Positions 1 through 64,000 of a stretch of DNA of 64,000 bases are shown here, piece by piece (position 1 is the first letter of the stretch; each line of letters begins with the position of its first letter). The stretch lies in assembly GCA_964016885.1 (NCBI GenBank), contig CAXHJY010000114.1:118073-182072 (forward strand), given 5' to 3'. Source of the DNA: Eledone cirrhosa (Eukaryota). Under the pieces are notes generated by a model. That model saw only the letters and a list, made by a program, of their open reading frames with translations. It ran no database searches and was not told the DNA's origin. Made by a program: the position numbers and the translations under genes.

Positions 1-1260
1 CGGCATCGGTGGGGCTCTGATCAATTTAGATCAGTCTAAGGCGTTCGATAGGGTCGACCATCGATACTTGGAAGCGGTTTTGAAGGCGGCCGGTTTCGGA
101 CCCGTCTTCAGAGGCTGGATCGCTGCAATGCACACCAACATCTGCTCGACGGTCAAGGTGAACGGCTACCTATCGGAGCGGTTCGCAATCACGCGTTCCC
201 TCCAACAAGGATGTCCTCTCCCCTCCATTCTGTACGTGCTGACTCTGGAGCCACTACTGCGGAAGTTGTAGCTGCTGCAGGGCATTCCGTTGGAACCAGG
301 ACTGCGGTAAGCGGCGTCGGTTTATGCCGACAACGTGACAGTAATGGTGTCGGAAACCTCGGAAATCGGGGCGATCAGCAACTTACTGCAGGAATACGAA
401 AGGCTCACAGGAGCAAAACTGAACCCGGAAAAGTCTGTCGGTTTGCAACTCGGAACGAGGAGAGGCAAACCGATGCCGTTAGACAGCGTCGTCGGACGCT
501 GGACGGACGGACGGACCGGTGAAATTGCTCGGGTTCTGGTTCGGTCAGGACCTCTAGGTGGAGAAAAACTGGAACGTGGTCACGGCCAAGTTATTTGCGC
601 TCACCCAGAAGTGGACAGAGTGCAAACTATCTTTGAAAGGTCGAGCGGAAGTGGCGAACACTTTCATAGCGTCCGTCATCTACTACCACTTGACCGTCGT
701 GCCTTGTCCCCGTGAACACCTCACCAAGATGAAACGCATGCTCTTCCAGTTCCTTTGGAAGAAGCAGGCTCCACTGGTGAGGAGATCCTTCTGCTGTCAG
801 CACCCTTCCAACGGAGGGCTGGGGATGCCGTGGCTGATGATACGCAAACATGCGCTGAGGCTACGGCATCTCCAAGTATTCCTCACCGACCAACCGGTGT
901 GGGCACTGTTTGTGACACAGGCCTTTCCGCAACTTGTCTCGCTGACGGAACTACAATCCTGCATCAAGCGGAGACCGAAGAAAATGGGCGCCTGGCACAT
1001 TGAATGCGCTTAGGCGCTCACAGTCAAGTGGGCACAGCAATCAGTGGAGAAAAGAGCACTTGCACAACACGCTCCTGAAGTTGAGGGTTGTTCTATTGAC
1101 GGGGTATTAAACAACCCATTTGTGGCGCCTCCCCCCTATTGGGATTTCGATTGTTAAATCTGTTTGTTTCAATATTTATACACGACTGTATGTAAAATTC
1201 CCGGCATATGTCTTTGTTTTGTCCCCTTTTCTTGTGCGCCCTTGTGGCAAATAAAGAAAT
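1..1260 (+). mobile_element. Tx1-clade LINE copy 0: degenerate 3' part (RT to 3'UTR), window-truncated, with stops, frameshifts and an internal deletion at ~1051
   Basis: ORF pieces (LDQSKAFDRVDH, QGCPL, KLSLKGRAEVAN, GGLGMPW) are collinear with ORF2 at 5050-6105. The sequence then jumps to a 3'UTR ending CCCTTGTGGCAAATAAAGAAA followed by (ATCT)n. Confidence 0.92.
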
Positions 1261-1261
1261 A

Positions 1262-1302
<41 letters not shown>
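1261..1302. repeat. (TATC)n microsatellite: tail of copy 0 and target of Tx1-A
   Basis: Read directly; it separates two head-to-tail Tx1 elements. Confidence 0.97.
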
Positions 1303-1517
1303 CTGGGATGGACACACGCGTATAACTTGCTGAGTAAGTTCTGTTTAAATTTCTATAGAAATTCTTGTCTGATAACTTTAATTTTTGTACCATTTTGTAG
1401 AGGGACTGCCAGGTCAAACTTTGATCTGGTCAGTCTCTCAAAATATTCTACGCCTTTAGGCGAAATAGTTAAACAAAAAAAAAGTTTTTTCTTGTTGAAA
1501 AGTCAATATTTTTTTAA

Positions 1518-3296
1518 ATGGCCGAAGCTTCTTCACCAAAATTCGAAGGAGGAAAGGGGAAGATGAACTTACAGCTTCCCCCTGCCACTGTCACAGTAGC
1601 AGAGGTCAAGAAGAAAGGTCAGCCAGAGGAAGAATTCTCTCCACCTGTTAACCGACAACTTGACGTTGCCATGGTAACAACTCAAAGAACCAGCGGCAAC
1701 AGCAACAACAACAATGCGACGGACGAAAACAACACCAATAACAATAACAACAACAAGACCAATAACGGTGACAACAACAACAATGATAACAACAACACCA
1801 CCAACGACAACAACAACACAAACAAACAAAATTTCTCCTTCGCCGAGACGACAAGGAAAACCCTCGACTATCTGCCAGTAGATATAACAAAAGCGAAGGA
1901 GTTACTGGCGGATGCGAAAAAATATATAGTGTACGGGGAAAATGGTTCATTCACAATCCATTCCCCCCCGGAACTAAAAAGCCAGAGACTCCTAAACACG
2001 GTCATGTTTAGGACAATCTCGAACAAAAGTAAAAAACCAGCTCAACCATCACAGAGCGAGATAGAGCTGGTTTTAAAAGACGTCATGAAGGACATCACCT
2101 TCATTCAGAAGGATAGACTCTACGGGAGTCTATCCATTCTCATGAAGGACAGGGACACAGCAGTGAAACTGTCCATCAAACCAATCACATCCACCGCATA
2201 CACCTTCTACCCTACGTACATGGGTAGAAGAACACAAAAAATAAAAATCCACACCATCCTGCCGATTATGGACATATGGTGGGTTTTGACAGGTTTTCTG
2301 GACCTGGAGGATGACATGCTGGTGTCCATGGGAAAGGCATCGGGTGACGCGTTCAGTGGAACGAGCCTCGAACTTGTAGTTCAAATGAGGCCCGAAAGGA
2401 TCGCCCAGATCCCTGAACGCGTCATACTGGATGATCTAACCTTCATCAACATTACCGTTGAGGGTAGACGGCCCTCGTGTTACCTCTGCGGAACCAGAGG
2501 TCACCTGAGGGCTGTCTGTCCCCAACTTAATAAGAAAACCCCAATCCTGCCTACACCACCAACAGCTGCACAACCAACACAATCACCACAACTACCACTA
2601 CAAAAACAACCACCACAGCTCAAACCAAAACAAAACAATGTCCAACCCATCCCCTCCACTCAAAAAACAAAAACAATTTCCAAAACACCCGTACCGCAAA
2701 CACAACCCGAAAATATACCCCTCCCCTCCAACGCGGAAGATGACCCTAGTTCGTCGTCAGACGAGGAGGAGCACTTCCACACAATCAAAAGAAAAAAAAG
2801 AAAACACACCTCAGACACACAAATGAAAAAAAACCCTCCCCAAAACATAACACTGACACCAACACAAAAGAGCTCACAACAGCAAACAAAAAACACCACA
2901 CAAAAACAAAAACATGCATACACATACATAAATACAAGAAACAAAAAACTGTTAAACATTGTGTACAACAACAATCTAATAAAAACACAAGGGCCTAACT
3001 TCACCCAGGCAGGGGATTTCCCCCACCTCAAAATGATTAAGGCCCCACAGGACACCTATAAAACTTTAAAAAACAATTTTAAAGAGGACGTGGGTCCCCC
3101 CTGCGTCGGGCCCATTAACCGCGTCCTCCTAAAAAACTATCCCACCCCCTCCCCAAACACCCACACAACTCCAAGCTCCCCAACCACACAACACACTGAT
3201 GCCCCCACACTTCCACAAACCACCACCCCACCCAACAACCCATCCCCCACCCTAATGGAAATTGTGCAGCCCGATACCCGGGACGCAGAGAGGTAA
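1518..3296 (+). CDS. Tx1-A ORF1p (Asn-rich N-terminus, CCHC zinc knuckle, Pro/Thr/Lys-rich C-terminus)
   Basis: 592-aa open frame with CYLCGTRGHLRAVC = CX2CX4HX4C, preceded by VEGRRP. Homologous ORF1s occur at 35-36, 38-39 and 43-45 kb. Confidence 0.9.
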   Translation: MAEASSPKFEGGKGKMNLQLPPATVTVAEVKKKGQPEEEFSPPVNRQLDVAMVTTQRTSGNSNNNNATDENNTNNNNNNKTNNGDNNNNDNNNTTNDNNNTNKQNFSFAETTRKTLDYLPVDITKAKELLADAKKYIVYGENGSFTIHSPPELKSQRLLNTVMFRTISNKSKKPAQPSQSEIELVLKDVMKDITFIQKDRLYGSLSILMKDRDTAVKLSIKPITSTAYTFYPTYMGRRTQKIKIHTILPIMDIWWVLTGFLDLEDDMLVSMGKASGDAFSGTSLELVVQMRPERIAQIPERVILDDLTFINITVEGRRPSCYLCGTRGHLRAVCPQLNKKTPILPTPPTAAQPTQSPQLPLQKQPPQLKPKQNNVQPIPSTQKTKTISKTPVPQTQPENIPLPSNAEDDPSSSSDEEEHFHTIKRKKRKHTSDTQMKKNPPQNITLTPTQKSSQQQTKNTTQKQKHAYTYINTRNKKLLNIVYNNNLIKTQGPNFTQAGDFPHLKMIKAPQDTYKTLKNNFKEDVGPPCVGPINRVLLKNYPTPSPNTHTTPSSPTTQHTDAPTLPQTTTPPNNPSPTLMEIVQPDTRDAER

Positions 3297-3320
3297 GTGC
3301 CTTTTCTCTTCACCACCAAC

Positions 3321-6300
3321 ATGGCTATGCTAAGAGTAGGCTGTTTAAATGCGCGTGGCCTGGGCTCAACTTGGAAGCAAGCAATGCTTCTAAATGACCT
3401 CAGGTCACAACGTATAGATGTGATGGTTATTTGCGAGGCCCGGATCAGCAACGTGCGACAGCTGGCCCCCACCTTTGATGACTTTGAGATGCACGCATCT
3501 CTCTGTCAGCCCGGAGGTGGGGGTGGAGTTGTCGTTCTGCTGCAAAAACATCTGGGTCTCGCAACACAGATAGTACATTTGGACCCGGAGGGTCGACTAG
3601 TGGTTCTGGACCTTGGCAGTGGTAAAGGCGGAGCGTTTAGGTTGGTAGCCGCCTACGGCCCTTTCGGGTCAATGCGGCCGGACTTCTTCCATCGTCTGGA
3701 GACTTTTCTAGGGACGTCCCGCTCCTTGCTATTAGTGGGGGACTGGAATGGTATCCTAGATGCACGCTGGGACTACGTAGGGGCCTGCCCCGATAGAGAG
3801 GGGTGTAATAGCCTCAAAGGGTTAATCGGTCGATTTGACCTGGCCGATAGATATCGACTAGATTTTCCGACTGCGCCAACCTGGACTTGGGCAAATCGTA
3901 GCGGATCATCTAGGTCGTACCTAGATAGGTTCTTAGTTAGAATTAAGGATAAGGACTTTTTAAGTTGTCCAAAAATGCGCATTGTTGGCTATTCAGACCA
4001 CAAATTAGTGACCTGCATGGTCAACCTTGACAGAACTCATAGACAGGGCCCCGGTTACTGGAAGCTCAACTTGTCCTTGCCGGCAAGTAGAGCCTACAGG
4101 AATCGGATTAGTACGTTAGTTAAGGAACGGTTGACTGGAGCGATCGTCAACAGCAGGTGGTGGGTATCTCTAAAGAGAGAGATTAGAGTAGTCTCGATAG
4201 AATTTAGTAAGGTTCTAGCTGCGGATAGGAATAGGAAGGAAAGGGAGCTAATAGATAGAGTAGAAGAGGCAATTAGAAGCGGCGACGTGGCCAGAGTGCT
4301 AGCGTCGAGAACGGCTTTGAGCCAGTTTTTCGACGCGAAGCACGAAGGCTGCGTTGTCCGAAGTAAAATACGTGCTCTAGGGAACGAGGGGACCAAAGCT
4401 GTTAGCTGGGCCCGCGTGACAGAGGCCAACAGTGGAACTAAATCCACCATCCGGTCTTTGCGAGACCTGGATGGACGGGCGATTCTTGAGCCTAAGCAGA
4501 TGTGTGAGGCCTTTCAAAGGCACTTTGCCCGACTGTTCGGGAGGGGCGGGGAGCCGGTTGGGAACGTGGACTTCGGTCCATACCTCGACGGCCTGCCGCG
4601 CCTCTCGGACAGGGAGGCGAAGTCCTGCGAAGAGCCGATTTCGGCCGCTGAGATAGAGGACGTGCTGAGCCAATGCGGCAAACGCAAATCCCCGGGTCTC
4701 GATGGTCTTCCTTACGAATTATATCTAGCTATGCCGGACTTGTTCCCCGATCTCCTCGAGGCGGTCTACTGCAACTGGCAACAGAACGGGAGAATTCCCT
4801 GTACTGTGACCAAGGGCGTAGTCACGCTAGTGAGGAAGGACGAGAACAAGGGGGACGAAATAAGTAACTTCAGGCCCATAACACTGCTAAATACAGAGTT
4901 ACAGATTTTGGCCAAGGTGCTAGCAAAGAGGTTGGCGCTTGTCGTGGGCAACCTGGTGGGAGATGCGCAGACATGCGCTATCCCGTCCAGGTCCATCCAT
5001 GACAACCTCCACCTCATGCGATACATCATAGAGAGGGTTGGGAACGAACCCGGCTTTGGTGGGGCTCTGATCAACTTGGATCAATCTAAGGCGTTCGATA
5101 GGGTCGACCATGGTTACCTGGATGCGGTGCTAGCGGCGGCAGGCTTCGGACCCGTTTTCAGGGGCTGGATCACTGCTATGCACAGCAGCCGCATCTGCTC
5201 TAGGGTCAAGGTGAACGGCTACCTCTCGGAGCCGTTCAAAATCGCGCGGTCCATCCGACAAGGGTGCCCTCTCTCCTCCCTTCTGTATGTGTTGACTCTC
5301 GAGCCACTACTGCGGAAGTTGGAGTTGTTGCAGGGCATCCCTTTGGAACCGGGATTGCGGAAAGCGGTGTCGGCCTACGCCGATGACGTGACAGTAATGG
5401 TGTCGACGGCCTCCGAAATCGAGGCGGTCGGCACCTTACTGGAGGAGTACGAAAAGTTCACAGGGGCTAAGCTGAACCGGGACAAGTCGATCGGTTTGCA
5501 ACTCGGCACGTGGAGGGGCAGACCGATGCCCTCCGATAGCGTCGTCGGACGCTGGACGGAGGGCCCGGTGAAGTTGCTCGGGGTCTGGTTCGGACCGGAC
5601 CTCCAGGTGGAGAAAAACTGGGCGGAGGTCACGAACAGGGTGTTTGCACTGACCCAGAAGTGGGCCAGTTGCAAACTATCCCTGAAAGGCCGGGCGGAGG
5701 TGGCGAACACCTACATAGCGTCCGTCATCTACTACCGCCTGACCGTAGTGCCCTGCCCAAGGGAAACCCTCACCAAGATGGAGCGCGCGCTCTTCCAATT
5801 CCTTTGGAAGAGGCGGGCTCCTATGGTGAGGAGATCCATCTGCTGTCAACACCCTTCGAAAGGAGGGCTGGGGATGCCGTGGCTAGTGATGCGTAAACAC
5901 GCATTAAGGCTACGGCACCTCTACGTATTCCTCACCGGACAACCGGTGTGGGCCTCGTTTGTGAGACGAACCTTTCCCAGACTCGTCTCACTCACCGAGC
6001 TGCAATCCTGGGTCAAGCAAAGACCGAGAAAACTGGGCGCCTGGCACACTGAGTGTGCCCAGGCGCTCACCGCCCTCTGGCAGGCGGATCCGGTTATCAG
6101 TGGAGACTCCACCGCAACATTCTATAGAGGGCTGGTACGCAGCAGGTGCGACGACGCCCTCGGAGAAGCCCTAGACATGGAGGAGGACGAACTGGCCAGC
6201 CTGTTCGGTAGGACATTCAGCCCGGGACCTATGGACAACTTCCAGAAGTCCCTGGCCTGGCAGTGCTACCGAGGGGCTTTACCCGTTCGAGAAAGGCTCT

Positions 6301-6758
6301 ACAGACACGGGCGCCCGGGTAGGGACCCCGCCAAAAAGATCTGTCCCAGATGCGTGTGCGACGAGGAAACCGTTGCACACGCATTAGTACACTGCTCGGG
6401 CGTAGCCGATCTGTGGGGCTATGTCGAACAACTGCTGTCAAGGGTGGGACCGATCCGGTTGACCACCGAGTCTATTGTAATGATCAAGCCGCCTCCCCCC
6501 TTCAAAGATGAAGCAGAGGCGGTGTTTCTGTGCGTAATAGCCATGGCGAAAGAGGTTGTATGGTGGACGCGTCTGAAAGGACTGAGGTCGGGCACCTTTC
6601 TCTCTGGCCAACAACTGGTCCGTTTCTTCCGATATCATTTCGGAAGAAGGATCAGGATGGAGAGAGAGGTGCTGCACCCCAGCCGTTTCTATGAAAGATG
6701 GGTGAAAGTGGCGAGAATGGCCCGTGTGAATGGGCCTTCACTCTACATCAGACTATAG
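3321..6758 (+). CDS. Tx1-A ORF2p: APE endonuclease, reverse transcriptase and C-terminal CCHC zinc finger
   Basis: Endonuclease motifs LNARGL, GDWN, YLDRF and SDH; RT motifs NFRPITLLN, LDQSKAFDRV, RQGCPLS and YADD; finger CPRC...H...C. The first ATG is at 3321 (the ORF track opens at GTG 3297). No stops. Confidence 0.95.
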   Translation: MAMLRVGCLNARGLGSTWKQAMLLNDLRSQRIDVMVICEARISNVRQLAPTFDDFEMHASLCQPGGGGGVVVLLQKHLGLATQIVHLDPEGRLVVLDLGSGKGGAFRLVAAYGPFGSMRPDFFHRLETFLGTSRSLLLVGDWNGILDARWDYVGACPDREGCNSLKGLIGRFDLADRYRLDFPTAPTWTWANRSGSSRSYLDRFLVRIKDKDFLSCPKMRIVGYSDHKLVTCMVNLDRTHRQGPGYWKLNLSLPASRAYRNRISTLVKERLTGAIVNSRWWVSLKREIRVVSIEFSKVLAADRNRKERELIDRVEEAIRSGDVARVLASRTALSQFFDAKHEGCVVRSKIRALGNEGTKAVSWARVTEANSGTKSTIRSLRDLDGRAILEPKQMCEAFQRHFARLFGRGGEPVGNVDFGPYLDGLPRLSDREAKSCEEPISAAEIEDVLSQCGKRKSPGLDGLPYELYLAMPDLFPDLLEAVYCNWQQNGRIPCTVTKGVVTLVRKDENKGDEISNFRPITLLNTELQILAKVLAKRLALVVGNLVGDAQTCAIPSRSIHDNLHLMRYIIERVGNEPGFGGALINLDQSKAFDRVDHGYLDAVLAAAGFGPVFRGWITAMHSSRICSRVKVNGYLSEPFKIARSIRQGCPLSSLLYVLTLEPLLRKLELLQGIPLEPGLRKAVSAYADDVTVMVSTASEIEAVGTLLEEYEKFTGAKLNRDKSIGLQLGTWRGRPMPSDSVVGRWTEGPVKLLGVWFGPDLQVEKNWAEVTNRVFALTQKWASCKLSLKGRAEVANTYIASVIYYRLTVVPCPRETLTKMERALFQFLWKRRAPMVRRSICCQHPSKGGLGMPWLVMRKHALRLRHLYVFLTGQPVWASFVRRTFPRLVSLTELQSWVKQRPRKLGAWHTECAQALTALWQADPVISGDSTATFYRGLVRSRCDDALGEALDMEEDELASLFGRTFSPGPMDNFQKSLAWQCYRGALPVRERLYRHGRPGRDPAKKICPRCVCDEETVAHALVHCSGVADLWGYVEQLLSRVGPIRLTTESIVMIKPPPPFKDEAEAVFLCVIAMAKEVVWWTRLKGLRSGTFLSGQQLVRFFRYHFGRRIRMEREVLHPSRFYERWVKVARMARVNGPSLYIRL

Positions 6759-7021
6759 GTGAGGAAGATGAAAGACCAAGGGAGCACCCCTTCTCTGTGC
6801 TCCTGAGGAGAAGGGTTGCACACTTTTTTCGGGGGTGTGTGCGACCCCCCAAGGCGCCTCCTCTCTATTGAGGATTTTGTTAAAAATTTTATTTTTTGTT
6901 ATATCTTATTTTATTTTTATATTTTGTTATTGCCTCCTCCTTATTGAGGACGCCTTTTTGTGTAAACTCCCCCCTTTGTACTTGTCCCACTTTTGATGCC
7001 CTAGTGGCAAATAAAAGAAAT

Positions 7022-7272
<251 letters not shown>

Positions 7273-7550
7273 CTGTCTACTTATTGTCTATCTACAATCT
7301 ATCTCAATTTGTTATCCCCTACCAATGTTCCTTTTTCTCTCTTTTATTTCTTTACTTTACAAACACATACACGCTCGGTTCACATTCAGCTTCATTGAAC
7401 CTTTTCATTCATATTTTGCATCCACAAAATAGATTTTTACAGTTTTCGTCTTTTGAACAATGCTTATATCAAACATAACTAAATAGCTGACGAAACGTCT
7501 TTGTTGCTGATATTCGGGTGAGAGAGCTGAGTGACAGGGAGTGAATGGAC

Positions 7551-7893
7551 TTCCGTCAGTTTCGATGAGGTGTTTCAGTTATTCAATCAACAGAACAGCC
7601 TGCTCATGAAATTAACGTGTAAAAAGGGCTGAGTATTCCATAGAGATGTGTGGCCTTAACGTAGTTCACAAGGAAGTTCAGCGTGACACTATGTGTGACA
7701 AAGTTGTCCCTTCGAATTACAGGTAAAGTCCATCCGACGGGTTTACGAACAGTTTCCGACTACCCAGTTTCACTCAAGGTGATGGATCGATTCAAGGCTA
7801 TGGTAAATGACACTTGCCCAATATGGCACGCAGTGGGATTGAACCTGGAACTTAATGATTACGAAACGACCTCTTAACCACTCGGTCATGCTG
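7551..7893 (-). mobile_element. tRNA-headed SINE, family O (other copies ~12658-12965 -, ~14010-14350 -, ~17050-17350 -, ~18390-18545 +)
   Basis: Minus-strand A/B-box-like head (GGTTCAATCCC) and a body shared between copies (gaaattaacgtg..gctgagtattcc..ccttaacgtagttc..gattcagcgtgac). Confidence 0.7.
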
Positions 7894-8099
7894 CGTCCCT
7901 CGCTTCGCGTTTGCAGGGATCCATAATGGTTCTGTAGACATATGCAACATGTCTTCGACACTTGAAATCTGGCGGAGCCTATCCTTCTCCAAGTCTGAAC
8001 ATAGTTGATTTCGGAGGGAGAGGAAGAGTGGGGTAGAGGGAAAGAGGGAAAGAGAGAGGATAGGAGATAGATAGATAGATAGATTGATAGAGAGAGAGG

Positions 8100-8260
8100 A
8101 AGAATCGACCCAAGTACTGAACTGATACTTTATTATCGACTTCGAAAGAATGAAAAGCAAACTTGACCTCAACGGAATTTAAACTCACAACGCAGTCAGC
8201 CTGAACGAATACCGCAAAGTATTATATCCGACGTTTTAAAGACTGCCAATTCGCCGCCTA
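8100..8260 (-). mobile_element. Degenerate SINE, family M
   Basis: Reverse complement of the ggtcgataaaataaagtaccag / gccgaggtt core. Confidence 0.6.
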
Positions 8261-9339
8261 TCTCTTTATTAATACACTCATGAAATCTGGAAGTATATTA
8301 AATGAACAATCTATTGATAGTAAGTTTCTCTGGAACATGCCAAATATATTGCAGAAGAATTTCAACTTTCAGTACTTTGTCACCTCTCGTGCTCTCTATC
8401 CATCATGGAACTTATATGTGTATTTCATGGGAATAATTAGAATCACGTGCAAGCAGTGTCTGGCTTCCTTTCATTAAGTTCATCAAGGCGTTGTTAAGTT
8501 GTCAATTATTTAAGTAAAAATCGTTCAATTTATCAATGAATATACATATACACATTCGAGGGAGGGAGATAACTACAGCGTGATAATATTCCTGAAATGT
8601 TCAGATCTTCCACGTTTATTGGGCAGTAAGTATTCCATCATTCAATCATCTAGAATCCCAGATGTTATATTGTATTATTTAATAAGATAAGGTTAAATGA
8701 GAAATGTCAGAAGTTGTATATCTCCAGATAATATAATTCAGCTCATTATATTATCATATCACAACAAGAACCATACCGAACATCACAAAACTACATTATA
8801 ATCGTGAAGGTACACGCCTTTATTTCTCCGGGGGGTTCTAAATATGGAATCGTTTCTTCTTCGGTTTCTTCTCCTCTATTCCTATAAAAAATCGGCTATG
8901 ATCAAACGTAGAGAGATGGGCCTCGTCAGGTTTACCATACCTAAGACAGCTTGTAACGACAACACACTTATGATTCCCTCACTGCTCATGAAAGGAAGGA
9001 TAGTGTAGTCTATCTACTCATACATACAGAACATCCGAAATAAAGACATGGTGGTCAACGTCTTTTATCATAGGTCTATGTTGACTTGGAATGAACCACA
9101 AAAAAACACAACCCTCTATTTTCTTTCATTCTTTTACTCATCTTGCTAGTTAGACTTCGGCCATGCTGGGGTAGAACTTTGAATTAGTTGATCATATCGA
9201 CCACTACTACTTACTCTTTTAGTCTTATATTTATTTCATCAATCATCTTTTTGTTGAACCGCTATGTTACGGGCTATAACCCCCTCCTCCTCTTATATGT
9301 ATGTGTATGTGTGTGATTCAGTGAAGTACTGGTGGTAGC

Positions 9340-9695
9340 CATTAATATATGTCATCCTCGGTCTCCCACTTTCAGCGTGTCTGTGTAAGGGCTCCCACGG
9401 GACCACTGAGTGCAGTGTCAGCCCTGAATATCGATGAACATGTCCTGCTAACCCCAGTCTTCTCTGAGTCACTTTCGAGCTGACTTTGGAAAGTTCATGT
9501 ACGTACTGGTTCAGAGCCATCTTTAGCATCCCTGTGTAGCCTCCAACCACTATCTGAGTGAGTCTCGTGGTCAGTGTTCAAGTCTTAGACCCATATAGCA
9601 GCACATACACTACTGGAACAACGAAGAGACGGATCTTTGGGTCTTTACAAAGGTCCGCCTTCTACGCCGACCTCAAACTGTCACCCAGGGCTTTG

Positions 9696-9696
<1 letters not shown>
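9340..9696 (-). pseudogene. RTE-clade LINE ORF fragment
   Basis: Translates to [17 protein letters not shown] and QRRLGLAGHVHR..WEP..GRPRMTYI, typical of the RTE post-RT region; frameshifted. Confidence 0.75.
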
Positions 9697-9781
<85 letters not shown>

Positions 9782-9901
9782 CAAATGAAAAGATGTATGT
9801 TGATATATATAGTATATATAGAGAAAGAGCCATATATCATACAAGAAAGACTATTGAGATTATTTAGAAATATAAACATATTCATGTTTCGATTCATCAT
9901 T

Positions 9902-10231
<330 letters not shown>

Positions 10232-10914
10232 ATACAAGCAGAAGCATCTATATCACTCGGCTAGTAAAAACAGACTGAAGGATATCTAACATTTACTATT
10301 GCGATGCTCAAATAGTTATCCTTATTTCCTTCTTAAGAACTCGCAAGAAAATCTTTATGGAAAGAAAATTGAGGTTCCTTTTATCGATTAATCTAATTTC
10401 CTGTCGTAAGTTCCAAGGGAACATACACTTTCTTCACAGCATGTGCTATGTCAGCATATATAAAATATTGGCACCTGCGTTTGTTTGTGTGCAGATATTC
10501 CATTTGCTATAAGATATCTTAATGCTGTTACTTAATTTTATTATACCCGGCAAACGTTTATGTTGAAATGTTATAGCTTTATCTTCCTTATCTCCATTTC
10601 TCCTCGAAATTTACTTCACTCATTTCCGTTTGTTCTTTGATTTTGAAACAAAAGGTTATGGTTTTATGATTTTATGATTTAACAGTGAAAGGTTGAGGGA
10701 TTAAAATATTAGATCATGGGTTAGAAAGTTATAAGTTACGTGTTATAATGTGTAGTGGGGGGGGGGGGAGCAGTTAAATATGCACCTGTCGATGTCATGA
10801 ACAAAATGGAGAGATCATTATTTAATGGCGTCAGCGTGATTCAACGTTGAATGATTTTTATTCGCATTGCTTTATTTGTTTAACAAATACCATTGGAAAA
10901 TGATAATGGCATGA

Positions 10915-11160
10915 AAGTGCGGAGCACTTTGGTTAGGGGGTTGGACTCACGATCATAAAGTTGTTTATTCGATTACATGACCTGCTGGCACGTTCGTATC
11001 TCTGAGCATAGCATCTTATTTCACGCTGCTCCAATTCACTTGGTTGAAAACAAGTACCACCTGGGGGTTTAGCTCTGCGACAAACTGGGAGAGCACTGTA
11101 CAATCAATCACTTAATCCCACATGAAACTGGAATATGCTCCGGCCATCGAACTACCCTTG
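10915..11160 (+). mobile_element. Degenerate tRNA-headed SINE (similar heads at ~11435-11540 and ~14410-14580)
   Basis: tggttagg..ttggactcacgatc..ttcgatt head and downstream 'cttatttcacgctgctcca' shared between copies. Confidence 0.55.
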
Positions 11161-12024
11161 CGAGAAGAGAAAAATAACCGTAAAACAATAACTCATTTGA
11201 AAATGATTGCAGGGCTAAAAATAATAGCAAATCGCATTTCCCAACACTTATATATATTTATTGTAATTCTTTATGGGCTGGGGAAAAATATATATTCACA
11301 TAATGTCAACAACCTGCTGAGAGCTTAGTGATTAGGTGATGAGGATAATAGGAAAGATCACATATTGTCAATAATTTGTTGTGAGTTTAGTGATTGGGTG
11401 ATGAGAACATTTAATACGAAAGATCCAACAACGTGAAGGCAAGTGGCCAAGTGTATAGGTATTGAATAGGGGTCGTGGGTTTCATTCCTAAACCAGGCGA
11501 TACGTTGTGTTCTTCAGCAAGATTCCTCATTTCATGTTGCTTTCCATGATAGGACTGACTGGGATCCATTTAATTAAAACAAGAAATATGAGACTCAGAC
11601 GACCAATAGGAAGCGAGCTAAACCTACATGGGAATAAACTTTAAATTTCATTTTTTTCCCTCTCATTGCTCTGCTATCGTTCCTAAGTCCAATGCCAGAC
11701 AGTAAGTAAATAGGGAATTTAGCGACAAACCCATAACAATCCATGTCTACTGACACGAGCGTACACTGCCTTCACCATGCCTGACACGATTATCTAACTT
11801 CGTATGTTATACTTTTTCTTTCATGAGCGTACACAGCTTGCACGATGCCCTACTAAGGCATTATCAACTAAGGTATCAGGAGGAGATATGTATCGAGTCA
11901 GACCATGCTATAAAGTTAGGCTGTTGCTTCGTTATCGCAATACGGTTGAGGAACACGATCACATACACACACACACACGCACACATACAGACACATATAC
12001 ATTGTACACACCCACACATATATA

Positions 12025-12168
<144 letters not shown>

Positions 12169-12285
12169 GCCTTTTAACGTATGTTGTAGCTCTGTTTCGT
12201 AAGAATCTATTGAGCGCTTGCCACACATCTCGGAAGTTGTTTTTCGCTAATTTCCAATAGCCGAAATACGATTCTCGCTAATTTA

Positions 12286-12341
<56 letters not shown>

Positions 12342-13029
12342 CACACATATGGACACATATACATTGTACACACGCACACATACTCATAAACATATACACA
12401 CATATACACACACATATGCACACACACAATATATATATATAATGCTTACATGGTTTTGCAGTGACAAAATAGTGTTCAAATTAAATTCATCTAGTAAGCG
12501 TATGAAAATGCATTGCACATACTGCCATAGTGCAGTATAGTAAAACATAAGACCCACTGGAAGAATATATAATCTGTTTAAACTGTCTGTGTTAACACTA
12601 AATATTAATGATATTTTCGTTTACAGAAAGTTGTTGGATCTTTGTCCTTTCCGAGTATGAGTGCTCCAGTTGATTCAATTAACGGAACAGTCAGCTTGTG
12701 AAATTAACGTGTAAGTGGGTGAACATTCTACAGATACGTGCGAGCTTAACGTAGCTCTCAGATATTCAGTATGGCAGTGTGTGTGTGTATGTGTGTGTGT
12801 GTGTGTGTGAGACACAACCGGCCTCTTGAGTTACACAAAAATAAAACAAACCAATTTTTGCTAGCTGAGTGGACTGAAGCAGCGTGAAATAAAGTAGCCC
12901 GTTGGAAGATATAAATGCGCCGTCTGGAATCAAACTGATGACCTTACAATCGTGAGGTCAGCACATTTACTAAGAACGGGGAGGCTATTGGGGTGAGGGG
13001 CTTGGACAAAGCTTTTAGCGATATGGGTT

Positions 13030-13215
13030 CGATAAGAAGCCAATTCACCTCGCAGGGCTTTGATCTTGTATGGCCGTCTTTATTCCTATTGAAGTGATTA
13101 GAGGGATGCTGTTTTGGGATCCAGACACCGCATGTTTCCATTCCTATGGGTTTGACAAGAAACCGACCAGAGGACTGCCGGCACATCATAATGATAAATT
13201 GCCATCTTTGCTAAT
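13030..13215 (-). pseudogene. Degenerate RLE-domain C-terminus, CRE-clade-like LINE fragment
   Basis: FLVKPIGMETCGVW ... EVNWL..ISL resembles the FxPxAxETxGxW...WLxQRIS motif of CRE elements. Confidence 0.45.
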
Positions 13216-14619
13216 GTTGTGAGTTATATTAGTGAGGATACTTTCACTCCATTGTTGTAAATATTCTGGCTGTTAGTTTTCAGTTCGTGTTAAAAACTAA
13301 ATAGCTACAAAATGACATGTCTCCGATCGATAAATCTTAATTTCCCGGATTGTGTGATAGCATCCATTTCTATTAACTAGGTGTATCGACCTGTTTTTAT
13401 TTACACAATTCTTCATTACAGGTTTCTAGGTACACTGCATACACAATCACACCAAATTGATGATTCAGAAAAAAAACAAAGAGATTTTACAACTGTCACT
13501 CGCAGACTAGTATAACTTGGTCGTATGTATCATGCTTTCTCTTAGGATTTTAGTTCGTCATATAGCGGCAAGCAGACATAGAAAAACATTCGACCCTGGT
13601 CCCTCTCCATTTGATCCAGTGGAACATAAAACAATATGACGACTGGAATGAGAGAGGCCTAAAACAGCATTGGACTGGTACTTTTTTTTTATCGAACCCT
13701 GAAAGAAAGGTATTGTGGTTCTATGAAACAAAACCGCTCGTTTTAAAAAGATTCATATTTAAATTTAAATCTTTCAACCTAATTTTATCAAGAATCATGT
13801 ATTTAGTTACTATTTTAAGGCAGCACGTTATGTTCTTGAGCAAAATATTTTATTCACGTTGCTACTACTGCCCGGAGTTGCAACTGATATAAAGTATCAG
13901 TAGAAAGACTAATGGGAACATTGCTTCCTTGGTCCAACCCTTGTTTTTTCATAACTAAAATAACGTTTGTTTTTCATCCGTTTCATCAATAAGCCGACAC
14001 AACAAAATGGACCTTCGTCGGATACCGGCGTTGAGTGTTTTTTTAGATATTCGATAAAAAGAACGATTAAATCATGAAATTAACATGGAGGTGGCTGAGT
14101 ATTCCCCGTACACATGTACCCATAACGAGATTCTCCTGCAGATTCAGCCTCCATCAGAGTGACAATGCTAGCTCTTTGGATTAAAACTATTTCTTCTTAA
14201 GGGCTTCCGAACAGGCCCTGTCTATCCAATTTCACTCACAAGGTTTGTACAATTATTGTAAAATACTTGTCTATGATGCCGATCAGTGGAATCGAACTGG
14301 GAATCTCATGATTGTGAAATGAACTTCTTAACCATTGTGTCATGCCTCCGTTTATAATAGGTAATGATATCTCTAAATTTTCATTATCATAAGCTAACCA
14401 AGGATTAGTGGAGGTGCGTGGTCTAGTGGTAAGGGTGTTGGACTTACGATCATAATGATGTGGCTTCGATTCCTGGACTGGGTTGTGTTCTTGAACATAA
14501 CACTTTTCCTGTTGCTTCAGTATTCTAATCTAAAAATGAGTACGAGTAATAGTTGAGGGTTTAATCCTCCGCTGGACTGGAGTGATGAGCCTCCGAGTTT
14601 AGACGTTTACAATGAGAAA

Positions 14620-15478
14620 GAACATGGGTCGATTTAATCGATTTTCCCCTTCCCCCAAATTTTTGGTCTTTTGCCTAAATCAGAAACTATTATTATGGGT
14701 GGTGGATTGGCAGTATCGGTAGAGCGTCGGACACCATGCTTCGCGGCATACAGTTACTACCCATTCTCTTCTGATTTCAAATTCCGTCGAGGTTAGCTTT
14801 GCTTTCACCCTTATGGGTGTCGATGAAATAAAATATCAATAATACACTGGGGTTAATTTCATCGACGTCCCCCTCACCCTAAATTGTTGACCTTGTGCCT
14901 AAATCAGAAACCATTATTAATATTCAAATTGGGTGGATTGATGGGTGTTGGATTGGCAGTATCAGTAGAGGGTCGGACGCCATGTTTGGCAGCATAGAGT
15001 TACGTCCCTATACGGCCTGAGTTCAAATCCTGCCGAGGTTAACTTTATCTTTCATCCTTACGGGGTCGATAAAATAAAGTACCAGTAATGCACTGGGATA
15101 ATTGCTAGCCTTGTTCCAAAAATAGAAACAATTATTAATATTCAAATTCTGCCGAGATCAACTTTGCTTTCCATCCTTCTGAGTGTAATAAAATAAACTT
15201 CCAGTCAAATACTGGGGTAGATATATAATCTTTCCCACTCCCCCTTTCAACAATATTGCAGGCCGTGTGCCACTAAAATTAGAAACCAGTGGATTGGCAG
15301 TATCAGTAGAGGGTCGGACGCTATGCTTTGAAGCATAGTTACGGCCCTTGCCATTCTGAGTTCGAATCCCGCCGAGGTTAACTTTGCCTTTCATCCTTAC
15401 GGGGTCTATAAAATAAAGTACCAGTAATGCACTGAGAATAATTGCTGGCCTTGTGCCAAAAGTAGAAACAATTATTAA
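14620..15478 (+). mobile_element. Head-to-tail array of ~5 family-M SINEs (3' fragment; 14704-14918; 14950-15136; ~15139-15287; 15291-15478)
   Basis: A box TGGCAGTATCGG, B box GAGTTCAAATCC, a central gccgaggttaactttgcctttcatcctt..gggtcgataaaataaagtaccag core (Meta/MESC-like, from memory), and a ccttgtgcc..agaaac(a/c)attatt tail. Confidence 0.85.
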
Positions 15479-15739
15479 TCATGCGTGTGTTAGTTATCGT
15501 CTGCTGGGATTAAATAACGCAGCAGATGGATAGAAATATAGCGAGATCGTAAAATAATTTAAATACAAAATATCCAGACTGGGAATTTTGCTGTAGGTCA
15601 AGTCCTATATTCAATCAAAATAATTGCATACAATCCAAATAAATTAATGGATTTTATTATATTTAATCGCTTATACCATGTCTGCGCACAATGAAACTAC
15701 TGACGTATATCTATCTGTCTATATATTTCTCTCTCTCTC

Positions 15740-15791
<52 letters not shown>

Positions 15792-15839
15792 GTCTATATA
15801 CATATATATATATCTACACACACACACACATATTTAAAT

Positions 15840-16645
15840 AAATGGAAAAAATGAAACGAAATTTCATTTCTCACTCTTAGTACGGCTGTTACTTAAATAT
15901 AAGTATGTATACGTACGTACATATATGTATACAGACGTACAGTAGTATGTATATATATATACATACATGCAGACATATATATATGTACGTATGGATTTAC
16001 CGAACATTTATTATAATGCTCGGTTTGTTTGTAAACAAACAGCCCGAATTAAGCCGTAGAGTGTTTAGCAACCATCGTTGCCCTTTTGTTCAACACTGAC
16101 AAAGGAACGCTGTACTAGTTTCAAGCTTATTAGCTATCGTCAGCCACGTATACCTTCCTGCCAGATGATTGAACGTCTGAAAGTATATACTTTCCTTATG
16201 CATATTAACGGCTGCGCAGCCTAATTTGCATATCGAGTGAGTTAATCGGCCGGGCGCACCGAAAACGATAAATGTAAAAAATGAAACGAAATTTTATTTC
16301 TCACTCTTAGTACGGCTGTTACTTAAATATAAATATGTATACGTACATACATATATGTATACAGACGTACAGTAGTATGTATATATATATACATACATGC
16401 ACACATATATATATGTACGTATGGAATTACCGAACATTTATTATGATGCTCGGTTTGTTTGTAAACAAACATCCCGGATTAAGCCGTACAGTGTCTAGCA
16501 ACCATCGTTGCCCTTTTGTGCAAACTGACAAAGGAACGATGTACTAGTTTCAAGCTTATTAGCTATCGTCAGCACCGTATACCTTCCTGCCAGATGGTTG
16601 AACGTCTGAAAGTATATACTTTCCTTATGTATATTAACGGCTGTA
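15840..16645. repeat. Tandem duplication, ~430-bp period, about 1.9 copies
   Basis: 15840-16214 is nearly identical to 16270-16644. Confidence 0.9.
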
Positions 16646-16789
16646 CGTCTGTATACATATGTGTATGTACGTATACATACTTATATATATATATAAATAA
16701 ATATATATATATATATATACATATATATACATATATATATATATACATATCTATATATACATATCCATATATCCATATATATATATATG

Positions 16790-17046
<257 letters not shown>

Positions 17047-17537
17047 TGCATCAATTCCGACGATAAAAGTTACAGTTGTTTGGAGCAACAGTACAGTATG
17101 TTCATGATATTTAACACGCAAGTGACTGAGCATTCCACAGGCTCGTGTACCCGTAACGTAATTCCCAAGGAGATTTAACATTGCACGCTGTGTGATAAGG
17201 CTGACCCTTTGAATATCTGGTAGAACTCATCATGGTGGGAACCAACGAGAATTAAAGTGACTTGATTAAGGACACAACATTGCTATCAGGAATCAAACAC
17301 ACGACCTTACAATCGTGAGACTAACATACTAACTACTTGGCTACGCCGCTTGTACAAGAGAATACACACATATAACGTGTATATGATGACGATGGACCTA
17401 CTCGTTGAAATCGATGGATGAGCGTCCAGAGAGGCAAACCCATAGTCAGTCACTGATGAGTGCTTAATATATGGTCAGTGATAACCGAACGTAAGCCCTT
17501 TCACTTTAGAACGTATATAAAGATAGTCTTGTTCAGT

Positions 17538-17720
17538 GGATTGGCAGTATCGGTAGAGAGTCGGACACCATGCTTTGAAGCATAGAGTTACGTCCCTTTA
17601 TGATCTGAGTTCAAATCCCGCCGAGGTTAACTTTGCCTTTCATCCTTACGGGGTCGATAAAATAAAGTACCAGTAATGCACTGGGTAATTGCTGGCCTTG
17701 TGCCAAATGTAGAAACAATT
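17538..17720 (+). mobile_element. SINE family M, full length
   Basis: Same A/B boxes, core and tail as 15291-15478. Confidence 0.88.
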
Positions 17721-18000
17721 AATGTCTAAAATGGTTGCAAGTATTACATTCACAGCAATGGCATTGAAAACTATGGCGACCACAGAAGTGACGTCAGTCA
17801 AATGATCACATTTCCATTGGTTCATTCAACAAAATAAACACCATAAATTTTTTCGCGTATAACAGATTATTGATAGACATCTACACACTCACACTCACAC
17901 ACACACAGACACAGACACACACCCACACACCCACACTCACTCACTCACATACACACACATACACACACACATACCCCCCCCCCACATATATATATATAAG

Positions 18001-18177
18001 AATAATAAGAATAATTGTTTCTACTTTTGGCACAAGGCCAGCAATTACTCAGTGTATTACTGGTATTTTATTTTATCAACCCCGTAAGGATGAGAGGCAA
18101 ATTAACCTCGGCGGGATTAACTAAGCCGTTCATCCTTACGGGGTCGATAAAATAAAGTACCAGTAATGCACTGGGTA
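18001..18177. mobile_element. Two family-M SINE fragments in opposite orientation (18001-18118 -, 18129-18177 +)
   Basis: Core sequence present on both strands; the minus copy ends in (ATT)-like repeats. Confidence 0.75.
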
Positions 18178-18563
18178 ATATTACTGATACGAAGTTATCG
18201 ATCCATGTTTGAGAGCGAAATTGAATAGATAGAAACTATTTTGGAAGCCAGTAATTGTATCTGAAATTCAAAGGCTCTATCACACATTATGCCACGAGAA
18301 ATTTCCTTCAGAATTACGTTAATCATACAAGTATCCATGAAATACTAATCTATTTCTACTATAATACAAGATAGACTGTACATATAATTCAAAGGTTATG
18401 AATTAATGTCACGCTGAATCTCTTTGAGAATTATGTTAAGTTTACATGAGTCTGTGTAATATTCAGTCTATTACACGCTAACTTAATGGGCAGGGTGTTC
18501 TGTTGATCAATCAACTAGAATATTCACCGTCGAAACTGGTGGAAGTCTCTCTCACTCTCTCTT

Positions 18564-18597
<34 letters not shown>

Positions 18598-18809
18598 AAA
18601 AAATAGAGTTGTGACACACGAGTTGTGATATATTAGTAAAAAGGAAAAGAAAAAGCTGACAAATTTTTCCAAGTAAAAAATAGTTTAATTAGGAATAAGT
18701 ATAAATTAGTAATAATATTAGTTAGTATTCAGTTTTAGTTTTAAGTTTTAACTGGTTGCGCATTTCTAATGCTTTTCAAAAATTATTTTGAGATATATAT
18801 ATATATAAG

Positions 18810-18841
<32 letters not shown>

Positions 18842-18929
18842 ATGTAGGAGGTGAGTTTTATTGTAGTACAATAAAGCAATGCAGATATCGGATAAGAAGC
18901 ACTCTACAGTTTGTAGGACTGGAGTATAC

Positions 18930-19023
<94 letters not shown>

Positions 19024-19695
19024 CACATATTCCAGCATATTGGTCTGAAAGTTCTGTGGTTTTTAACGTATGATGAGTAAACATTAATCTGTCAGCCATT
19101 TTCTTTCAATATTAACACGACGAAAGATGAAAAAAATGTATAATATAATAACTAGTATTTCCTCCCATTCTGTTGACCCCATTCATTTAAGATATCCCAC
19201 GGGAAAATATATTGTCGATCCATCTTAGGCCAGCGTGGTAATAAATAATATGACAATCCAATAAACAGAAATAACTGAAGATGAACTGGATATCTGGCAA
19301 CATAGATTATATTTAATAATATTTCACCATTGAAATTCTATGATCAATTCTCAGAAGACGAGTTCCAATGAACATAGAAAATAACGATTTTTTTCTTCTT
19401 TCATTCATCTTCATCATCATCTCAAATCAGACAAACATTCACAGTGAGCGCGGTCAATCATGTAAATAGACTACACATGATGACAGCAGGTTACATATAT
19501 ATATATGGGCAGCCATTAAATAGCATTGTATTGTATGCATGTTTATCCTGGGTGTGTGGGTATGTGTATGTATACTGTAACATGGACACACCAGCGGAGG
19601 ATAACAATCAACTCGCAAAGACTAAAGTAAATTTGCAGTTTCTTTTTCATCAAGTTGTAATCTCATCTAAATATCTCTATTTTCCCGTCACCCTA

Positions 19696-19802
<107 letters not shown>

Positions 19803-19878
19803 TTATCTATATATCTATCTATGTTCATTATATTTCTATATGTTTGTATTTATATGTATACACATGAGTATATGGTCG

Positions 19879-19969
<91 letters not shown>

Positions 19970-19971
<2 letters not shown>

Positions 19972-20158
19972 CAAAGGAATTGTGGTAAGGAACCAGAGGG
20001 ACCGTAATGCACCAAAGTACTCAATACTTAGAGTAGTAGAGTGGAAAATAGGAAAAAGTATGACCCCGACGGCAGAGCTCAAGCCGTTTCGACAGCTATT
20101 CCAGAAATAGCCGTCGAAACGGCTTGAGCTCTGCCGTCGGGGTCATACTTTTTCCTAT
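19970..20158 (-). mobile_element. Penelope-like pLTR remnant (HHR 'GTC' family) with a 53-bp fold-back palindrome, in (TA)n
   Basis: Arms 20048-20100 / 20106-20158 (1 mismatch). Contains the HHR 3' half GAAA-CGGC ttgagctct GCCG-TC^GGGG. Same family at 22272-22452, 30966-31025 and 31107-31301. Confidence 0.72.
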
Positions 20159-20523
20159 ATATATATATATATATATTGGTACATGAGAGTGTATCTATGT
20201 ATGTTATTATATTTGTGTACAATTGTATGAATGCGCACATGTACGAGCCTATACATTTATGTGTTGCGTGGTATATGATTATGTGTATACGTAGGAAAAA
20301 TGTATATTCGTACATGTTAATGTGTATGCATACATGGCTGTAGCTATGTGTGATCTACACACACACACACACACACACACAGCTTGCGTGGGAATATATG
20401 CGTGTAATTATATATGCTTTCATATGGTCCGATGGAGATATCTGCATGTGAGATGTCAACATGAATGGACCTGTTATTTTATTAAATCTATTAAATAATC
20501 TTTATTTAATTTATGGCGTAAAT

Positions 20524-20787
20524 ATACAATACAGCAGGAGGAACATAATGGCATCACTGACGATGTTGCAGATGTGCAACGAAAGAACTTTGTTAGACTA
20601 TATATATATGTGTTTATATCTATATTATATCTGTATTTTTGACCGTTGGTTAGTCAATGGTAAACATTGAGGACCGAATGAATTAACTGATATAAAAGAT
20701 ACAGAAGCGAAAACCAACCAAACGGTGAGTGTGTTCTGTTATTAATTCTGGCAATATTATTACAACAATATGACCCTCCTCAAGTAT

Positions 20788-20792
<5 letters not shown>
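20524..20792 (+). mobile_element. Solo pLTR of the Naiad-type element, with an HHR at 20553-20594
   Basis: Collinear with 29230-29502. HHR reads ATCA-CTGACGA-T-GTTGCA gatg TGCAAC-GAAA-GAAC-TT-TGTT. Ends in (TA)n. Confidence 0.85.
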
Positions 20793-20886
<94 letters not shown>

Positions 20887-20889
20887 AAT

Positions 20890-21510
20890 TGAATCATATG
20901 TAGCAGATAGAATGGCCTGGAGAAATGCCATTTGGAATGGAGTTAAAGCATTTGAAATGGAGAGGTTAAAACATGAAGAACTGAAAAGAAAAGTGCGGAA
21001 GATTAAGACCAACAGTAATAATTGTTTCTACTGTTGGCACAAGGCCAGCAATTACCCAGTGCATTACTGGTACATTATTTTATCTACCCCGTAAGGATGA
21101 AAGGCAAAGTTAACCTCGGCAGGATTTGACCAACAGTAATAATGATGAATCTTATCCAGTGTTGGTTTTCAAATGCCCGGTGTGACCTTAGGTCTGCTTT
21201 TCGAACGCTGGCTTAAAGTCATACCAATGAACACATGATGGTAAAGTCCAAGCTGACTATTCAAACTTCGTGGAGAGGCTCAGTTCCAATGTCATGTTTG
21301 TCAGAAAATTTGAAAACCAGGTGGTGGATTGAAGTGGCATCTGAACATAGAGAATAAAGAAACCCAAAGAGTGGAAACATCATTGTATTATTTGTGGACA
21401 GGTCTTTCACAGGCCTTTAGGACACAAAAGCCATTTGTGATCTCATACCACGAAGAAACAGATATAAAGTGCAAGAAGTGGTCAAGCTTTTTATGGAGCA
21501 GACGACCTTC
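20890..21510 (+). pseudogene. RTE (BovB-like) LINE 3' fragment with degenerate C2H2 fingers, interrupted by a SINE
   Basis: WRNAIWNGVKAFEMERLKHEELKRKVRK, then FKCPV..AGLKSH and FQCHVCQKI..GGGLKWHL; (TA)n on both sides. Confidence 0.65.
21023..21127 (-). mobile_element. 5'-truncated SINE family M with a 16-bp target-site duplication
   Basis: GACCAACAGTAATAAT at 21007-21022 and 21128-21143 flanks the SINE. Confidence 0.88.
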
Positions 21511-21888
21511 ATATATATATATATGTAGGGTGGATGCGCATATGTATGAGTAAATATGCGTACGTATATAAAGATACATATGTATGTGTGCGTGCATGTG
21601 CACACGCATCTATGTGATATGTGTATAGGTGTATCATGTGCTTGCTGTTTTTCCAACCTTCGGTTTGCTTTTCCTTCTGTTGTTTACTTGTCTCACGCTT
21701 TACGCGTTTCACTTGTCCCAATAGCTTATTTTAGTTATTGCTCGCACCAACCTGAGGTATCTGATTTTTAATGCGATGAAATACCAATGATGGTTGGCAA
21801 ATCACTGATGAGGGACTAATTTTATAATATGTAATCCATGTGCAACCATGCAGTATTCTTCTCTCCTTGTTTTTCATATATATATATA

Positions 21889-22271
21889 AAAGTATGTGTT
21901 TCTACATGTAAAAATACATATAGGGATACAAGTATTGTCCAACCGTATGCAAGTGTGGTTCTATGGCAGGTTAATAAATTAACAAGCCAGAACATATATA
22001 ATCAAGGTTTAGCAAATAGAGAAAAAGTTTTAAAATAAATTTTAAAAAGTTCACAGTACTTACTATATGTGCCTTTACCGCGGTTTCCGATCCCAAAATA
22101 AACAGATAATCCAAGCGGATTTTCATTGAGAAAGAGATCATCGTCAGAAGGCTTTTCTCACTCGGAGAATATAAAATTCTCGAGTTCAAATCACAAACTG
22201 GCGCCATACAAAACTGTTCCCGAATGAGAGTGAATGAGAGTGAAATATATTTTAAAACTTTTTCTCTATTT
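21889..22271 (-). mobile_element. Penelope-like pLTR remnant with HHR and partial inversion
   Basis: Ends in (TA)n at ~21888; inverted repeat ~22014-22036 / ~22248-22271; HHR inside. Confidence 0.65.
22071..22152 (-). ncRNA. Type I hammerhead ribozyme with palindromic stem III
   Basis: Minus strand: GCCTT-CTGACGA-T-GATCTC..long loop..GGGATC-G-GAAA-CCGCGG-TA^-AAGGC. Perfect 5-bp stem I and a GUA triplet. Confidence 0.85.
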
Positions 22272-22452
22272 ACGGCTATTTCTGAACCGTTATGGTCCAC
22301 CTGGTGCATTATGGTTCACCTGGTTATATATATATATATATATATATAACGAAGGAAGTGTGGTAAGGAACCAGGTGAACCATAACGCACCAGGTGGACC
22401 ATAACGGTCCAGAAATAGCCGTCGAAACGGCTTGAGCTCTGCCGTCGGGGTC
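22272..22452. mobile_element. Rearranged pair of 'GTC'-family pLTR fragments around (TA)n
   Basis: Shares gtggtaaggaaccag, ccagaaatagccgtcgaaacggcttgagctctgccgtcggggtc and their reverse complements with 19970-20158. Confidence 0.7.
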
Positions 22453-23054
22453 TTGAACAATTTCCTATTATATATACATATTAATATGTGTGTGCGTGTA
22501 TATATATACACATGTATGTATATGTGTGTGTATAACAAGCATATATATGAGATGTTTGGTATGGCTACGCTACTACATGTGGTATGGGGCCGATCTATTT
22601 TACATCTCAAACTTATATAAGTTTAACTGGCCTTCTACAATTGTATCTCATAGGAGTCTCGGGAGGTTTAATGACAGAGGTACCAGTTTTATCACGTTAA
22701 GCAACGTGAGTTAAAACGTTTTGCTAAAGAGCACAATGGGCTGCTCGTTTCAGAAATCGAACCCTCATGAATCCAACACCCAACCCCTAGGCGTCTCAGT
22801 GTGTGTAGCTGAACTGATATTTGAAATGATTTCTGACGAGATTTAAAAGCAGCTGCTAATAATATTAATAAATATGATGAAATCTTATGCATATACAAGA
22901 AAATTAATAATCCTATTAATATGGCAATCGCTAAGATGCTGTAGATTATCTTGTTGATCCAGCTTCATTGATAAACAGTCTCTGATATTAGGCTTGTATT
23001 AGTGTTTTAGCACCAAACGTTATCCAAATAATTAGTCCAGAGTTAGTCTACAGC

Positions 23055-25613
<2,559 letters not shown>

Positions 25614-28600
25614 CACACAGTAACAGTTAATATGAAAAGAACAACATACACAAAAGTCAACGAACTTTACAGACAGAAACGCATTAACGGTGAGGAAGTC
25701 CAAAATCTCACCACCCCAAACGAGATGGATGACTTCATGAGCGTCATCCGACGTGAAACGAAATACGCTCGAAACGAATGCAATAGGCATTTCTATAAGA
25801 AATTAGAATGGATGAATAAGAAAAAACTACAAGAAAGGAAAATAGAATATTCTCAAAAGTACCCAGATAACATCAACAATATCCGTATGACTGATGTAAA
25901 ACTACCGGAAGAATTTACCAATGACCACACAGTAAATATTTATGGGAACACTTTAATCGGTGAACAAGAACAACAAATCCTGCAGCTACCACCAAAATTT
26001 GCCATCTACAAAAAGATTAACCCTATTGAGTGCAAAATGGAGCTGGAAAAGTGTTTCACAAAAATACGTTGGAATGCAAAAGTAAACAACAACAACAACA
26101 ATAATAACGGTAGTAGTAATATAAACAATAACTCTGAGTATAGAAATAACAGCCATAACAATAACAATAGCAGGAGAGTGAGAAATAGTAATAATGGTAA
26201 TAATACTAACGATAGACAGAACAACAACAACAACCACAATAATAATAATAATAGAAACATTAACCACAGACACAGCAGCAGCGACCACAGTAGTAATAAC
26301 GGTAACAATACGAACAACAACAACAATAACCACAGTGGTAATAATGGAAATAATACATGTAGCAACATTAATGATAGACACAACAAAAACAAGAAACATA
26401 ATAAAAGTAACAACCACAATGGTAGAAATAACAGTAACAACAACAATAACGGTGAAGTAAACAACAATACATCTAGCAATCATAACAATAATAATAATTC
26501 TAATGATAGGAACAACAACAACCACCATAATAACAATAATAGCAACACACAACTATGACGATAGATATAATGACAACCCCTTAGAGAAACTATTTTTCAA
26601 CCCAGCTGACAAAAGATATAAGATGGGTAATATCTATCCTACGAGGTTACCCTTTAATAAAAGAGTTTGCATACTACAACAAATAGATGACGAGACAGAG
26701 GCACAGTTCACCATAGCTAGAAATAAGATTAGACAAATAGTAGACCGGTATACTAAGAGACAGAGCAGACCAGAGGCCCAACAACTTGGGAGGAAACCTG
26801 TAGAAGGCTTGGTTAGCCTCAAGCAGCGCACAAGGGATGGTGAGGTAGTATGTCTACCCACGGATAAGTCTGGTAGGATGTCAATAGATAGCATGCCGAA
26901 CTACATCAAGGCTATGCAACCCCACATCACCAACACGAGCGAAATTGCACAGCAAACACACGATGGGAGAGAGAAAATCCTCAACGCTCACATGATGATG
27001 TGGACTGACATCCTAAAGCCAAGCAGACGCACTGCCAACAACTTCCAGGCGTCTAACAATGGCATACCACTCTTGTATGGGCTCCGCAAAGACCACAAGA
27101 CAGTCGACGACCCGACAACAGGACCACCAACAAGACCCGTATGCGGAGCTAATATAGCTAGCGACTACAGGATCTCCTACTTCCTCTCAATGGTTATACG
27201 CCCCATAATGAAGATGTCCCCAGATGTATGTGACAGTACAGAGGACCTCCTCAGCAGAATCAGTGAGTGCAACAAAAACAGGAACCTATCCAACTGCATA
27301 ATAGGCAGCATGGATGTGGTATCACTGTACCCATCCATGAACATTGATTTTGCTGCGGAAAAATGTGTAGAGATGATCATTGAGAGTGAGGTGGAGTTCT
27401 GCGACGTCGACACAGACGAACTGGGCCTCCTACTTAGACTTACCTACGACACTGACTACCTTGACAGCCATGACCTTAGACGTTTCTGCCCTAGTAGACC
27501 CATAAGAGGTAGACCCCCCCACCATCACCTCAATGGCAAAAAAGACTCCCATGAGAAGGTGGATTGGGTGGACCAAAGCTATACGGACTCCCCAAAACAA
27601 TGATCAGGTAAGAAAAATGGTCGCACATGCAATAGGGGCTAGTATCAAAACTACCCTAAAGGGCCACATATTCAAGTTCAACGAGAAGATTTACACCCAA
27701 AATGAGGGGGCAGCCATTGGCGTCAGCATAGCTGGTGATGTTGCCAACCTTTTCATGGTATGGTGGGAAAGGAGACTTAAAGATCTCCTTAATGAGAGCT
27801 CCATAGACCTCATCATGTACTCTCGTTACGTAGACGATATCAATATAGTTATAAGAACATCCCCACTAGAGAGCACTAACAAGTTTGATTTAGAACGTAG
27901 CACAATGGAAAGCATCCAGCAGATAGCTAATTCCATACACCAGAGTATAACTGTAACTATCGACTTCCCTTCCAAACACCCTAACAATAGACTACCTGTA
28001 TTAGACACGGAACTCTGGATTAACACTATAGACGAGAGAGCCCAAATTCTCCACTCACACTATGCTAAACCCATGGCCTCCAAATACTTGATACTCAAAA
28101 ACTCAGCAATGTCCAGTAGTGCTAAGTTTAATATTCTGATCGCAGATTCGGTACGAGTGATGAAGAATGTGTCCCGCATGTGCGACCCAACAGAAATGGA
28201 AAGACACATCCAACACTTCATCAACCGCATGCAGTTCTCTGGCTACAACCAAAGAGACAGAGTCAGAGTATACGAAGGAGCCATGGAGAAGTATAAGACC
28301 CTCATAGAACTGGACATGAAAGGAATTTGCCCATTATACAGGAGCAAATCATGGAATAGCTTAGATAGGGCTAGACATAAGATAGGGAAAGCCACCTCAT
28401 GGTACGACAACCAGAGATACCAGAGTGTCATGTTTGTGGACGCTACCCCTGGAGGGAAATTAGCTAACCAGTGTAGAAAGGCCCTGAGAAAGACTCACTT
28501 AAAGATTAAGGTGGTAGAAAAGCCAGGAACCACCATAAAATCCCTGATCAGCAAAACCTACCCTTTAAAGAAAACCCACTGTACTAATAGGAAATGTATC

Positions 28601-29257
28601 ATATGTAAGGTAAACCCCCGGATAAATTGTAAAACTAGAAACGTAATCTATAGCATAAGATGTACAGAGGGTACTTGCAGAAACATGACAACAAAATACA
28701 TAGGCGAGACAGCTCGTAGCATAGGTGAAAGGATAGACCAACACTGGGGGGAACTAAAAGGACGAAAAATGGGTCAGTACTATACGAACATGCCAGACAA
28801 CAACACGACGGTAACATAGACAACATAGAAATTAGAATAATATCTAAACATAGAAATGACCCAGCAGATAGGCAAATCAGAGAGGCCAGTGAAATAGAAC
28901 TTAGAAGGCCAAGACTAAACAGAAAGAATGAATGGAATAACAACAACACCCAAACAAACAACACTGACCTTAGAATAGTATAAATAAATAAATAAATAGA
29001 TAAATAAATAAATAAATACATACACAAGCACAATAACAACAAACACATAAACACACACTAGTAAAGATAGAATACATTAACCGATACACAGTCACCCAAT
29101 CACGAACACACATCAAACAAAACACTATACACACACGCAAACGCATGCGCAAAGAAGACAAAATAAAATAAACAAACAAACAAATAAATAAATAAATATA
29201 TAGACAGACTAAATAAAAATGGCGTAGACATACAATGTAACGGGAGGAAACAATAGC

Positions 29258-29299
29258 ACCACTGATGATGTTGCAGATATGCAACGAAAGAACTTTGAT
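29258..29299 (+). ncRNA. Minimal type I hammerhead ribozyme in the Naiad pLTR
   Basis: ACCA-CTGATGA-T-GTTGCA gata TGCAAC-GAAA-G aa C-TT^-TGAT. Together with the 20553 copy, the consensus stem I is ATCA/TGAT. Confidence 0.8.
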
Positions 29300-29503
29300 A
29301 AACTATATATATGTGTTTATGTCTATATTGTATCTGTATTTTTCACCGTTGGTCAGTCAATGGCAACATTGAGGACCGAATAGATTAGATTACCAATATA
29401 AAAGACACAGAAGCGAAAAGCGAAAACCAACCAATCAGTGAGTGTGTTCTGTTATTAATTCTGGCAATATTACACAAATATGACCCTCCCCAAGTATAAC
29501 AAT

Positions 29504-29536
<33 letters not shown>

Positions 29537-29599
29537 CATACATACATATATATATATATGCATATATATATATATATATACATACATACATATATATTT

Positions 29600-29678
<79 letters not shown>

Positions 29679-29692
29679 TACATATATATATC

Positions 29693-29778
<86 letters not shown>

Positions 29779-29810
29779 CACACACGTATATATATATATA
29801 TATATATATA

Positions 29811-29985
29811 TTGTTATATTTTGGGAGGGTCATGTTGCCAATAAAAACACACGCACGTGTTGGTTTTCACTTCAATTTATTACAAGTTTCCGGCTGGTTG
29901 GTTGGTTCGATAACCGGAAGGTTGTTTATATATTGTCAAAGCTCTTTCGTCACGCATTCTGTGACCTCCTCAGTGACTAGGTTTT
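29811..29985 (-). mobile_element. pLTR of a related Penelope family, tail-to-tail with the Naiad element; HHR at 29935-29977
   Basis: Minus strand: GTCA-CTGAGGA-G-GTCAC agaatgc GTGAC-GAAA-GAGC-TT-TGAC. Ends ATGACCCTCCCAAAATATAACAA followed by (TA)n. Confidence 0.8.
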
Positions 29986-30096
29986 TATTTTTGTGCCTCT
30001 CGCAAAACAAATTCAAAAACGAATTACACACACACACACACACATATATATTGACGTATTGACCGTTCTGATTTTAGAATAAACTTTCTAATGCAT

Positions 30097-30291
<195 letters not shown>

Positions 30292-30650
30292 TGGGTGTGG
30301 TAGTTTGCTTGAGGACAATGTGTACAGTGTAGTAAATATTTTTATGACTGAAGCTACCATAATGTGATTTGAAGGGTAAATGCCAACCCATGATATAATT
30401 GATGCTGGGAAATTATCATAATAAGTTATTATATTTCGGAATAAAATCACTTCATCAAAAGATTAATATAAGAAACTATTTCGATGCTGTACATTTATTT
30501 GTATGCTCTTAAGCTGGTATTTTCTGAAATTTGATTGTGCTGATTGTTTATATTTCAACGCCGGAAGTGGTGAATTGATCACGTGATATTTGATTTTAAC
30601 TACGTTCTAATCATTTCTAAAATATTAGGTCATATAATGGTAATATCCTA

Positions 30651-30836
30651 TGGCCGTATCGGTAGAGGGTCGGACACAATGCTTTGACGCATAGAGCTAC
30701 GACCCTTCCCATTCTGAGTTCAAATCCCGCCGAGGTTAACTTTGCCTTTCATCCTTACGGGGTCTATAAAATAAAGTACCAGTAATGTACTGGGTAATTT
30801 GCTGACCTTGTGCCAAAAGTAGAAACAATTATTGTT
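30651..30836 (+). mobile_element. SINE family M
   Basis: A/B boxes, core and tail present. Confidence 0.85.
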
Positions 30837-30865
30837 ATCATATTTTGAACATCTACGGTCCACTT

Positions 30866-30908
<43 letters not shown>

Positions 30909-30965
30909 ACACAAACATATATGTACAAATATACTCACACACGCCCCTATATATATATATATATA

Positions 30966-31301
30966 TAGGAAAAAGTATGACCCCCGACGGCAGAGCTCAA
31001 GCCGTTTCGACGGCTATTTCTGGACAAGCTATTTCATATATATTTCATATACATACACAAACATCTATGTACATATATACTCACACACGCCCCTATATAT
31101 ATATATATAGGAAAAAGTATGACCCCGACGACAGAGCTCAAGCTATTTCGACGGCTATTTCAGTCCAGCAACAGCTGTCGAAACGGCTTGAGCTCTGCCG
31201 TCGGGGTCATACTTTTTCCTATTTCCCACACGTCTACCCTAAGTATTGAGTACTCTGGTGCGTTATGGTCCATCTGGTTCCTTACCACAATTTTCTTTGT
31301 T
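30966..31301 (+). mobile_element. 'GTC'-family pLTR with fold-back (31107-31222) and a locally duplicated inverted arm (30966-31025)
   Basis: Same sequence as 19970-20158 in the opposite orientation; (TA)n flanks. Confidence 0.72.
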
Positions 31302-31456
31302 ATATATATATATATATATATATATAGATAAATCTACCAAAAGTTTACGGTAATGTCCAATCCGTATGAAGAACTCAATGTAATCCGGATATCATGAAAA
31401 GAGAAGATGCATTCAAAATCTACTTTCGGTGAAAAATAAACGGAAACAGAGTCAAG

Positions 31457-31586
31457 ATAAAATATAAAAAAAATAATGAATAAACAAAGAAACAGTTCCT
31501 TATATTAGAAACGATCGTAAAATAATGAATTTTTCTAATATAAGGAACTGTTCCTTTGTTTATTCATTATTTTTTTAATATTTTAT
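31457..31586. repeat. ~55-bp inverted repeat with a ~20-nt spacer, in a ~260-bp insertion between (TA)n runs
   Basis: ataaaatat..gaataaacaaagaaacagttccttatattagaaa / tttctaatataaggaactgttcctttgtttattc..attttat. Confidence 0.8.
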
Positions 31587-31861
31587 ATATATATATATAA
31601 ATATGTTTGTGATAAAATATTTTATTAAGATTAATGTTTAATTTAAGGAATATTACGATGATGTGGTGGTTTTATTTGTTGAGAATAAAACTATCTTTCT
31701 CTATATAATTGATTTGTGTTTATTTGAAATAATCAAGGAAACTTGTATTCAAAAGAAAATAACTTTAACGGTATATCTATCTCTGTCGAATGAAATCAGG
31801 ATTTCGTTGCTGAGCTGAATGCTGCTCAAGCGAATCATGTTTTTTTTTTATTTAGACACAT

Positions 31862-32251
31862 TTTTGGAGGATGGGAAAGTCGATTAAAGCGACCTAGTAC
31901 GTGACTGTTACTTTATCTTATCGACCCCGTAAGGATGAAAGGCAAAGTTAACTTCGGCAGAGTTTGAAATCAGAACGTAAAGGGCTGTAACTAAATGCCA
32001 CAAAGCATGCTGTCCGAGACATGATAATAATAATAATAATTGTTTCAACTATAGGCACAAAGCTAGCAATTTTTGGGGGAGGGTGAAGTCATTTAAATCG
32101 AACCTAGTGCGTGACTGGTACTTTATTTTATCGATCTCGTAAGGATAATAGGCAAAGTTAAGGTAGGCAGGATTTAAACTCAAAACGTAAAGAGCCGTAA
32201 TTCTAAGCAGCGAAGCATGTTGTCCGACACTCTACCGATACTGCTAATCCA
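31862..32251 (-). mobile_element. Two tandem family-M SINEs separated by an (ATT)n tail
   Basis: Reverse complement of the core at ~31905-31970 and ~32040-32250; (TAA)n at 32024-32040. Confidence 0.75.
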
Positions 32252-34219
32252 CACTTATACTACTACTAATATATAAATATGGGGAATATATATGAAAAAA
32301 AGTTAAAATAGCCTTAGAATGGCGCCCGCAGTTTCAGTTTATCTTGTCGCAATTCAAGATTAAAATATTTTTTTCTGAAAAGACTTTGCTATGATCATCA
32401 TAGCAGCTGTTTCCGTGTTTGAGATTCCTACAATATTACTAAAATACATATATTTGAGCTGTTAGTATATTTGTAGCAATTTCGATACCTGTCCAAGTAA
32501 CTCTGATATAGTATGCATGCTTCTATAAATACTAAATATTGAGATAATGAAGTTATATTTCGTGTCTCAATACATATGAAAGACAAACGTGTTGATAGTA
32601 ATACCAGTATATCATTTTCGACACTTTGTTTGGGATTAACATCACATTGTGGAAATGTCCTTAGTGTGATACTTCACAAGAAGAAGAATTACTACTAGGC
32701 AGTCAAGCTTTCAACAAGAATGATGTTTACAAAATTTCTAATCGCTTTCATACCTCGGTATCTGTGTTAATAAGCAACTGCTGATGATGGATGATTACTA
32801 TCAAATACAAACACCCTTACACCAATACCGAAGGAGCTGAGAGTATAATCACAGTTATAATCACCCTATCACAGCGAGCTTATATGTAAATTTATTATAC
32901 ATAAACATATTGTATACGTGTCCATATACATCTTTATACTGAATCATAGTGTGTTAGTGCTATTGCTAATTAAAAATAAAACGGTGTAAAATACTGCTGT
33001 AGTTCTATTGAGGTGATTGGAGCCAGAGGTTTTAGCTCATCAGTGTATTATTTACAGTGAAAAAATAGCTACTATGCGATATTGCTATGTAATAATTTTG
33101 AGATGTAATATTGAGATGTAATAATTCTTACTTTATAATTCTAATTTTCTTATATTTTACATTTTTTTCGACATTTTAAAATGTTCATCCAATGGCTACT
33201 TGATTGTATTATATCTGGTTACTATACAAGATACATACACCGATCATTTCTACAGATATCTCCTACATTCGCCAGCAAGCAGTCAGTTCCATGTTATTGT
33301 TGCTGTCGTTCTTATCATTTGGCTAAAGCTGATCAATGAAAATGGAATGATTTTACTCACTGCGTTGTGGAGAGACGATAAAAATCTTGGAGTTCTGGTA
33401 ATCGAATTGAATTAAATTACCGCCAATAGAGAGCTTTGAACTACAGATCAAGAATTCTGGTCTCTTCATACCAAAGAAAAATCTCCAAATTAGTATACTT
33501 CTCTAAATATATTTTGCCGGCGTCCTCCTTTACAAGTTTGCTCGGATATCTGATGTAGTATTTTGAGGAAGGAAATACTAATGTAATTGTACAATAGAGA
33601 GTATTATGAAGTGGTTGGGGAACTAAAAATTCTAAATGTCTCTTTACATGACGTGTGAATTGTAAGCATGACGTGTGAATTGTAAGTATAAAATAGTTGT
33701 GAATAAATCAAGGATATCTGATTTATTACCTCTTGAGGCGAAAAAAGTGGATAAACGCTTAGGTAAAGGTGAGTTCGATTCCACAATTATGTATTTTTAC
33801 TGCCTCAAAGGGTTATATCCCCGATCTATTAATGACCTCCAAGTCATTATATTTTGTTAGATTTTGTATGTGTGTTTCTACTGCATCACTTGGTGCATCT
33901 CCATGTCTCTGAGTTGTGTGCAGCATTGTTTTCTTATCGGGACGACGGACGAGAGGGGAATAGAGACGCTTCATGTTAGTAGATCCGTCATGTTTTGCTA
34001 CTTGAAGTTTCTAATGTTATTTTAGTATTTCTTTCGTTGTGGGTTATGTAAGTTATTTTATTGGCTATTAATTTTGTAGAATCTGTGGTGTGTTGTACTA
34101 TGTTATTAGATAATTCTTTTATAGGGTATATTGTGTGTGTGGAAATTGTTTTACTTCAGTTATGCTATTAAATCGATAATATCTTACATGTGGGCTGTAA
34201 TACCATTATTATTATTATA

Positions 34220-34415
34220 GGATTGGCAGTGTCGGTAGAGGGTCTGACGCCATGCTTTGCAGCAAAGAGTTAGGGCCCTTTATGGTCTGAGTTCAAATCC
34301 CGCCGAGGTTCACTTTGCCTTTCATCCTTATGGGGTCGATAAAATAAAGTACCAGTAATACACTGGGTAATTGCTGGCCTTGTGCCAAAAGTAGAAACAA
34401 TTATTATTATTATTA
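34220..34415 (+). mobile_element. SINE family M, full length, flanked by (ATT)n; its tail starts the LINE cluster
   Basis: (ATT)n at 34205-34218 and 34400-34415; A/B boxes and core present. Confidence 0.9.
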
Positions 34416-37400
34416 GTCTGTTCGGACGTCTTTTTGCTCGCTCCCTGTAAGTCGCTTTATTTACCTGTTATAATTATTTGTGGTTTAATTTTTCTTGTTT
34501 TATAAGGAATATAAGCCCATGGTCTTTGCCATGTGAAGGGGAAAGTATAATATTTGGGCCTTTTGGCCCAAATATTTGAACAATATTTGAACATTTTACT
34601 TTTAAAAGATTAACAAAAAACATGGCTGAGGCACGCCCCCCAGCAATATGTCTGCTGTCGTGTGACAACGGCGTAAAAGTTGAGAGGAGGGTTACAAAAA
34701 TTGATACAACAAACACCACCACAAACAACATGAACAAAGACAACAATACTGAGAACACTAATTTTAAAAAACATTACCACACCAACTCCAACAATAACAG
34801 CGAAAACCAAAATACAGACGACAGAAAATAATGCCAACACTGAAAATATAAGTAATAGCAATGTCAATTATTTGGATTTGTCACATAGAAACATGGATTT
34901 CCCGCCATTACCAACGTCTACAGGTATTAAAGCCGCCACCCCCACCACCACAGCAACAACTGAAACAAAAAATAAATTATTTTCTCGTGATATCGAAATG
35001 GATTCTCCGTAAATCGACTCTTCCACGCCGAACGCCACCACTGGCACTACCACCACCACCACCACCACCACTGAAACTAAAAATAATAATAACAAAAATA
35101 ACAATAACAACAACAATAAGAATAACAACAACAACATCAACACTAGCGCAAAACCAAATGTGTCGTTTGCTAAAGCGGCAAACAAAAATGAAACGATTGA
35201 GGTTAGCCGGGAAGAATTGAATGGAGCCAAGCGAATGGTAGAACAATATGGTTACACGGTCAGCCTAACCCCACCAGCTAATACCATGAAGCATCGGCGC
35301 CTATGCAACGTGTCATATCGGACGATAAATATTAAAATGCACCGAGGGGAACGGGCATCCGAGTCCCAGATACAAAAAGCTTTGGGACATGTGTGGGCTC
35401 AAAAATATGGAACCGTGGACGTGTCCTTTGGAACCCCACAGGAAGCCAGAGAGCATTCCATGGCCCTATTAACAAGTGACGAGTTCACACTCGTCCCAAG
35501 CTATTGTGGTCAGAGGCTGGTGAGGAGCAGGGTGATCCAGGTTCCGCCGGCCATTGAAATTCCCTGGTTAATGGCTGCCGTCCTCGCCGACATAGTGGCC
35601 GACACTAAAGTAATTGAGGTGATAAAAGTAAAGCAGGAGAACTGGTCCGGACTGGGATGGAGCTCCTGATCCAAGCGGACCAAAAAAACATACAGGAAGT
35701 TCCGGAGGTGATAGACCTCAATGACGACAGCCACCTCACAGTAATCGTTGATGGTAGAAGGCCTAGGTGTGTGGTTTGTGGCGAAGGAACCCACCTAAAG
35801 GCTGTCTGCCCTCAGGCTAAAAAGTTGAGACCACCTCTCCTACCCACCCTAGTGACTCCACCATCTAAACCAGCAGCAGAAATGGCAGCAACAACTGTAG
35901 CAGCAACAACAGATGCAACTGTTACAGCAACAACCCCAACAACTGTAGCAGCAACAGTAGCAAAACCAACACCACCACCACCCACCGCGCCAGAATTAGC
36001 ACCAGCGCCTCCACCATCCACCACGCCAAAACCAAAACCAACACCCGTGGAGGATTTTCCACTCCCCGACCTGTCACAACCGGAGACAGGCTGTGACGAC
36101 GAGGAGGAGTGGGAAACTGTATCTGGAAAAAAGAAAAAAAAAAGAAACCAAAAAAAAAAAAATCCCCTTCCTTCCCCCTCCAAAAACAAAATGCAGGGCG
36201 AAACAAACAAACAAACAACAAAAAGTGAAGACAGCTATGTCACCACCCACACCAGCATCACCAGCCCCATCACCACAAACACCAACACCATCACCATCTT
36301 TAACCCCAACATCACCATCACCAACACCACAAAAATCACCAACAAGCGAAATAGAAACAAAACCCACAGCAAACGAAAAACAAAACAAAGCAACCAAAAC
36401 GATACACACTACACAGCATTAAATTTGAACACCCAATTACTACACTACATCCAACACAACACCAGCATCACAGAAAAAGACTATACAACACCCCAAAAAT
36501 TCACACCACCCCCACACATACAAATCACTTGCATCACACAGAAAACGTACACGACACTAAAATTAAAATTCCCCAAGGACATCGGGACATCGGAGACTTC
36601 CGACAAACACTCTCCAGGAAGATTTATATAGACATCCTTCCGGAGGGGGCCACAAACAGTGAGAAGGACGGAAACACCATCCTTCCCCCACAAGAAGTGA
36701 GGTAAGTGGGCTTGCCCAACTTTTTCCACTCCTTTTCAACATGACCGCGTGGTCTGGGGTCGTCATGGAAGCAGGGCAACCTGCTCAACGACCTCAGGTC
36801 TCTAAACATAGATGTGGTGGCCATCAACGAGACCAGCAACTCGGCACCTGGAGAGGCAAGTCCATGCCGTCCGACAGCGTCGTGGGGAGCTGGATGGAGC
36901 GACCGGTTAAATTGCTCGGGGTCTGGTTCGGTCCGGACCTCCAGATGGAGAAAAAGTGGAGCGAGGTGACGAGCAGGGTGGCCTCTCTCACCCAAAAATG
37001 GGCCGAGAGGAGGCTGTCTCTGAAAGGTCGGGCGGAGGTGGCGAATGGGTACATTGCGTCCGTCATCTGCTACCACCTGACCGTCGTATTTGCCCCCGCC
37101 CAACTCTGACCAAAATGGAGCATCTTCTCTTCCGCTTTTTGTGGAAGGGACGTTCTCCCATGGTCAGACGATCCATTTGCTGTCAACAACCGTTGCGTGG
37201 AGGACTAGGCATGCCGTGGCTGATGATGCGCAAACATGCGCTGAGGCTACGACTTCTCTGGTGCTTCCTTGACGCTGAACAGATGTGGTCGCCGTTTGCC
37301 AGACGCGCTTTTCTCCAGCTCGTCTCCTTGACAGAGCTGCAATATGGATCAGGAAAAGACCGAGGGATAGCGCTTGGAAGCTGGAATGTCTCCAAGCGCT

Positions 37401-38297
37401 CACGGCCCTCTACCAGCTGGGTACTAGTATCGGTGGAACATCCACCTCGGCGTTCTATAGAGGGCTAGTGGAGGGAAAGACAGACGACGTTCTTGGAGAG
37501 ACCCTGGGCGTCGAAGACGTTCAGCTATTCACTCTCTTCAAGAGAACTTTCAGACCGGGGCCTAAGGACATCTTCCAGAAATCCCTGGCCTGGCAGTGCT
37601 ACCGTGGAGCGTTGCCGGTTTGGGATAAACTCTACAGGCACGGAGGTGCAGTCAGCCGAGATGCGCGCAGGGTGACGAAACTGTCGTGCACGCACTCGTT
37701 CAGTGCCCGAGGATTGGTGACTTGTGGAGCTATGTCGAACAGCTGCTGTAGCATGTAGGACGGATCCGGTTATCGACTGAGTCCATTGTGCAGATAGCCC
37801 CGCCATCCTCCTTTAAAGAGGAGGAAGGGCAGGCAGTTTTCATCTGCCTGGTGGCCATGGCGAAAGAGATTGTGTGGTGGCCAACCCTGATTAACTTTTC
37901 CAAGTTTCACTTGAAGAGGAAAATCAGGGTGGAGAGGTAAGTGCTGTCTTCTAGTAAGCTTGTTGAAAGGTGGGTGAAAGTGGCGAGTGTGGTCCGAGTG
38001 AACGGGCCCGCTATGAGTATGCGCTGTAGACTGAGAAGTGGGAAAAGTGAGAGAAGGCGCTTGCCCTGGTGGTCAGGGTGACCGTGGCCTTTTTGTGTGG
38101 TATTTTGCCAAGAGTGACCCTCGGAGGTTTCCCCCTTTTTGGGGAATTTTTGTTGTTTGAATTTTTTTTAATTTCTAGCCCAATTTTGTTACAACCTGTT
38201 TACACGACCAAAACCTACTTTGTATCGTCCTGTACTCTTCTGTGCCGTCTCTCTAATGTTTTTCTTCGTGTCAGCCCTTGTGGCCAATAAAGAAACC
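34416..38297 (+). mobile_element. Tx1-B: retains the 5'UTR and a frameshifted ORF1 (34622-36705); ORF2 (ATG 36741) lacks ~2 kb of EN/RT
   Basis: VDGRRPRCVVCGEGTHLKAVC. ORF2 jumps at ~36835 from the early endonuclease to QLGTWRG. 3' end CCCTTGTGGCCAATAAAGAAACC followed by (ATT)n. Confidence 0.9.
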
Positions 38298-38311
38298 ATT
38301 ATTATTATTAT

Positions 38312-38375
38312 TAAAATAAAGTACCAGTAATGCACTGGGTAATTGCTGGCCTTGTGCAAAAAGTAGAAACAATTA
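38312..38375 (+). mobile_element. 3' fragment of SINE family M inserted in the Tx1-B (ATT)n tail
   Basis: taaaataaagtaccagtaatgcactgggtaattgctggccttgtgcaaaaagtagaaacaatta. Confidence 0.85.
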
Positions 38376-41300
38376 CAATCACAAGGCAAAGTAAAAAACA
38401 AGAGAAACAGCAGCAGCAGCAGCGACAGCGACAGTGTTAATGATATCAGCAGCAGCTGTCACTGGAACTGTAGTATCAGTAGTGAAAATTATAACGAAAA
38501 ATTTCCTGCGTTACAGAAATCAAACACCACTACCACCCCAATAACAACAATAACAGCAGCAACAACCACAAAGAACTGAAAAAACAACAACTATAACAGC
38601 AGCAACACAGAGGAAACAAACAAAAACACCGGCGACGGCAACAAAGACAAAACTAGTGACGTGTCAACACAAATCAAAACAAACACATCTTTCGCGAAAG
38701 CGACTAACAAGTTTGAGCAAATAAACATCACTAACGAAGAGATAAAACAAGCAAAGGTCTTGGTAAAAAAAAAACGAACACAGAGTAAGTCTCACCCGCC
38801 CAGCTGAGATAATAAGAAACAAACTTTTGTGTTCGGTCAGTTATCGCACGATCGGATCCAAATCGCGGCGAGTTGAACGGGCAACGGAGTTACAGATCCA
38901 AAGAGCTATGGGTGCCGTCTGGGCACAGAAAACATATATAGCCCGGGGATCAAGATATGGCACTGTGGATGTGCTCTTCGCTACACCAGAGGAAGCCGGA
39001 GCACACTCTATTGCACCACTCTGCAGCGACGAAATCACAATGATGCCCACATATTGCGGCCAGAGAGTCGTGAGGGTTCGAGTAGGTCAGGTTCCACCCT
39101 CAGTGGAGATGCCGTGGCTGACGGCAGCCGTCCTCGCTGACGTTGAAGATTCAACAACCATACTCAACGTCATACGAATAAGACAGGAAAATTGGACAGT
39201 GTCGGGGATGGAGCTAATCATCCAAGCAAACCACGAAAACGTTGATGCTATCCCCGATGTAATAGACATGGACGACGGCAGCCATCTACCCGGGACTGTC
39301 GAAGGTAGGCGCCCAAAGTGTCATGGATGCTGTGACAAGACGCACCTTAAGGCATTCTGCCCCAAAATTACCAAAACAGGCACGCGCTCACCCCTTCTCC
39401 CCACGCCGTGCCCCGCAACTGGAGCAGACAAACAATCAAAGAACACAGTGGCAGAAGAGAAATCACCATCCCCAACAACAAAAACACCATCTCTTCTACC
39501 ACCGACAAAACCAATGGGAAGCATACCCCTTCCTGATATAGCCAAATCGGACAAGGAGTGCGATGAGGCCGAAGAGTGGAGGACTATTCCAACAAAAAAA
39601 GATCTCGCCATACGGGCCATCTTCCTGGACCCAGAGGGTAAGCTGGTGGTGCTGGACGTGACCAGCGGAGACGGGCAAGCTTTCAGGCTAGTGGCCGTCT
39701 ATGCCCCAACAGGAGCAGGGCGGCCTGATTTCTTCCGGCGTCTGGAGACCTTTCTTGGAACGTCCCGCTCTTTAGTGTTAGTGGGCGACTGGAACGGGAT
39801 CTTAGACGCACACTGGGACTGTGTGGGATTCGCGGATAGGGGTGGAGGGTGCAAGAGTCTCACCAACCTGCTCAGGCGTTTTGAACTGTCTGACAGGTAC
39901 CGAATGGATTTCCCGAATGTGCCAATGTGGACTTGGACAAACCGCATAGGGTCACCCAGATCATATCTAGATAGAGTATTTTGTAGGGAAATAGATAGGT
40001 CTAGCATAGGCTGACCAAAATTCAAGATAGTCAGCTACACGGACCACAAATTCGTGATCTGTGTGCTTGACTTAGATAGGCTTCATAGACGAGGACCCGG
40101 CTACTGGAAGCTAAACGCGTCCTTACCAGCGTGCAAGGCCTACAGAGACCAGATTAGCGAACTAGTTAAGCGGGCGTTGACGGGGGCCATCGTCAACAAC
40201 AAGTGGTGGTTTGCTCTGAAAAGAGCGATTAGAATAGAATCCATTAGGTTTAGTAAGGCTTTAGCAATAGAGAAAAATAGAGCAGAGAACTAGTTAGAAA
40301 ATTAGACGAGGCGCTTAGCAGAGGCATTGCGACCGACGTGCTTGCGGCGAAATTGGCCCTTGACCAATTCTTCAATGCAAAGCACGAAGGCTGCGTTGTC
40401 AGAGCAAGAGTGCGTGCTCTCAGACACGAGGGAACGAAAGCCGTTCAATGGGCTCGAGTGGCGGAGGCGCGTCGTGGCAACAAAGCCACGATCCGGTCTT
40501 TGGTGGACCACGACGGGCGCATGCTACTCGATCCCGGGAAAATGCGTGAAGCTTTTCAGCGACACTTCGCTCAGCTGTTCGGGGGCAGCGGTGGGCCGGG
40601 TCGAGGGATGGACTTTAGTGTCTACCTCAACGGACTGCCGCGGCTCTCGGCCACTGAGGCGAAGTGTTGCGAACAGCCGATAACAGCCGCTGAAGTAAGG
40701 GAGGCAATGACTGGCTGCCCAAGGGGTAAATCGCCTGGTTAGGATGGTCTACCCTATGAACTTTACGTACAGATGCCAGACTTGTTCGGAGGCCTCTTGG
40801 CGGACGTCTACTGAAACTGGCAACAGAACGGGAGAATTCCCAGTTCTGTGAGCCGAGGAGCGGTGGCACTGCTGAGAAAGGATCCGAACAAGGGGGATAA
40901 CATAGATAATTTTAGGCTCATAACTCTGCTAAACACAGAGTTCAAGATTTTGGCCAAGGTGCTAGCAAAGAGGTTGGCGCTTGTCGTTGGTGGTCTAGTG
41001 GGAGAGGCACAGACATGCGCCATTCCCGACAGATCCATCCACGACAACCTCCCCTCATGCGATACATCGTAGAGAGGGTAGCTAGGGAACCTGGCAAGGG
41101 TGGGTCTTTGATCAATTTAGATCAATCGAAAGCCTTCGATAGGGTCGACCATCGTTACCTAGCGGCAGTCCTGAGGGCGGCTGGCTTTGGGCCCGTCTTC
41201 AGAGGCTGGATCGCTGCCATGCACAGCGACATCTGCTCTGTAGTGGGAGTGAACGGTCACATGTTGGAACCGTTCAACATCATGCGCTCGGTCCGCCAAG

Positions 41301-43011
41301 GATGTCCCCTCTCGTCCCTATTGTACGTATTGACTCTCGAGCCATTACTGCACAAACTGGAGACGTTGAGGGGCGTCCCGCGCGAACTAGGATGCGGAAG
41401 ATCCGTGTCAGCATAATCCGACGATGTCACCGTAGTGGTGTCGAACGCCAAACACATCGAGGCGATCGGCACTACACTAAGAGAATACGAAGCGGTGACA
41501 GGAGCAATGATCAACCAGGAAAAGTCAGTGGGCCTGCAGCTCGGCACCTGGAGAGGCAGGTCCATGCCGTCCAACAGCGTCGTCGGGCGCTGGACGGACG
41601 GACCGGTTAAATTGCTAGGAGTCTGGTTCGGTCCAGACCTCCAGACGAACAAAAACTGGGACGAGGTGACCAGCAGGGTGGCTTCTCTCATCCAGAAATG
41701 GGCCGAGAGGAAGCTATCCCTGAAAGGTCGAGCGGAGGTGGCGAATGCGTACATCGCATCCGTCATCTACTACCGCCTGACCGTCGTACCTTGTCCTAAG
41801 CCCTGGAGCGTTTGCTGTTTCGCTTCTTGTGGAAGGGACGCGCTCCGATGGTCAGGCGTTCCATCTGCTGTCAACACCCGCTACGTGGAGGGCTGGGCAT
41901 GCCGTGGCTGATGATGCGCAGACACGCGCTCAGGCTACGACATCTCCACCTCTTCCTCGACGGTGATCAGGTGTGGTCGCCGTTTGCTAGACGCGTTTTT
42001 CCCCAGCTCGTCTCCTTGACGGAGCTGCAGTCCTGGGTCAAGCGAAGACCGAGAGGGAGCGCTTGGAGACTGGAATATCTTCAGGCGCTCACAGCCCTCG
42101 ACCAATCGGGCAATGTGATCGGTGGAAACTCCACCTTGGCGTTCTATAGGGGATTAGTGGAGGGGAAGAGCGACGACGTACCTGGAGAAACTCTAGGCGT
42201 CGACGAAAATCAACTAGCCAATCTCTTCGGAAGGACTTTCGGGCCGGGGCCTATGGACAACTTCCAGAAATCCCTGGCCTGGCAGTGCTACCGAGGAGCT
42301 TTGCCAGTTCGGGATAAACTCTACAGGCATGGAGGTGCCGTCAGCCGGGCATGTCCGAGATGCGCGCAGGGCGACGAAACCGTCCTGCACGCACTCGTCC
42401 AGTGTGCGAGCATTGCTGACTTGTGGGTTTATGTCGAACACCTGCTGTCACGTGTAGGACGGATCCAGCTATCAGCTGAGTCCATCGTGAGGATTGCCCC
42501 GCCCCCTTCCTTTAGCCGGGAAGGGCAGGCAGTTTTTATCTGTCTGGTGGCCATGGCGAAAGAGATAGTATGGTGGACACGTTTGAAAGGGCTGAAGACG
42601 AGCACTTACCTCTTCGGTGATGCCCTGATTAACTTTTTCAAATTTCATTTGAAAAGGAAAATCAGGGTAGAGAGGGAAGTGCTCTCTTCCCAGCATTTTG
42701 TTGAAAGATGGGTGAGAGAAGCAAGTATGGCCCGAATGAATGGGCCTTCTCTGAGTATGTGTCTGTAAATTAAAGGTGGAAAACTGGGAGAGGACACTTG
42801 CCCTGGTGGTCAGGGCCACTGTGGTCTTTTAATGGGCTTTCTCCACAAATGTCCCTCGGAAGTCTCCCCCCTATTGGGGAATTTTTCTTTGTTATTTTAT
42901 TTCAACCTCCGTTTTTTTTACACGCAGAAATGCCCATTTGTACCGTCCTGTATTGTCCTGTACTGTCCTTAATGTCTACTTTATGTAAACCCTTGTGGTT
43001 AATAAAGAAAA

Positions 43012-43012
<1 letters not shown>
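38376..43012 (+). mobile_element. Tx1-C: 5'-truncated and degenerate; a deletion at ~39600 fuses ORF1 to the EN domain; ORF2 ends at 42768
   Basis: VEGRRPKCHGC..HLKAFC followed directly by DLAIRAIFLDPEG; several stops; tail (TTA)n 43013-43060. Confidence 0.9.
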
Positions 43013-43060
<48 letters not shown>

Positions 43061-46000
43061 GGTTGGTGAAGCCACGCTTCTTATCGCCTCCAGTCTTTTT
43101 CAACGTTTTACCTCTTTTTCAACCGTTCTAAACCTTTTATTCAAGTTTTAAATTTGATAAAAGTTTAGAAGAATTGACCCACCTAATACAGGGGTTCACT
43201 AGTAAATAATACGGCACCCCTTTACGGGGTGTCGTATTCGTATTTGTGTAAAAATATTTTTTGAAAAATTTCAACATGGATAACACAAAAGAGAGAGAGA
43301 GCGCTGTCAGACAACACAGAGAGAGGGAGACTTTATCAGCATGTCAACAAGACAGCGTTCCAGCGGAGGTAAATATAAACGAAAATATTACAAAGGAAAA
43401 AAAGATTGTTACAGATTTAAAATTAACAAATATTTCTAACACAAACAACACCAACAATAACACCAACAACATCACCAACAACAACACCAAAAATAACAGC
43501 GGTAAAGTCGAGAACGACAATAACAAAAATAACAGCGGTAAAGTCGAGAACGACAATAACAAAAATAACAGCGGTAAGGTCGAGAACGACAATAACAGAA
43601 ATAACAGCGGTAAGGTCGAGAACGACAATAACAATGACAATAACAACAGCCACAACAACAATAATAGTAGGAACAGTATCAACAAAAACAACAATAATAA
43701 CAACAGCCACAATAACAGTAACATCAGCAACAGTATCAACGAAAACAACACCAACAACTGTACCAGCGAAAAGAACAACAATGATACCGATACCTGTAAT
43801 AGCGACCTCAGCACCACCAGTAAGACCAGTAGCGGCAGCAATAGTGGTGCTGCTGAAAAAGGGACCACTTCTTTTGCAGGTGTCGCCCGAAATATCGAGA
43901 CAGTGTTAGTCACAGAGGAGGAGATGGCAGTCGCAAGGGCCATGGTGACAAGAAGCGCAAATAGAGTTTCCCTGAAACCTCCACCCGATTTTTTCAAGGA
44001 TCAGCAGCTACGAACGGTAACTTACCGCACCGTCAGCAAAATCTCACATCGAGTGGAGAGAGCCACGGAGGCTCAAATCCAAAAGGCCTTGGGGTGCGTC
44101 TGGGCACACAAAACCCACATCACCCGAGGCAGAAAGTACACCACAGTAGACGTACTTTTCGCCACCCCCAGGAAGCAAAGTCTCACTCTTTGGAAACCCT
44201 AAAGAGTGAGGAGTTAGTCTTGGTGCCCTCCTACTGCGGGCAGAAAATTGTGAGGGTCAAAGTGACCCAGGTCCCACGCGACGTGCCCATACCTTGGCTA
44301 GCCGCGTCTGTCCTTGCTGGAATTGAGAACAGGGCGACCATGCTGCAAGTAGAAAAAATAGGGAGAGAGAACTGGTCAGGTATAGGCATGCAAATGCTTA
44401 TACAAACTGACCAAGAATGTATCGAGGCTATCCCCGATATCATAGACTTTGAGGAAGGACTCCAACTCCCTATAAGTGTAGAAGGAAGACGGCCAAAATG
44501 TTATCTCTGTGGGTCGAAAGGTCATCTCAGGGCCTTTTGCCCGCAGAAGACACCGAAGAGGCCCTCTCTCCTTCCAATACCTGGTCCGCTGCTACCAAGA
44601 GCAGGACAGGCAACAAACGAAGAAGCCCCTTCCACGGTGAGTAGGAGGGCAACGTCCGTAGCACCCGTACCAAGGCCACGGATAACTAAAGCAGCATCAT
44701 CAGTAGCGGCAACACCAATAGCTACATTTGAAATAGCTACACCAGCAACAACATTGCCGAAGAGGGTTCCACTACCACCACCAACAGCCGTGGAGCACAT
44801 ACCCCTCCCAGACGCCACAGAATCCGACATGGTGTTTGAGGCGGGAGTGACGTGGCAAACAGTCTGCCACAAAAAAGAAAAAAGAAAAAAAACCCTTAGA
44901 TTCACCCTCCAAAAGCGAAGGCATACAAAGAGGGGTAAAGGCAGCAAGGAAACTTGCAGCAACACCACCACAAACACCAACAACGCAAACACAACAAGAC
45001 ACACACACCAAACAGCAACAAGAAGAAAACGGCAACAAAATCACCCCTCCCCCCAAAAAGTACACAGCCATAAACATAGCAAAAAAAGAACTCATAAAAT
45101 ATATAAAGCAGCACACAGACATCACGGAAAAAAATTACTACACCCCACCAACACCAAGAACTCTCCCGACAAACATAAGCATCATCGAAATATCATTAGA
45201 ACAATACAAACCTTTAAAACAAAAATTCCCCAACGCAGTTGGAGACTTCAGAGGGACGATTACCAAGAGGATATACACTGACATCCTCTTGGAAACACCC
45301 ATGACCAGCGAAAGGGACGGTTCTACTGTCCCTCACCACACGAACAAGGTAAGTGACCCTTTCTCATCCAACATAGCTGCACTCAGAATAGGCAGTATAA
45401 ATGCACGTGGCCTGGGGTCATCTTGGAAGCAGGGTCACCTGCTCAATGACCTCAGGTCACTAAACATAGATGTGGTGGCTATCAGTGAAACCAGAATCTC
45501 CGAGGTACGGGCCTTCGCACCGATCTTCGGTGGCTACGATGTATACGCATCTCCCAGCCGTCCAGGATCGGGGGGAGGGGTTGCCGTCCTTTTTCAGAGA
45601 GGCTTGGATCTCGCGATACGGGCCATCTTCCTGGACCCAGAAGGTAAGTCGGTGGTGCTGGACGTGACCGGCAGCGAAGGCAATGCTTTCAGGCTAGTAG
45701 CCGTCTACGCCCCAACAGGGGCAGGGCGGCCAGATTTCTTCAGACGTCTAGAGACCTTTCTTGGAACGTCCCGATCGTTAGTGTTAGTGGGCGACTGGAA
45801 CGGTATCTTGGATGCACGCTGGGATTGTGTGGGGCTAGTGGATAGGGGAGGAGGGTGCAAGAGCCTCACCAACCTGCTCAGACGTTTTGAACTGTCTGAC
45901 AGGTATCGACTGGATCACCCGAATGTGCTAATGTGGACATGGACAAACCGCATCGGGTCATCCAGATCGTATCTAGATAGGGTGTTCTGCAGGGAACTAG

Positions 46001-49000
46001 ATAAGGCTAGTATAAGTTGTCCACAATTTAAAATAGTCGACTACACAGACCACAAATTTGTGATCTGTGAGATCGACATAGACAGACTTCATAGACAAGG
46101 GCCTGGTTACTGGAAGCTGAACGCGTCTTTCCCGGCGCGCAAGGCCTACAGAGACCGGATTAGCGTATTAGTTAAGCGGGCGTTGACGGGAGCGGTCGTC
46201 AACAACAGGTGGTGGTTCGCCCTGAAAAGGGCAATTAAAGTAGAGTCGATTAGGTTTAGCAAAGGAGTAGTGATAGAGGAAAATAGAGTAGAGGGAGAGC
46301 TAGTCAGAAAGCTAGAAGAGGCGTTTAGGACAGGCATCGCAACCGACGTGCTTGCGGCGAGATTGGCACTCGACCAATTCTTCAACGCAAAACACGAAGG
46401 CTGCGTTGTCAGAGCTAGAGCGCGTGCTCTGAAGCACGAGAGGACAAAAGCCGTCCAATGGGCCCGGGTGGCAGAGGCGCGACGTGGCAATAAAGCCACA
46501 ATTCGGTCTTTGTCTGACCAAAACGGGTGCGTGATGCTCGAACCCGAGCGGATGTGTGAAGCTTTTCAGCAGCACTTTGCTGAACTGTTCGGGAGCGGCG
46601 GCGGCCCGGATCGGGACATGGACTTCAGTGCATACCTCGACGGACTGCCTCGGCTCTCGACGACCGCAGCAGTGTTGCGAAAAGCCAATAACAGCCGGTG
46701 AAATACGGGAAGCGATGGCTAACTGCACAAGAGGTAAATCGCCAGGTTTAAATGGTCTGCCCTACGAGCTTTATGCATTTATGCCAGACTTGTTCGGTGA
46801 CCTCTTGGCAGACGTCTACTGCAACTGGCAGCAGAACGGGAGCATTCCCAGTTTTGTGAGCCGGGGAGCAGTGGCGCTGCTGAGAAAAGACCTGAACAAG
46901 GGGGATGTTATTGATAATTTCAGGCCCATAACTCTGTTAAACGCAGAGTTCAAGATTTTGGCCAAGGTGTTAGCAACGAGGTTGGCGCTTGTCGTCAAGG
47001 GTCTGGTGGGAGAGGCGCAGACATGCGCCATCCCGGACAGATCCATACGCGACAACCTCCACCTCATGCGATACATCATAGAGAGGGTGGTTAAGGAACC
47101 TGGAAAGGGTGGGGCCCTGATCAACTTGGATCAATCCAAAGCATTCGATAGGGTCGACCATCGGTACCTGGCGCCGGTCCTCGAGGCAGCCGGTTTCGGG
47201 CCCGTTTTCAGGCGTTGGATCGCAGCAATGTACAGCGACATCTGCTCAGTTGTGAAGGTGAACGGTCACCTATCGCTGCCGTTCAGCATCATGCGCTCAG
47301 TCCGCCAGGGTTGTCCCCTCTCGTCCCTCTTGTACGTATTGGCTCTCGAGCCGTTACTTCACAAACTGGGGGCGATGAGGGGCGTCCCACGCGAACTAGG
47401 ATGCGGGAAATCCGAGTCGGCTTACGCTGACGACGTCACCGTGGTGGTGTCGAGCACCAGACACTTCCAGATGCTCGGCACCGCTCTCAAGGAATACGAA
47501 ACGGTGACAGGAGCAAAGATAATCCAGGAAAAGTCGGTGGGCTTGCAGCTAGGCACCTGGAGAGGCAAGTCCATGCCGTCCGACAGCGTCGTGGGGCGTT
47601 GGACGGACGGTCCGGTTAAATTGCTCGGGGTCTGGTTCGGACCAAACCTCCAGATGGAGAAAAACTGGAACGAGGTGACGAGCAGGGTGGCCTCCCTCAC
47701 CGAGAAATGGGCTGAGAGGAAGCTGTCCCTGAAAGGCCGGGCGGAAGTGGCGAATGCGTACATCACATCCGTCATCTGCTATCGCCTCACCGTCGTCCCT
47801 TGCTCCAACCCAACTCTCACCAAAATGGAGCGCCTCCTCTTCCGCTTTTTGTGGAAGGGACGCGCTCCCATGGTCAGACGATCCATCTGCTGTCAACACC
47901 CGCTGCGTGGAGGACTGGGCATGCCATGGCTGATGATGCGCAAACATGCGCTGAGGCTGCGACATCTCTGGTGCTTCCTTGATGGTGAACAGGTGTGGTC
48001 GCCGTTCGCCAGGCACGTTTTCCCACAGCTCGTCTCTTGACGGAGCTGCAGTCCTGGGTCAGAAAAGACCGAGGGATAGCGCTTGGAAACTGGAATGTCT
48101 CCAGGCGCTCACTGCTCTCTGCCAGCTGGGCACCAGTATCGGTGGAACATCCACCTCGGCGTTCCATAGAGGACTAGTAGAGGGGAAGAGCGACGACATT
48201 CTCGGAGCGATCCTGGGCGTCGAAGAAGATCAGCTGCTTGCTCTCTTCAGGAGAAATTTCAGCCCAGGGCCTATGGATAACTTCCAAAACTCCCTGGCCC
48301 GGCAGTGCTACCGGGGAGCGCTGCCGGTTCGAGATAAGCTCTACAGGCACGGAAGTGCCGTCAGCCGAGCCTGTCCGAGAAGCACAGAGAGACGAAACCG
48401 TCGTGCACGCACTCGTTCAGTACCCGAGCATTTCTGACTTGTGGAGCTATGTCGAACAGTTGCTGTCGCGTGTAGGACTGATCCAGTTGTCGACTGAGTC
48501 CATTGGGCAGATGGTCTCGCCGTCTTCCTTCGAGGAGGAAGAGCAGGCGGTTTTCATCTGCCTGGTGGCCATGGCGAAAGAGATTGTGTGGTGGACAAGG
48601 TTAAAAGGGTTAAAGACAGACACTTTCCTCTTCGGCGAATCACTAATTAACTTTTTCAAGTTTCACTTGAAGAGGAAAATCAGGGTGGAGAGGCAAGTGC
48701 TGCCTTCTAGCAAGTTTGTTGAAAGGTGGGTAAATATGGCGAGAATGGTCCGAGTGAAGGGGACCGCTCTGAATATACGCCTGCAATTTGAGAGATGGAA
48801 AAATTGAGAGAGGGCGCTTGCCCTGGTGGTCAGGGTGACCGTGGTCTTTTGTGTGGTTTTCGCCACGAGTAACCCTCGGAGGTTTCCCCGCTATTGGGGA
48901 ATTTTTCATTGTTTCAATTTTCATTTTATTGTTTATATATATGTTTCTATTTCCTTTTTTTCTTTTCTTATATAAATAATAAAAATATTTACACGCACAA

Positions 49001-49073
49001 AACCCACATCGTACCGTCTTGTGCCGTCTGTAATGTTTTTCTTGATGTCAGCCCTTGTGGCCAATAAAGAAAT
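43061..49073 (+). mobile_element. Tx1-D: full-length but frameshifted (ORF1 ATG 43276 to ~45352; ORF2 ~45373-48807, start mutated to ATA)
   Basis: CYLCGSKGHLRAFC; INARGL, SETR, GDWN and TDH; YADD; 3'UTR followed by (ATT)n. Confidence 0.92.
43492..43632 (+). repeat. 36-nt coding tandem repeat x4 (NNSGKVENDNNK) in Tx1-D ORF1
   Basis: Read directly. Confidence 0.9.
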
Positions 49074-49085
49074 CATTATTATTGT

Positions 49086-49114
49086 TCTTTGAGTCTCAGT
49101 CATTGATGTTAGTT
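49086..49114 (-). mobile_element. ~29-bp 3'-terminal stub of R4-like family 1
   Basis: tctttgagtctcagtcattgatgttagtt matches 49339-49367. Confidence 0.8.
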
Positions 49115-49120
49115 ATTATT

Positions 49121-49266
49121 CCCCCCTATTGGGGAATTTTTCTTTGTTATTTTATTTAAACCTCTGTTTTTTTTACACGCAGAAATGCCCATTTGTACCG
49201 TGCTGTATTGTCCTGTACTGTCCTTAATGTCTACTTTATGTGAACCCTTGTGGTTAATAAAGAAAA

Positions 49267-49268
<2 letters not shown>
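49121..49268 (+). mobile_element. Tx1 3'UTR-only insertion (Tx1-C family) with (TTA)n tail 49268-49337
   Basis: Nearly identical to ~42866-43012. Confidence 0.9.
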
Positions 49269-49330
<62 letters not shown>

Positions 49331-49337
49331 GTTATTA

Positions 49338-52300
49338 CTCTTTGAGTCTCAGCCATTGATGTTAGTTAACTGGAAAGTTTGTTGAAATTAATATCAAGCC
49401 ACTACCTGCAGCCTCAGATATTCAGGACGTATCGGAGGGTTCTTGCTGTTCCCAGCAAGCATGCCTTTTGAAGCGTTCCAAAAAGCGTGAAGGGGCCAAT
49501 TTTCTTTAATCGTCGCTGGAAACTTTTTGAGATAGTATCTAGTGCGCCTATGACAATCGGGACCACTTTGACTTCATGGCAGTTCCAAATCCTTTTTACC
49601 TCCCACTTTAAGTCCTGGCATCGGTTAATTTTCTCCCTCTCCTTCTCTTGCACTCTCGTGTCGAATGGGCAGGCCACATCCACAATCAGGCACGATCTTT
49701 TTTCCTTGTCCAAAACCACTAGGTCAGGTCTATTGTGTTCCAGTTTCTTGTCCGTCTGTATCCTAAAATCCCACAGCACCTTCACCTGATCGTTTTCTAT
49801 CACCGACTCTGGCTTATGCTCATACCACTTCTCAGAATGTGGTGAATTGTTTACTTTGCATAGGTGCCAGTGGATCACCCTGCCCATCACATCATGTCTC
49901 CAGCCTTTATAGTGAGTCTGGGCTAGGTGTTTACACTCGGATACAATGTGAGCTACAGTCTTCTCTCTCTCTCCACAGATCCTGCACAGTGGGCTAGCCT
50001 CCCCCTTGTAAATATGGTGTTTCAACCACTTCGTTTTAAGAGCCTGCTCTTGCGCAGCCATTAGCATTCCTTCTGTAGCCTTTTTAAGGTCTCCTCTTTT
50101 CAACCAGTTCCATGTCTGTGGATCTCTGAATTCAGTTTTCTCAAAGAAGGTACTACGAAGGGATTTTTCATGAAGGCTGCTCTTTCTCCTTGTTGTTATT
50201 TCCTCCTTGGACATCCCCTGGTCTATTGTCCTCTCCTTCAGTACAGTTCTGAGCATTGGCTCCTTACTATCAGTCGCGTATTTGTGTAGGTTGTTTTTCT
50301 CCATCTGAACACAATCCTCTATGCTGATAAGACCTCTTCCACCTTCAGATCTCCTTAAGTAGAGTCTATCGACATCACTCCTCTTGTGGAACATGTTGTA
50401 GATAGTCAATAGTTTCCTTGTCTTTCTATCCATTTCTTTTTGTTCAGCAACATTCCATCTCAGAATTCCCGCACTGTACCTAATAATAGACAGCTCGGGA
50501 ATTTACTGCACTTATGGCATTCCTACTGTTCAGATGTGACTTTAATACGCTCCTTACTCTGCTAATGTATTCAGATTTTATCAATTCCTTCATTTTTTTG
50601 TTCTTGATGTCATCGGCATCCAGAACACCCAAATACTTGTATCCTTCCTCAGAGTCAATTTCCTTTATCATCTCACCTGTGGTACCTGGATTCCATTGCT
50701 TCTGCTCAATTTACCCCTCTTCATCACAAGGATTCCACACTTACTAATACCAAATTGCATACATATATCATTGCTGAAAATACGGACAGTGTCAACAAGC
50801 ACATCCAACTCCTCACTCTTCCCGAAGAGCTTCAGATCGTCCATGAAGAGGAGGTGATTGTTGGTAAGCTCTCCCTTTCCCAACTTGTATCCTGCTCTCA
50901 CTTTTCGCAGTATAATGGTCAGGGGCATCAGGGCAAGGACAAACAACAGAGGGGACAGACTATCTCCCTGGAAGATACCTCTCTTGATCTTCACGCCTCC
51001 CAAGGATTCTCAAGGGCTTCATACTTTTGCCCAACAACTGTCTGATGTTATCTGCCACCTTGAAGATCTCTAGGCTTTTGGTGATCCAAGAATGAGGCAC
51101 CATGTCAAATGCCTTTTTGTAGTCTATCCATCCCATGACAAGACCAGTGTGTCTCCTCTTGCAATTCCTCATTACCATCTTATCAATAAGTAACTGGTCC
51201 TTTGTACCACGGGACTTCTTTCGGCATCCTTTCTGTTCGTCCGGTAACAAGTTGTTTGTGTGGAGGTAATGGTAGATTTCCTCAGACATAATGCTTGTCA
51301 ACAGTTTCCACATTACGGACAGACATGTGATAGGTCTATAGTTGGTAACATCATTACCCTTGATTCGGTCTTTCATTACCAGAACTGTGGTACCTTTTGT
51401 CAACCACTCTGGTACCTCACCTGACATCAAGCAGTCATTTGAACATGGTTGTCAGTTTCGGGTGGAGGGATGTTATATTTTTAATCCAGTACCCCTGCAC
51501 ACCATCTGGGCCTGGTGATTTCCAGTCGGTTAGTTTTTGGCCTGCCCCTTAAGAGTTTCAACTGTGATACTCAAAACAGCCTGTTGGTGTGCCTGTTCAC
51601 TAATCTCCTTTTGTACTGTCTCAATCCACACTGCCTGGTCATTATGTTTAACATCCTGCTCCCATATTCCTCTTCAGAATGTCTTAGTTTGCTCCGCCTC
51701 AGGGATCAAGTCGTTGTCTCTTTCTTTCCCTTCAATCTGTCCAAACAACATCTTCCGGTTGTTGTCAAACATGCGGTTCTGTCTATACTGACTGACTCTG
51801 CTCTCGTATCGTCTAATTTTTGCACTCTTTGCTACAATGCGTTGCTTCAGTTCCTCTATGATAATATTTAGCTTTTTCCTCCTAGTTTTGTACTTTATTT
51901 CCAGTCTATTTTTAGTGTCTATGTTTTTTAGTGTCCCATTCAGTAGGGACTCAAGCTTTCCAATGTCATTTCTCATTTCCCTGATTTGACCATTCAGTCG
52001 TTTCTTCCACCAAGGTTCTGATCTTTCTTGTTTGTTGTTTCCTCTCGCTTTTATGCCAAGTAATTTCCACACCGCATTTGCTGTTGCTTTGAGGATATTG
52101 TTGCACTGGTGAAGGCTCCTCGCCTCAAGGTATGGGATGACTTTGTTTACCTTAGCTGTTGTTACTTTTAACTCTTTCCTGTCTACAAATCTTAGGTTCA
52201 TAGGTTTCTCACTATCATTGTTCAATTCATCTACCACTAAGTTTAGGATATCAACCATGTCCTAGCCCGTCAGCATTCATCTCCTCAATGGCCGTATCTC

Positions 52301-53689
52301 TGTTCCAGGTATTATTTATTTCAGCATTCAGATCATTGTCTGCTTCGGATGGTTCCTCCGTTCTCTCAACCTCTTCACCTTCATTTCCCACTGGCTCGTT
52401 TGCCTGGCATACTCCACTCTCCATTTCCAACCTAATCTCTCTGCTCAGTTCCTCCAGTTCCAGCTCGCTTATCCACCCATTAGCTCTTATTACCCGAGCC
52501 TGCCCGGCCAATTTTTGTTCCTCTAATTTAAATAGACCAATCTCGTTCCAGATGTTATGCATCCGTTTCCTATAGCCTTTCTCCTTGGGGTTACTCTTCA
52601 GGTAACATTGCATAACAATTCTATTCAATTCTTTCGTCCTGTTGGTTCTGGTCCCTTTCCTTCTTCTTCTTCCTCCGACACCAGCAGTATTTGGTTGCCA
52701 ACCAGGTCCCTGCTGCTGGGCCAGGGAGCACCTGCTGGGTGAGAGTCTGTCACATGACATTCCAGTCTCCACTTCACCGTTATTCGAACTGTTTAGGTTC
52801 GACATTTAAACACTCTTATCGAGGATTGGTGAATGTATGGTTACATAACCACCGGTGATTTCATCACCACCAGTGATTTTAGTGTGGCACTATCAGGCTG
52901 TAGACGAACATAAATAAACAAACAAACAAATATGTAAAAAAAAAACAAAAAAGAATAAGCATATGTTTCATTGTAATGTAATGTTTGAATGTCTGACTTA
53001 GTTTTTTTCCTTTTCCTTCTCTGTCTGTCTGTTTGTTTTTCTTTCCATTTTTCTTTTCTTTACGTTTTTCGTTGTTGCTGTGCTGTTTTGATTTTGATTT
53101 TTGGTTTTTTGATTTTTTGACCGGGTCGTCAAATCAGTCTATTTATATCTTTTGATGCCTTCCTCTTTTAGTGGGGACACTACGATGCATGTCTTAGTAG
53201 GAGGTAGTGGGAGAGAATAGCGGCGGAAGTGATAAAGAGGCAGTGGTGGTGGTGGTGGTGCTTTGCTAGTAGTACTTAGCAGGAGGTAGTGGGAGAGAAT
53301 AGCGGCGGTAGCGATAATGAGGCAGTGGTGGTGGTGATGTGATCGTAGTACTGTAGTGATGGTGTTGAAGTTGAAGTAGAAATAGAAGTTGAGGTAACTT
53401 GACTAGAGTTTTTGGCGTGGTAGTGGTGATGGTGGCGGTGGTGGTGTTGGTGGTGAATTTATTTGCTTGTCTGTCCACTTAGCCATTTAACTATTTAGCC
53501 ATTTTGCCATTTTCCTCTTTTTCGACTATAACATTTCTGATCCAAAATTAAATATTAAATATTGGGGCCTTATGCCGTAAAGTGATGCGTTATGGCTTGC
53601 TGAGGGTAAAAACTGTAATCTTATATTTCATTTGTAATAAGAATTATTCTATCACAGTTGTTTTAAATAAGTAAAAATCCTTTAAATAA
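49338..53689 (-). mobile_element. R4-clade (Dong-like) RLE non-LTR retrotransposon, family 1; full-length, frameshifted ORF 52805-49414
   Basis: R4-type N-terminus (CYLKS..GYRKRM..W..QKLAGQAR), [40 protein letters not shown] and NRPDLV..DVACP..EK. The 3' end runs into (TAA)n. Confidence 0.9.
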
Positions 53690-53716
53690 GTAATAATAAT
53701 AATTATTATTATTATT

Positions 53717-56700
53717 AGAGTTGCATTTATCTTGCTTTATGTTCATACGAGTTATCACCAAGTCACAACCAGTGACCTCAAGAGACAACAAGGTCGGCCA
53801 TGTTTAAGAAAGAACATACATACTCACACATGCATCTTTAGTGTTTATACTTGTTATGTACTTATATTGACAGAATCTTCCTTAGTATATGGGCAGTTCC
53901 CATTAGTACTATCTTTTGTATTTCTCCTATACGCGGGTTTCCTGGGATTTGCGATAAGTAATCATTAGACCCCTTAGGTATCATTCCTAGAGCGCCTACA
54001 ACCACTGGTATTGTTTTAGTTCTCAATTTCCACATTTTTTCAATTTCTATCTCCAGGTCCTTATACTTGCTCAATTTTTCAAATGTTTTTATAGATACAT
54101 TCTTATCTATTGGAACGGACATATCAATTAGCAGGCATACCCTCTTTTTAAAGTCCTTCAGTATTATATCAGGTCTATTTGCATCTTATTTTTCGGTCTG
54201 TTTGGATGCTAAAGTTCCACAAGATTGAGATGTGATCTTTTTCAAGTATGGGAGGTGGTTGATGCTCCCACCAATTCTTTTGATGGGGCAGGTCAAAATG
54301 CTTACACATTATCCAATGTATGTATTGTGCAGCTCTGTCATGCCTGTTTAGGTATTCGGTTGGAGCTATAGGACTGCACATTGAAATTATATGGTCAATG
54401 GTCTCTGGTTGTTTTTTGCATACACGGCATAATGGGCTGCATCCATTTTTTATTATGTTGGCTTGGTAATTTTTTGTTGGTAGACACTGATCTTGTGCCG
54501 ATATAATCAGTCCTTCAGTCTCCGATTTCAGTCCAGAAGATGCCAACCACTGATGGGTTAAAGTTTTGTCAACATCGGGATTGTTAGCTCGTTCTGGGTA
54601 TTTTCCATACAGAAGCTTTTCTTGCCATTTCTTAGCCAGTTTCTGTAGCAGTTCTTTCTTTGCAGTTACTTTTACCTGCTTTGCTTTTTCTGTGTTTTCC
54701 ATTTCAGCAGTAAATGGGACTTCTGAAATTTGTAGTCCATTACTGTATCTTTGTGCATCTTTTGTAATGGAATATGATCTTTTGGTACTTTCGTGTTTCA
54801 AAATGTGATTCCCTTAGATATGTGGATAATCCAATTGTTGCAGTTTTCAACGCAATGTCTAACTGGATTAACCCACGTCCTCCTTCTTTCCTAGGGAGAT
54901 ATATTCTATCTATGTCTGCCTTAGGGTGATGCATTCTGTGCATGGTTAAGAATTTTCGGATTTTTGTATCGAGCCTACGGATCTCTGTGCTTGACCAGTT
55001 GATGACATTGTAACTGTAGATTACTACTGGTATGGCAAGCGTGTTTATGGCATCGATCCTCTTCCTTGCATTCAATTCCGTTCTTAAGATTTCTCTTACT
55101 CTGCGGTAACATTCCTTCCTTATCCTTTCCCTCATTGTCGAGTGCTTGATTCCGTCTCCTTCACAAACACCTAGATATTTGTAAGTTTCCTCTTGATCAA
55201 GTTCTATTATCACATTCCCTCGATCAAGATTAATGTCTGAAATTTTCAGCAGCTTTCCTCTGGTGAACGTTGCTTTGGCGCATTTATCTAGTCCAAACTC
55301 CATTTTAATGTCATCACTGAACTGCTTCACAGTGGATAATAGCCCTTGCAATTGTTCATCATTTTTTGCAAATAGTTTCAGGTCATCCATGTAGAACAAG
55401 TGCTTAATGGTTTTGTCATAGACTTTATATCCATGTTTTGTTTCATTGAGCATTTTACTTAATGGTATAAGTGCGATGCAGAATAAAAGCGGTGATAAAG
55501 AGTCACCCTGAAAAATTCCACAATTAATATTAACTCCTCCAGCTTCCAGTGATTTTGTTTCACTATTCAAAAGGAGTGTCGTTTTCCATGTCTTCATACT
55601 GAACGACAAAAACCTCCTGACAACGGGAGATATTTTGAAAATCTCTAAACATTTTTCAATCCAACTGTGTGGCAAACTATCGAATGCTTTTTTATAATCT
55701 ATCCAAGCAATTGATAGATTTTTGTGTCTATTATGACAATCTTTCAGTATCATTTTGTTAACCAAAAGCTGATCCTTACAGCCATATGAGCCTCGTTTAC
55801 ACCCTTTCTGTTCAATGGGAAATAGGTCATTTGTTATCAGGTGGTCATATGTATATTCAGTTAGGACTGATGTTAACATTTTATACATTGTGGTCAAGCA
55901 AGTTATCGGTCTGTAATTTTTGGGATTGTTTGTCTCATCATTCTTCGGAAGCAGGAATGTAATGCCGTTAACTAGCCATGATGGTATCTTTCCTTAACTA
56001 TTTCATTGTAAAGTTGGGCTAACTGCTCATGAGACTCTGTGAAGGCATTTATCCAAACATTTTGTATTTTGTCTTTTCCTGGGGATTTCCATTTGCTGGT
56101 TTTTCTAAGAGCCAAACGCAACTGTTCAACTGCTATATTTTCCCATATTTGTTCCTCAAGGTGAGCTGTATCTTTCATTTGTCTGTCTATCCATGGGGCA
56201 TGTATATTATGAACTTTTTCTTCGGCCCAGATCTTTTCCCAGAATTCTTGCACTTCCTCCTTGGGTGGTATTGATTTAGCAGTTATTGTTGACTTACCAA
56301 TTTTTCTGTAGAAGTTTCTTTGGTTGTTTTTGAACATATTATTGTCCTTATAGAATCTAGATCGTTTTTCAAAGCGCCTTATACGAGCAGCTTTGGCCGA
56401 CACGTTTTGCATTATTTCTATCAGCATGTCTATCTCACTTGTTGATTTTATACTGTACTTTCTTTTCAATTTTCTAAGTTTAGTTTGTTTAACATGTTCA
56501 CCTACTTTATAGTGTCTTAAAATTTCTATGTCAGATCGGAGAAGGTTTATTTGGCGATTGATGTTCTCTTGCCAAGTAGATTTCTTGTGGGAATTCCTTT
56601 GTTTTTTCATTTTTACTCCACATAAGTGAGTGGTGACTTTAGCCGATGCATAATAGAGATGATTTAAATCAGTAATGTTTAGTTTGTTTGTGATGATAAT

Positions 56701-58525
56701 GTTTTTGAGAATTATGTTAGTCTTGTGTATTATCTTTTGGTTCTGTTTGGAGTTCTGGATCTTAGGGAGGGTGGCTTGTTGCCCCATGTCAGATTCTTTC
56801 ATTTTCATCCATTCGATCATAATTTCATCCTTCAAGTTGGCAAGTTCATTCTCATTCATTTCTTTATCATTTACGATCTCATTATTTTCATTTTGAGTTT
56901 CATCTTGAGCATGCACTCCCTCCACTTTTTCGATCCTTTCTTTAATTTGTTCTGTTGTCAGTGATTCCGCCCCAACCCTGGGATTCGAAATGTTACAATT
57001 TACCTCGTTTTCACTGACACATATTTCATTTTCCCTTCGCTGACTTTGTGCTAATAGCTTGATCTAATCAATTTCTATATCAGTTAGTAACTTTTTTTTT
57101 ACAATATTTCTTCGTATATTGGCTAGTTTGTTACTGTCAATATAGCCTCTGTTTTCGGGATGTTTCTTTTTCCAGTTGATATATGTCTGTTCTGTATTCG
57201 ATGTATTTGATGGGTAGTACATGGCAGTGTAGAAAGCCTCAAGGACTTCTTTATTATCTTCCCTTAACCATTTTTCTCTCTTTTTCTTTGGATTTCTTGG
57301 TGGTGAGCATGGAGGGCCAACAGTAGGAGTATTCCCGTCATGGGAGGTCTCCAGCTCCGAAGTGATGGGAAGGTTTGAACCATTAGCTGATTTTTCGACC
57401 CCAGTCTGGTTCCTCTCTGAGGGACGCGGCCTTTTTTGACTCGGGTGACGGCCGATCCGGTATGAGATTTTATCATTTGACATTTACTTTATTTTGTCGC
57501 GTTTTATCCTTATCCGCCAAGGGGTAATCATTTCGTGTTACCCACTTCTAGGACGAGTGTCGACCAAGACTAGAGAGGTCGTCCTCCTCTAGAGACACGG
57601 CTATTCCCCGCCGGCCGCCATCCCGGCATTTCTTGGTCACGGGGTTTTCTTTTTTGTTGTTTTTTAAATTGTTATTATCATGAGTGGTTCCTTAATGTGA
57701 GTATTGCGTGGCTTAAGAATGAAATTATTATTAATAATATAATATACTTTTTGCTGAGGTTGCCTGTTATTGTTGTTGGCTATGTCGGTGGTGGTGCTAG
57801 GGCTTTTTCTATTGTTGGTGGGGAAGGCGGGAGCCAGCAGTGCCATAGTCGGTGACGTTTGGCCGGTGGCCGGGTCACTAAGTCAATCTATTTATATCTT
57901 TTGCTAGCCTCTCCCTTGTCTAGTGATACCGCCACCTTCCCCTTTCTTAAGTTAACAGAAGGTAATGGGGGAATAGTGGTGATAGCAATGAAGGAGTGGT
58001 GGCGGCGGTGATGGGATAATGGTAGCAATGATGGGTGGAGTGGTGGCGGCGGTGACTATAGCGATGGCGTTGTCGTTACTGAGTTTTGTTGAATAGACTG
58101 TAGTTTGTTTGATCTGTGTATCATTGCGGTTTGTCGCGTATGTTTAATATATGTGTTGACATATTTTCTTAATATTGGAATTAAACATTTTGTGAAAACT
58201 TGAGACAATAATTGTTTCTACTAATTATTATTATTATTATGCTGGGTGGTGGTGGTGGTGAAATTGCCGTTATATTTAGTGTACACAGAGGGGTGATAGG
58301 ATAGGTGGTGTATCTAGTTTGTGGTGTTAGTGAAATTGCTGTTATTTGGCTGTTCTATATAGTGTAGACAGAGGGGGTTTTTTCTTCCATTTATAACCAT
58401 TTTCGTTTTTGAATATAACATTTAAAATACAAAATTGAATATTTGAGCGATATAACAGGATATTATGGATCCGAATTTTCTGAGAGTTGAGTCTGGTGCT
58501 TTATGTATCATTTGTACTAAGAATT
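53717..58525 (-). mobile_element. R4-clade RLE element, family 2; full-length, disrupted ORF 57483-53862, ~1-kb leader
   Basis: KWLREDN..YF, WKSPGKD, YMDD, CRVC..H..C, RHD, RPDI..ID, EKLSKYKDL and GTAHILRK; (TTA)n on both sides. Confidence 0.9.
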
Positions 58526-58548
58526 GTTATTATTATTATTATTATTAT

Positions 58549-61043
58549 TTGCATTTATCTTGCTTTATGTTCATACGAGTTATCACCAAGTCACAACGAG
58601 TGACCTCAAGAGACAACAAGGTCCGCCATGTTCAAGAAAGAACATACATATTCACACATGCATTCTTAGTGTTTAGACTTGTGATGTACTTATATTGACA
58701 GGATCTTCCTTAGTATATGGGCAGTTCCCATTAGTACTATCTTTTGTATTTCTCCTATACGCGGGTTTCCTGGGATTTGCGATAAGTAGTCGTTAGACTC
58801 CTTAGGTATCATTCCCAGAGCGCCTACAACCACTGGTATTGTTTTAGTTCTCAATTTCCACATTTTTCCAATTTCTATCTCCAGGTCCTTATACTTGCTC
58901 AATTTTTCAAATGTTTTTATAGATACATTCTTGTCTATTGGAACAGACATCAATTAGCAGGCATACCCTCTTTTTAAAGTCCTTCAATGTTATATCAGGT
59001 CTATTTGCATCTATTTTTCGGTCTGTTTGGATGCTAAAGTTCCACAAGATTGAGATGTGATCTTTTTCAAGAATTGGAGGTGGTTGATGCTCCCACCAAT
59101 TCTTTTGATGGGGCAGGTCAAAATGCTTACACATTATCCAATGTATGTATTGTGCAGCTCTGTCATGCCTGTTTAGGTATTCGGTTGGAGCTATAGGACT
59201 GCACATTGAAATTATATGGTCAATGGTCTCTGGTTGTTTTTTGCATACACGGCATAATGGGCTGCACCCATTTTTTATTATGTTGGCTTGGTAATTTTTT
59301 GTTGGTAGACACTGATCTTGTGCCGATATAATCAGTCCTTCAGTCCCCGATTTCAGTCCAGAGGATGCCAACCACTGATGGGTTAAAGTTTTGTCAAAAT
59401 CAGGATTGTTAGCTCGCTCTGGGTATTTTCCATACAGAGGCTTTTCTTGCCATTTCTTAGCCAGTTTCTGTAGCAGTTCTTTCTTTGCAGTTACTTTTAC
59501 CTGCTTTGCTTTTTCTGTGTTTTCCATTTCAGCAGTAAATGGGACTTCTGAAATTTGTAGTCCATTACTGTATCTTTGTGCATCTTTTGTAATGGAATAT
59601 GATCTTTTGGTGCTTTCGTGTTTCAAAATGTGATTCCCTTAGATATGTGGATAATCCAATTGTTGCAGTTTTCAACGCAATGTCTAACTGGATTAAGCCA
59701 CGTCCTCCTTCTTTCCTAGGGAGATATATTCTATCTATGTCTGCCTTAGGGTGATGCATTCTGTGCATGGTTAAGAATTTTCGGATTTTTGTATCGAGCC
59801 TACGAATCTCTGTGCTTGACCAGTTGATGACATTGTAACTGTAGATTACTACTGGTATGGCAAGCGTGTTTATGGCATCGATCCTCTTCCTTGCATTCAA
59901 TTCCGTTCTTAAGATTGCTCTAACTCTGCGGTAACATTCCTTCCTTATCCTTTCCCTCATTGTCGAGTGCTTGATTCCGTCTCCTTCACAAACACCTAGA
60001 TATTTGTAAGTTTTTTCTTGATCAAGCTCTCTCATCACGTTCCCCTGATCAAGATTAATGTCTTCAGCAGCTTTCCTCTGGTGAACGTTGCTTTGGCGCA
60101 TTTATCCAGTCCAAACTCCATTTTAATGTCATCACTGAACTGCTTCACAGTGGATAATAGCCCTTGCAATTGTTCATCATTTTTTGCAAATAGTTTCAGG
60201 TCATCCATGTAGAACAGGTGATTAATGGTTTTGTCATAGACTCTATATCCATGTTTTGTTTCATTGAGCATTTTACTTAATGGTATAAGTGCGATGCAGA
60301 ATAAAAGCGGTGATAAAGAGTCACCCTGAAAAATTCCACAATTAATATTAACTTCTCCAGCTTCCAGTGATTTTGTTTCACTATTCAAAAGGAGTGTCGT
60401 TCTCCATGTCTTCATACTGAATGACAAAAACCTCCTGACAACGGGGGATATTTTGAAAATCTCTAAACATTTTTCAATCCAACTGTGTGGCAAACTATCG
60501 AATGCTTTTTTATAATCTATCCAAGCAATCGATAGATTTTTGTGTCCATTATGACAATCTTCCAGTATCATTTTGTTAACCAGAAGCTGATCCTTACAGC
60601 CATATGAGCCTCGTTTACACCCTTTCTGCTCAATGGGAAATAGGTCATTTGTTATCAGGTGGTCATATGTGTATTCAGTTAGGACTGATGTTAAAATTTT
60701 ATACATTGTGGTCAAGCAGGTTATCGGTCTGTAATTTTTGGGATTGTTTGTCTCATCATTCTTCGGTAGCAGGAATGTAATGCCGTTAACTAGCCATGAT
60801 GGTATCTTTTCTGGCTCTTAACTATTTCATTGTAAAGTTGGGCTAACAGCTCATGAGACTCTGTGAAGGCATTTATCCAAAAGTTTTGTATTTTGTCTTT
60901 TCCTGGGGATTTCCATTTGCTGGTTTTTCTTAGAGCCAAGCGCAACTGTTCAACTGTTATATTTTCCCATGTTTGTTCTTCAAGGTGAGCTGTTTCTTTC
61001 ATTTGTCTGTCTATCCATGGGGCATGTATGTTATGAACTTTTT
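58549..61043 (-). mobile_element. R4-clade family 2, 5'-truncated second copy
   Basis: Closely collinear with ~53720-56220; (TTA)n on both sides. Confidence 0.92.
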
Positions 61044-61072
61044 ATTATTTATTATTATTATTGTTGTTGTTA

Positions 61073-61316
61073 TTCCTTGAATCTCAGTCATTGATGTTGG
61101 TTAACTGGAAAGTCCGTTGGATTGAATATCAAGCCACTACCTGCAGCCTCAGATATTCAGGACGTATTGGAGGGTTCTTGCTGTTCCAAGCAAGCATGCC
61201 TTTTGAAGCGTTCCAAAAAGCGTGAAGGGGCCGATTTTCTTTAACCATCCCTGGAAACTTTTGGAGATAGTCCCCAGTGCGCCTATGACAATCGGGATCA
61301 CTTTGACTTCATGGCA
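61073..61316 (-). mobile_element. R4-clade family 1, 3' fragment
   Basis: Matches 49338-49581; followed by (TTA)n 61317-61338. Confidence 0.9.
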
Positions 61317-62614
61317 TTATTATTATTATTATTATTATCATCAGTAGTAGTAGTTAGAAGTTTCATTCATTACATTCCGTAGCCATCATTTTTTGTCTCT
61401 TCATTATATTTTCTCCATCTCATAAAAGATACATTTCAAATACTTGCTGCTGTTACATTTTCGTTTGTTTGTTTTTTCCTATTTCTCCTAACCTTTCACC
61501 AAAATATCATGTTTTAAATCCATGCAATTGATATTATTAATGCACAGCTTCATTCACCTCTTGGCTTGCTTCCCGTTACTCTTTTAATTCTCTATAATAT
61601 TGACATTAACTTTTTAGATGTGTTTTCAGTTGAATTATTCCACAAACACATTCATATTATTTACATTTTAAAAATTATTTATTGACGCCTAATCTTGCCT
61701 TTTTGTAGCGTCAATTTAAATTTTATTCCCATGCTTTTGTTTGTTTCTCCTCATTCATATAAAGATGGCAATTTATTGAAGTATCGGCGGCTTTCTGATA
61801 GGTTTTCTCATCACCCTACAGTGGTAAGAGTTTCTGGTGTTTTGAGAATCCACATCACCTTCCATGACAACCCACAAGAATATATACTACGGGTTAGATT
61901 TGTTCTTTCATTGGATCTCTTCCTATCCCCTGGGGCAAAACCTTTTCAAATCTGTCCGCTGGATCAATGACACATCATCCACATGAGGTAATGCACTTCA
62001 GAAAAAACAGAAAGGGAAAACGAAAGAACGCAGCAATCTTTCATTGGTTGATTTGCAATTTGTTGTTACTTGAAATTTTAGAATTTTGATTGCCACAGAT
62101 ATTTGAGTATTATAAATTTTCACGGTTTATTAAGAATCATCTGCACATTATCACAATTGCTGGCTGTAAAGAGGACTCTTCAGTTTGACTGAACATATGG
62201 CATCTCATTGGTTGATTCGTGTTGTTAACCCTTAGCATTCAACAAACAATTGGTTACTCTACATGTAATTCTTTAAAACACCCATATACATTTACTCTCC
62301 TTCAAAAGACACACATGCACACCCACACACCCACACACACACATGCACACACACACATATATATATATACACATGTGCACGCACATATACACATGTGTGC
62401 ACACACCACCATATACAGTGCACTATATGCATATATGCAATATCACAGGCACTTTGTGTTAGTTTCTTAGTTTGACTATTTTTACTTTTCTTAATGTTAT
62501 CTTTAAAAACGTGGTACGGCATTTCATTGAACGAGTTTTCATCAGACATCATCGTAGTCATCATTCGACTCATCACAGTCGCCCATCCATTAAGAACCAC
62601 TATCTTAGTTCTAC

Positions 62615-62865
62615 AACTCTGACAGATAGCCACAATCGTTTTTCACCTTCTGGGAGCCATCATCAATATTTGACTATTCTTACAAATAGCCACAATCTTC
62701 CTTCAGCCAGTGGGAACCATCATCTATTTTAAAAGCTCTAACAGACGGCCACAATCCTCCTTCATCCACTGGAGACCATCACCCAATATTTGACAGCACT
62801 AGCAGACGGCCGCAATCCTCCTTCACACACTGGAAACCTTCACCCAACATTTGACAGCTCTAGCT
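62615..62865. repeat. Minisatellite, ~58-60-bp unit, about 4 copies
   Basis: Recurring (g/a)gccacaatc.tccttca..c.ctgg.a.ccatca...atattt. Confidence 0.8.
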
Positions 62866-63461
62866 TCAATTCTCCTCCATCTGTTTCAGCTTTCATAATC
62901 AACTGTGCTCAGATGGTTATAAATGATTACCGATGAGACTTGAATTCCTACGCAGAATTTGAACCCAAAACAATGTATTACAAAGTATTTCATCCGTCGC
63001 TCTAACAATATTCCAGATCTGCCGCCACGAACTAGTACTTTATTTCAATTAGTATGAAGGGAGAAAGTTTAGCTTCGACATGATTTGAATTCTGAACCCT
63101 GAGTGGCAGAACTAACACAATACACTCTAATCGATCTTATAATGATTCTGCCAAATCTACCGAGCAACCTTTTATGAAAACAATCTTTGGTTGGAACAAT
63201 TTCTGTGGAAAAGATTTTCTGTCGAACGTTTAGAAATATTTTCGAAAAGAGATTTTGTCGAACAGTGTCGCTCGACAAACTTTTCTGGCACCTTTTTAAA
63301 GGTCTTTTTTTTTAATCTACTTTTTGTTGAAAAAAGTTACCTGATGAAAAGTTGTGGTCCATTGCAAACGTTACCTGGTTTAACATAACTATCTTGGCCA
63401 TAAATTTCTTTAGTGATGTTCATTCTGTTGCAAGAATTTGGGCCAGGTCTATTGTGTGACC

Positions 63462-63595
63462 CTTAATGGCACCCCTCATGCAATCTGTGAGGTGTGACAA
63501 TAATTTCCGCACTTAATATCACCCGTCATGCAATCTGTGAGGTGTGAGAAGTAACTTCTAACCCTAATACCACCCGTCTGGTAGTCTCTGAGGCG
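63462..63595. repeat. Minisatellite, ~50-bp unit, about 2.5-3 copies
   Basis: Recurring c.taat..cacccgtcatgcaatctgtgaggtgtga. Confidence 0.75.
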
Positions 63596-64000
63596 TTTTA
63601 GACAAGCATGAGCCCGCACTTCTTTGTAAATCATCAAAACAAAACTACAAAGCTGCTAGTTGCAAACCAGAGATTATTATGCTCAATGTGCTCTCAGATG
63701 GGGAGGAGGGGGATGAATGAGGTCAGAGAGAGGTTTCCAACAATCGATTCATATCCTTTCTCCTGATTCTACTTGTTCAATTCCTATAGGTGGCGTTTTA
63801 TGACAGTATAATTTCCATGTTGTCAGCTTTTCTAGCAAACTTTCCTTTGAAGCAACAATGTAAACTTATATTCTTTAATGTAATCCATGAAATAATTATA
63901 ACAGATATTTTTCTGTTTTTTTTTTTTTGGGGGGGGGGGGATCTTGATATTTTAGTTGATTTATTGTTTTGTTCTGAATCTGAACTCCATTGATCTTATT

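What the first reader, a model, noticed from the sequence alone, without database searches (positions are those of the whole stretch)
34205..61338. 27-kb strand-polarised retroelement pile-up: APE-type Tx1 and RLE-type R4 LINEs share one (TTA)n target on opposite strands
Seen: about 11 insertions, nearly all separated only by (TTA)n spacers (34400, 38298, 43013, 49074, 49115, 49268, 53703, 58526, 61044, 61317). All Tx1 and SINE copies are on + and end in (ATT)n. All five R4-like copies are on - and end in (TAA)n. The two groups meet tail-to-tail at 49268-49337 and interleave at 49074-49121. None is nested inside another's ORF. Established: Dong (R4 clade) targets (TAA)n, and Tx1-clade Kibi/Koshi target (TC)n/(TTC)n. 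Inference: two unrelated endonucleases converged on the same duplex but prime from opposite strands, and each insertion's tail regenerates the target, giving a self-extending safe-harbour array.
Basis: partly seen in the sequence, partly recalled or inferred. Interest (0 to 1): 0.78.

Follow-up and report, generated by a model that had tools for sequence, protein, structure and literature searches.

The report
Two LINE clades share one microsatellite
Two distantly related kinds of jumping gene with unrelated cutting enzymes insert, across this animal genome, into the same simple ATT/TAA repeat and almost always face opposite ways, piling up in long mixed arrays, likely because each starts copying from the opposite DNA strand.

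Summary
Observation confirmed, and it holds genome-wide. The window holds 11 insertions: Tx1-like LINEs and SINEs on +, five R4/Dong-like copies on −, mostly separated by (ATT)n runs. Genome-wide, 2,144 of 2,240 exact heads of one Tx1 subfamily follow ATTATT directly (background 0.08%). In 404 sampled ATT runs, Tx1 heads obey the strand rule 137 of 137 times and R4 heads 161 of 163. The array is not unique: another 27.6-kb mixed array turned up on C1. Corrections: the SINE is not microsatellite-bound (2 of 29); nesting inside ORFs occurs elsewhere; the target seems split and duplicated rather than rebuilt by tails; safe harbour is untested. Opposite-strand priming follows from target-primed reverse transcription, but whether the endonuclease or RNA-tail pairing sets the polarity is open. 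Precedents exist for each ingredient: Dong in TAA, Tx1 in other microsatellites, Keno/Utopia, TRAS/SART, SaTar arrays. I found no paper on an (ATT)n-targeting Tx1 or on this combination. An intact sister Tx1 in the window targets (TATC)n with a 60% identical endonuclease, which makes the specificity question testable. New variant of a known kind.

The parts
34206..34217 (+). (TTA)4 run, left edge of the array
34218..34400 (+). SINE, full length; last ~30 nt resemble the Tx1 3' end
34401..34415 (+). (TTA)5 spacer
34416..38298 (+). Tx1-like LINE TxA: intact 5' end, broken ORF1, ~2-kb internal deletion near 36836 removing the endonuclease and part of RT
38299..38313 (+). (TTA)5 spacer
38312..38378 (+). 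SINE 3' fragment, joined to TxB by ATTA only
38379..43013 (+). Tx1-like LINE TxB, 5'-truncated and internally deleted near 39600; APE endonuclease remnant and RT
43014..43060 (+). (TTA)15 spacer
43061..49074 (+). Tx1-like LINE TxC, full length, frameshifted; ORF1 with CCHC knuckle, ORF2 APE endonuclease and RT
49075..49084 (+). (ATT)3 spacer
49085..49114 (-). 30-nt 3' end of R4D, followed on + by two ATT units
49120..49268 (+). 149-nt 3' fragment of TxB (98% to 42865-43013)
49269..49337 (+). (TTA)20 plus degenerate units; tail-to-tail junction of Tx1 and R4
49338..53690 (-). R4/Dong-like LINE R4D: single broken ORF (RT, CCHC, PD..D nuclease) and 5' leader 52900-53690
53691..53717 (+). (TAA)4(TTA)5; the TAA half is on the unexpected strand
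53718..58526 (-). R4/Dong-like LINE R4E, near full length with ~1.2-kb leader lacking its first ~90 nt
58527..58547 (+). (TTA)7 spacer
58548..61043 (-). second R4E copy, 5'-truncated, 96.4% to the first
61044..61071 (+). degenerate (TTA)n/(TTG)n spacer
61072..61316 (-). 245-nt 3' fragment of R4D
61317..61337 (+). (TTA)7 run, right edge of the array

Best explanation
This is one of many genome-wide arrays in which Tx1-like LINEs sit sense to (ATT)n and R4/Dong-like LINEs sit sense to (TAA)n of the same microsatellite duplex, likely because each family nicks and primes reverse transcription on the opposite strand. Step 1 (shown): both clades insert into ATT/TAA runs with fixed, opposite polarity. 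Step 2 (inferred from target-primed reverse transcription): the Tx1 APE endonuclease nicks the TAA-reading strand, whose 3' end can pair with the RNA's AUU end; the R4 C-terminal nuclease nicks the TTA-reading strand, which can pair with a UAA end. Step 4 (shown as clustering, inferred as cause): later copies of either clade land in those runs, building 10-30 kb mixed arrays. The SINE likely borrows the Tx1 machinery and needs only a minimal ATTAT site.
For: 2,144 of 2,240 exact TxB heads follow ATTATT versus 303 of 360,000 random positions. TxA 28 of 29 and TxC 28 of 29 heads follow at least 3 ATT units, none follows TAA; R4 leader set 26 of 29 follow TAA, 2 GAA, 1 neither, none ATT. 5'-truncated copies, which cannot carry a 5' repeat of their own: R4 60 TAA, 1 both, 12 neither; Tx 15 ATT, 0 TAA, 17 neither. 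Census of 404 distinct runs: R4 291 conforming and 3 not, Tx 208 and 2, SINE 74 and 5; heads only: Tx 137 and 0, R4 161 and 2. Mixed junctions occur both head-to-head (61) and tail-to-tail (24). The nucleases are unrelated: APE at the N terminus with L1 ORF2p as best solved match; C-terminal CCHC and PD..D motif with only R2 proteins as matches. The sister Tx1 family with a TATC tail sits in TATC repeats, 23 of 23.
Against: No nicking data. Truncated Tx copies conform less often (about 16 of 23 after setting aside library artefacts by eye) than full-length ones (96%), so part of the 5' run may come with the RNA. Exceptions exist: window 53691-53702, L279 (R4 and Tx on one strand, separated by an inverted-repeat element), L076, L079, L266, L311. 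Loci were picked as best hits to window copies, so junction-type counts are biased. Duplications cannot be measured inside pure repeats. The SINE-Tx 3' likeness beat 300 shuffles for TxA and TxC but not for TxB.
Confidence: 0.72

Rival explanations
1. The nucleases are only loosely selective for AT-rich DNA and may nick either strand; target and polarity are set by base pairing between the RNA's 3' repeat (AUU, UAA or UAUC) and the nicked strand. Convergence would then lie in the RNA tails, not the enzymes.
For: Tail and target match in every family examined (ATT, TAA, TATC). The predicted specificity hairpin differs by only two residues between the ATT and TATC families. SINE duplications begin at the ATTAT that matches its 3' end (16 of 29). 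RNA-target annealing is proposed for SART1 (PMC7265360, passages read).
Against: Swapping endonuclease domains between SART1 and TRAS1 switches specificity (PMC7265360, passages). The ATT and TATC endonucleases differ at 40% of positions. Some Tx tails are 1-3 units, little for pairing alone. The fixed ATT|GG head register suggests a defined second nick.
Confidence: 0.2
2. The ATT run before Tx1 heads is part of the transcript (read in from the upstream repeat) and is copied with the element, so flanks overstate targeting.
For: Runs before TxB heads are long (median 13 units versus 4 in random DNA), in fixed register, and more regular than at truncated copies.
Against: Truncated copies still follow the same-strand repeat far above background; 23 of 30 heads abut other elements of the community, 12 of them R4 heads. 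It may add to the 5' run but cannot explain the clustering.
Confidence: 0.05
3. The array is a local product of tandem or segmental duplication, assembly error, or passive accumulation in a low-recombination region, with the repeats being only tails.
For: The two R4E copies are adjacent and 96.4% identical; the window lies on a small 182-kb contig.
Against: Copies elsewhere match the second R4E 3' end at 97-99%. The same rule holds on many chromosome-size contigs, and a 27.6-kb mixed array lies at C1:35.282-35.310 Mb. Passive accumulation gives no strand rule.
Confidence: 0.03

Closest known systems
Dong (R4 clade): Bombyx Dong, DongAg, snail DongBg
   Same: TAA microsatellite target, known also from a mollusc (PMC3812793, passages read). 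Dong-R4 is listed among recently active LINEs in Octopus vulgaris (PMC13282606, parts 1-2 of 3 read).
   Different: Here two lineages only 41% identical in protein share the target with Tx1 families in opposite orientation; neither octopus paper, in what I read, describes target sites.
Microsatellite-targeting Tx1 clade: Kibi (TC)n, Koshi (TTC)n, crocodilian families in (TTCC)n/(TTTC)n
   Same: Two-ORF APE LINE whose tail matches its microsatellite target (PMC4494074, passages read).
   Different: Target (ATT)n, with sister families on (TATC)n and a third motif; not found in my 10 paper searches. Relationship to Kibi/Koshi was not tested by phylogeny.
Keno (Tx1, APE) and Utopia (RLE) in U2 snRNA genes
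   Same: APE and RLE elements reaching the same target in parallel (PMC4640811, passages read).
   Different: There the target is one site in a gene with identical 3' flanks, hence the same orientation; here a dispersed microsatellite, opposite orientation, and cumulative arrays.
TRAS1 and SART1 in silkworm (TTAGG)n
   Same: Two LINE families inserting into one simple repeat in opposite directions (PMC7265360, passages read).
   Different: Both are APE elements of one clade (R1, recalled) and telomeric; here the nucleases are unrelated and the arrays are interstitial and genome-wide.
SaTar MULE arrays of guayule and rice
   Same: Non-nested, mixed-family arrays built by microsatellite targeting (PMC5907723, abstract and most of the Discussion read).
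   Different: DNA transposons, no strand rule in what I read, different mechanism.

Membership tests
Tx1 clade LINE | Two ORFs; ORF2 with N-terminal APE endonuclease, RT and C-terminal zinc finger | tested here: met
   Pfam Exo_endo_phos, RVT_1, zf-RVT; open ORF2 of 1143-1152 aa in four TxB copies
Tx1 clade LINE | ORF1 with CCHC knuckle | tested here: met
   CX2CX4HX4C visible in TxA, TxB, TxC and TxG2 ORF1; Pfam zf-CCHC weak, E 0.008
Tx1 clade LINE | Belongs to the L1 group by ORF2 similarity | tested here: met
   Profile A1 hits human L1 ORF2p at E 3e-170 versus R2 at 3e-52; the profile includes database relatives
Tx1 clade LINE | RT phylogeny groups with named Tx1L, Kibi, Koshi rather than L1 proper | not testable with these tools
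   No named reference sequence was returned; the tree has none
Tx1 clade LINE | Target-specific insertion in a repeat (over 20% of flanks, criterion of PMC4494074) | tested here: met
   95.7%
R4 clade / Dong | Single ORF with RT, CCHC knuckle and C-terminal PD..D/ExK nuclease, no APE domain | tested here: met
   Open 1204-1216 aa ORFs in L315, L316; motifs aligned to R2 proteins; no Exo_endo_phos hit
R4 clade / Dong | N-terminal domain without R2-type CCHH fingers, with the R4-type conserved block (motif recalled, from no call) | tested here: inconclusive
   No zinc finger seen in the first 200 aa; R2 match starts only at residue 449; motif identity rests on recall
R4 clade / Dong | (TAA)n tail and (TAA)n target | tested here: met
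R4 clade / Dong | RT phylogeny groups with named Dong, R4, Rex6 | not testable with these tools
   Homologue searches returned unnamed proteins
SINE mobilised by a LINE partner | 3' end shared with the partner LINE | tested here: inconclusive
   About 30 nt alike; score above all 300 shuffles for TxA and TxC, not for TxB, TxG2 or R4
SINE mobilised by a LINE partner | tRNA-derived head | tested here: inconclusive
   No tRNA call by ARAGORN or Rfam; degenerate heads often escape these

The most novel reading that the evidence does not exclude
A genome-wide retroelement community in which an APE-type Tx1 lineage and two RLE-type R4 lineages independently evolved opposite-strand recognition of one trinucleotide duplex, seeded by a SINE riding the Tx1 machinery, while sibling Tx1 families sharing one 3' end have radiated onto (ATT)n, (TATC)n and a third motif through a few endonuclease changes or through RNA-tail pairing. 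Thousands of polarised arrays would be a major, undescribed organiser of this genome's repeat landscape and a ready natural series for reprogramming LINE target choice.
Probability: 0.4. Interest if true: 0.68.

Novelty: new variant of a known kind. Interest (0 to 1): 0.52.

Why it matters
How much of a LINE's target choice comes from its endonuclease and how much from RNA-target pairing is still open. This genome offers open reading frames of sibling Tx1 families with different repeat targets (endonucleases 60% identical, hairpin two residues apart) and an unrelated R4 enzyme on the opposite strand of the same target, so swap experiments are direct. It also gives a mechanism for local transposon hotspots in this genome, and it warns that ATT/TAA microsatellite markers here often sit between mobile elements.

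Tried and rejected
Local duplication of the two R4E copies: rejected. The 30-nt R4 piece at 49085 as a duplication made by the Tx fragment: unlikely, it differs from the R4D end by a substitution and a tail variant. Capture of a Tx1 5' region by the R4 leader: only low-complexity matches, rejected; a short shared motif near the heads was seen by eye and not tested. Two closely spaced opposite-strand TxB pairs on C1 as breaks of the rule: both are body-to-body fusions of arrays of opposite polarity, each half obeying the rule. Ribozyme or tRNA in the array: no Rfam match near threshold, no ARAGORN call. DNA search with the TATC family's 3' end returned nothing, not even the window copy, so it is uninformative. 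Single-sequence search of solved structures with the endonuclease was weak. Protein atlas gave only generic names. No RNA holder listed. Contigs of four runs were too short to show junctions in other organisms. The original Dong note was not held; Kojima and Fujiwara 2004 and Repbase entries were not seen.

Full report
Setting. The window is G000:C141:118073-182072, the end of a 182-kb contig in a 3.0-Gb animal genome. Its repeat make-up resembles that published for octopuses, where L1-Tx1 and Dong-R4 are listed as recently active (PMC13282606, parts 1-2 of 3 read); that is an inference, and I did not try to identify the assembly.

Observation. Microsatellite scan, self-comparison, translation and Pfam confirm 11 insertions between 34206 and 61337. 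On +: a SINE, TxA, a SINE fragment, TxB, TxC and a TxB fragment. On −: a 30-nt R4D end, R4D, two R4E copies and an R4D fragment. The stretches 52900-53690 and 57700-58526 are the 5' leaders of R4D and R4E, since they precede the same ORFs elsewhere.

Identity. The + elements have ORF1 with a CCHC knuckle and ORF2 with APE endonuclease, RT and zinc finger. A profile of these and database relatives matches human L1 ORF2p best. The − elements have one ORF with RT, CCHC and a C-terminal PD..D nuclease, and match only R2 proteins among solved structures. R4D and R4E are 41% identical in protein. In an RT tree of 25 rows (3 rows without anchor and one fragment left out) the two groups are split by the longest inner branch, 100/100. 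No named Tx1 or Dong reference was available, so clade names rest on architecture, tail and target.

Genome-wide target test. Tails alone prove nothing, so I tested 5' flanks. An exact 24-nt TxB head occurs 2,240 times, and 2,144 of these (95.7%) follow ATTATT directly. The same hexamer precedes 303 of 360,000 positions in 18 arbitrary 10-kb stretches. Among best hits, window copy excluded, TxA 28 of 29 and TxC 28 of 29 heads follow three or more ATT units and none follows TAA; the R4 leader set gives 26 TAA, 2 GAA, 1 neither and no ATT, of 29. For 5'-truncated copies reaching their 3' end, R4 gave 60 TAA, 1 both and 12 neither, after 14 internal breaks were dropped. Tx gave 15 ATT, 0 TAA and 17 neither, after 20 were dropped. 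By eye about 9 of those 17 are library artefacts, nested insertions or a duplicate row, and one is the two-unit window case, leaving about 16 of 23.

Polarity. In 404 distinct runs of at least four ATT units from all loci fetched up to then, elements abutting a run obey the rule 291 of 294 times for R4, 208 of 210 for Tx and 74 of 79 for the SINE. Counting heads only: Tx 137 of 137, R4 161 of 163, SINE 38 of 42. Mixed junctions are both head-to-head (61) and tail-to-tail (24); these counts are biased by my choice of queries. The rule also holds for nested insertions at short internal TAA runs (L236, L261).

Arrays. Of 30 consecutive TxB heads on C1, 10 abut a Tx tail, 12 an R4 head, 1 a SINE tail and 7 nothing in my library. 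In the first 100 listed heads, 12 of 99 gaps are under 12 kb, against about 1.4 expected for even spread (my reading). A 27.6-kb interleaved array lies at C1:35.282-35.310 Mb, and 2 of the 18 arbitrary stretches hit mixed clusters. The window is therefore a typical large array, not a special locus.

The SINE follows three or more ATT units in only 2 of 29 copies. In 16 of 29 a direct repeat of 6-21 nt starts at the ATT of its tail, 11 of them 9 nt or longer; 5 had repeats at other offsets and 8 none. So it needs only a minimal ATTAT site and brings no long tail. Its last 30 nt resemble the Tx 3' end, above 300 shuffles for TxA and TxC but not TxB. TxB tails run from 1 to 22 pure units. The target thus seems split and slightly duplicated rather than rebuilt by tails, though runs before heads are long (median 13 units versus 4). 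SINE or Tx copies do nest inside ORF1 elsewhere (L236, L280, L282). Safe harbour was not tested.

Mechanism. By target-primed reverse transcription (established knowledge), a copy sense to (ATT)n must be primed from the AAT-reading strand and a copy sense to (TAA)n from the TTA-reading strand. Opposite-strand priming follows; which component chooses the strand does not. I favour nuclease specificity aided by tail pairing (0.72) over tail pairing alone (0.2). Endonuclease swaps move specificity between SART1 and TRAS1, but RNA annealing also helps there (PMC7265360, passages).

A built-in test. The window's Tx1 at 1303-7022 has open ORF1 and ORF2, copies 100% identical on other contigs (3 of 4 fetched), and sits in TATC repeats in 23 of 23 copies. 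It groups with the ATT families at 100/98. ORF2 is 67-68% identical to TxB and the endonuclease 146 of 242. The segment I take to be the target-probing hairpin of L1 endonuclease (PMC1950540, passages; position assigned by motif) differs at two residues. The shared 3' motif occurs 20,933 times; by hand count the first 100 have 47 ATT tails, 34 TATC, 12 a third motif and 7 other.

Prior knowledge. Dong targets TAA, also in a snail (PMC3812793, passages). Tx1 families target TC, TTC, TTCC and TTTC repeats (PMC4494074, passages). Keno and Utopia show APE/RLE convergence on one site (PMC4640811, passages). TRAS and SART insert oppositely in telomeric repeats. SaTar elements build non-nested microsatellite arrays (PMC5907723, abstract and first part of the Discussion). 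Ten paper searches showed no report of an (ATT)n- or (TATC)n-targeting Tx1 or of polarised Tx1/Dong arrays; passages of PMC9115989, PMC4758252 and PMC13295347 added none. I did not see Kojima and Fujiwara 2004, Repbase or Dfam entries, or any supplement, and these could already note the target.

Verdict. Real, genome-wide and strongly polarised; each ingredient has a precedent, the combination and the ATT target appear undescribed. New variant of a known kind, interest 0.52.

Noticed in passing
window 1303-7022 (+), and 1-1261: Tx1-like element with open ORF1 (592 aa) and ORF2 (1153 aa), 100% identical copies elsewhere, inserted in (TATC)n in 23 of 23 copies; probably very recently active. A related TATC-tailed copy lies directly upstream.
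   Followed up: yes
G000:C1:4228984-4259408 and other rows: A third Tx1 tail type (12 of the first 100 matches) ending in a non-microsatellite motif; six copies lie about 6-7 kb apart on one strand, suggesting another target-specific family.
   Followed up: no
L260, L266 versus L262: R4D and R4E, 41% identical in protein, can carry the same ~700-nt 5' leader at 92% identity; Tx subfamilies also swap leaders and ORF1 (L238, L241). Recombination inside arrays may shuffle modules.
   Followed up: partly
L048, L049, L079, L161, L174: (TAA)n turns into (GAA)n right at R4 5' junctions, both full-length and truncated; cause unexplained.
   Followed up: no
L364-L366 (C1:46.02 Mb, C1:34.56 Mb): Arrays of opposite polarity fused body-to-body through deletions between inverted TxB copies.
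   Followed up: partly
L037, L078, L323: Head-to-head Tx/R4 junctions with both copies truncated and no repeat between them; possible deletion at insertion.
   Followed up: no
window ~25480-28980 (+): Probable Penelope-like element (RT followed by a GIY-YIG-like motif, label recalled) directly after the long (TA)n array at 23115-25466, which itself holds a ~1.3-kb tandem duplication.
   Followed up: no
window 14626-21129 and 30651-32252: Many SINE copies, some stacked head-to-tail; direct repeats of 18 and 16 nt beginning ATTATT at 14949 and 21019.
   Followed up: partly
L279, L260: An inverted-repeat (MITE-like) element sits directly after R4 (TAA)n tails.
   Followed up: no

What the first reader, a model, noticed from the sequence alone, without database searches (positions are those of the whole stretch)
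34371..34415. SINE family M 3' end mimics the Tx1 3' end: candidate Tx1-mobilised, microsatellite-targeted SINE
Seen: the SINE tail GCCTTGTG-CCAAAAGTAGAAACAATTATT (the copy at 14890-14918 ends ...AGAAACCATTATT) aligns with the Tx1-B end CCCTTGTGGCCAATAA-AGAAACCATTATT (38275-38303). SINE copies sit in (ATT)n, stack head-to-tail in each other's tails (14620-15478, 31862-32251), and one lies in the Tx1-B tail in the same orientation as Tx1. Established: SINEs borrow the 3' tail of their partner LINE, usually CR1, L2 or RTE; I know of few sequence-sharing partnerships with Tx1. Inference: the (TTA)-targeting Tx1 mobilises this SINE, and SINE tails seed new LINE landing pads.
Basis: partly seen in the sequence, partly recalled or inferred. 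Interest (0 to 1): 0.75.

Follow-up and report, generated by a model that had tools for sequence, protein, structure and literature searches.

The report
Octopod SINE borrows site-specific LINE tail
An abundant short retrotransposon (SINE) in this cephalopod-like genome ends in the same 22-base hairpin-plus-AGAAAC module, and lands at the same ATTAT sites on the same strand, as a family of microsatellite-targeting L1/Tx1-like LINEs, so it is likely copied by their machinery.

Summary
The tail resemblance is real. The SINE end (34377-34399) and the LINE end (38275-38297) match at 16 of 22 ungapped bases. No masked genome window (0 of 60,000) and no shuffle (0 of 20,000) reached the end-anchored score.

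Both ends carry a 3-4 bp hairpin with a CTTGT loop, the same spacing and AGAAAC. The SINE keeps the hairpin through a C-G to G-C flip.

Both elements join the genome at ATTAT on the same strand. In 600 kb of random genome, 63 of 75 SINE ends are followed by ATTAT (background 0.26% per position). SINE target-site duplications (median 15 bp) start with (A)ATTA in 45 of 50 cases. All 58 full-length LINE 5' ends examined abut ATT runs, and about 22 of these runs are SINE tails.

Two corrections apply. The SINE needs only Y|ATTAT, not a long microsatellite: 12 of 65 SINE ends have 3 or more ATT units, against 14 of 22 LINE ends. The LINE is L1-like (APE, RT, zf-RVT; collinear with human ORF2p) and site-specific, but its Tx1 clade label could not be tested.

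Two other LINE families use the same repeat on the opposite strand and share no tail with the SINE. Trans-mobilisation remains an inference. This is a new variant of a known kind; SINEU/Tx1-Mar is the precedent.

The parts
34219..34399 (+). Full-length SINE copy (short-tail type). It has a Pol III-like head with a B-box-like GAGTTCAAATCC, a central block AAAATAAAGTACCAG, and a tail ending AGAAACA.
   Evidence: 133 BLAST hits in 664 kb.
34375..34399 (+). SINE terminal module: hairpin TGGC-CTTGT-GCCA (34375-34387), a 5-nt spacer, AGAAAC (34393-34398), then A.
34203..34218 (+). 5' flank (ATT)n, the upstream copy of the TSD of the SINE at 34219.
   Evidence: 15-nt match to the 3' flank.
34400..34414 (+). 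(ATT)5 at the SINE 3' junction. It also serves as the landing pad for the 5' end of LINE-B.
34415..38297 (+). LINE-B. This copy is internally deleted: the ORF2 match jumps from residue 58 to residue 735. It ends GCC-CTTGT-GGC...AGAAACC.
   Evidence: undeleted genome copies are 5.85-6.0 kb.
38274..38297 (+). LINE-B terminal module: hairpin GCC-CTTGT-GGC (38274-38284), AGAAAC (38291-38296), then C.
38298..38312 (+). (ATT)5 behind LINE-B.
38312..38375 (+). 5'-truncated SINE (64 bp) inserted in the LINE-B tail, in the same orientation.
38380..43012 (+). LINE-C ((ATT)-type subfamily). It ends AACC-CTTGT-GGTT AATAAAGAAAAC and is followed by an (ATT)16 run at 43013-43060. The 5' start is approximate.
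43061..49074 (+). LINE-D, a young (ATT)-type subfamily. It begins directly behind the ATT run of LINE-C.
   Evidence: The 5' ends of 29 genome copies differ pairwise by 0.9%.
49120..49262 (+). 5'-truncated LINE-C-type fragment followed by (ATT)n.
1304..7021 (+). LINE-A, an (ATCT)-targeting subfamily of the same LINE family. ORF1 is 1518-3296 with a CCHC knuckle. ORF2 is 3297-6758 with APE, RT and zf-RVT. It is flanked by (TATC)n at 1263-1302 and by (ATCT)n from 7024. The 5' start is approximate.
14620..15478 (+). Stack of five same-strand SINE copies or fragments, of long-tail and short-tail types. The copy at 14950-15136 has the TSD ATTATTAATATTCAAATT.
31862..32251 (-). Two stacked SINE copies.
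49330..52805 (-). A different LINE family (RT only weakly similar, no APE domain found by Pfam). Its 3' end ...GACTCAAAGAG is followed by (TAA)n, so it lies on the opposite strand of the same repeat. This is the rival partner that was rejected.
53720..57063 (-). A third LINE family (RT, no APE found). It ends ...GCAAGATAAATGCAA plus (TAA)n. A second copy lies at 58545-60817 (-).

Best explanation
The SINE shares its last ~22 bases and its ATTAT insertion site with the (ATT)n-targeting subfamilies of an L1/Tx1-like LINE family, and is therefore likely mobilised in trans by their ORF2 protein.

Shown from sequence:
- Both elements end in a small hairpin with a CTTGT loop. The stem is N-GCC/GGC-N in the LINEs and T-GGC/GCC-A in the SINE.
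- In both, a 9-nt A-rich stretch follows the stem and runs into AGAAAC, then one base, then ATTAT.
- Both are joined to the genome at ATTAT on the same strand.
- SINE TSDs are about 15 bp and begin at ATTAT, with a pyrimidine at position -1.

Inferred mechanism:
1. The LINE ORF2p would bind the hairpin/AGAAAC module of SINE RNA. This is 'stringent'-type recognition, as in eel UnaL2/UnaSINE1.
2. Its APE endonuclease would nick the bottom strand opposite Y|ATTAT.
3. The freed ...ATAAT-3' end would pair with the AUUAU at the RNA 3' end and prime reverse transcription.
4. Second-strand cleavage about 15 bp downstream would produce the TSD.

The SINE tolerates a bare ATTAT, whereas the LINE is mostly found in longer ATT runs. 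Each new SINE or LINE copy leaves an ATT-containing tail that is reused as a landing site. This reuse explains the head-to-tail stacks and the LINE arrays.
For: - Tail similarity: score 10-11 against 0 of 60,000 masked genome windows and 0 of 20,000 shuffles. Identity is 16 of 22 ungapped.
- Hairpin across 13 subfamily representatives: the inner 3 pairs are paired in 39 of 39 cells. Three of 4 pairs show changes on both sides. The covariation score is 0.474 against 0.161 in shuffles (0 of 500 reach it), and all slid controls are at or below 0.125.
- Junction: 63 of 75 CORE-bearing SINE 3' ends in 600 kb of random genome are followed by ATTAT within 0-2 nt. Background is 0.0026 per position.
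- TSDs: found in 50 of 83 full-length copies, median 15 bp (range 9-24). 45 of 50 start (A)ATTA, and position -1 is C or T in 44 of 50.
- LINE targets: 58 of 58 genome copies of full-length LINE-B and LINE-D 5' ends are directly preceded by an ATT run. 22 of 51 LINE tails in unbiased loci are followed by ATTA.
- Two 5'-truncated LINE copies have TSDs that also start with ATTAT: L108 (about 19 bp) and L029 (12-14 bp).
- The LINE family has other subfamilies with other targets ((ATCT)n, (TA)n, (TC)n). The SINE's terminal bases match only the ATT type.
- No other repeat in 664 kb carries the SINE tail.
- Ages overlap. Mean pairwise distance is 0.110 for the SINE, 0.091 for the LINE-C 3'UTR and 0.044-0.054 for LINE-B.
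- The LINE is abundant: its 3'UTR motif occurs 13,483 times against 1 for the reversed control.
- ORF2 has APE, RT and zf-RVT domains and is collinear with human L1 ORF2p (E = 5e-48).
Against: - The shared block is short (about 22 nt plus ATTAT). blastn-short did not report it, and LINE-C scores poorly against the short-tail SINE (score 2).
- The hairpin covariation rests on about 2 independent compensatory events in the 3 inner pairs. The 13 rows were picked as subfamily representatives.
- The MFE fold of the SINE tail alone does not choose this hairpin and is no better than shuffles (z = 0.14).
- Site breadth differs. Three or more ATT units follow 14 of 22 LINE tails but only 12 of 65 SINE tails (p = 2.4e-4). 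Full-length LINE 5' ends always abut ATT runs, whereas SINE TSDs run into unique sequence.
- Tails of the CR1, L2 and RTE families of this genome were not catalogued.
- The Tx1 clade is untested.
- A tRNA origin of the head was not confirmed: ARAGORN found 0 genes and Rfam had no tRNA match at E <= 1.
- There is no experimental or RNA evidence.
Confidence: 0.75

Rival explanations
1. The SINE is mobilised by a different, uncatalogued LINE (CR1, L2, RTE or other) that also ends near ATT repeats. Under this view the resemblance to the L1/Tx1-like tail is convergence in A/T-rich ends.
For: Octopus genomes hold active CR1, RTE and Dong-R4 families besides L1-Tx1 (passages of PMC13282606). CR1 and RTE are the usual SINE partners (passages of PMC3747384). 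I did not survey their tails. The shared block is short.
Against: In 664 kb, every match to the SINE tail lacking a SINE body was either a 5'-truncated SINE or an L1/Tx1-like LINE tail. Tail similarity has p < 2e-5 per comparison. Spacing is the same, the hairpin is kept by a compensatory flip, and the nick-site motif and strand are the same.
Confidence: 0.1
2. The partners are the LINE families that end in (TAA)n. Two are in the window. They have no APE domain by Pfam and are probably Dong/R4-like restriction-like-endonuclease elements (that label is recalled, not tested). They use the same ATT/TAA repeat.
For: They are abundant, with up to 15 copies of the 3' part among the fetched loci. They sit in the same repeats as the SINE and the L1/Tx1-like LINE. 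Dong-R4 is the most active LINE group in Octopus vulgaris.
Against: They read (TAA)n after their 3' end, so they lie on the opposite strand. None of 108 SINE/LINE-type tails in random genome is followed by TAATA, AATAA or ATAAT. Their tails score 3 and -4 against the SINE tail, which is null level.
Confidence: 0.04
3. ATT is not a target at all. It is the elements' own 3' repeat, made by RT slippage as with the TAA repeats of the I factor or the TGTAA repeats of UnaL2. Under this view insertion sites are essentially random, and the stacking reflects A/T-rich preference only.
For: Many LINEs end in their own short repeats (PMC3747384 passages). LINE tails are often followed by long ATT runs, which could be carried along.
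Against: The upstream (target-derived) TSD copy of the SINE starts with (A)ATTA in 45 of 50 cases. 58 of 58 LINE 5' ends abut ATT runs. Sister subfamilies are flanked on both sides by other repeats; for example LINE-A has (TATC)n at 1263-1302 and (ATCT)n from 7024.
Confidence: 0.06

Closest known systems
SINEU / Tx1-Mar of crocodilians (Kojima 2015, PMC4494074; passages and section 16 read)
   Same: A SINE inferred to be mobilised by target-specific Tx1-type LINEs because both show the same target preference. SINE and LINE copies are found nested at the same sites.
   Different: SINEU has snRNA-derived heads and poly(A) tails, and its target is a Mariner transposon. The partnership there was argued from shared targets and shared 5' heads, not from a shared 3' tail. 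Here the head is Pol III/tRNA-like, there is no poly(A), a 22-nt 3' module is shared, and the target is a 5-nt ATTAT / (ATT)n site.
Kibi and Koshi, microsatellite-specific Tx1-clade LINEs of teleosts (Kojima and Fujiwara 2004, as summarised in PMC4494074)
   Same: APE-encoding LINEs inserted specifically into microsatellites, flanked on both sides by the repeat and forming arrays.
   Different: Their targets are (TC)n and (TTC)n. No partner SINE is mentioned in the passages I read. The family here has split into (ATT), (ATCT), (TA) and (TC) subfamilies. Clade membership is untested here.
Stringent-type SINE/LINE pairs with a 3' stem-loop: eel UnaSINE1/UnaL2, and monocot L1 with ZmSINE (Ohshima 2013 review, PMC3747384, passages)
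   Same: A shared 3'-terminal sequence, a small hairpin kept by compensatory changes, a conserved loop and 3' flank, and terminal short repeats used for priming.
   Different: Those partners are L2 or plant L1 and are not site-specific. The shared tails are 50-100 nt, against about 22 nt here.
CORE-SINEs, including octopus OR2 (Ohshima and Okada 1994, cited in PMC4758252). 'tRNA-Core' SINEs dominate octopus SINE content (PMC8967140).
   Same: The layout of head, conserved central block and exchangeable LINE-derived tail. The central block here (TTTCATCCTTACGGGGTCGATAAAATAAAGTACC) looks CORE-like to me, from recall.
   Different: Membership was not tested because no reference sequence was available. 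Known CORE-SINE partners are L2, L3/CR1 and RTE (start of Table 1 of PMC3747384), not an L1/Tx1-like element.

Membership tests
SINE with a LINE-derived 3' tail (stringent-type SINE/LINE pair) | 3'-terminal sequence shared with the partner LINE, beyond chance | tested here: met
   16 of 22 ungapped. End-anchored score 10-11 against 0 of 60,000 masked windows and 0 of 20,000 shuffles.
SINE with a LINE-derived 3' tail (stringent-type SINE/LINE pair) | Same terminal repeat or junction and same insertion signature (TSD, 5' truncation) as the LINE | tested here: met
   ATTAT follows 63 of 75 SINE ends and ATTA follows 22 of 51 LINE tails. SINE TSDs have a median of 15 bp and start (A)ATTA in 45 of 50. 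Two LINE TSDs also start ATTAT. One truncated copy is 38312-38375. The LINE TSD sample is very small.
SINE with a LINE-derived 3' tail (stringent-type SINE/LINE pair) | Internal Pol III promoter head derived from tRNA, 7SL or 5S | tested here: inconclusive
   A B-box-like GAGTTCAAATCC is visible by eye. ARAGORN found 0 tRNAs and Rfam gave no tRNA match at E <= 1.
SINE with a LINE-derived 3' tail (stringent-type SINE/LINE pair) | Mobilisation by the LINE proteins in trans | not testable with these tools
   This needs a retrotransposition assay.
Tx1 clade of non-LTR retrotransposons | RT domain groups with Tx1 references in a phylogeny (RTclass1-type test) | not testable with these tools
   No named Tx1 reference could be obtained. 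120 listed homologues, 10 clusters and the Atlas carry no clade names.
Tx1 clade of non-LTR retrotransposons | L1-type architecture: ORF1, and ORF2 with N-terminal APE, RT and a C-terminal zinc motif | tested here: met
   Pfam finds Exo_endo_phos, RVT_1 and zf-RVT. ORF2 is collinear with human L1 ORF2p, residues 12-864 (E = 5e-48). A CCHC knuckle in ORF1 is seen by eye, with only a weak Pfam hit (E = 0.051). These features do not separate Tx1 from L1.
Tx1 clade of non-LTR retrotransposons | Target-sequence-specific insertion | tested here: met
   58 of 58 5' junctions lie on ATT runs. Sister subfamilies lie in (ATCT)n, (TA)n and (TC)n.
SINEU-like (Tx1-Mar-mobilised) SINEs | snRNA-derived head and poly(A) tail | tested here: not met
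   The head has no U1/U2 match in Rfam. The tail is AGAAAC(A/C)+ATTAT with no poly(A). It works like SINEU (shared target with a Tx1-type LINE) but is not a member.
CORE-SINE superfamily | Conserved ~65-nt CORE domain | not tested
   Resemblance is from recall only, with no reference sequence at hand. The literature places tRNA-Core SINEs and OR2 in octopus.
Partner of (TAA)n-ending (Dong/R4-like) LINEs | Same strand of the repeat and a shared tail | tested here: not met
   0 of 108 tails are followed by the TAA strand. Tail scores are 3 and -4.

The most novel reading that the evidence does not exclude
The dominant SINE of an octopod genome is a sequence-specific SINE. It hijacks a microsatellite-specific Tx1-type LINE through a 22-nt hairpin/AGAAAC module that it keeps by compensatory change. 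It relaxes the site requirement from (ATT)n to a bare Y|ATTAT. Its own tails then become ATT seeds that the LINE and further SINEs reuse. This would be a self-reinforcing SINE-LINE-microsatellite cycle that helped drive the octopus-specific SINE expansion.
Probability: 0.4. Interest if true: 0.72.

Novelty: new variant of a known kind. Interest (0 to 1): 0.55.

Why it matters
SINEs are about a tenth of octopus genomes (11.6% in O. vulgaris, PMC13282606 passages). In four full-text searches I found no paper that names their LINE partner.

If this pairing holds, it identifies the engine of that expansion. It would also add a tail-sharing SINE to the Tx1-type LINEs. The 58-pair survey in Ohshima's review shows no Tx1 partner in the parts I could see. 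The one later case I found, SINEU, rests on shared targets and heads, not tails.

The pairing also gives a compact, testable recognition element: a 13-nt hairpin, AGAAAC and AUUAU. It shows how a non-autonomous element can widen the site range of a site-specific LINE.

Tried and rejected
- Naming the LINE clade failed. The 120 listed homologues carried only 'hypothetical protein' names (best named hit Argonauta hians, 62%). Ten cluster look-ups and the protein Atlas gave no clade names, so 'Tx1' stays unverified.
- The tRNA origin of the head was not confirmed. ARAGORN and Rfam at E <= 1 gave nothing. There was one insignificant lncRNA hit (E = 0.89).
- blastn-short with the SINE tails did not report the LINE tails. 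The similarity only shows in end-anchored global alignment.
- An apparent SINE variant followed by (ATCT)n (7 'TATCT' cases) turned out to be LINE tails caught by my fuzzy pattern. I found no SINE with a non-ATT end.
- Delimiting LINE TSDs failed. In the 20 fetched LINE-B regions, both flanks of the copies whose tails were found are ATT runs, so no TSD could be delimited. The automatic search gave 4 candidates, of which only L029 is convincing. L108 was seen by eye.
- Single-sequence folding gave mixed results. The LINE tails fold into the hairpin (z = -0.6 to -2.0), but the SINE tail's MFE is a different fold and no better than shuffles.
- Pfam gave no clade-defining domain for the (TAA)n-ending LINEs.
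- The search of earlier findings returned nothing.
- The Octopus bimaculoides genome paper is not held.

Full report
WHAT IS THERE.

The window is G000:C141:118073-182072 of a 3.0-Gb assembly. The best named relative of its LINE protein is from the octopod Argonauta hians (62% identity). The repeat content matches what is published for octopuses.

The finding lies at the 3' end of a ~181-bp SINE copy (34219-34399). With this copy as query there are 16 matches in the window. There are 133 matches in 664 kb (the window plus 600 kb of randomly chosen genome). That is roughly 200 per Mb. By extrapolation, which is inference, the genome holds some 6x10^5 copies or fragments.

There are two tail types. 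The short type ends ...TAATTGCTGGCCTTGTGCC(A/T)AAAGTAGAAACA. The long type has an extra ~45 nt and ends ...TTGGCCTTGTGCCTAAATCAGAAACC.

The head has a B-box-like GAGTTCAAATCC. ARAGORN and Rfam do not call a tRNA. The central block looks CORE-like to me, but this is recall and was not tested. The literature says tRNA-Core SINEs dominate octopus SINE content and that octopus OR2 is a CORE-SINE (passages).

THE LINE.

The window holds five copies or fragments of one LINE family. LINE-A (about 1304-7021) has open ORF1 and ORF2. ORF2 carries Exo_endo_phos, RVT_1 and zf-RVT domains and aligns collinearly with human L1 ORF2p over residues 12-864 (E = 5e-48). It is therefore an L1-superfamily element, not an RLE-type one.

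I could not test the Tx1 clade, because no named reference was reachable. Indirectly, octopus annotations list their L1-like families as 'L1-Tx1'. Target specificity is a noted trait of many Tx1-clade elements (passages of PMC4494074 and PMC4640811).

The family is abundant. A conserved 16-nt 3'UTR motif occurs 13,483 times, against 1 for the reversed control.

All subfamilies end in ...CC-CTTGT-GG..AATAAAGAAA. They differ in what follows:
- (ATT)n for B, C, D and the L107 type.
- (ATCT)n for A and relatives.
- (TA)n and (TC)n in a few.

Among 51 tails in unbiased loci, 22 are ATT type, 26 ATCT, 1 TA and 2 unclear (examples). LINE-A is flanked by (TATC)n upstream and (ATCT)n downstream.

For the ATT type, every one of the 58 genome copies of full-length 5' ends examined is directly preceded by an ATT run (29 LINE-B and 29 LINE-D). 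In the window, B, C, D and a fragment form a head-to-tail array in ATT runs. This is the behaviour of a microsatellite-specific LINE.

IS THE TAIL RESEMBLANCE REAL?

Yes. The last 30 nt before ATTAT were aligned with free 5' ends. The SINE scores 10-11 against LINE-B, 9 against LINE-D and 6-10 against LINE-A. LINE-C scores 9 with the long tail but only 2 with the short tail. Sixty thousand repeat-masked genome windows gave a mean of about -4.5, sd 3 and maximum 9. Twenty thousand shuffles never reached 10.

An earlier null was contaminated by SINE copies and was discarded.

Ungapped, SINE and LINE-B agree at 16 of 22 positions: CCTTGTG, then 3 of 8, then AGAAAC. blastn-short does not report the match, so the shared block is short.

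A SHARED HAIRPIN.

The block contains a stem with a CTTGT loop:
- (A)GCC/GGC(C) in B and D.
- GGCC/GGCC in the L107 type.
- AACC/GGTT in C.
- TGCC/GGCA in A (loop CTAGT).
- TGGC/GCCA in the SINE.

The commonest natural 27-mers were tabulated. One of each of 13 variants was aligned (A1). The three inner pairs are paired in 39 of 39 cells, and three of four pairs show changes on both sides. The covariation score is 0.474 against 0.161 for shuffles (0 of 500 reach it). Slid controls are all at or below 0.125.

The independent events are few: G-C to A-U in C, C-G to G-C in the SINE, and variation in the outer pair. The rows were chosen as representatives, so this is suggestive rather than proof.

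Single-sequence folds recover the hairpin in three LINE tails but not in the SINE tail.

The distance from the stem to the junction is identical, 13 nt, in LINE and SINE.

SAME SITE, SAME STRAND.

In the 600-kb random sample, 75 SINE 3' ends have the central block upstream. Of these, 63 are followed by ATTAT within 0-2 nt and 2 more by ATTA. Most of the 10 others are one-base variants. The background frequency of ATTAT is 0.0026 per position.

Of 83 full-length copies, 50 have a recognisable TSD of 9-24 bp (median 15). It starts ATTAT in 29, AATTA in 12 and TTATT in 3, with one CATTA, so 45 of 50 begin at ATTA. The base before it is C or T in 44 of 50.

The upstream TSD copy is target DNA. The site is therefore Y|ATTAT, followed by any sequence.

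Two 5'-truncated LINE copies have TSDs of the same kind: L108 with ATTATTT(T)ACTAAGAAGAA (seen) and L029. I could not delimit more, because both flanks of full-length LINEs are ATT runs.

WHERE SINE AND LINE DIFFER.

Three or more ATT units follow 14 of 22 LINE tails but only 12 of 65 SINE tails (Fisher p = 2.4e-4). In the window, only 1 of 8 short-type SINE ends is in such a run. The SINE is thus ATTAT-targeted rather than microsatellite-targeted.

Possible reasons, none tested:
- The LINE RNA carries a long (AUU)n.
- The LINE needs a longer repeat for 5' joining.
- Retention differs between the two.

RIVALS.

Two further LINE families in the window also sit in this repeat. They are at about 49330-52805 (-), and at 53720-57063 (-) with a second copy at 58545-60817 (-). 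They have RT but no APE by Pfam. They read (TAA)n after their ends, so they lie on the other strand (another example is L074).

No SINE-type tail is followed by the TAA strand (0 of 108). Their tails score 3 and -4 against the SINE. I think they are Dong/R4-like, but that is recall only.

In 664 kb I saw no other repeat that carries the SINE tail.

AGES.

Mean pairwise distances:
- SINE short type, random sample: 0.110 (n = 37).
- LINE-C-type 3'UTRs, unbiased loci: 0.091 (n = 14).
- ATCT types: 0.166 (n = 12).
- Top-hit sets, which are biased young: LINE-B 0.044-0.054, SINE 0.069, LINE-D 5' ends 0.009.

The activity periods therefore overlap.

LANDING PADS.

Reading the 58 LINE 5' junctions by eye, I count 22 on the tail of a SINE and 13 on the tail of another LINE. 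A stricter automatic classifier gave 18 and 6 of 57. In random genome, 17 of 90 strand-specific (ATT)>=3 tracts are SINE tails and 4 are LINE tails.

Several LINE-B 3' ends are followed, after the ATT run, by a SINE head in the same orientation (L004, L006, L008, L011).

The reuse of tails as sites is therefore real.

MECHANISM (inferred).

The model is stringent-type recognition of the hairpin/AGAAAC module by the LINE ORF2p, a nick opposite Y|ATTAT, priming by pairing of ...ATAAT-3' with the AUUAU of the RNA, and a second nick about 15 bp away.

COMPARISON AND NOVELTY.

SINE/LINE tail sharing is textbook. A SINE riding a target-specific Tx1-type LINE has one precedent that I found, SINEU/Tx1-Mar. 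That case was argued from shared targets and shared 5' heads, and SINEU has poly(A) tails (PMC4494074).

In the passages of Ohshima's review that I saw, including the start of its Table 1 of 58 pairs, 'Tx1' occurs only outside the table.

Four full-text searches found no paper naming the partner of octopus SINEs. Supplements and subscription papers (Ohshima and Okada 1994; Kojima and Fujiwara 2004; Repbase Reports) were not seen and may bear on this.

I rate the finding a new variant of a known kind, with interest 0.55.

Noticed in passing
window 1263-7290; loci L064, L069, L088, L094, L105, L117; L201-L230: One LINE family has split into subfamilies that each sit in a different simple repeat: (ATT)n, (ATCT)n, (TA)n and (TC)n. 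The conserved hairpin-AATAAAGAAA end is kept, and only the last 1-3 bases differ to match the repeat. This is a natural series for studying how target choice evolves.
   Followed up: partly
window 49262-49345, 53700-53790, 58530-58600 (minus strand); L074: Two other LINE families (RT, no APE domain found) end in (TAA)n. They occupy the same ATT/TAA repeats as the L1/Tx1-like LINE but in the opposite orientation, so both strands of one microsatellite are used by different LINE lineages.
   Followed up: partly
window 43061-49074; loci L152-L180: The LINE-D subfamily is very young. The 5' ends of 29 genome copies differ pairwise by only 0.9% and are 98-99% identical to the window copy.
   Followed up: partly
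window 36748-36864 / 36837: The window's LINE-B copy has an internal deletion that removes most of ORF2; the protein match jumps from residue 58 to residue 735. Undeleted genome copies of the same subfamily are 5.85-6.0 kb.
   Followed up: partly
G000:C26:2953966-2954609 (locus L043): The first ~70 nt of the SINE head appear as eight or more tandem repeats, spaced 82 bp apart, directly upstream of a full SINE copy. This looks like a small satellite born from the SINE head.
   Followed up: no
window 61030-61310: A ~280-bp repeat with sharp boundaries. Fourteen hits among the fetched loci end at its right edge. It was not classified.
   Followed up: no
locus L091:4900-5400: A tandem satellite with a unit of about 35 bp (TTTTAAACAACATTGCAAGCCCACTGAAAGAG...) lies next to a short LINE ORF2 fragment.
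   Followed up: no
window 1700-1830 (ORF1 of LINE-A): ORF1 begins with a long Asn-rich low-complexity stretch (N/D/T runs). Similar AAC/AAT-rich stretches lie in the 5' parts of LINE-C and LINE-D.
   Followed up: no
window 15019-15162: The central SINE block gives a weak, insignificant Rfam hit to a human lncRNA region (TP53TG1_1, E = 0.89). This could reflect a MIR/CORE-like piece in that model, but it is not evidence.
   Followed up: no
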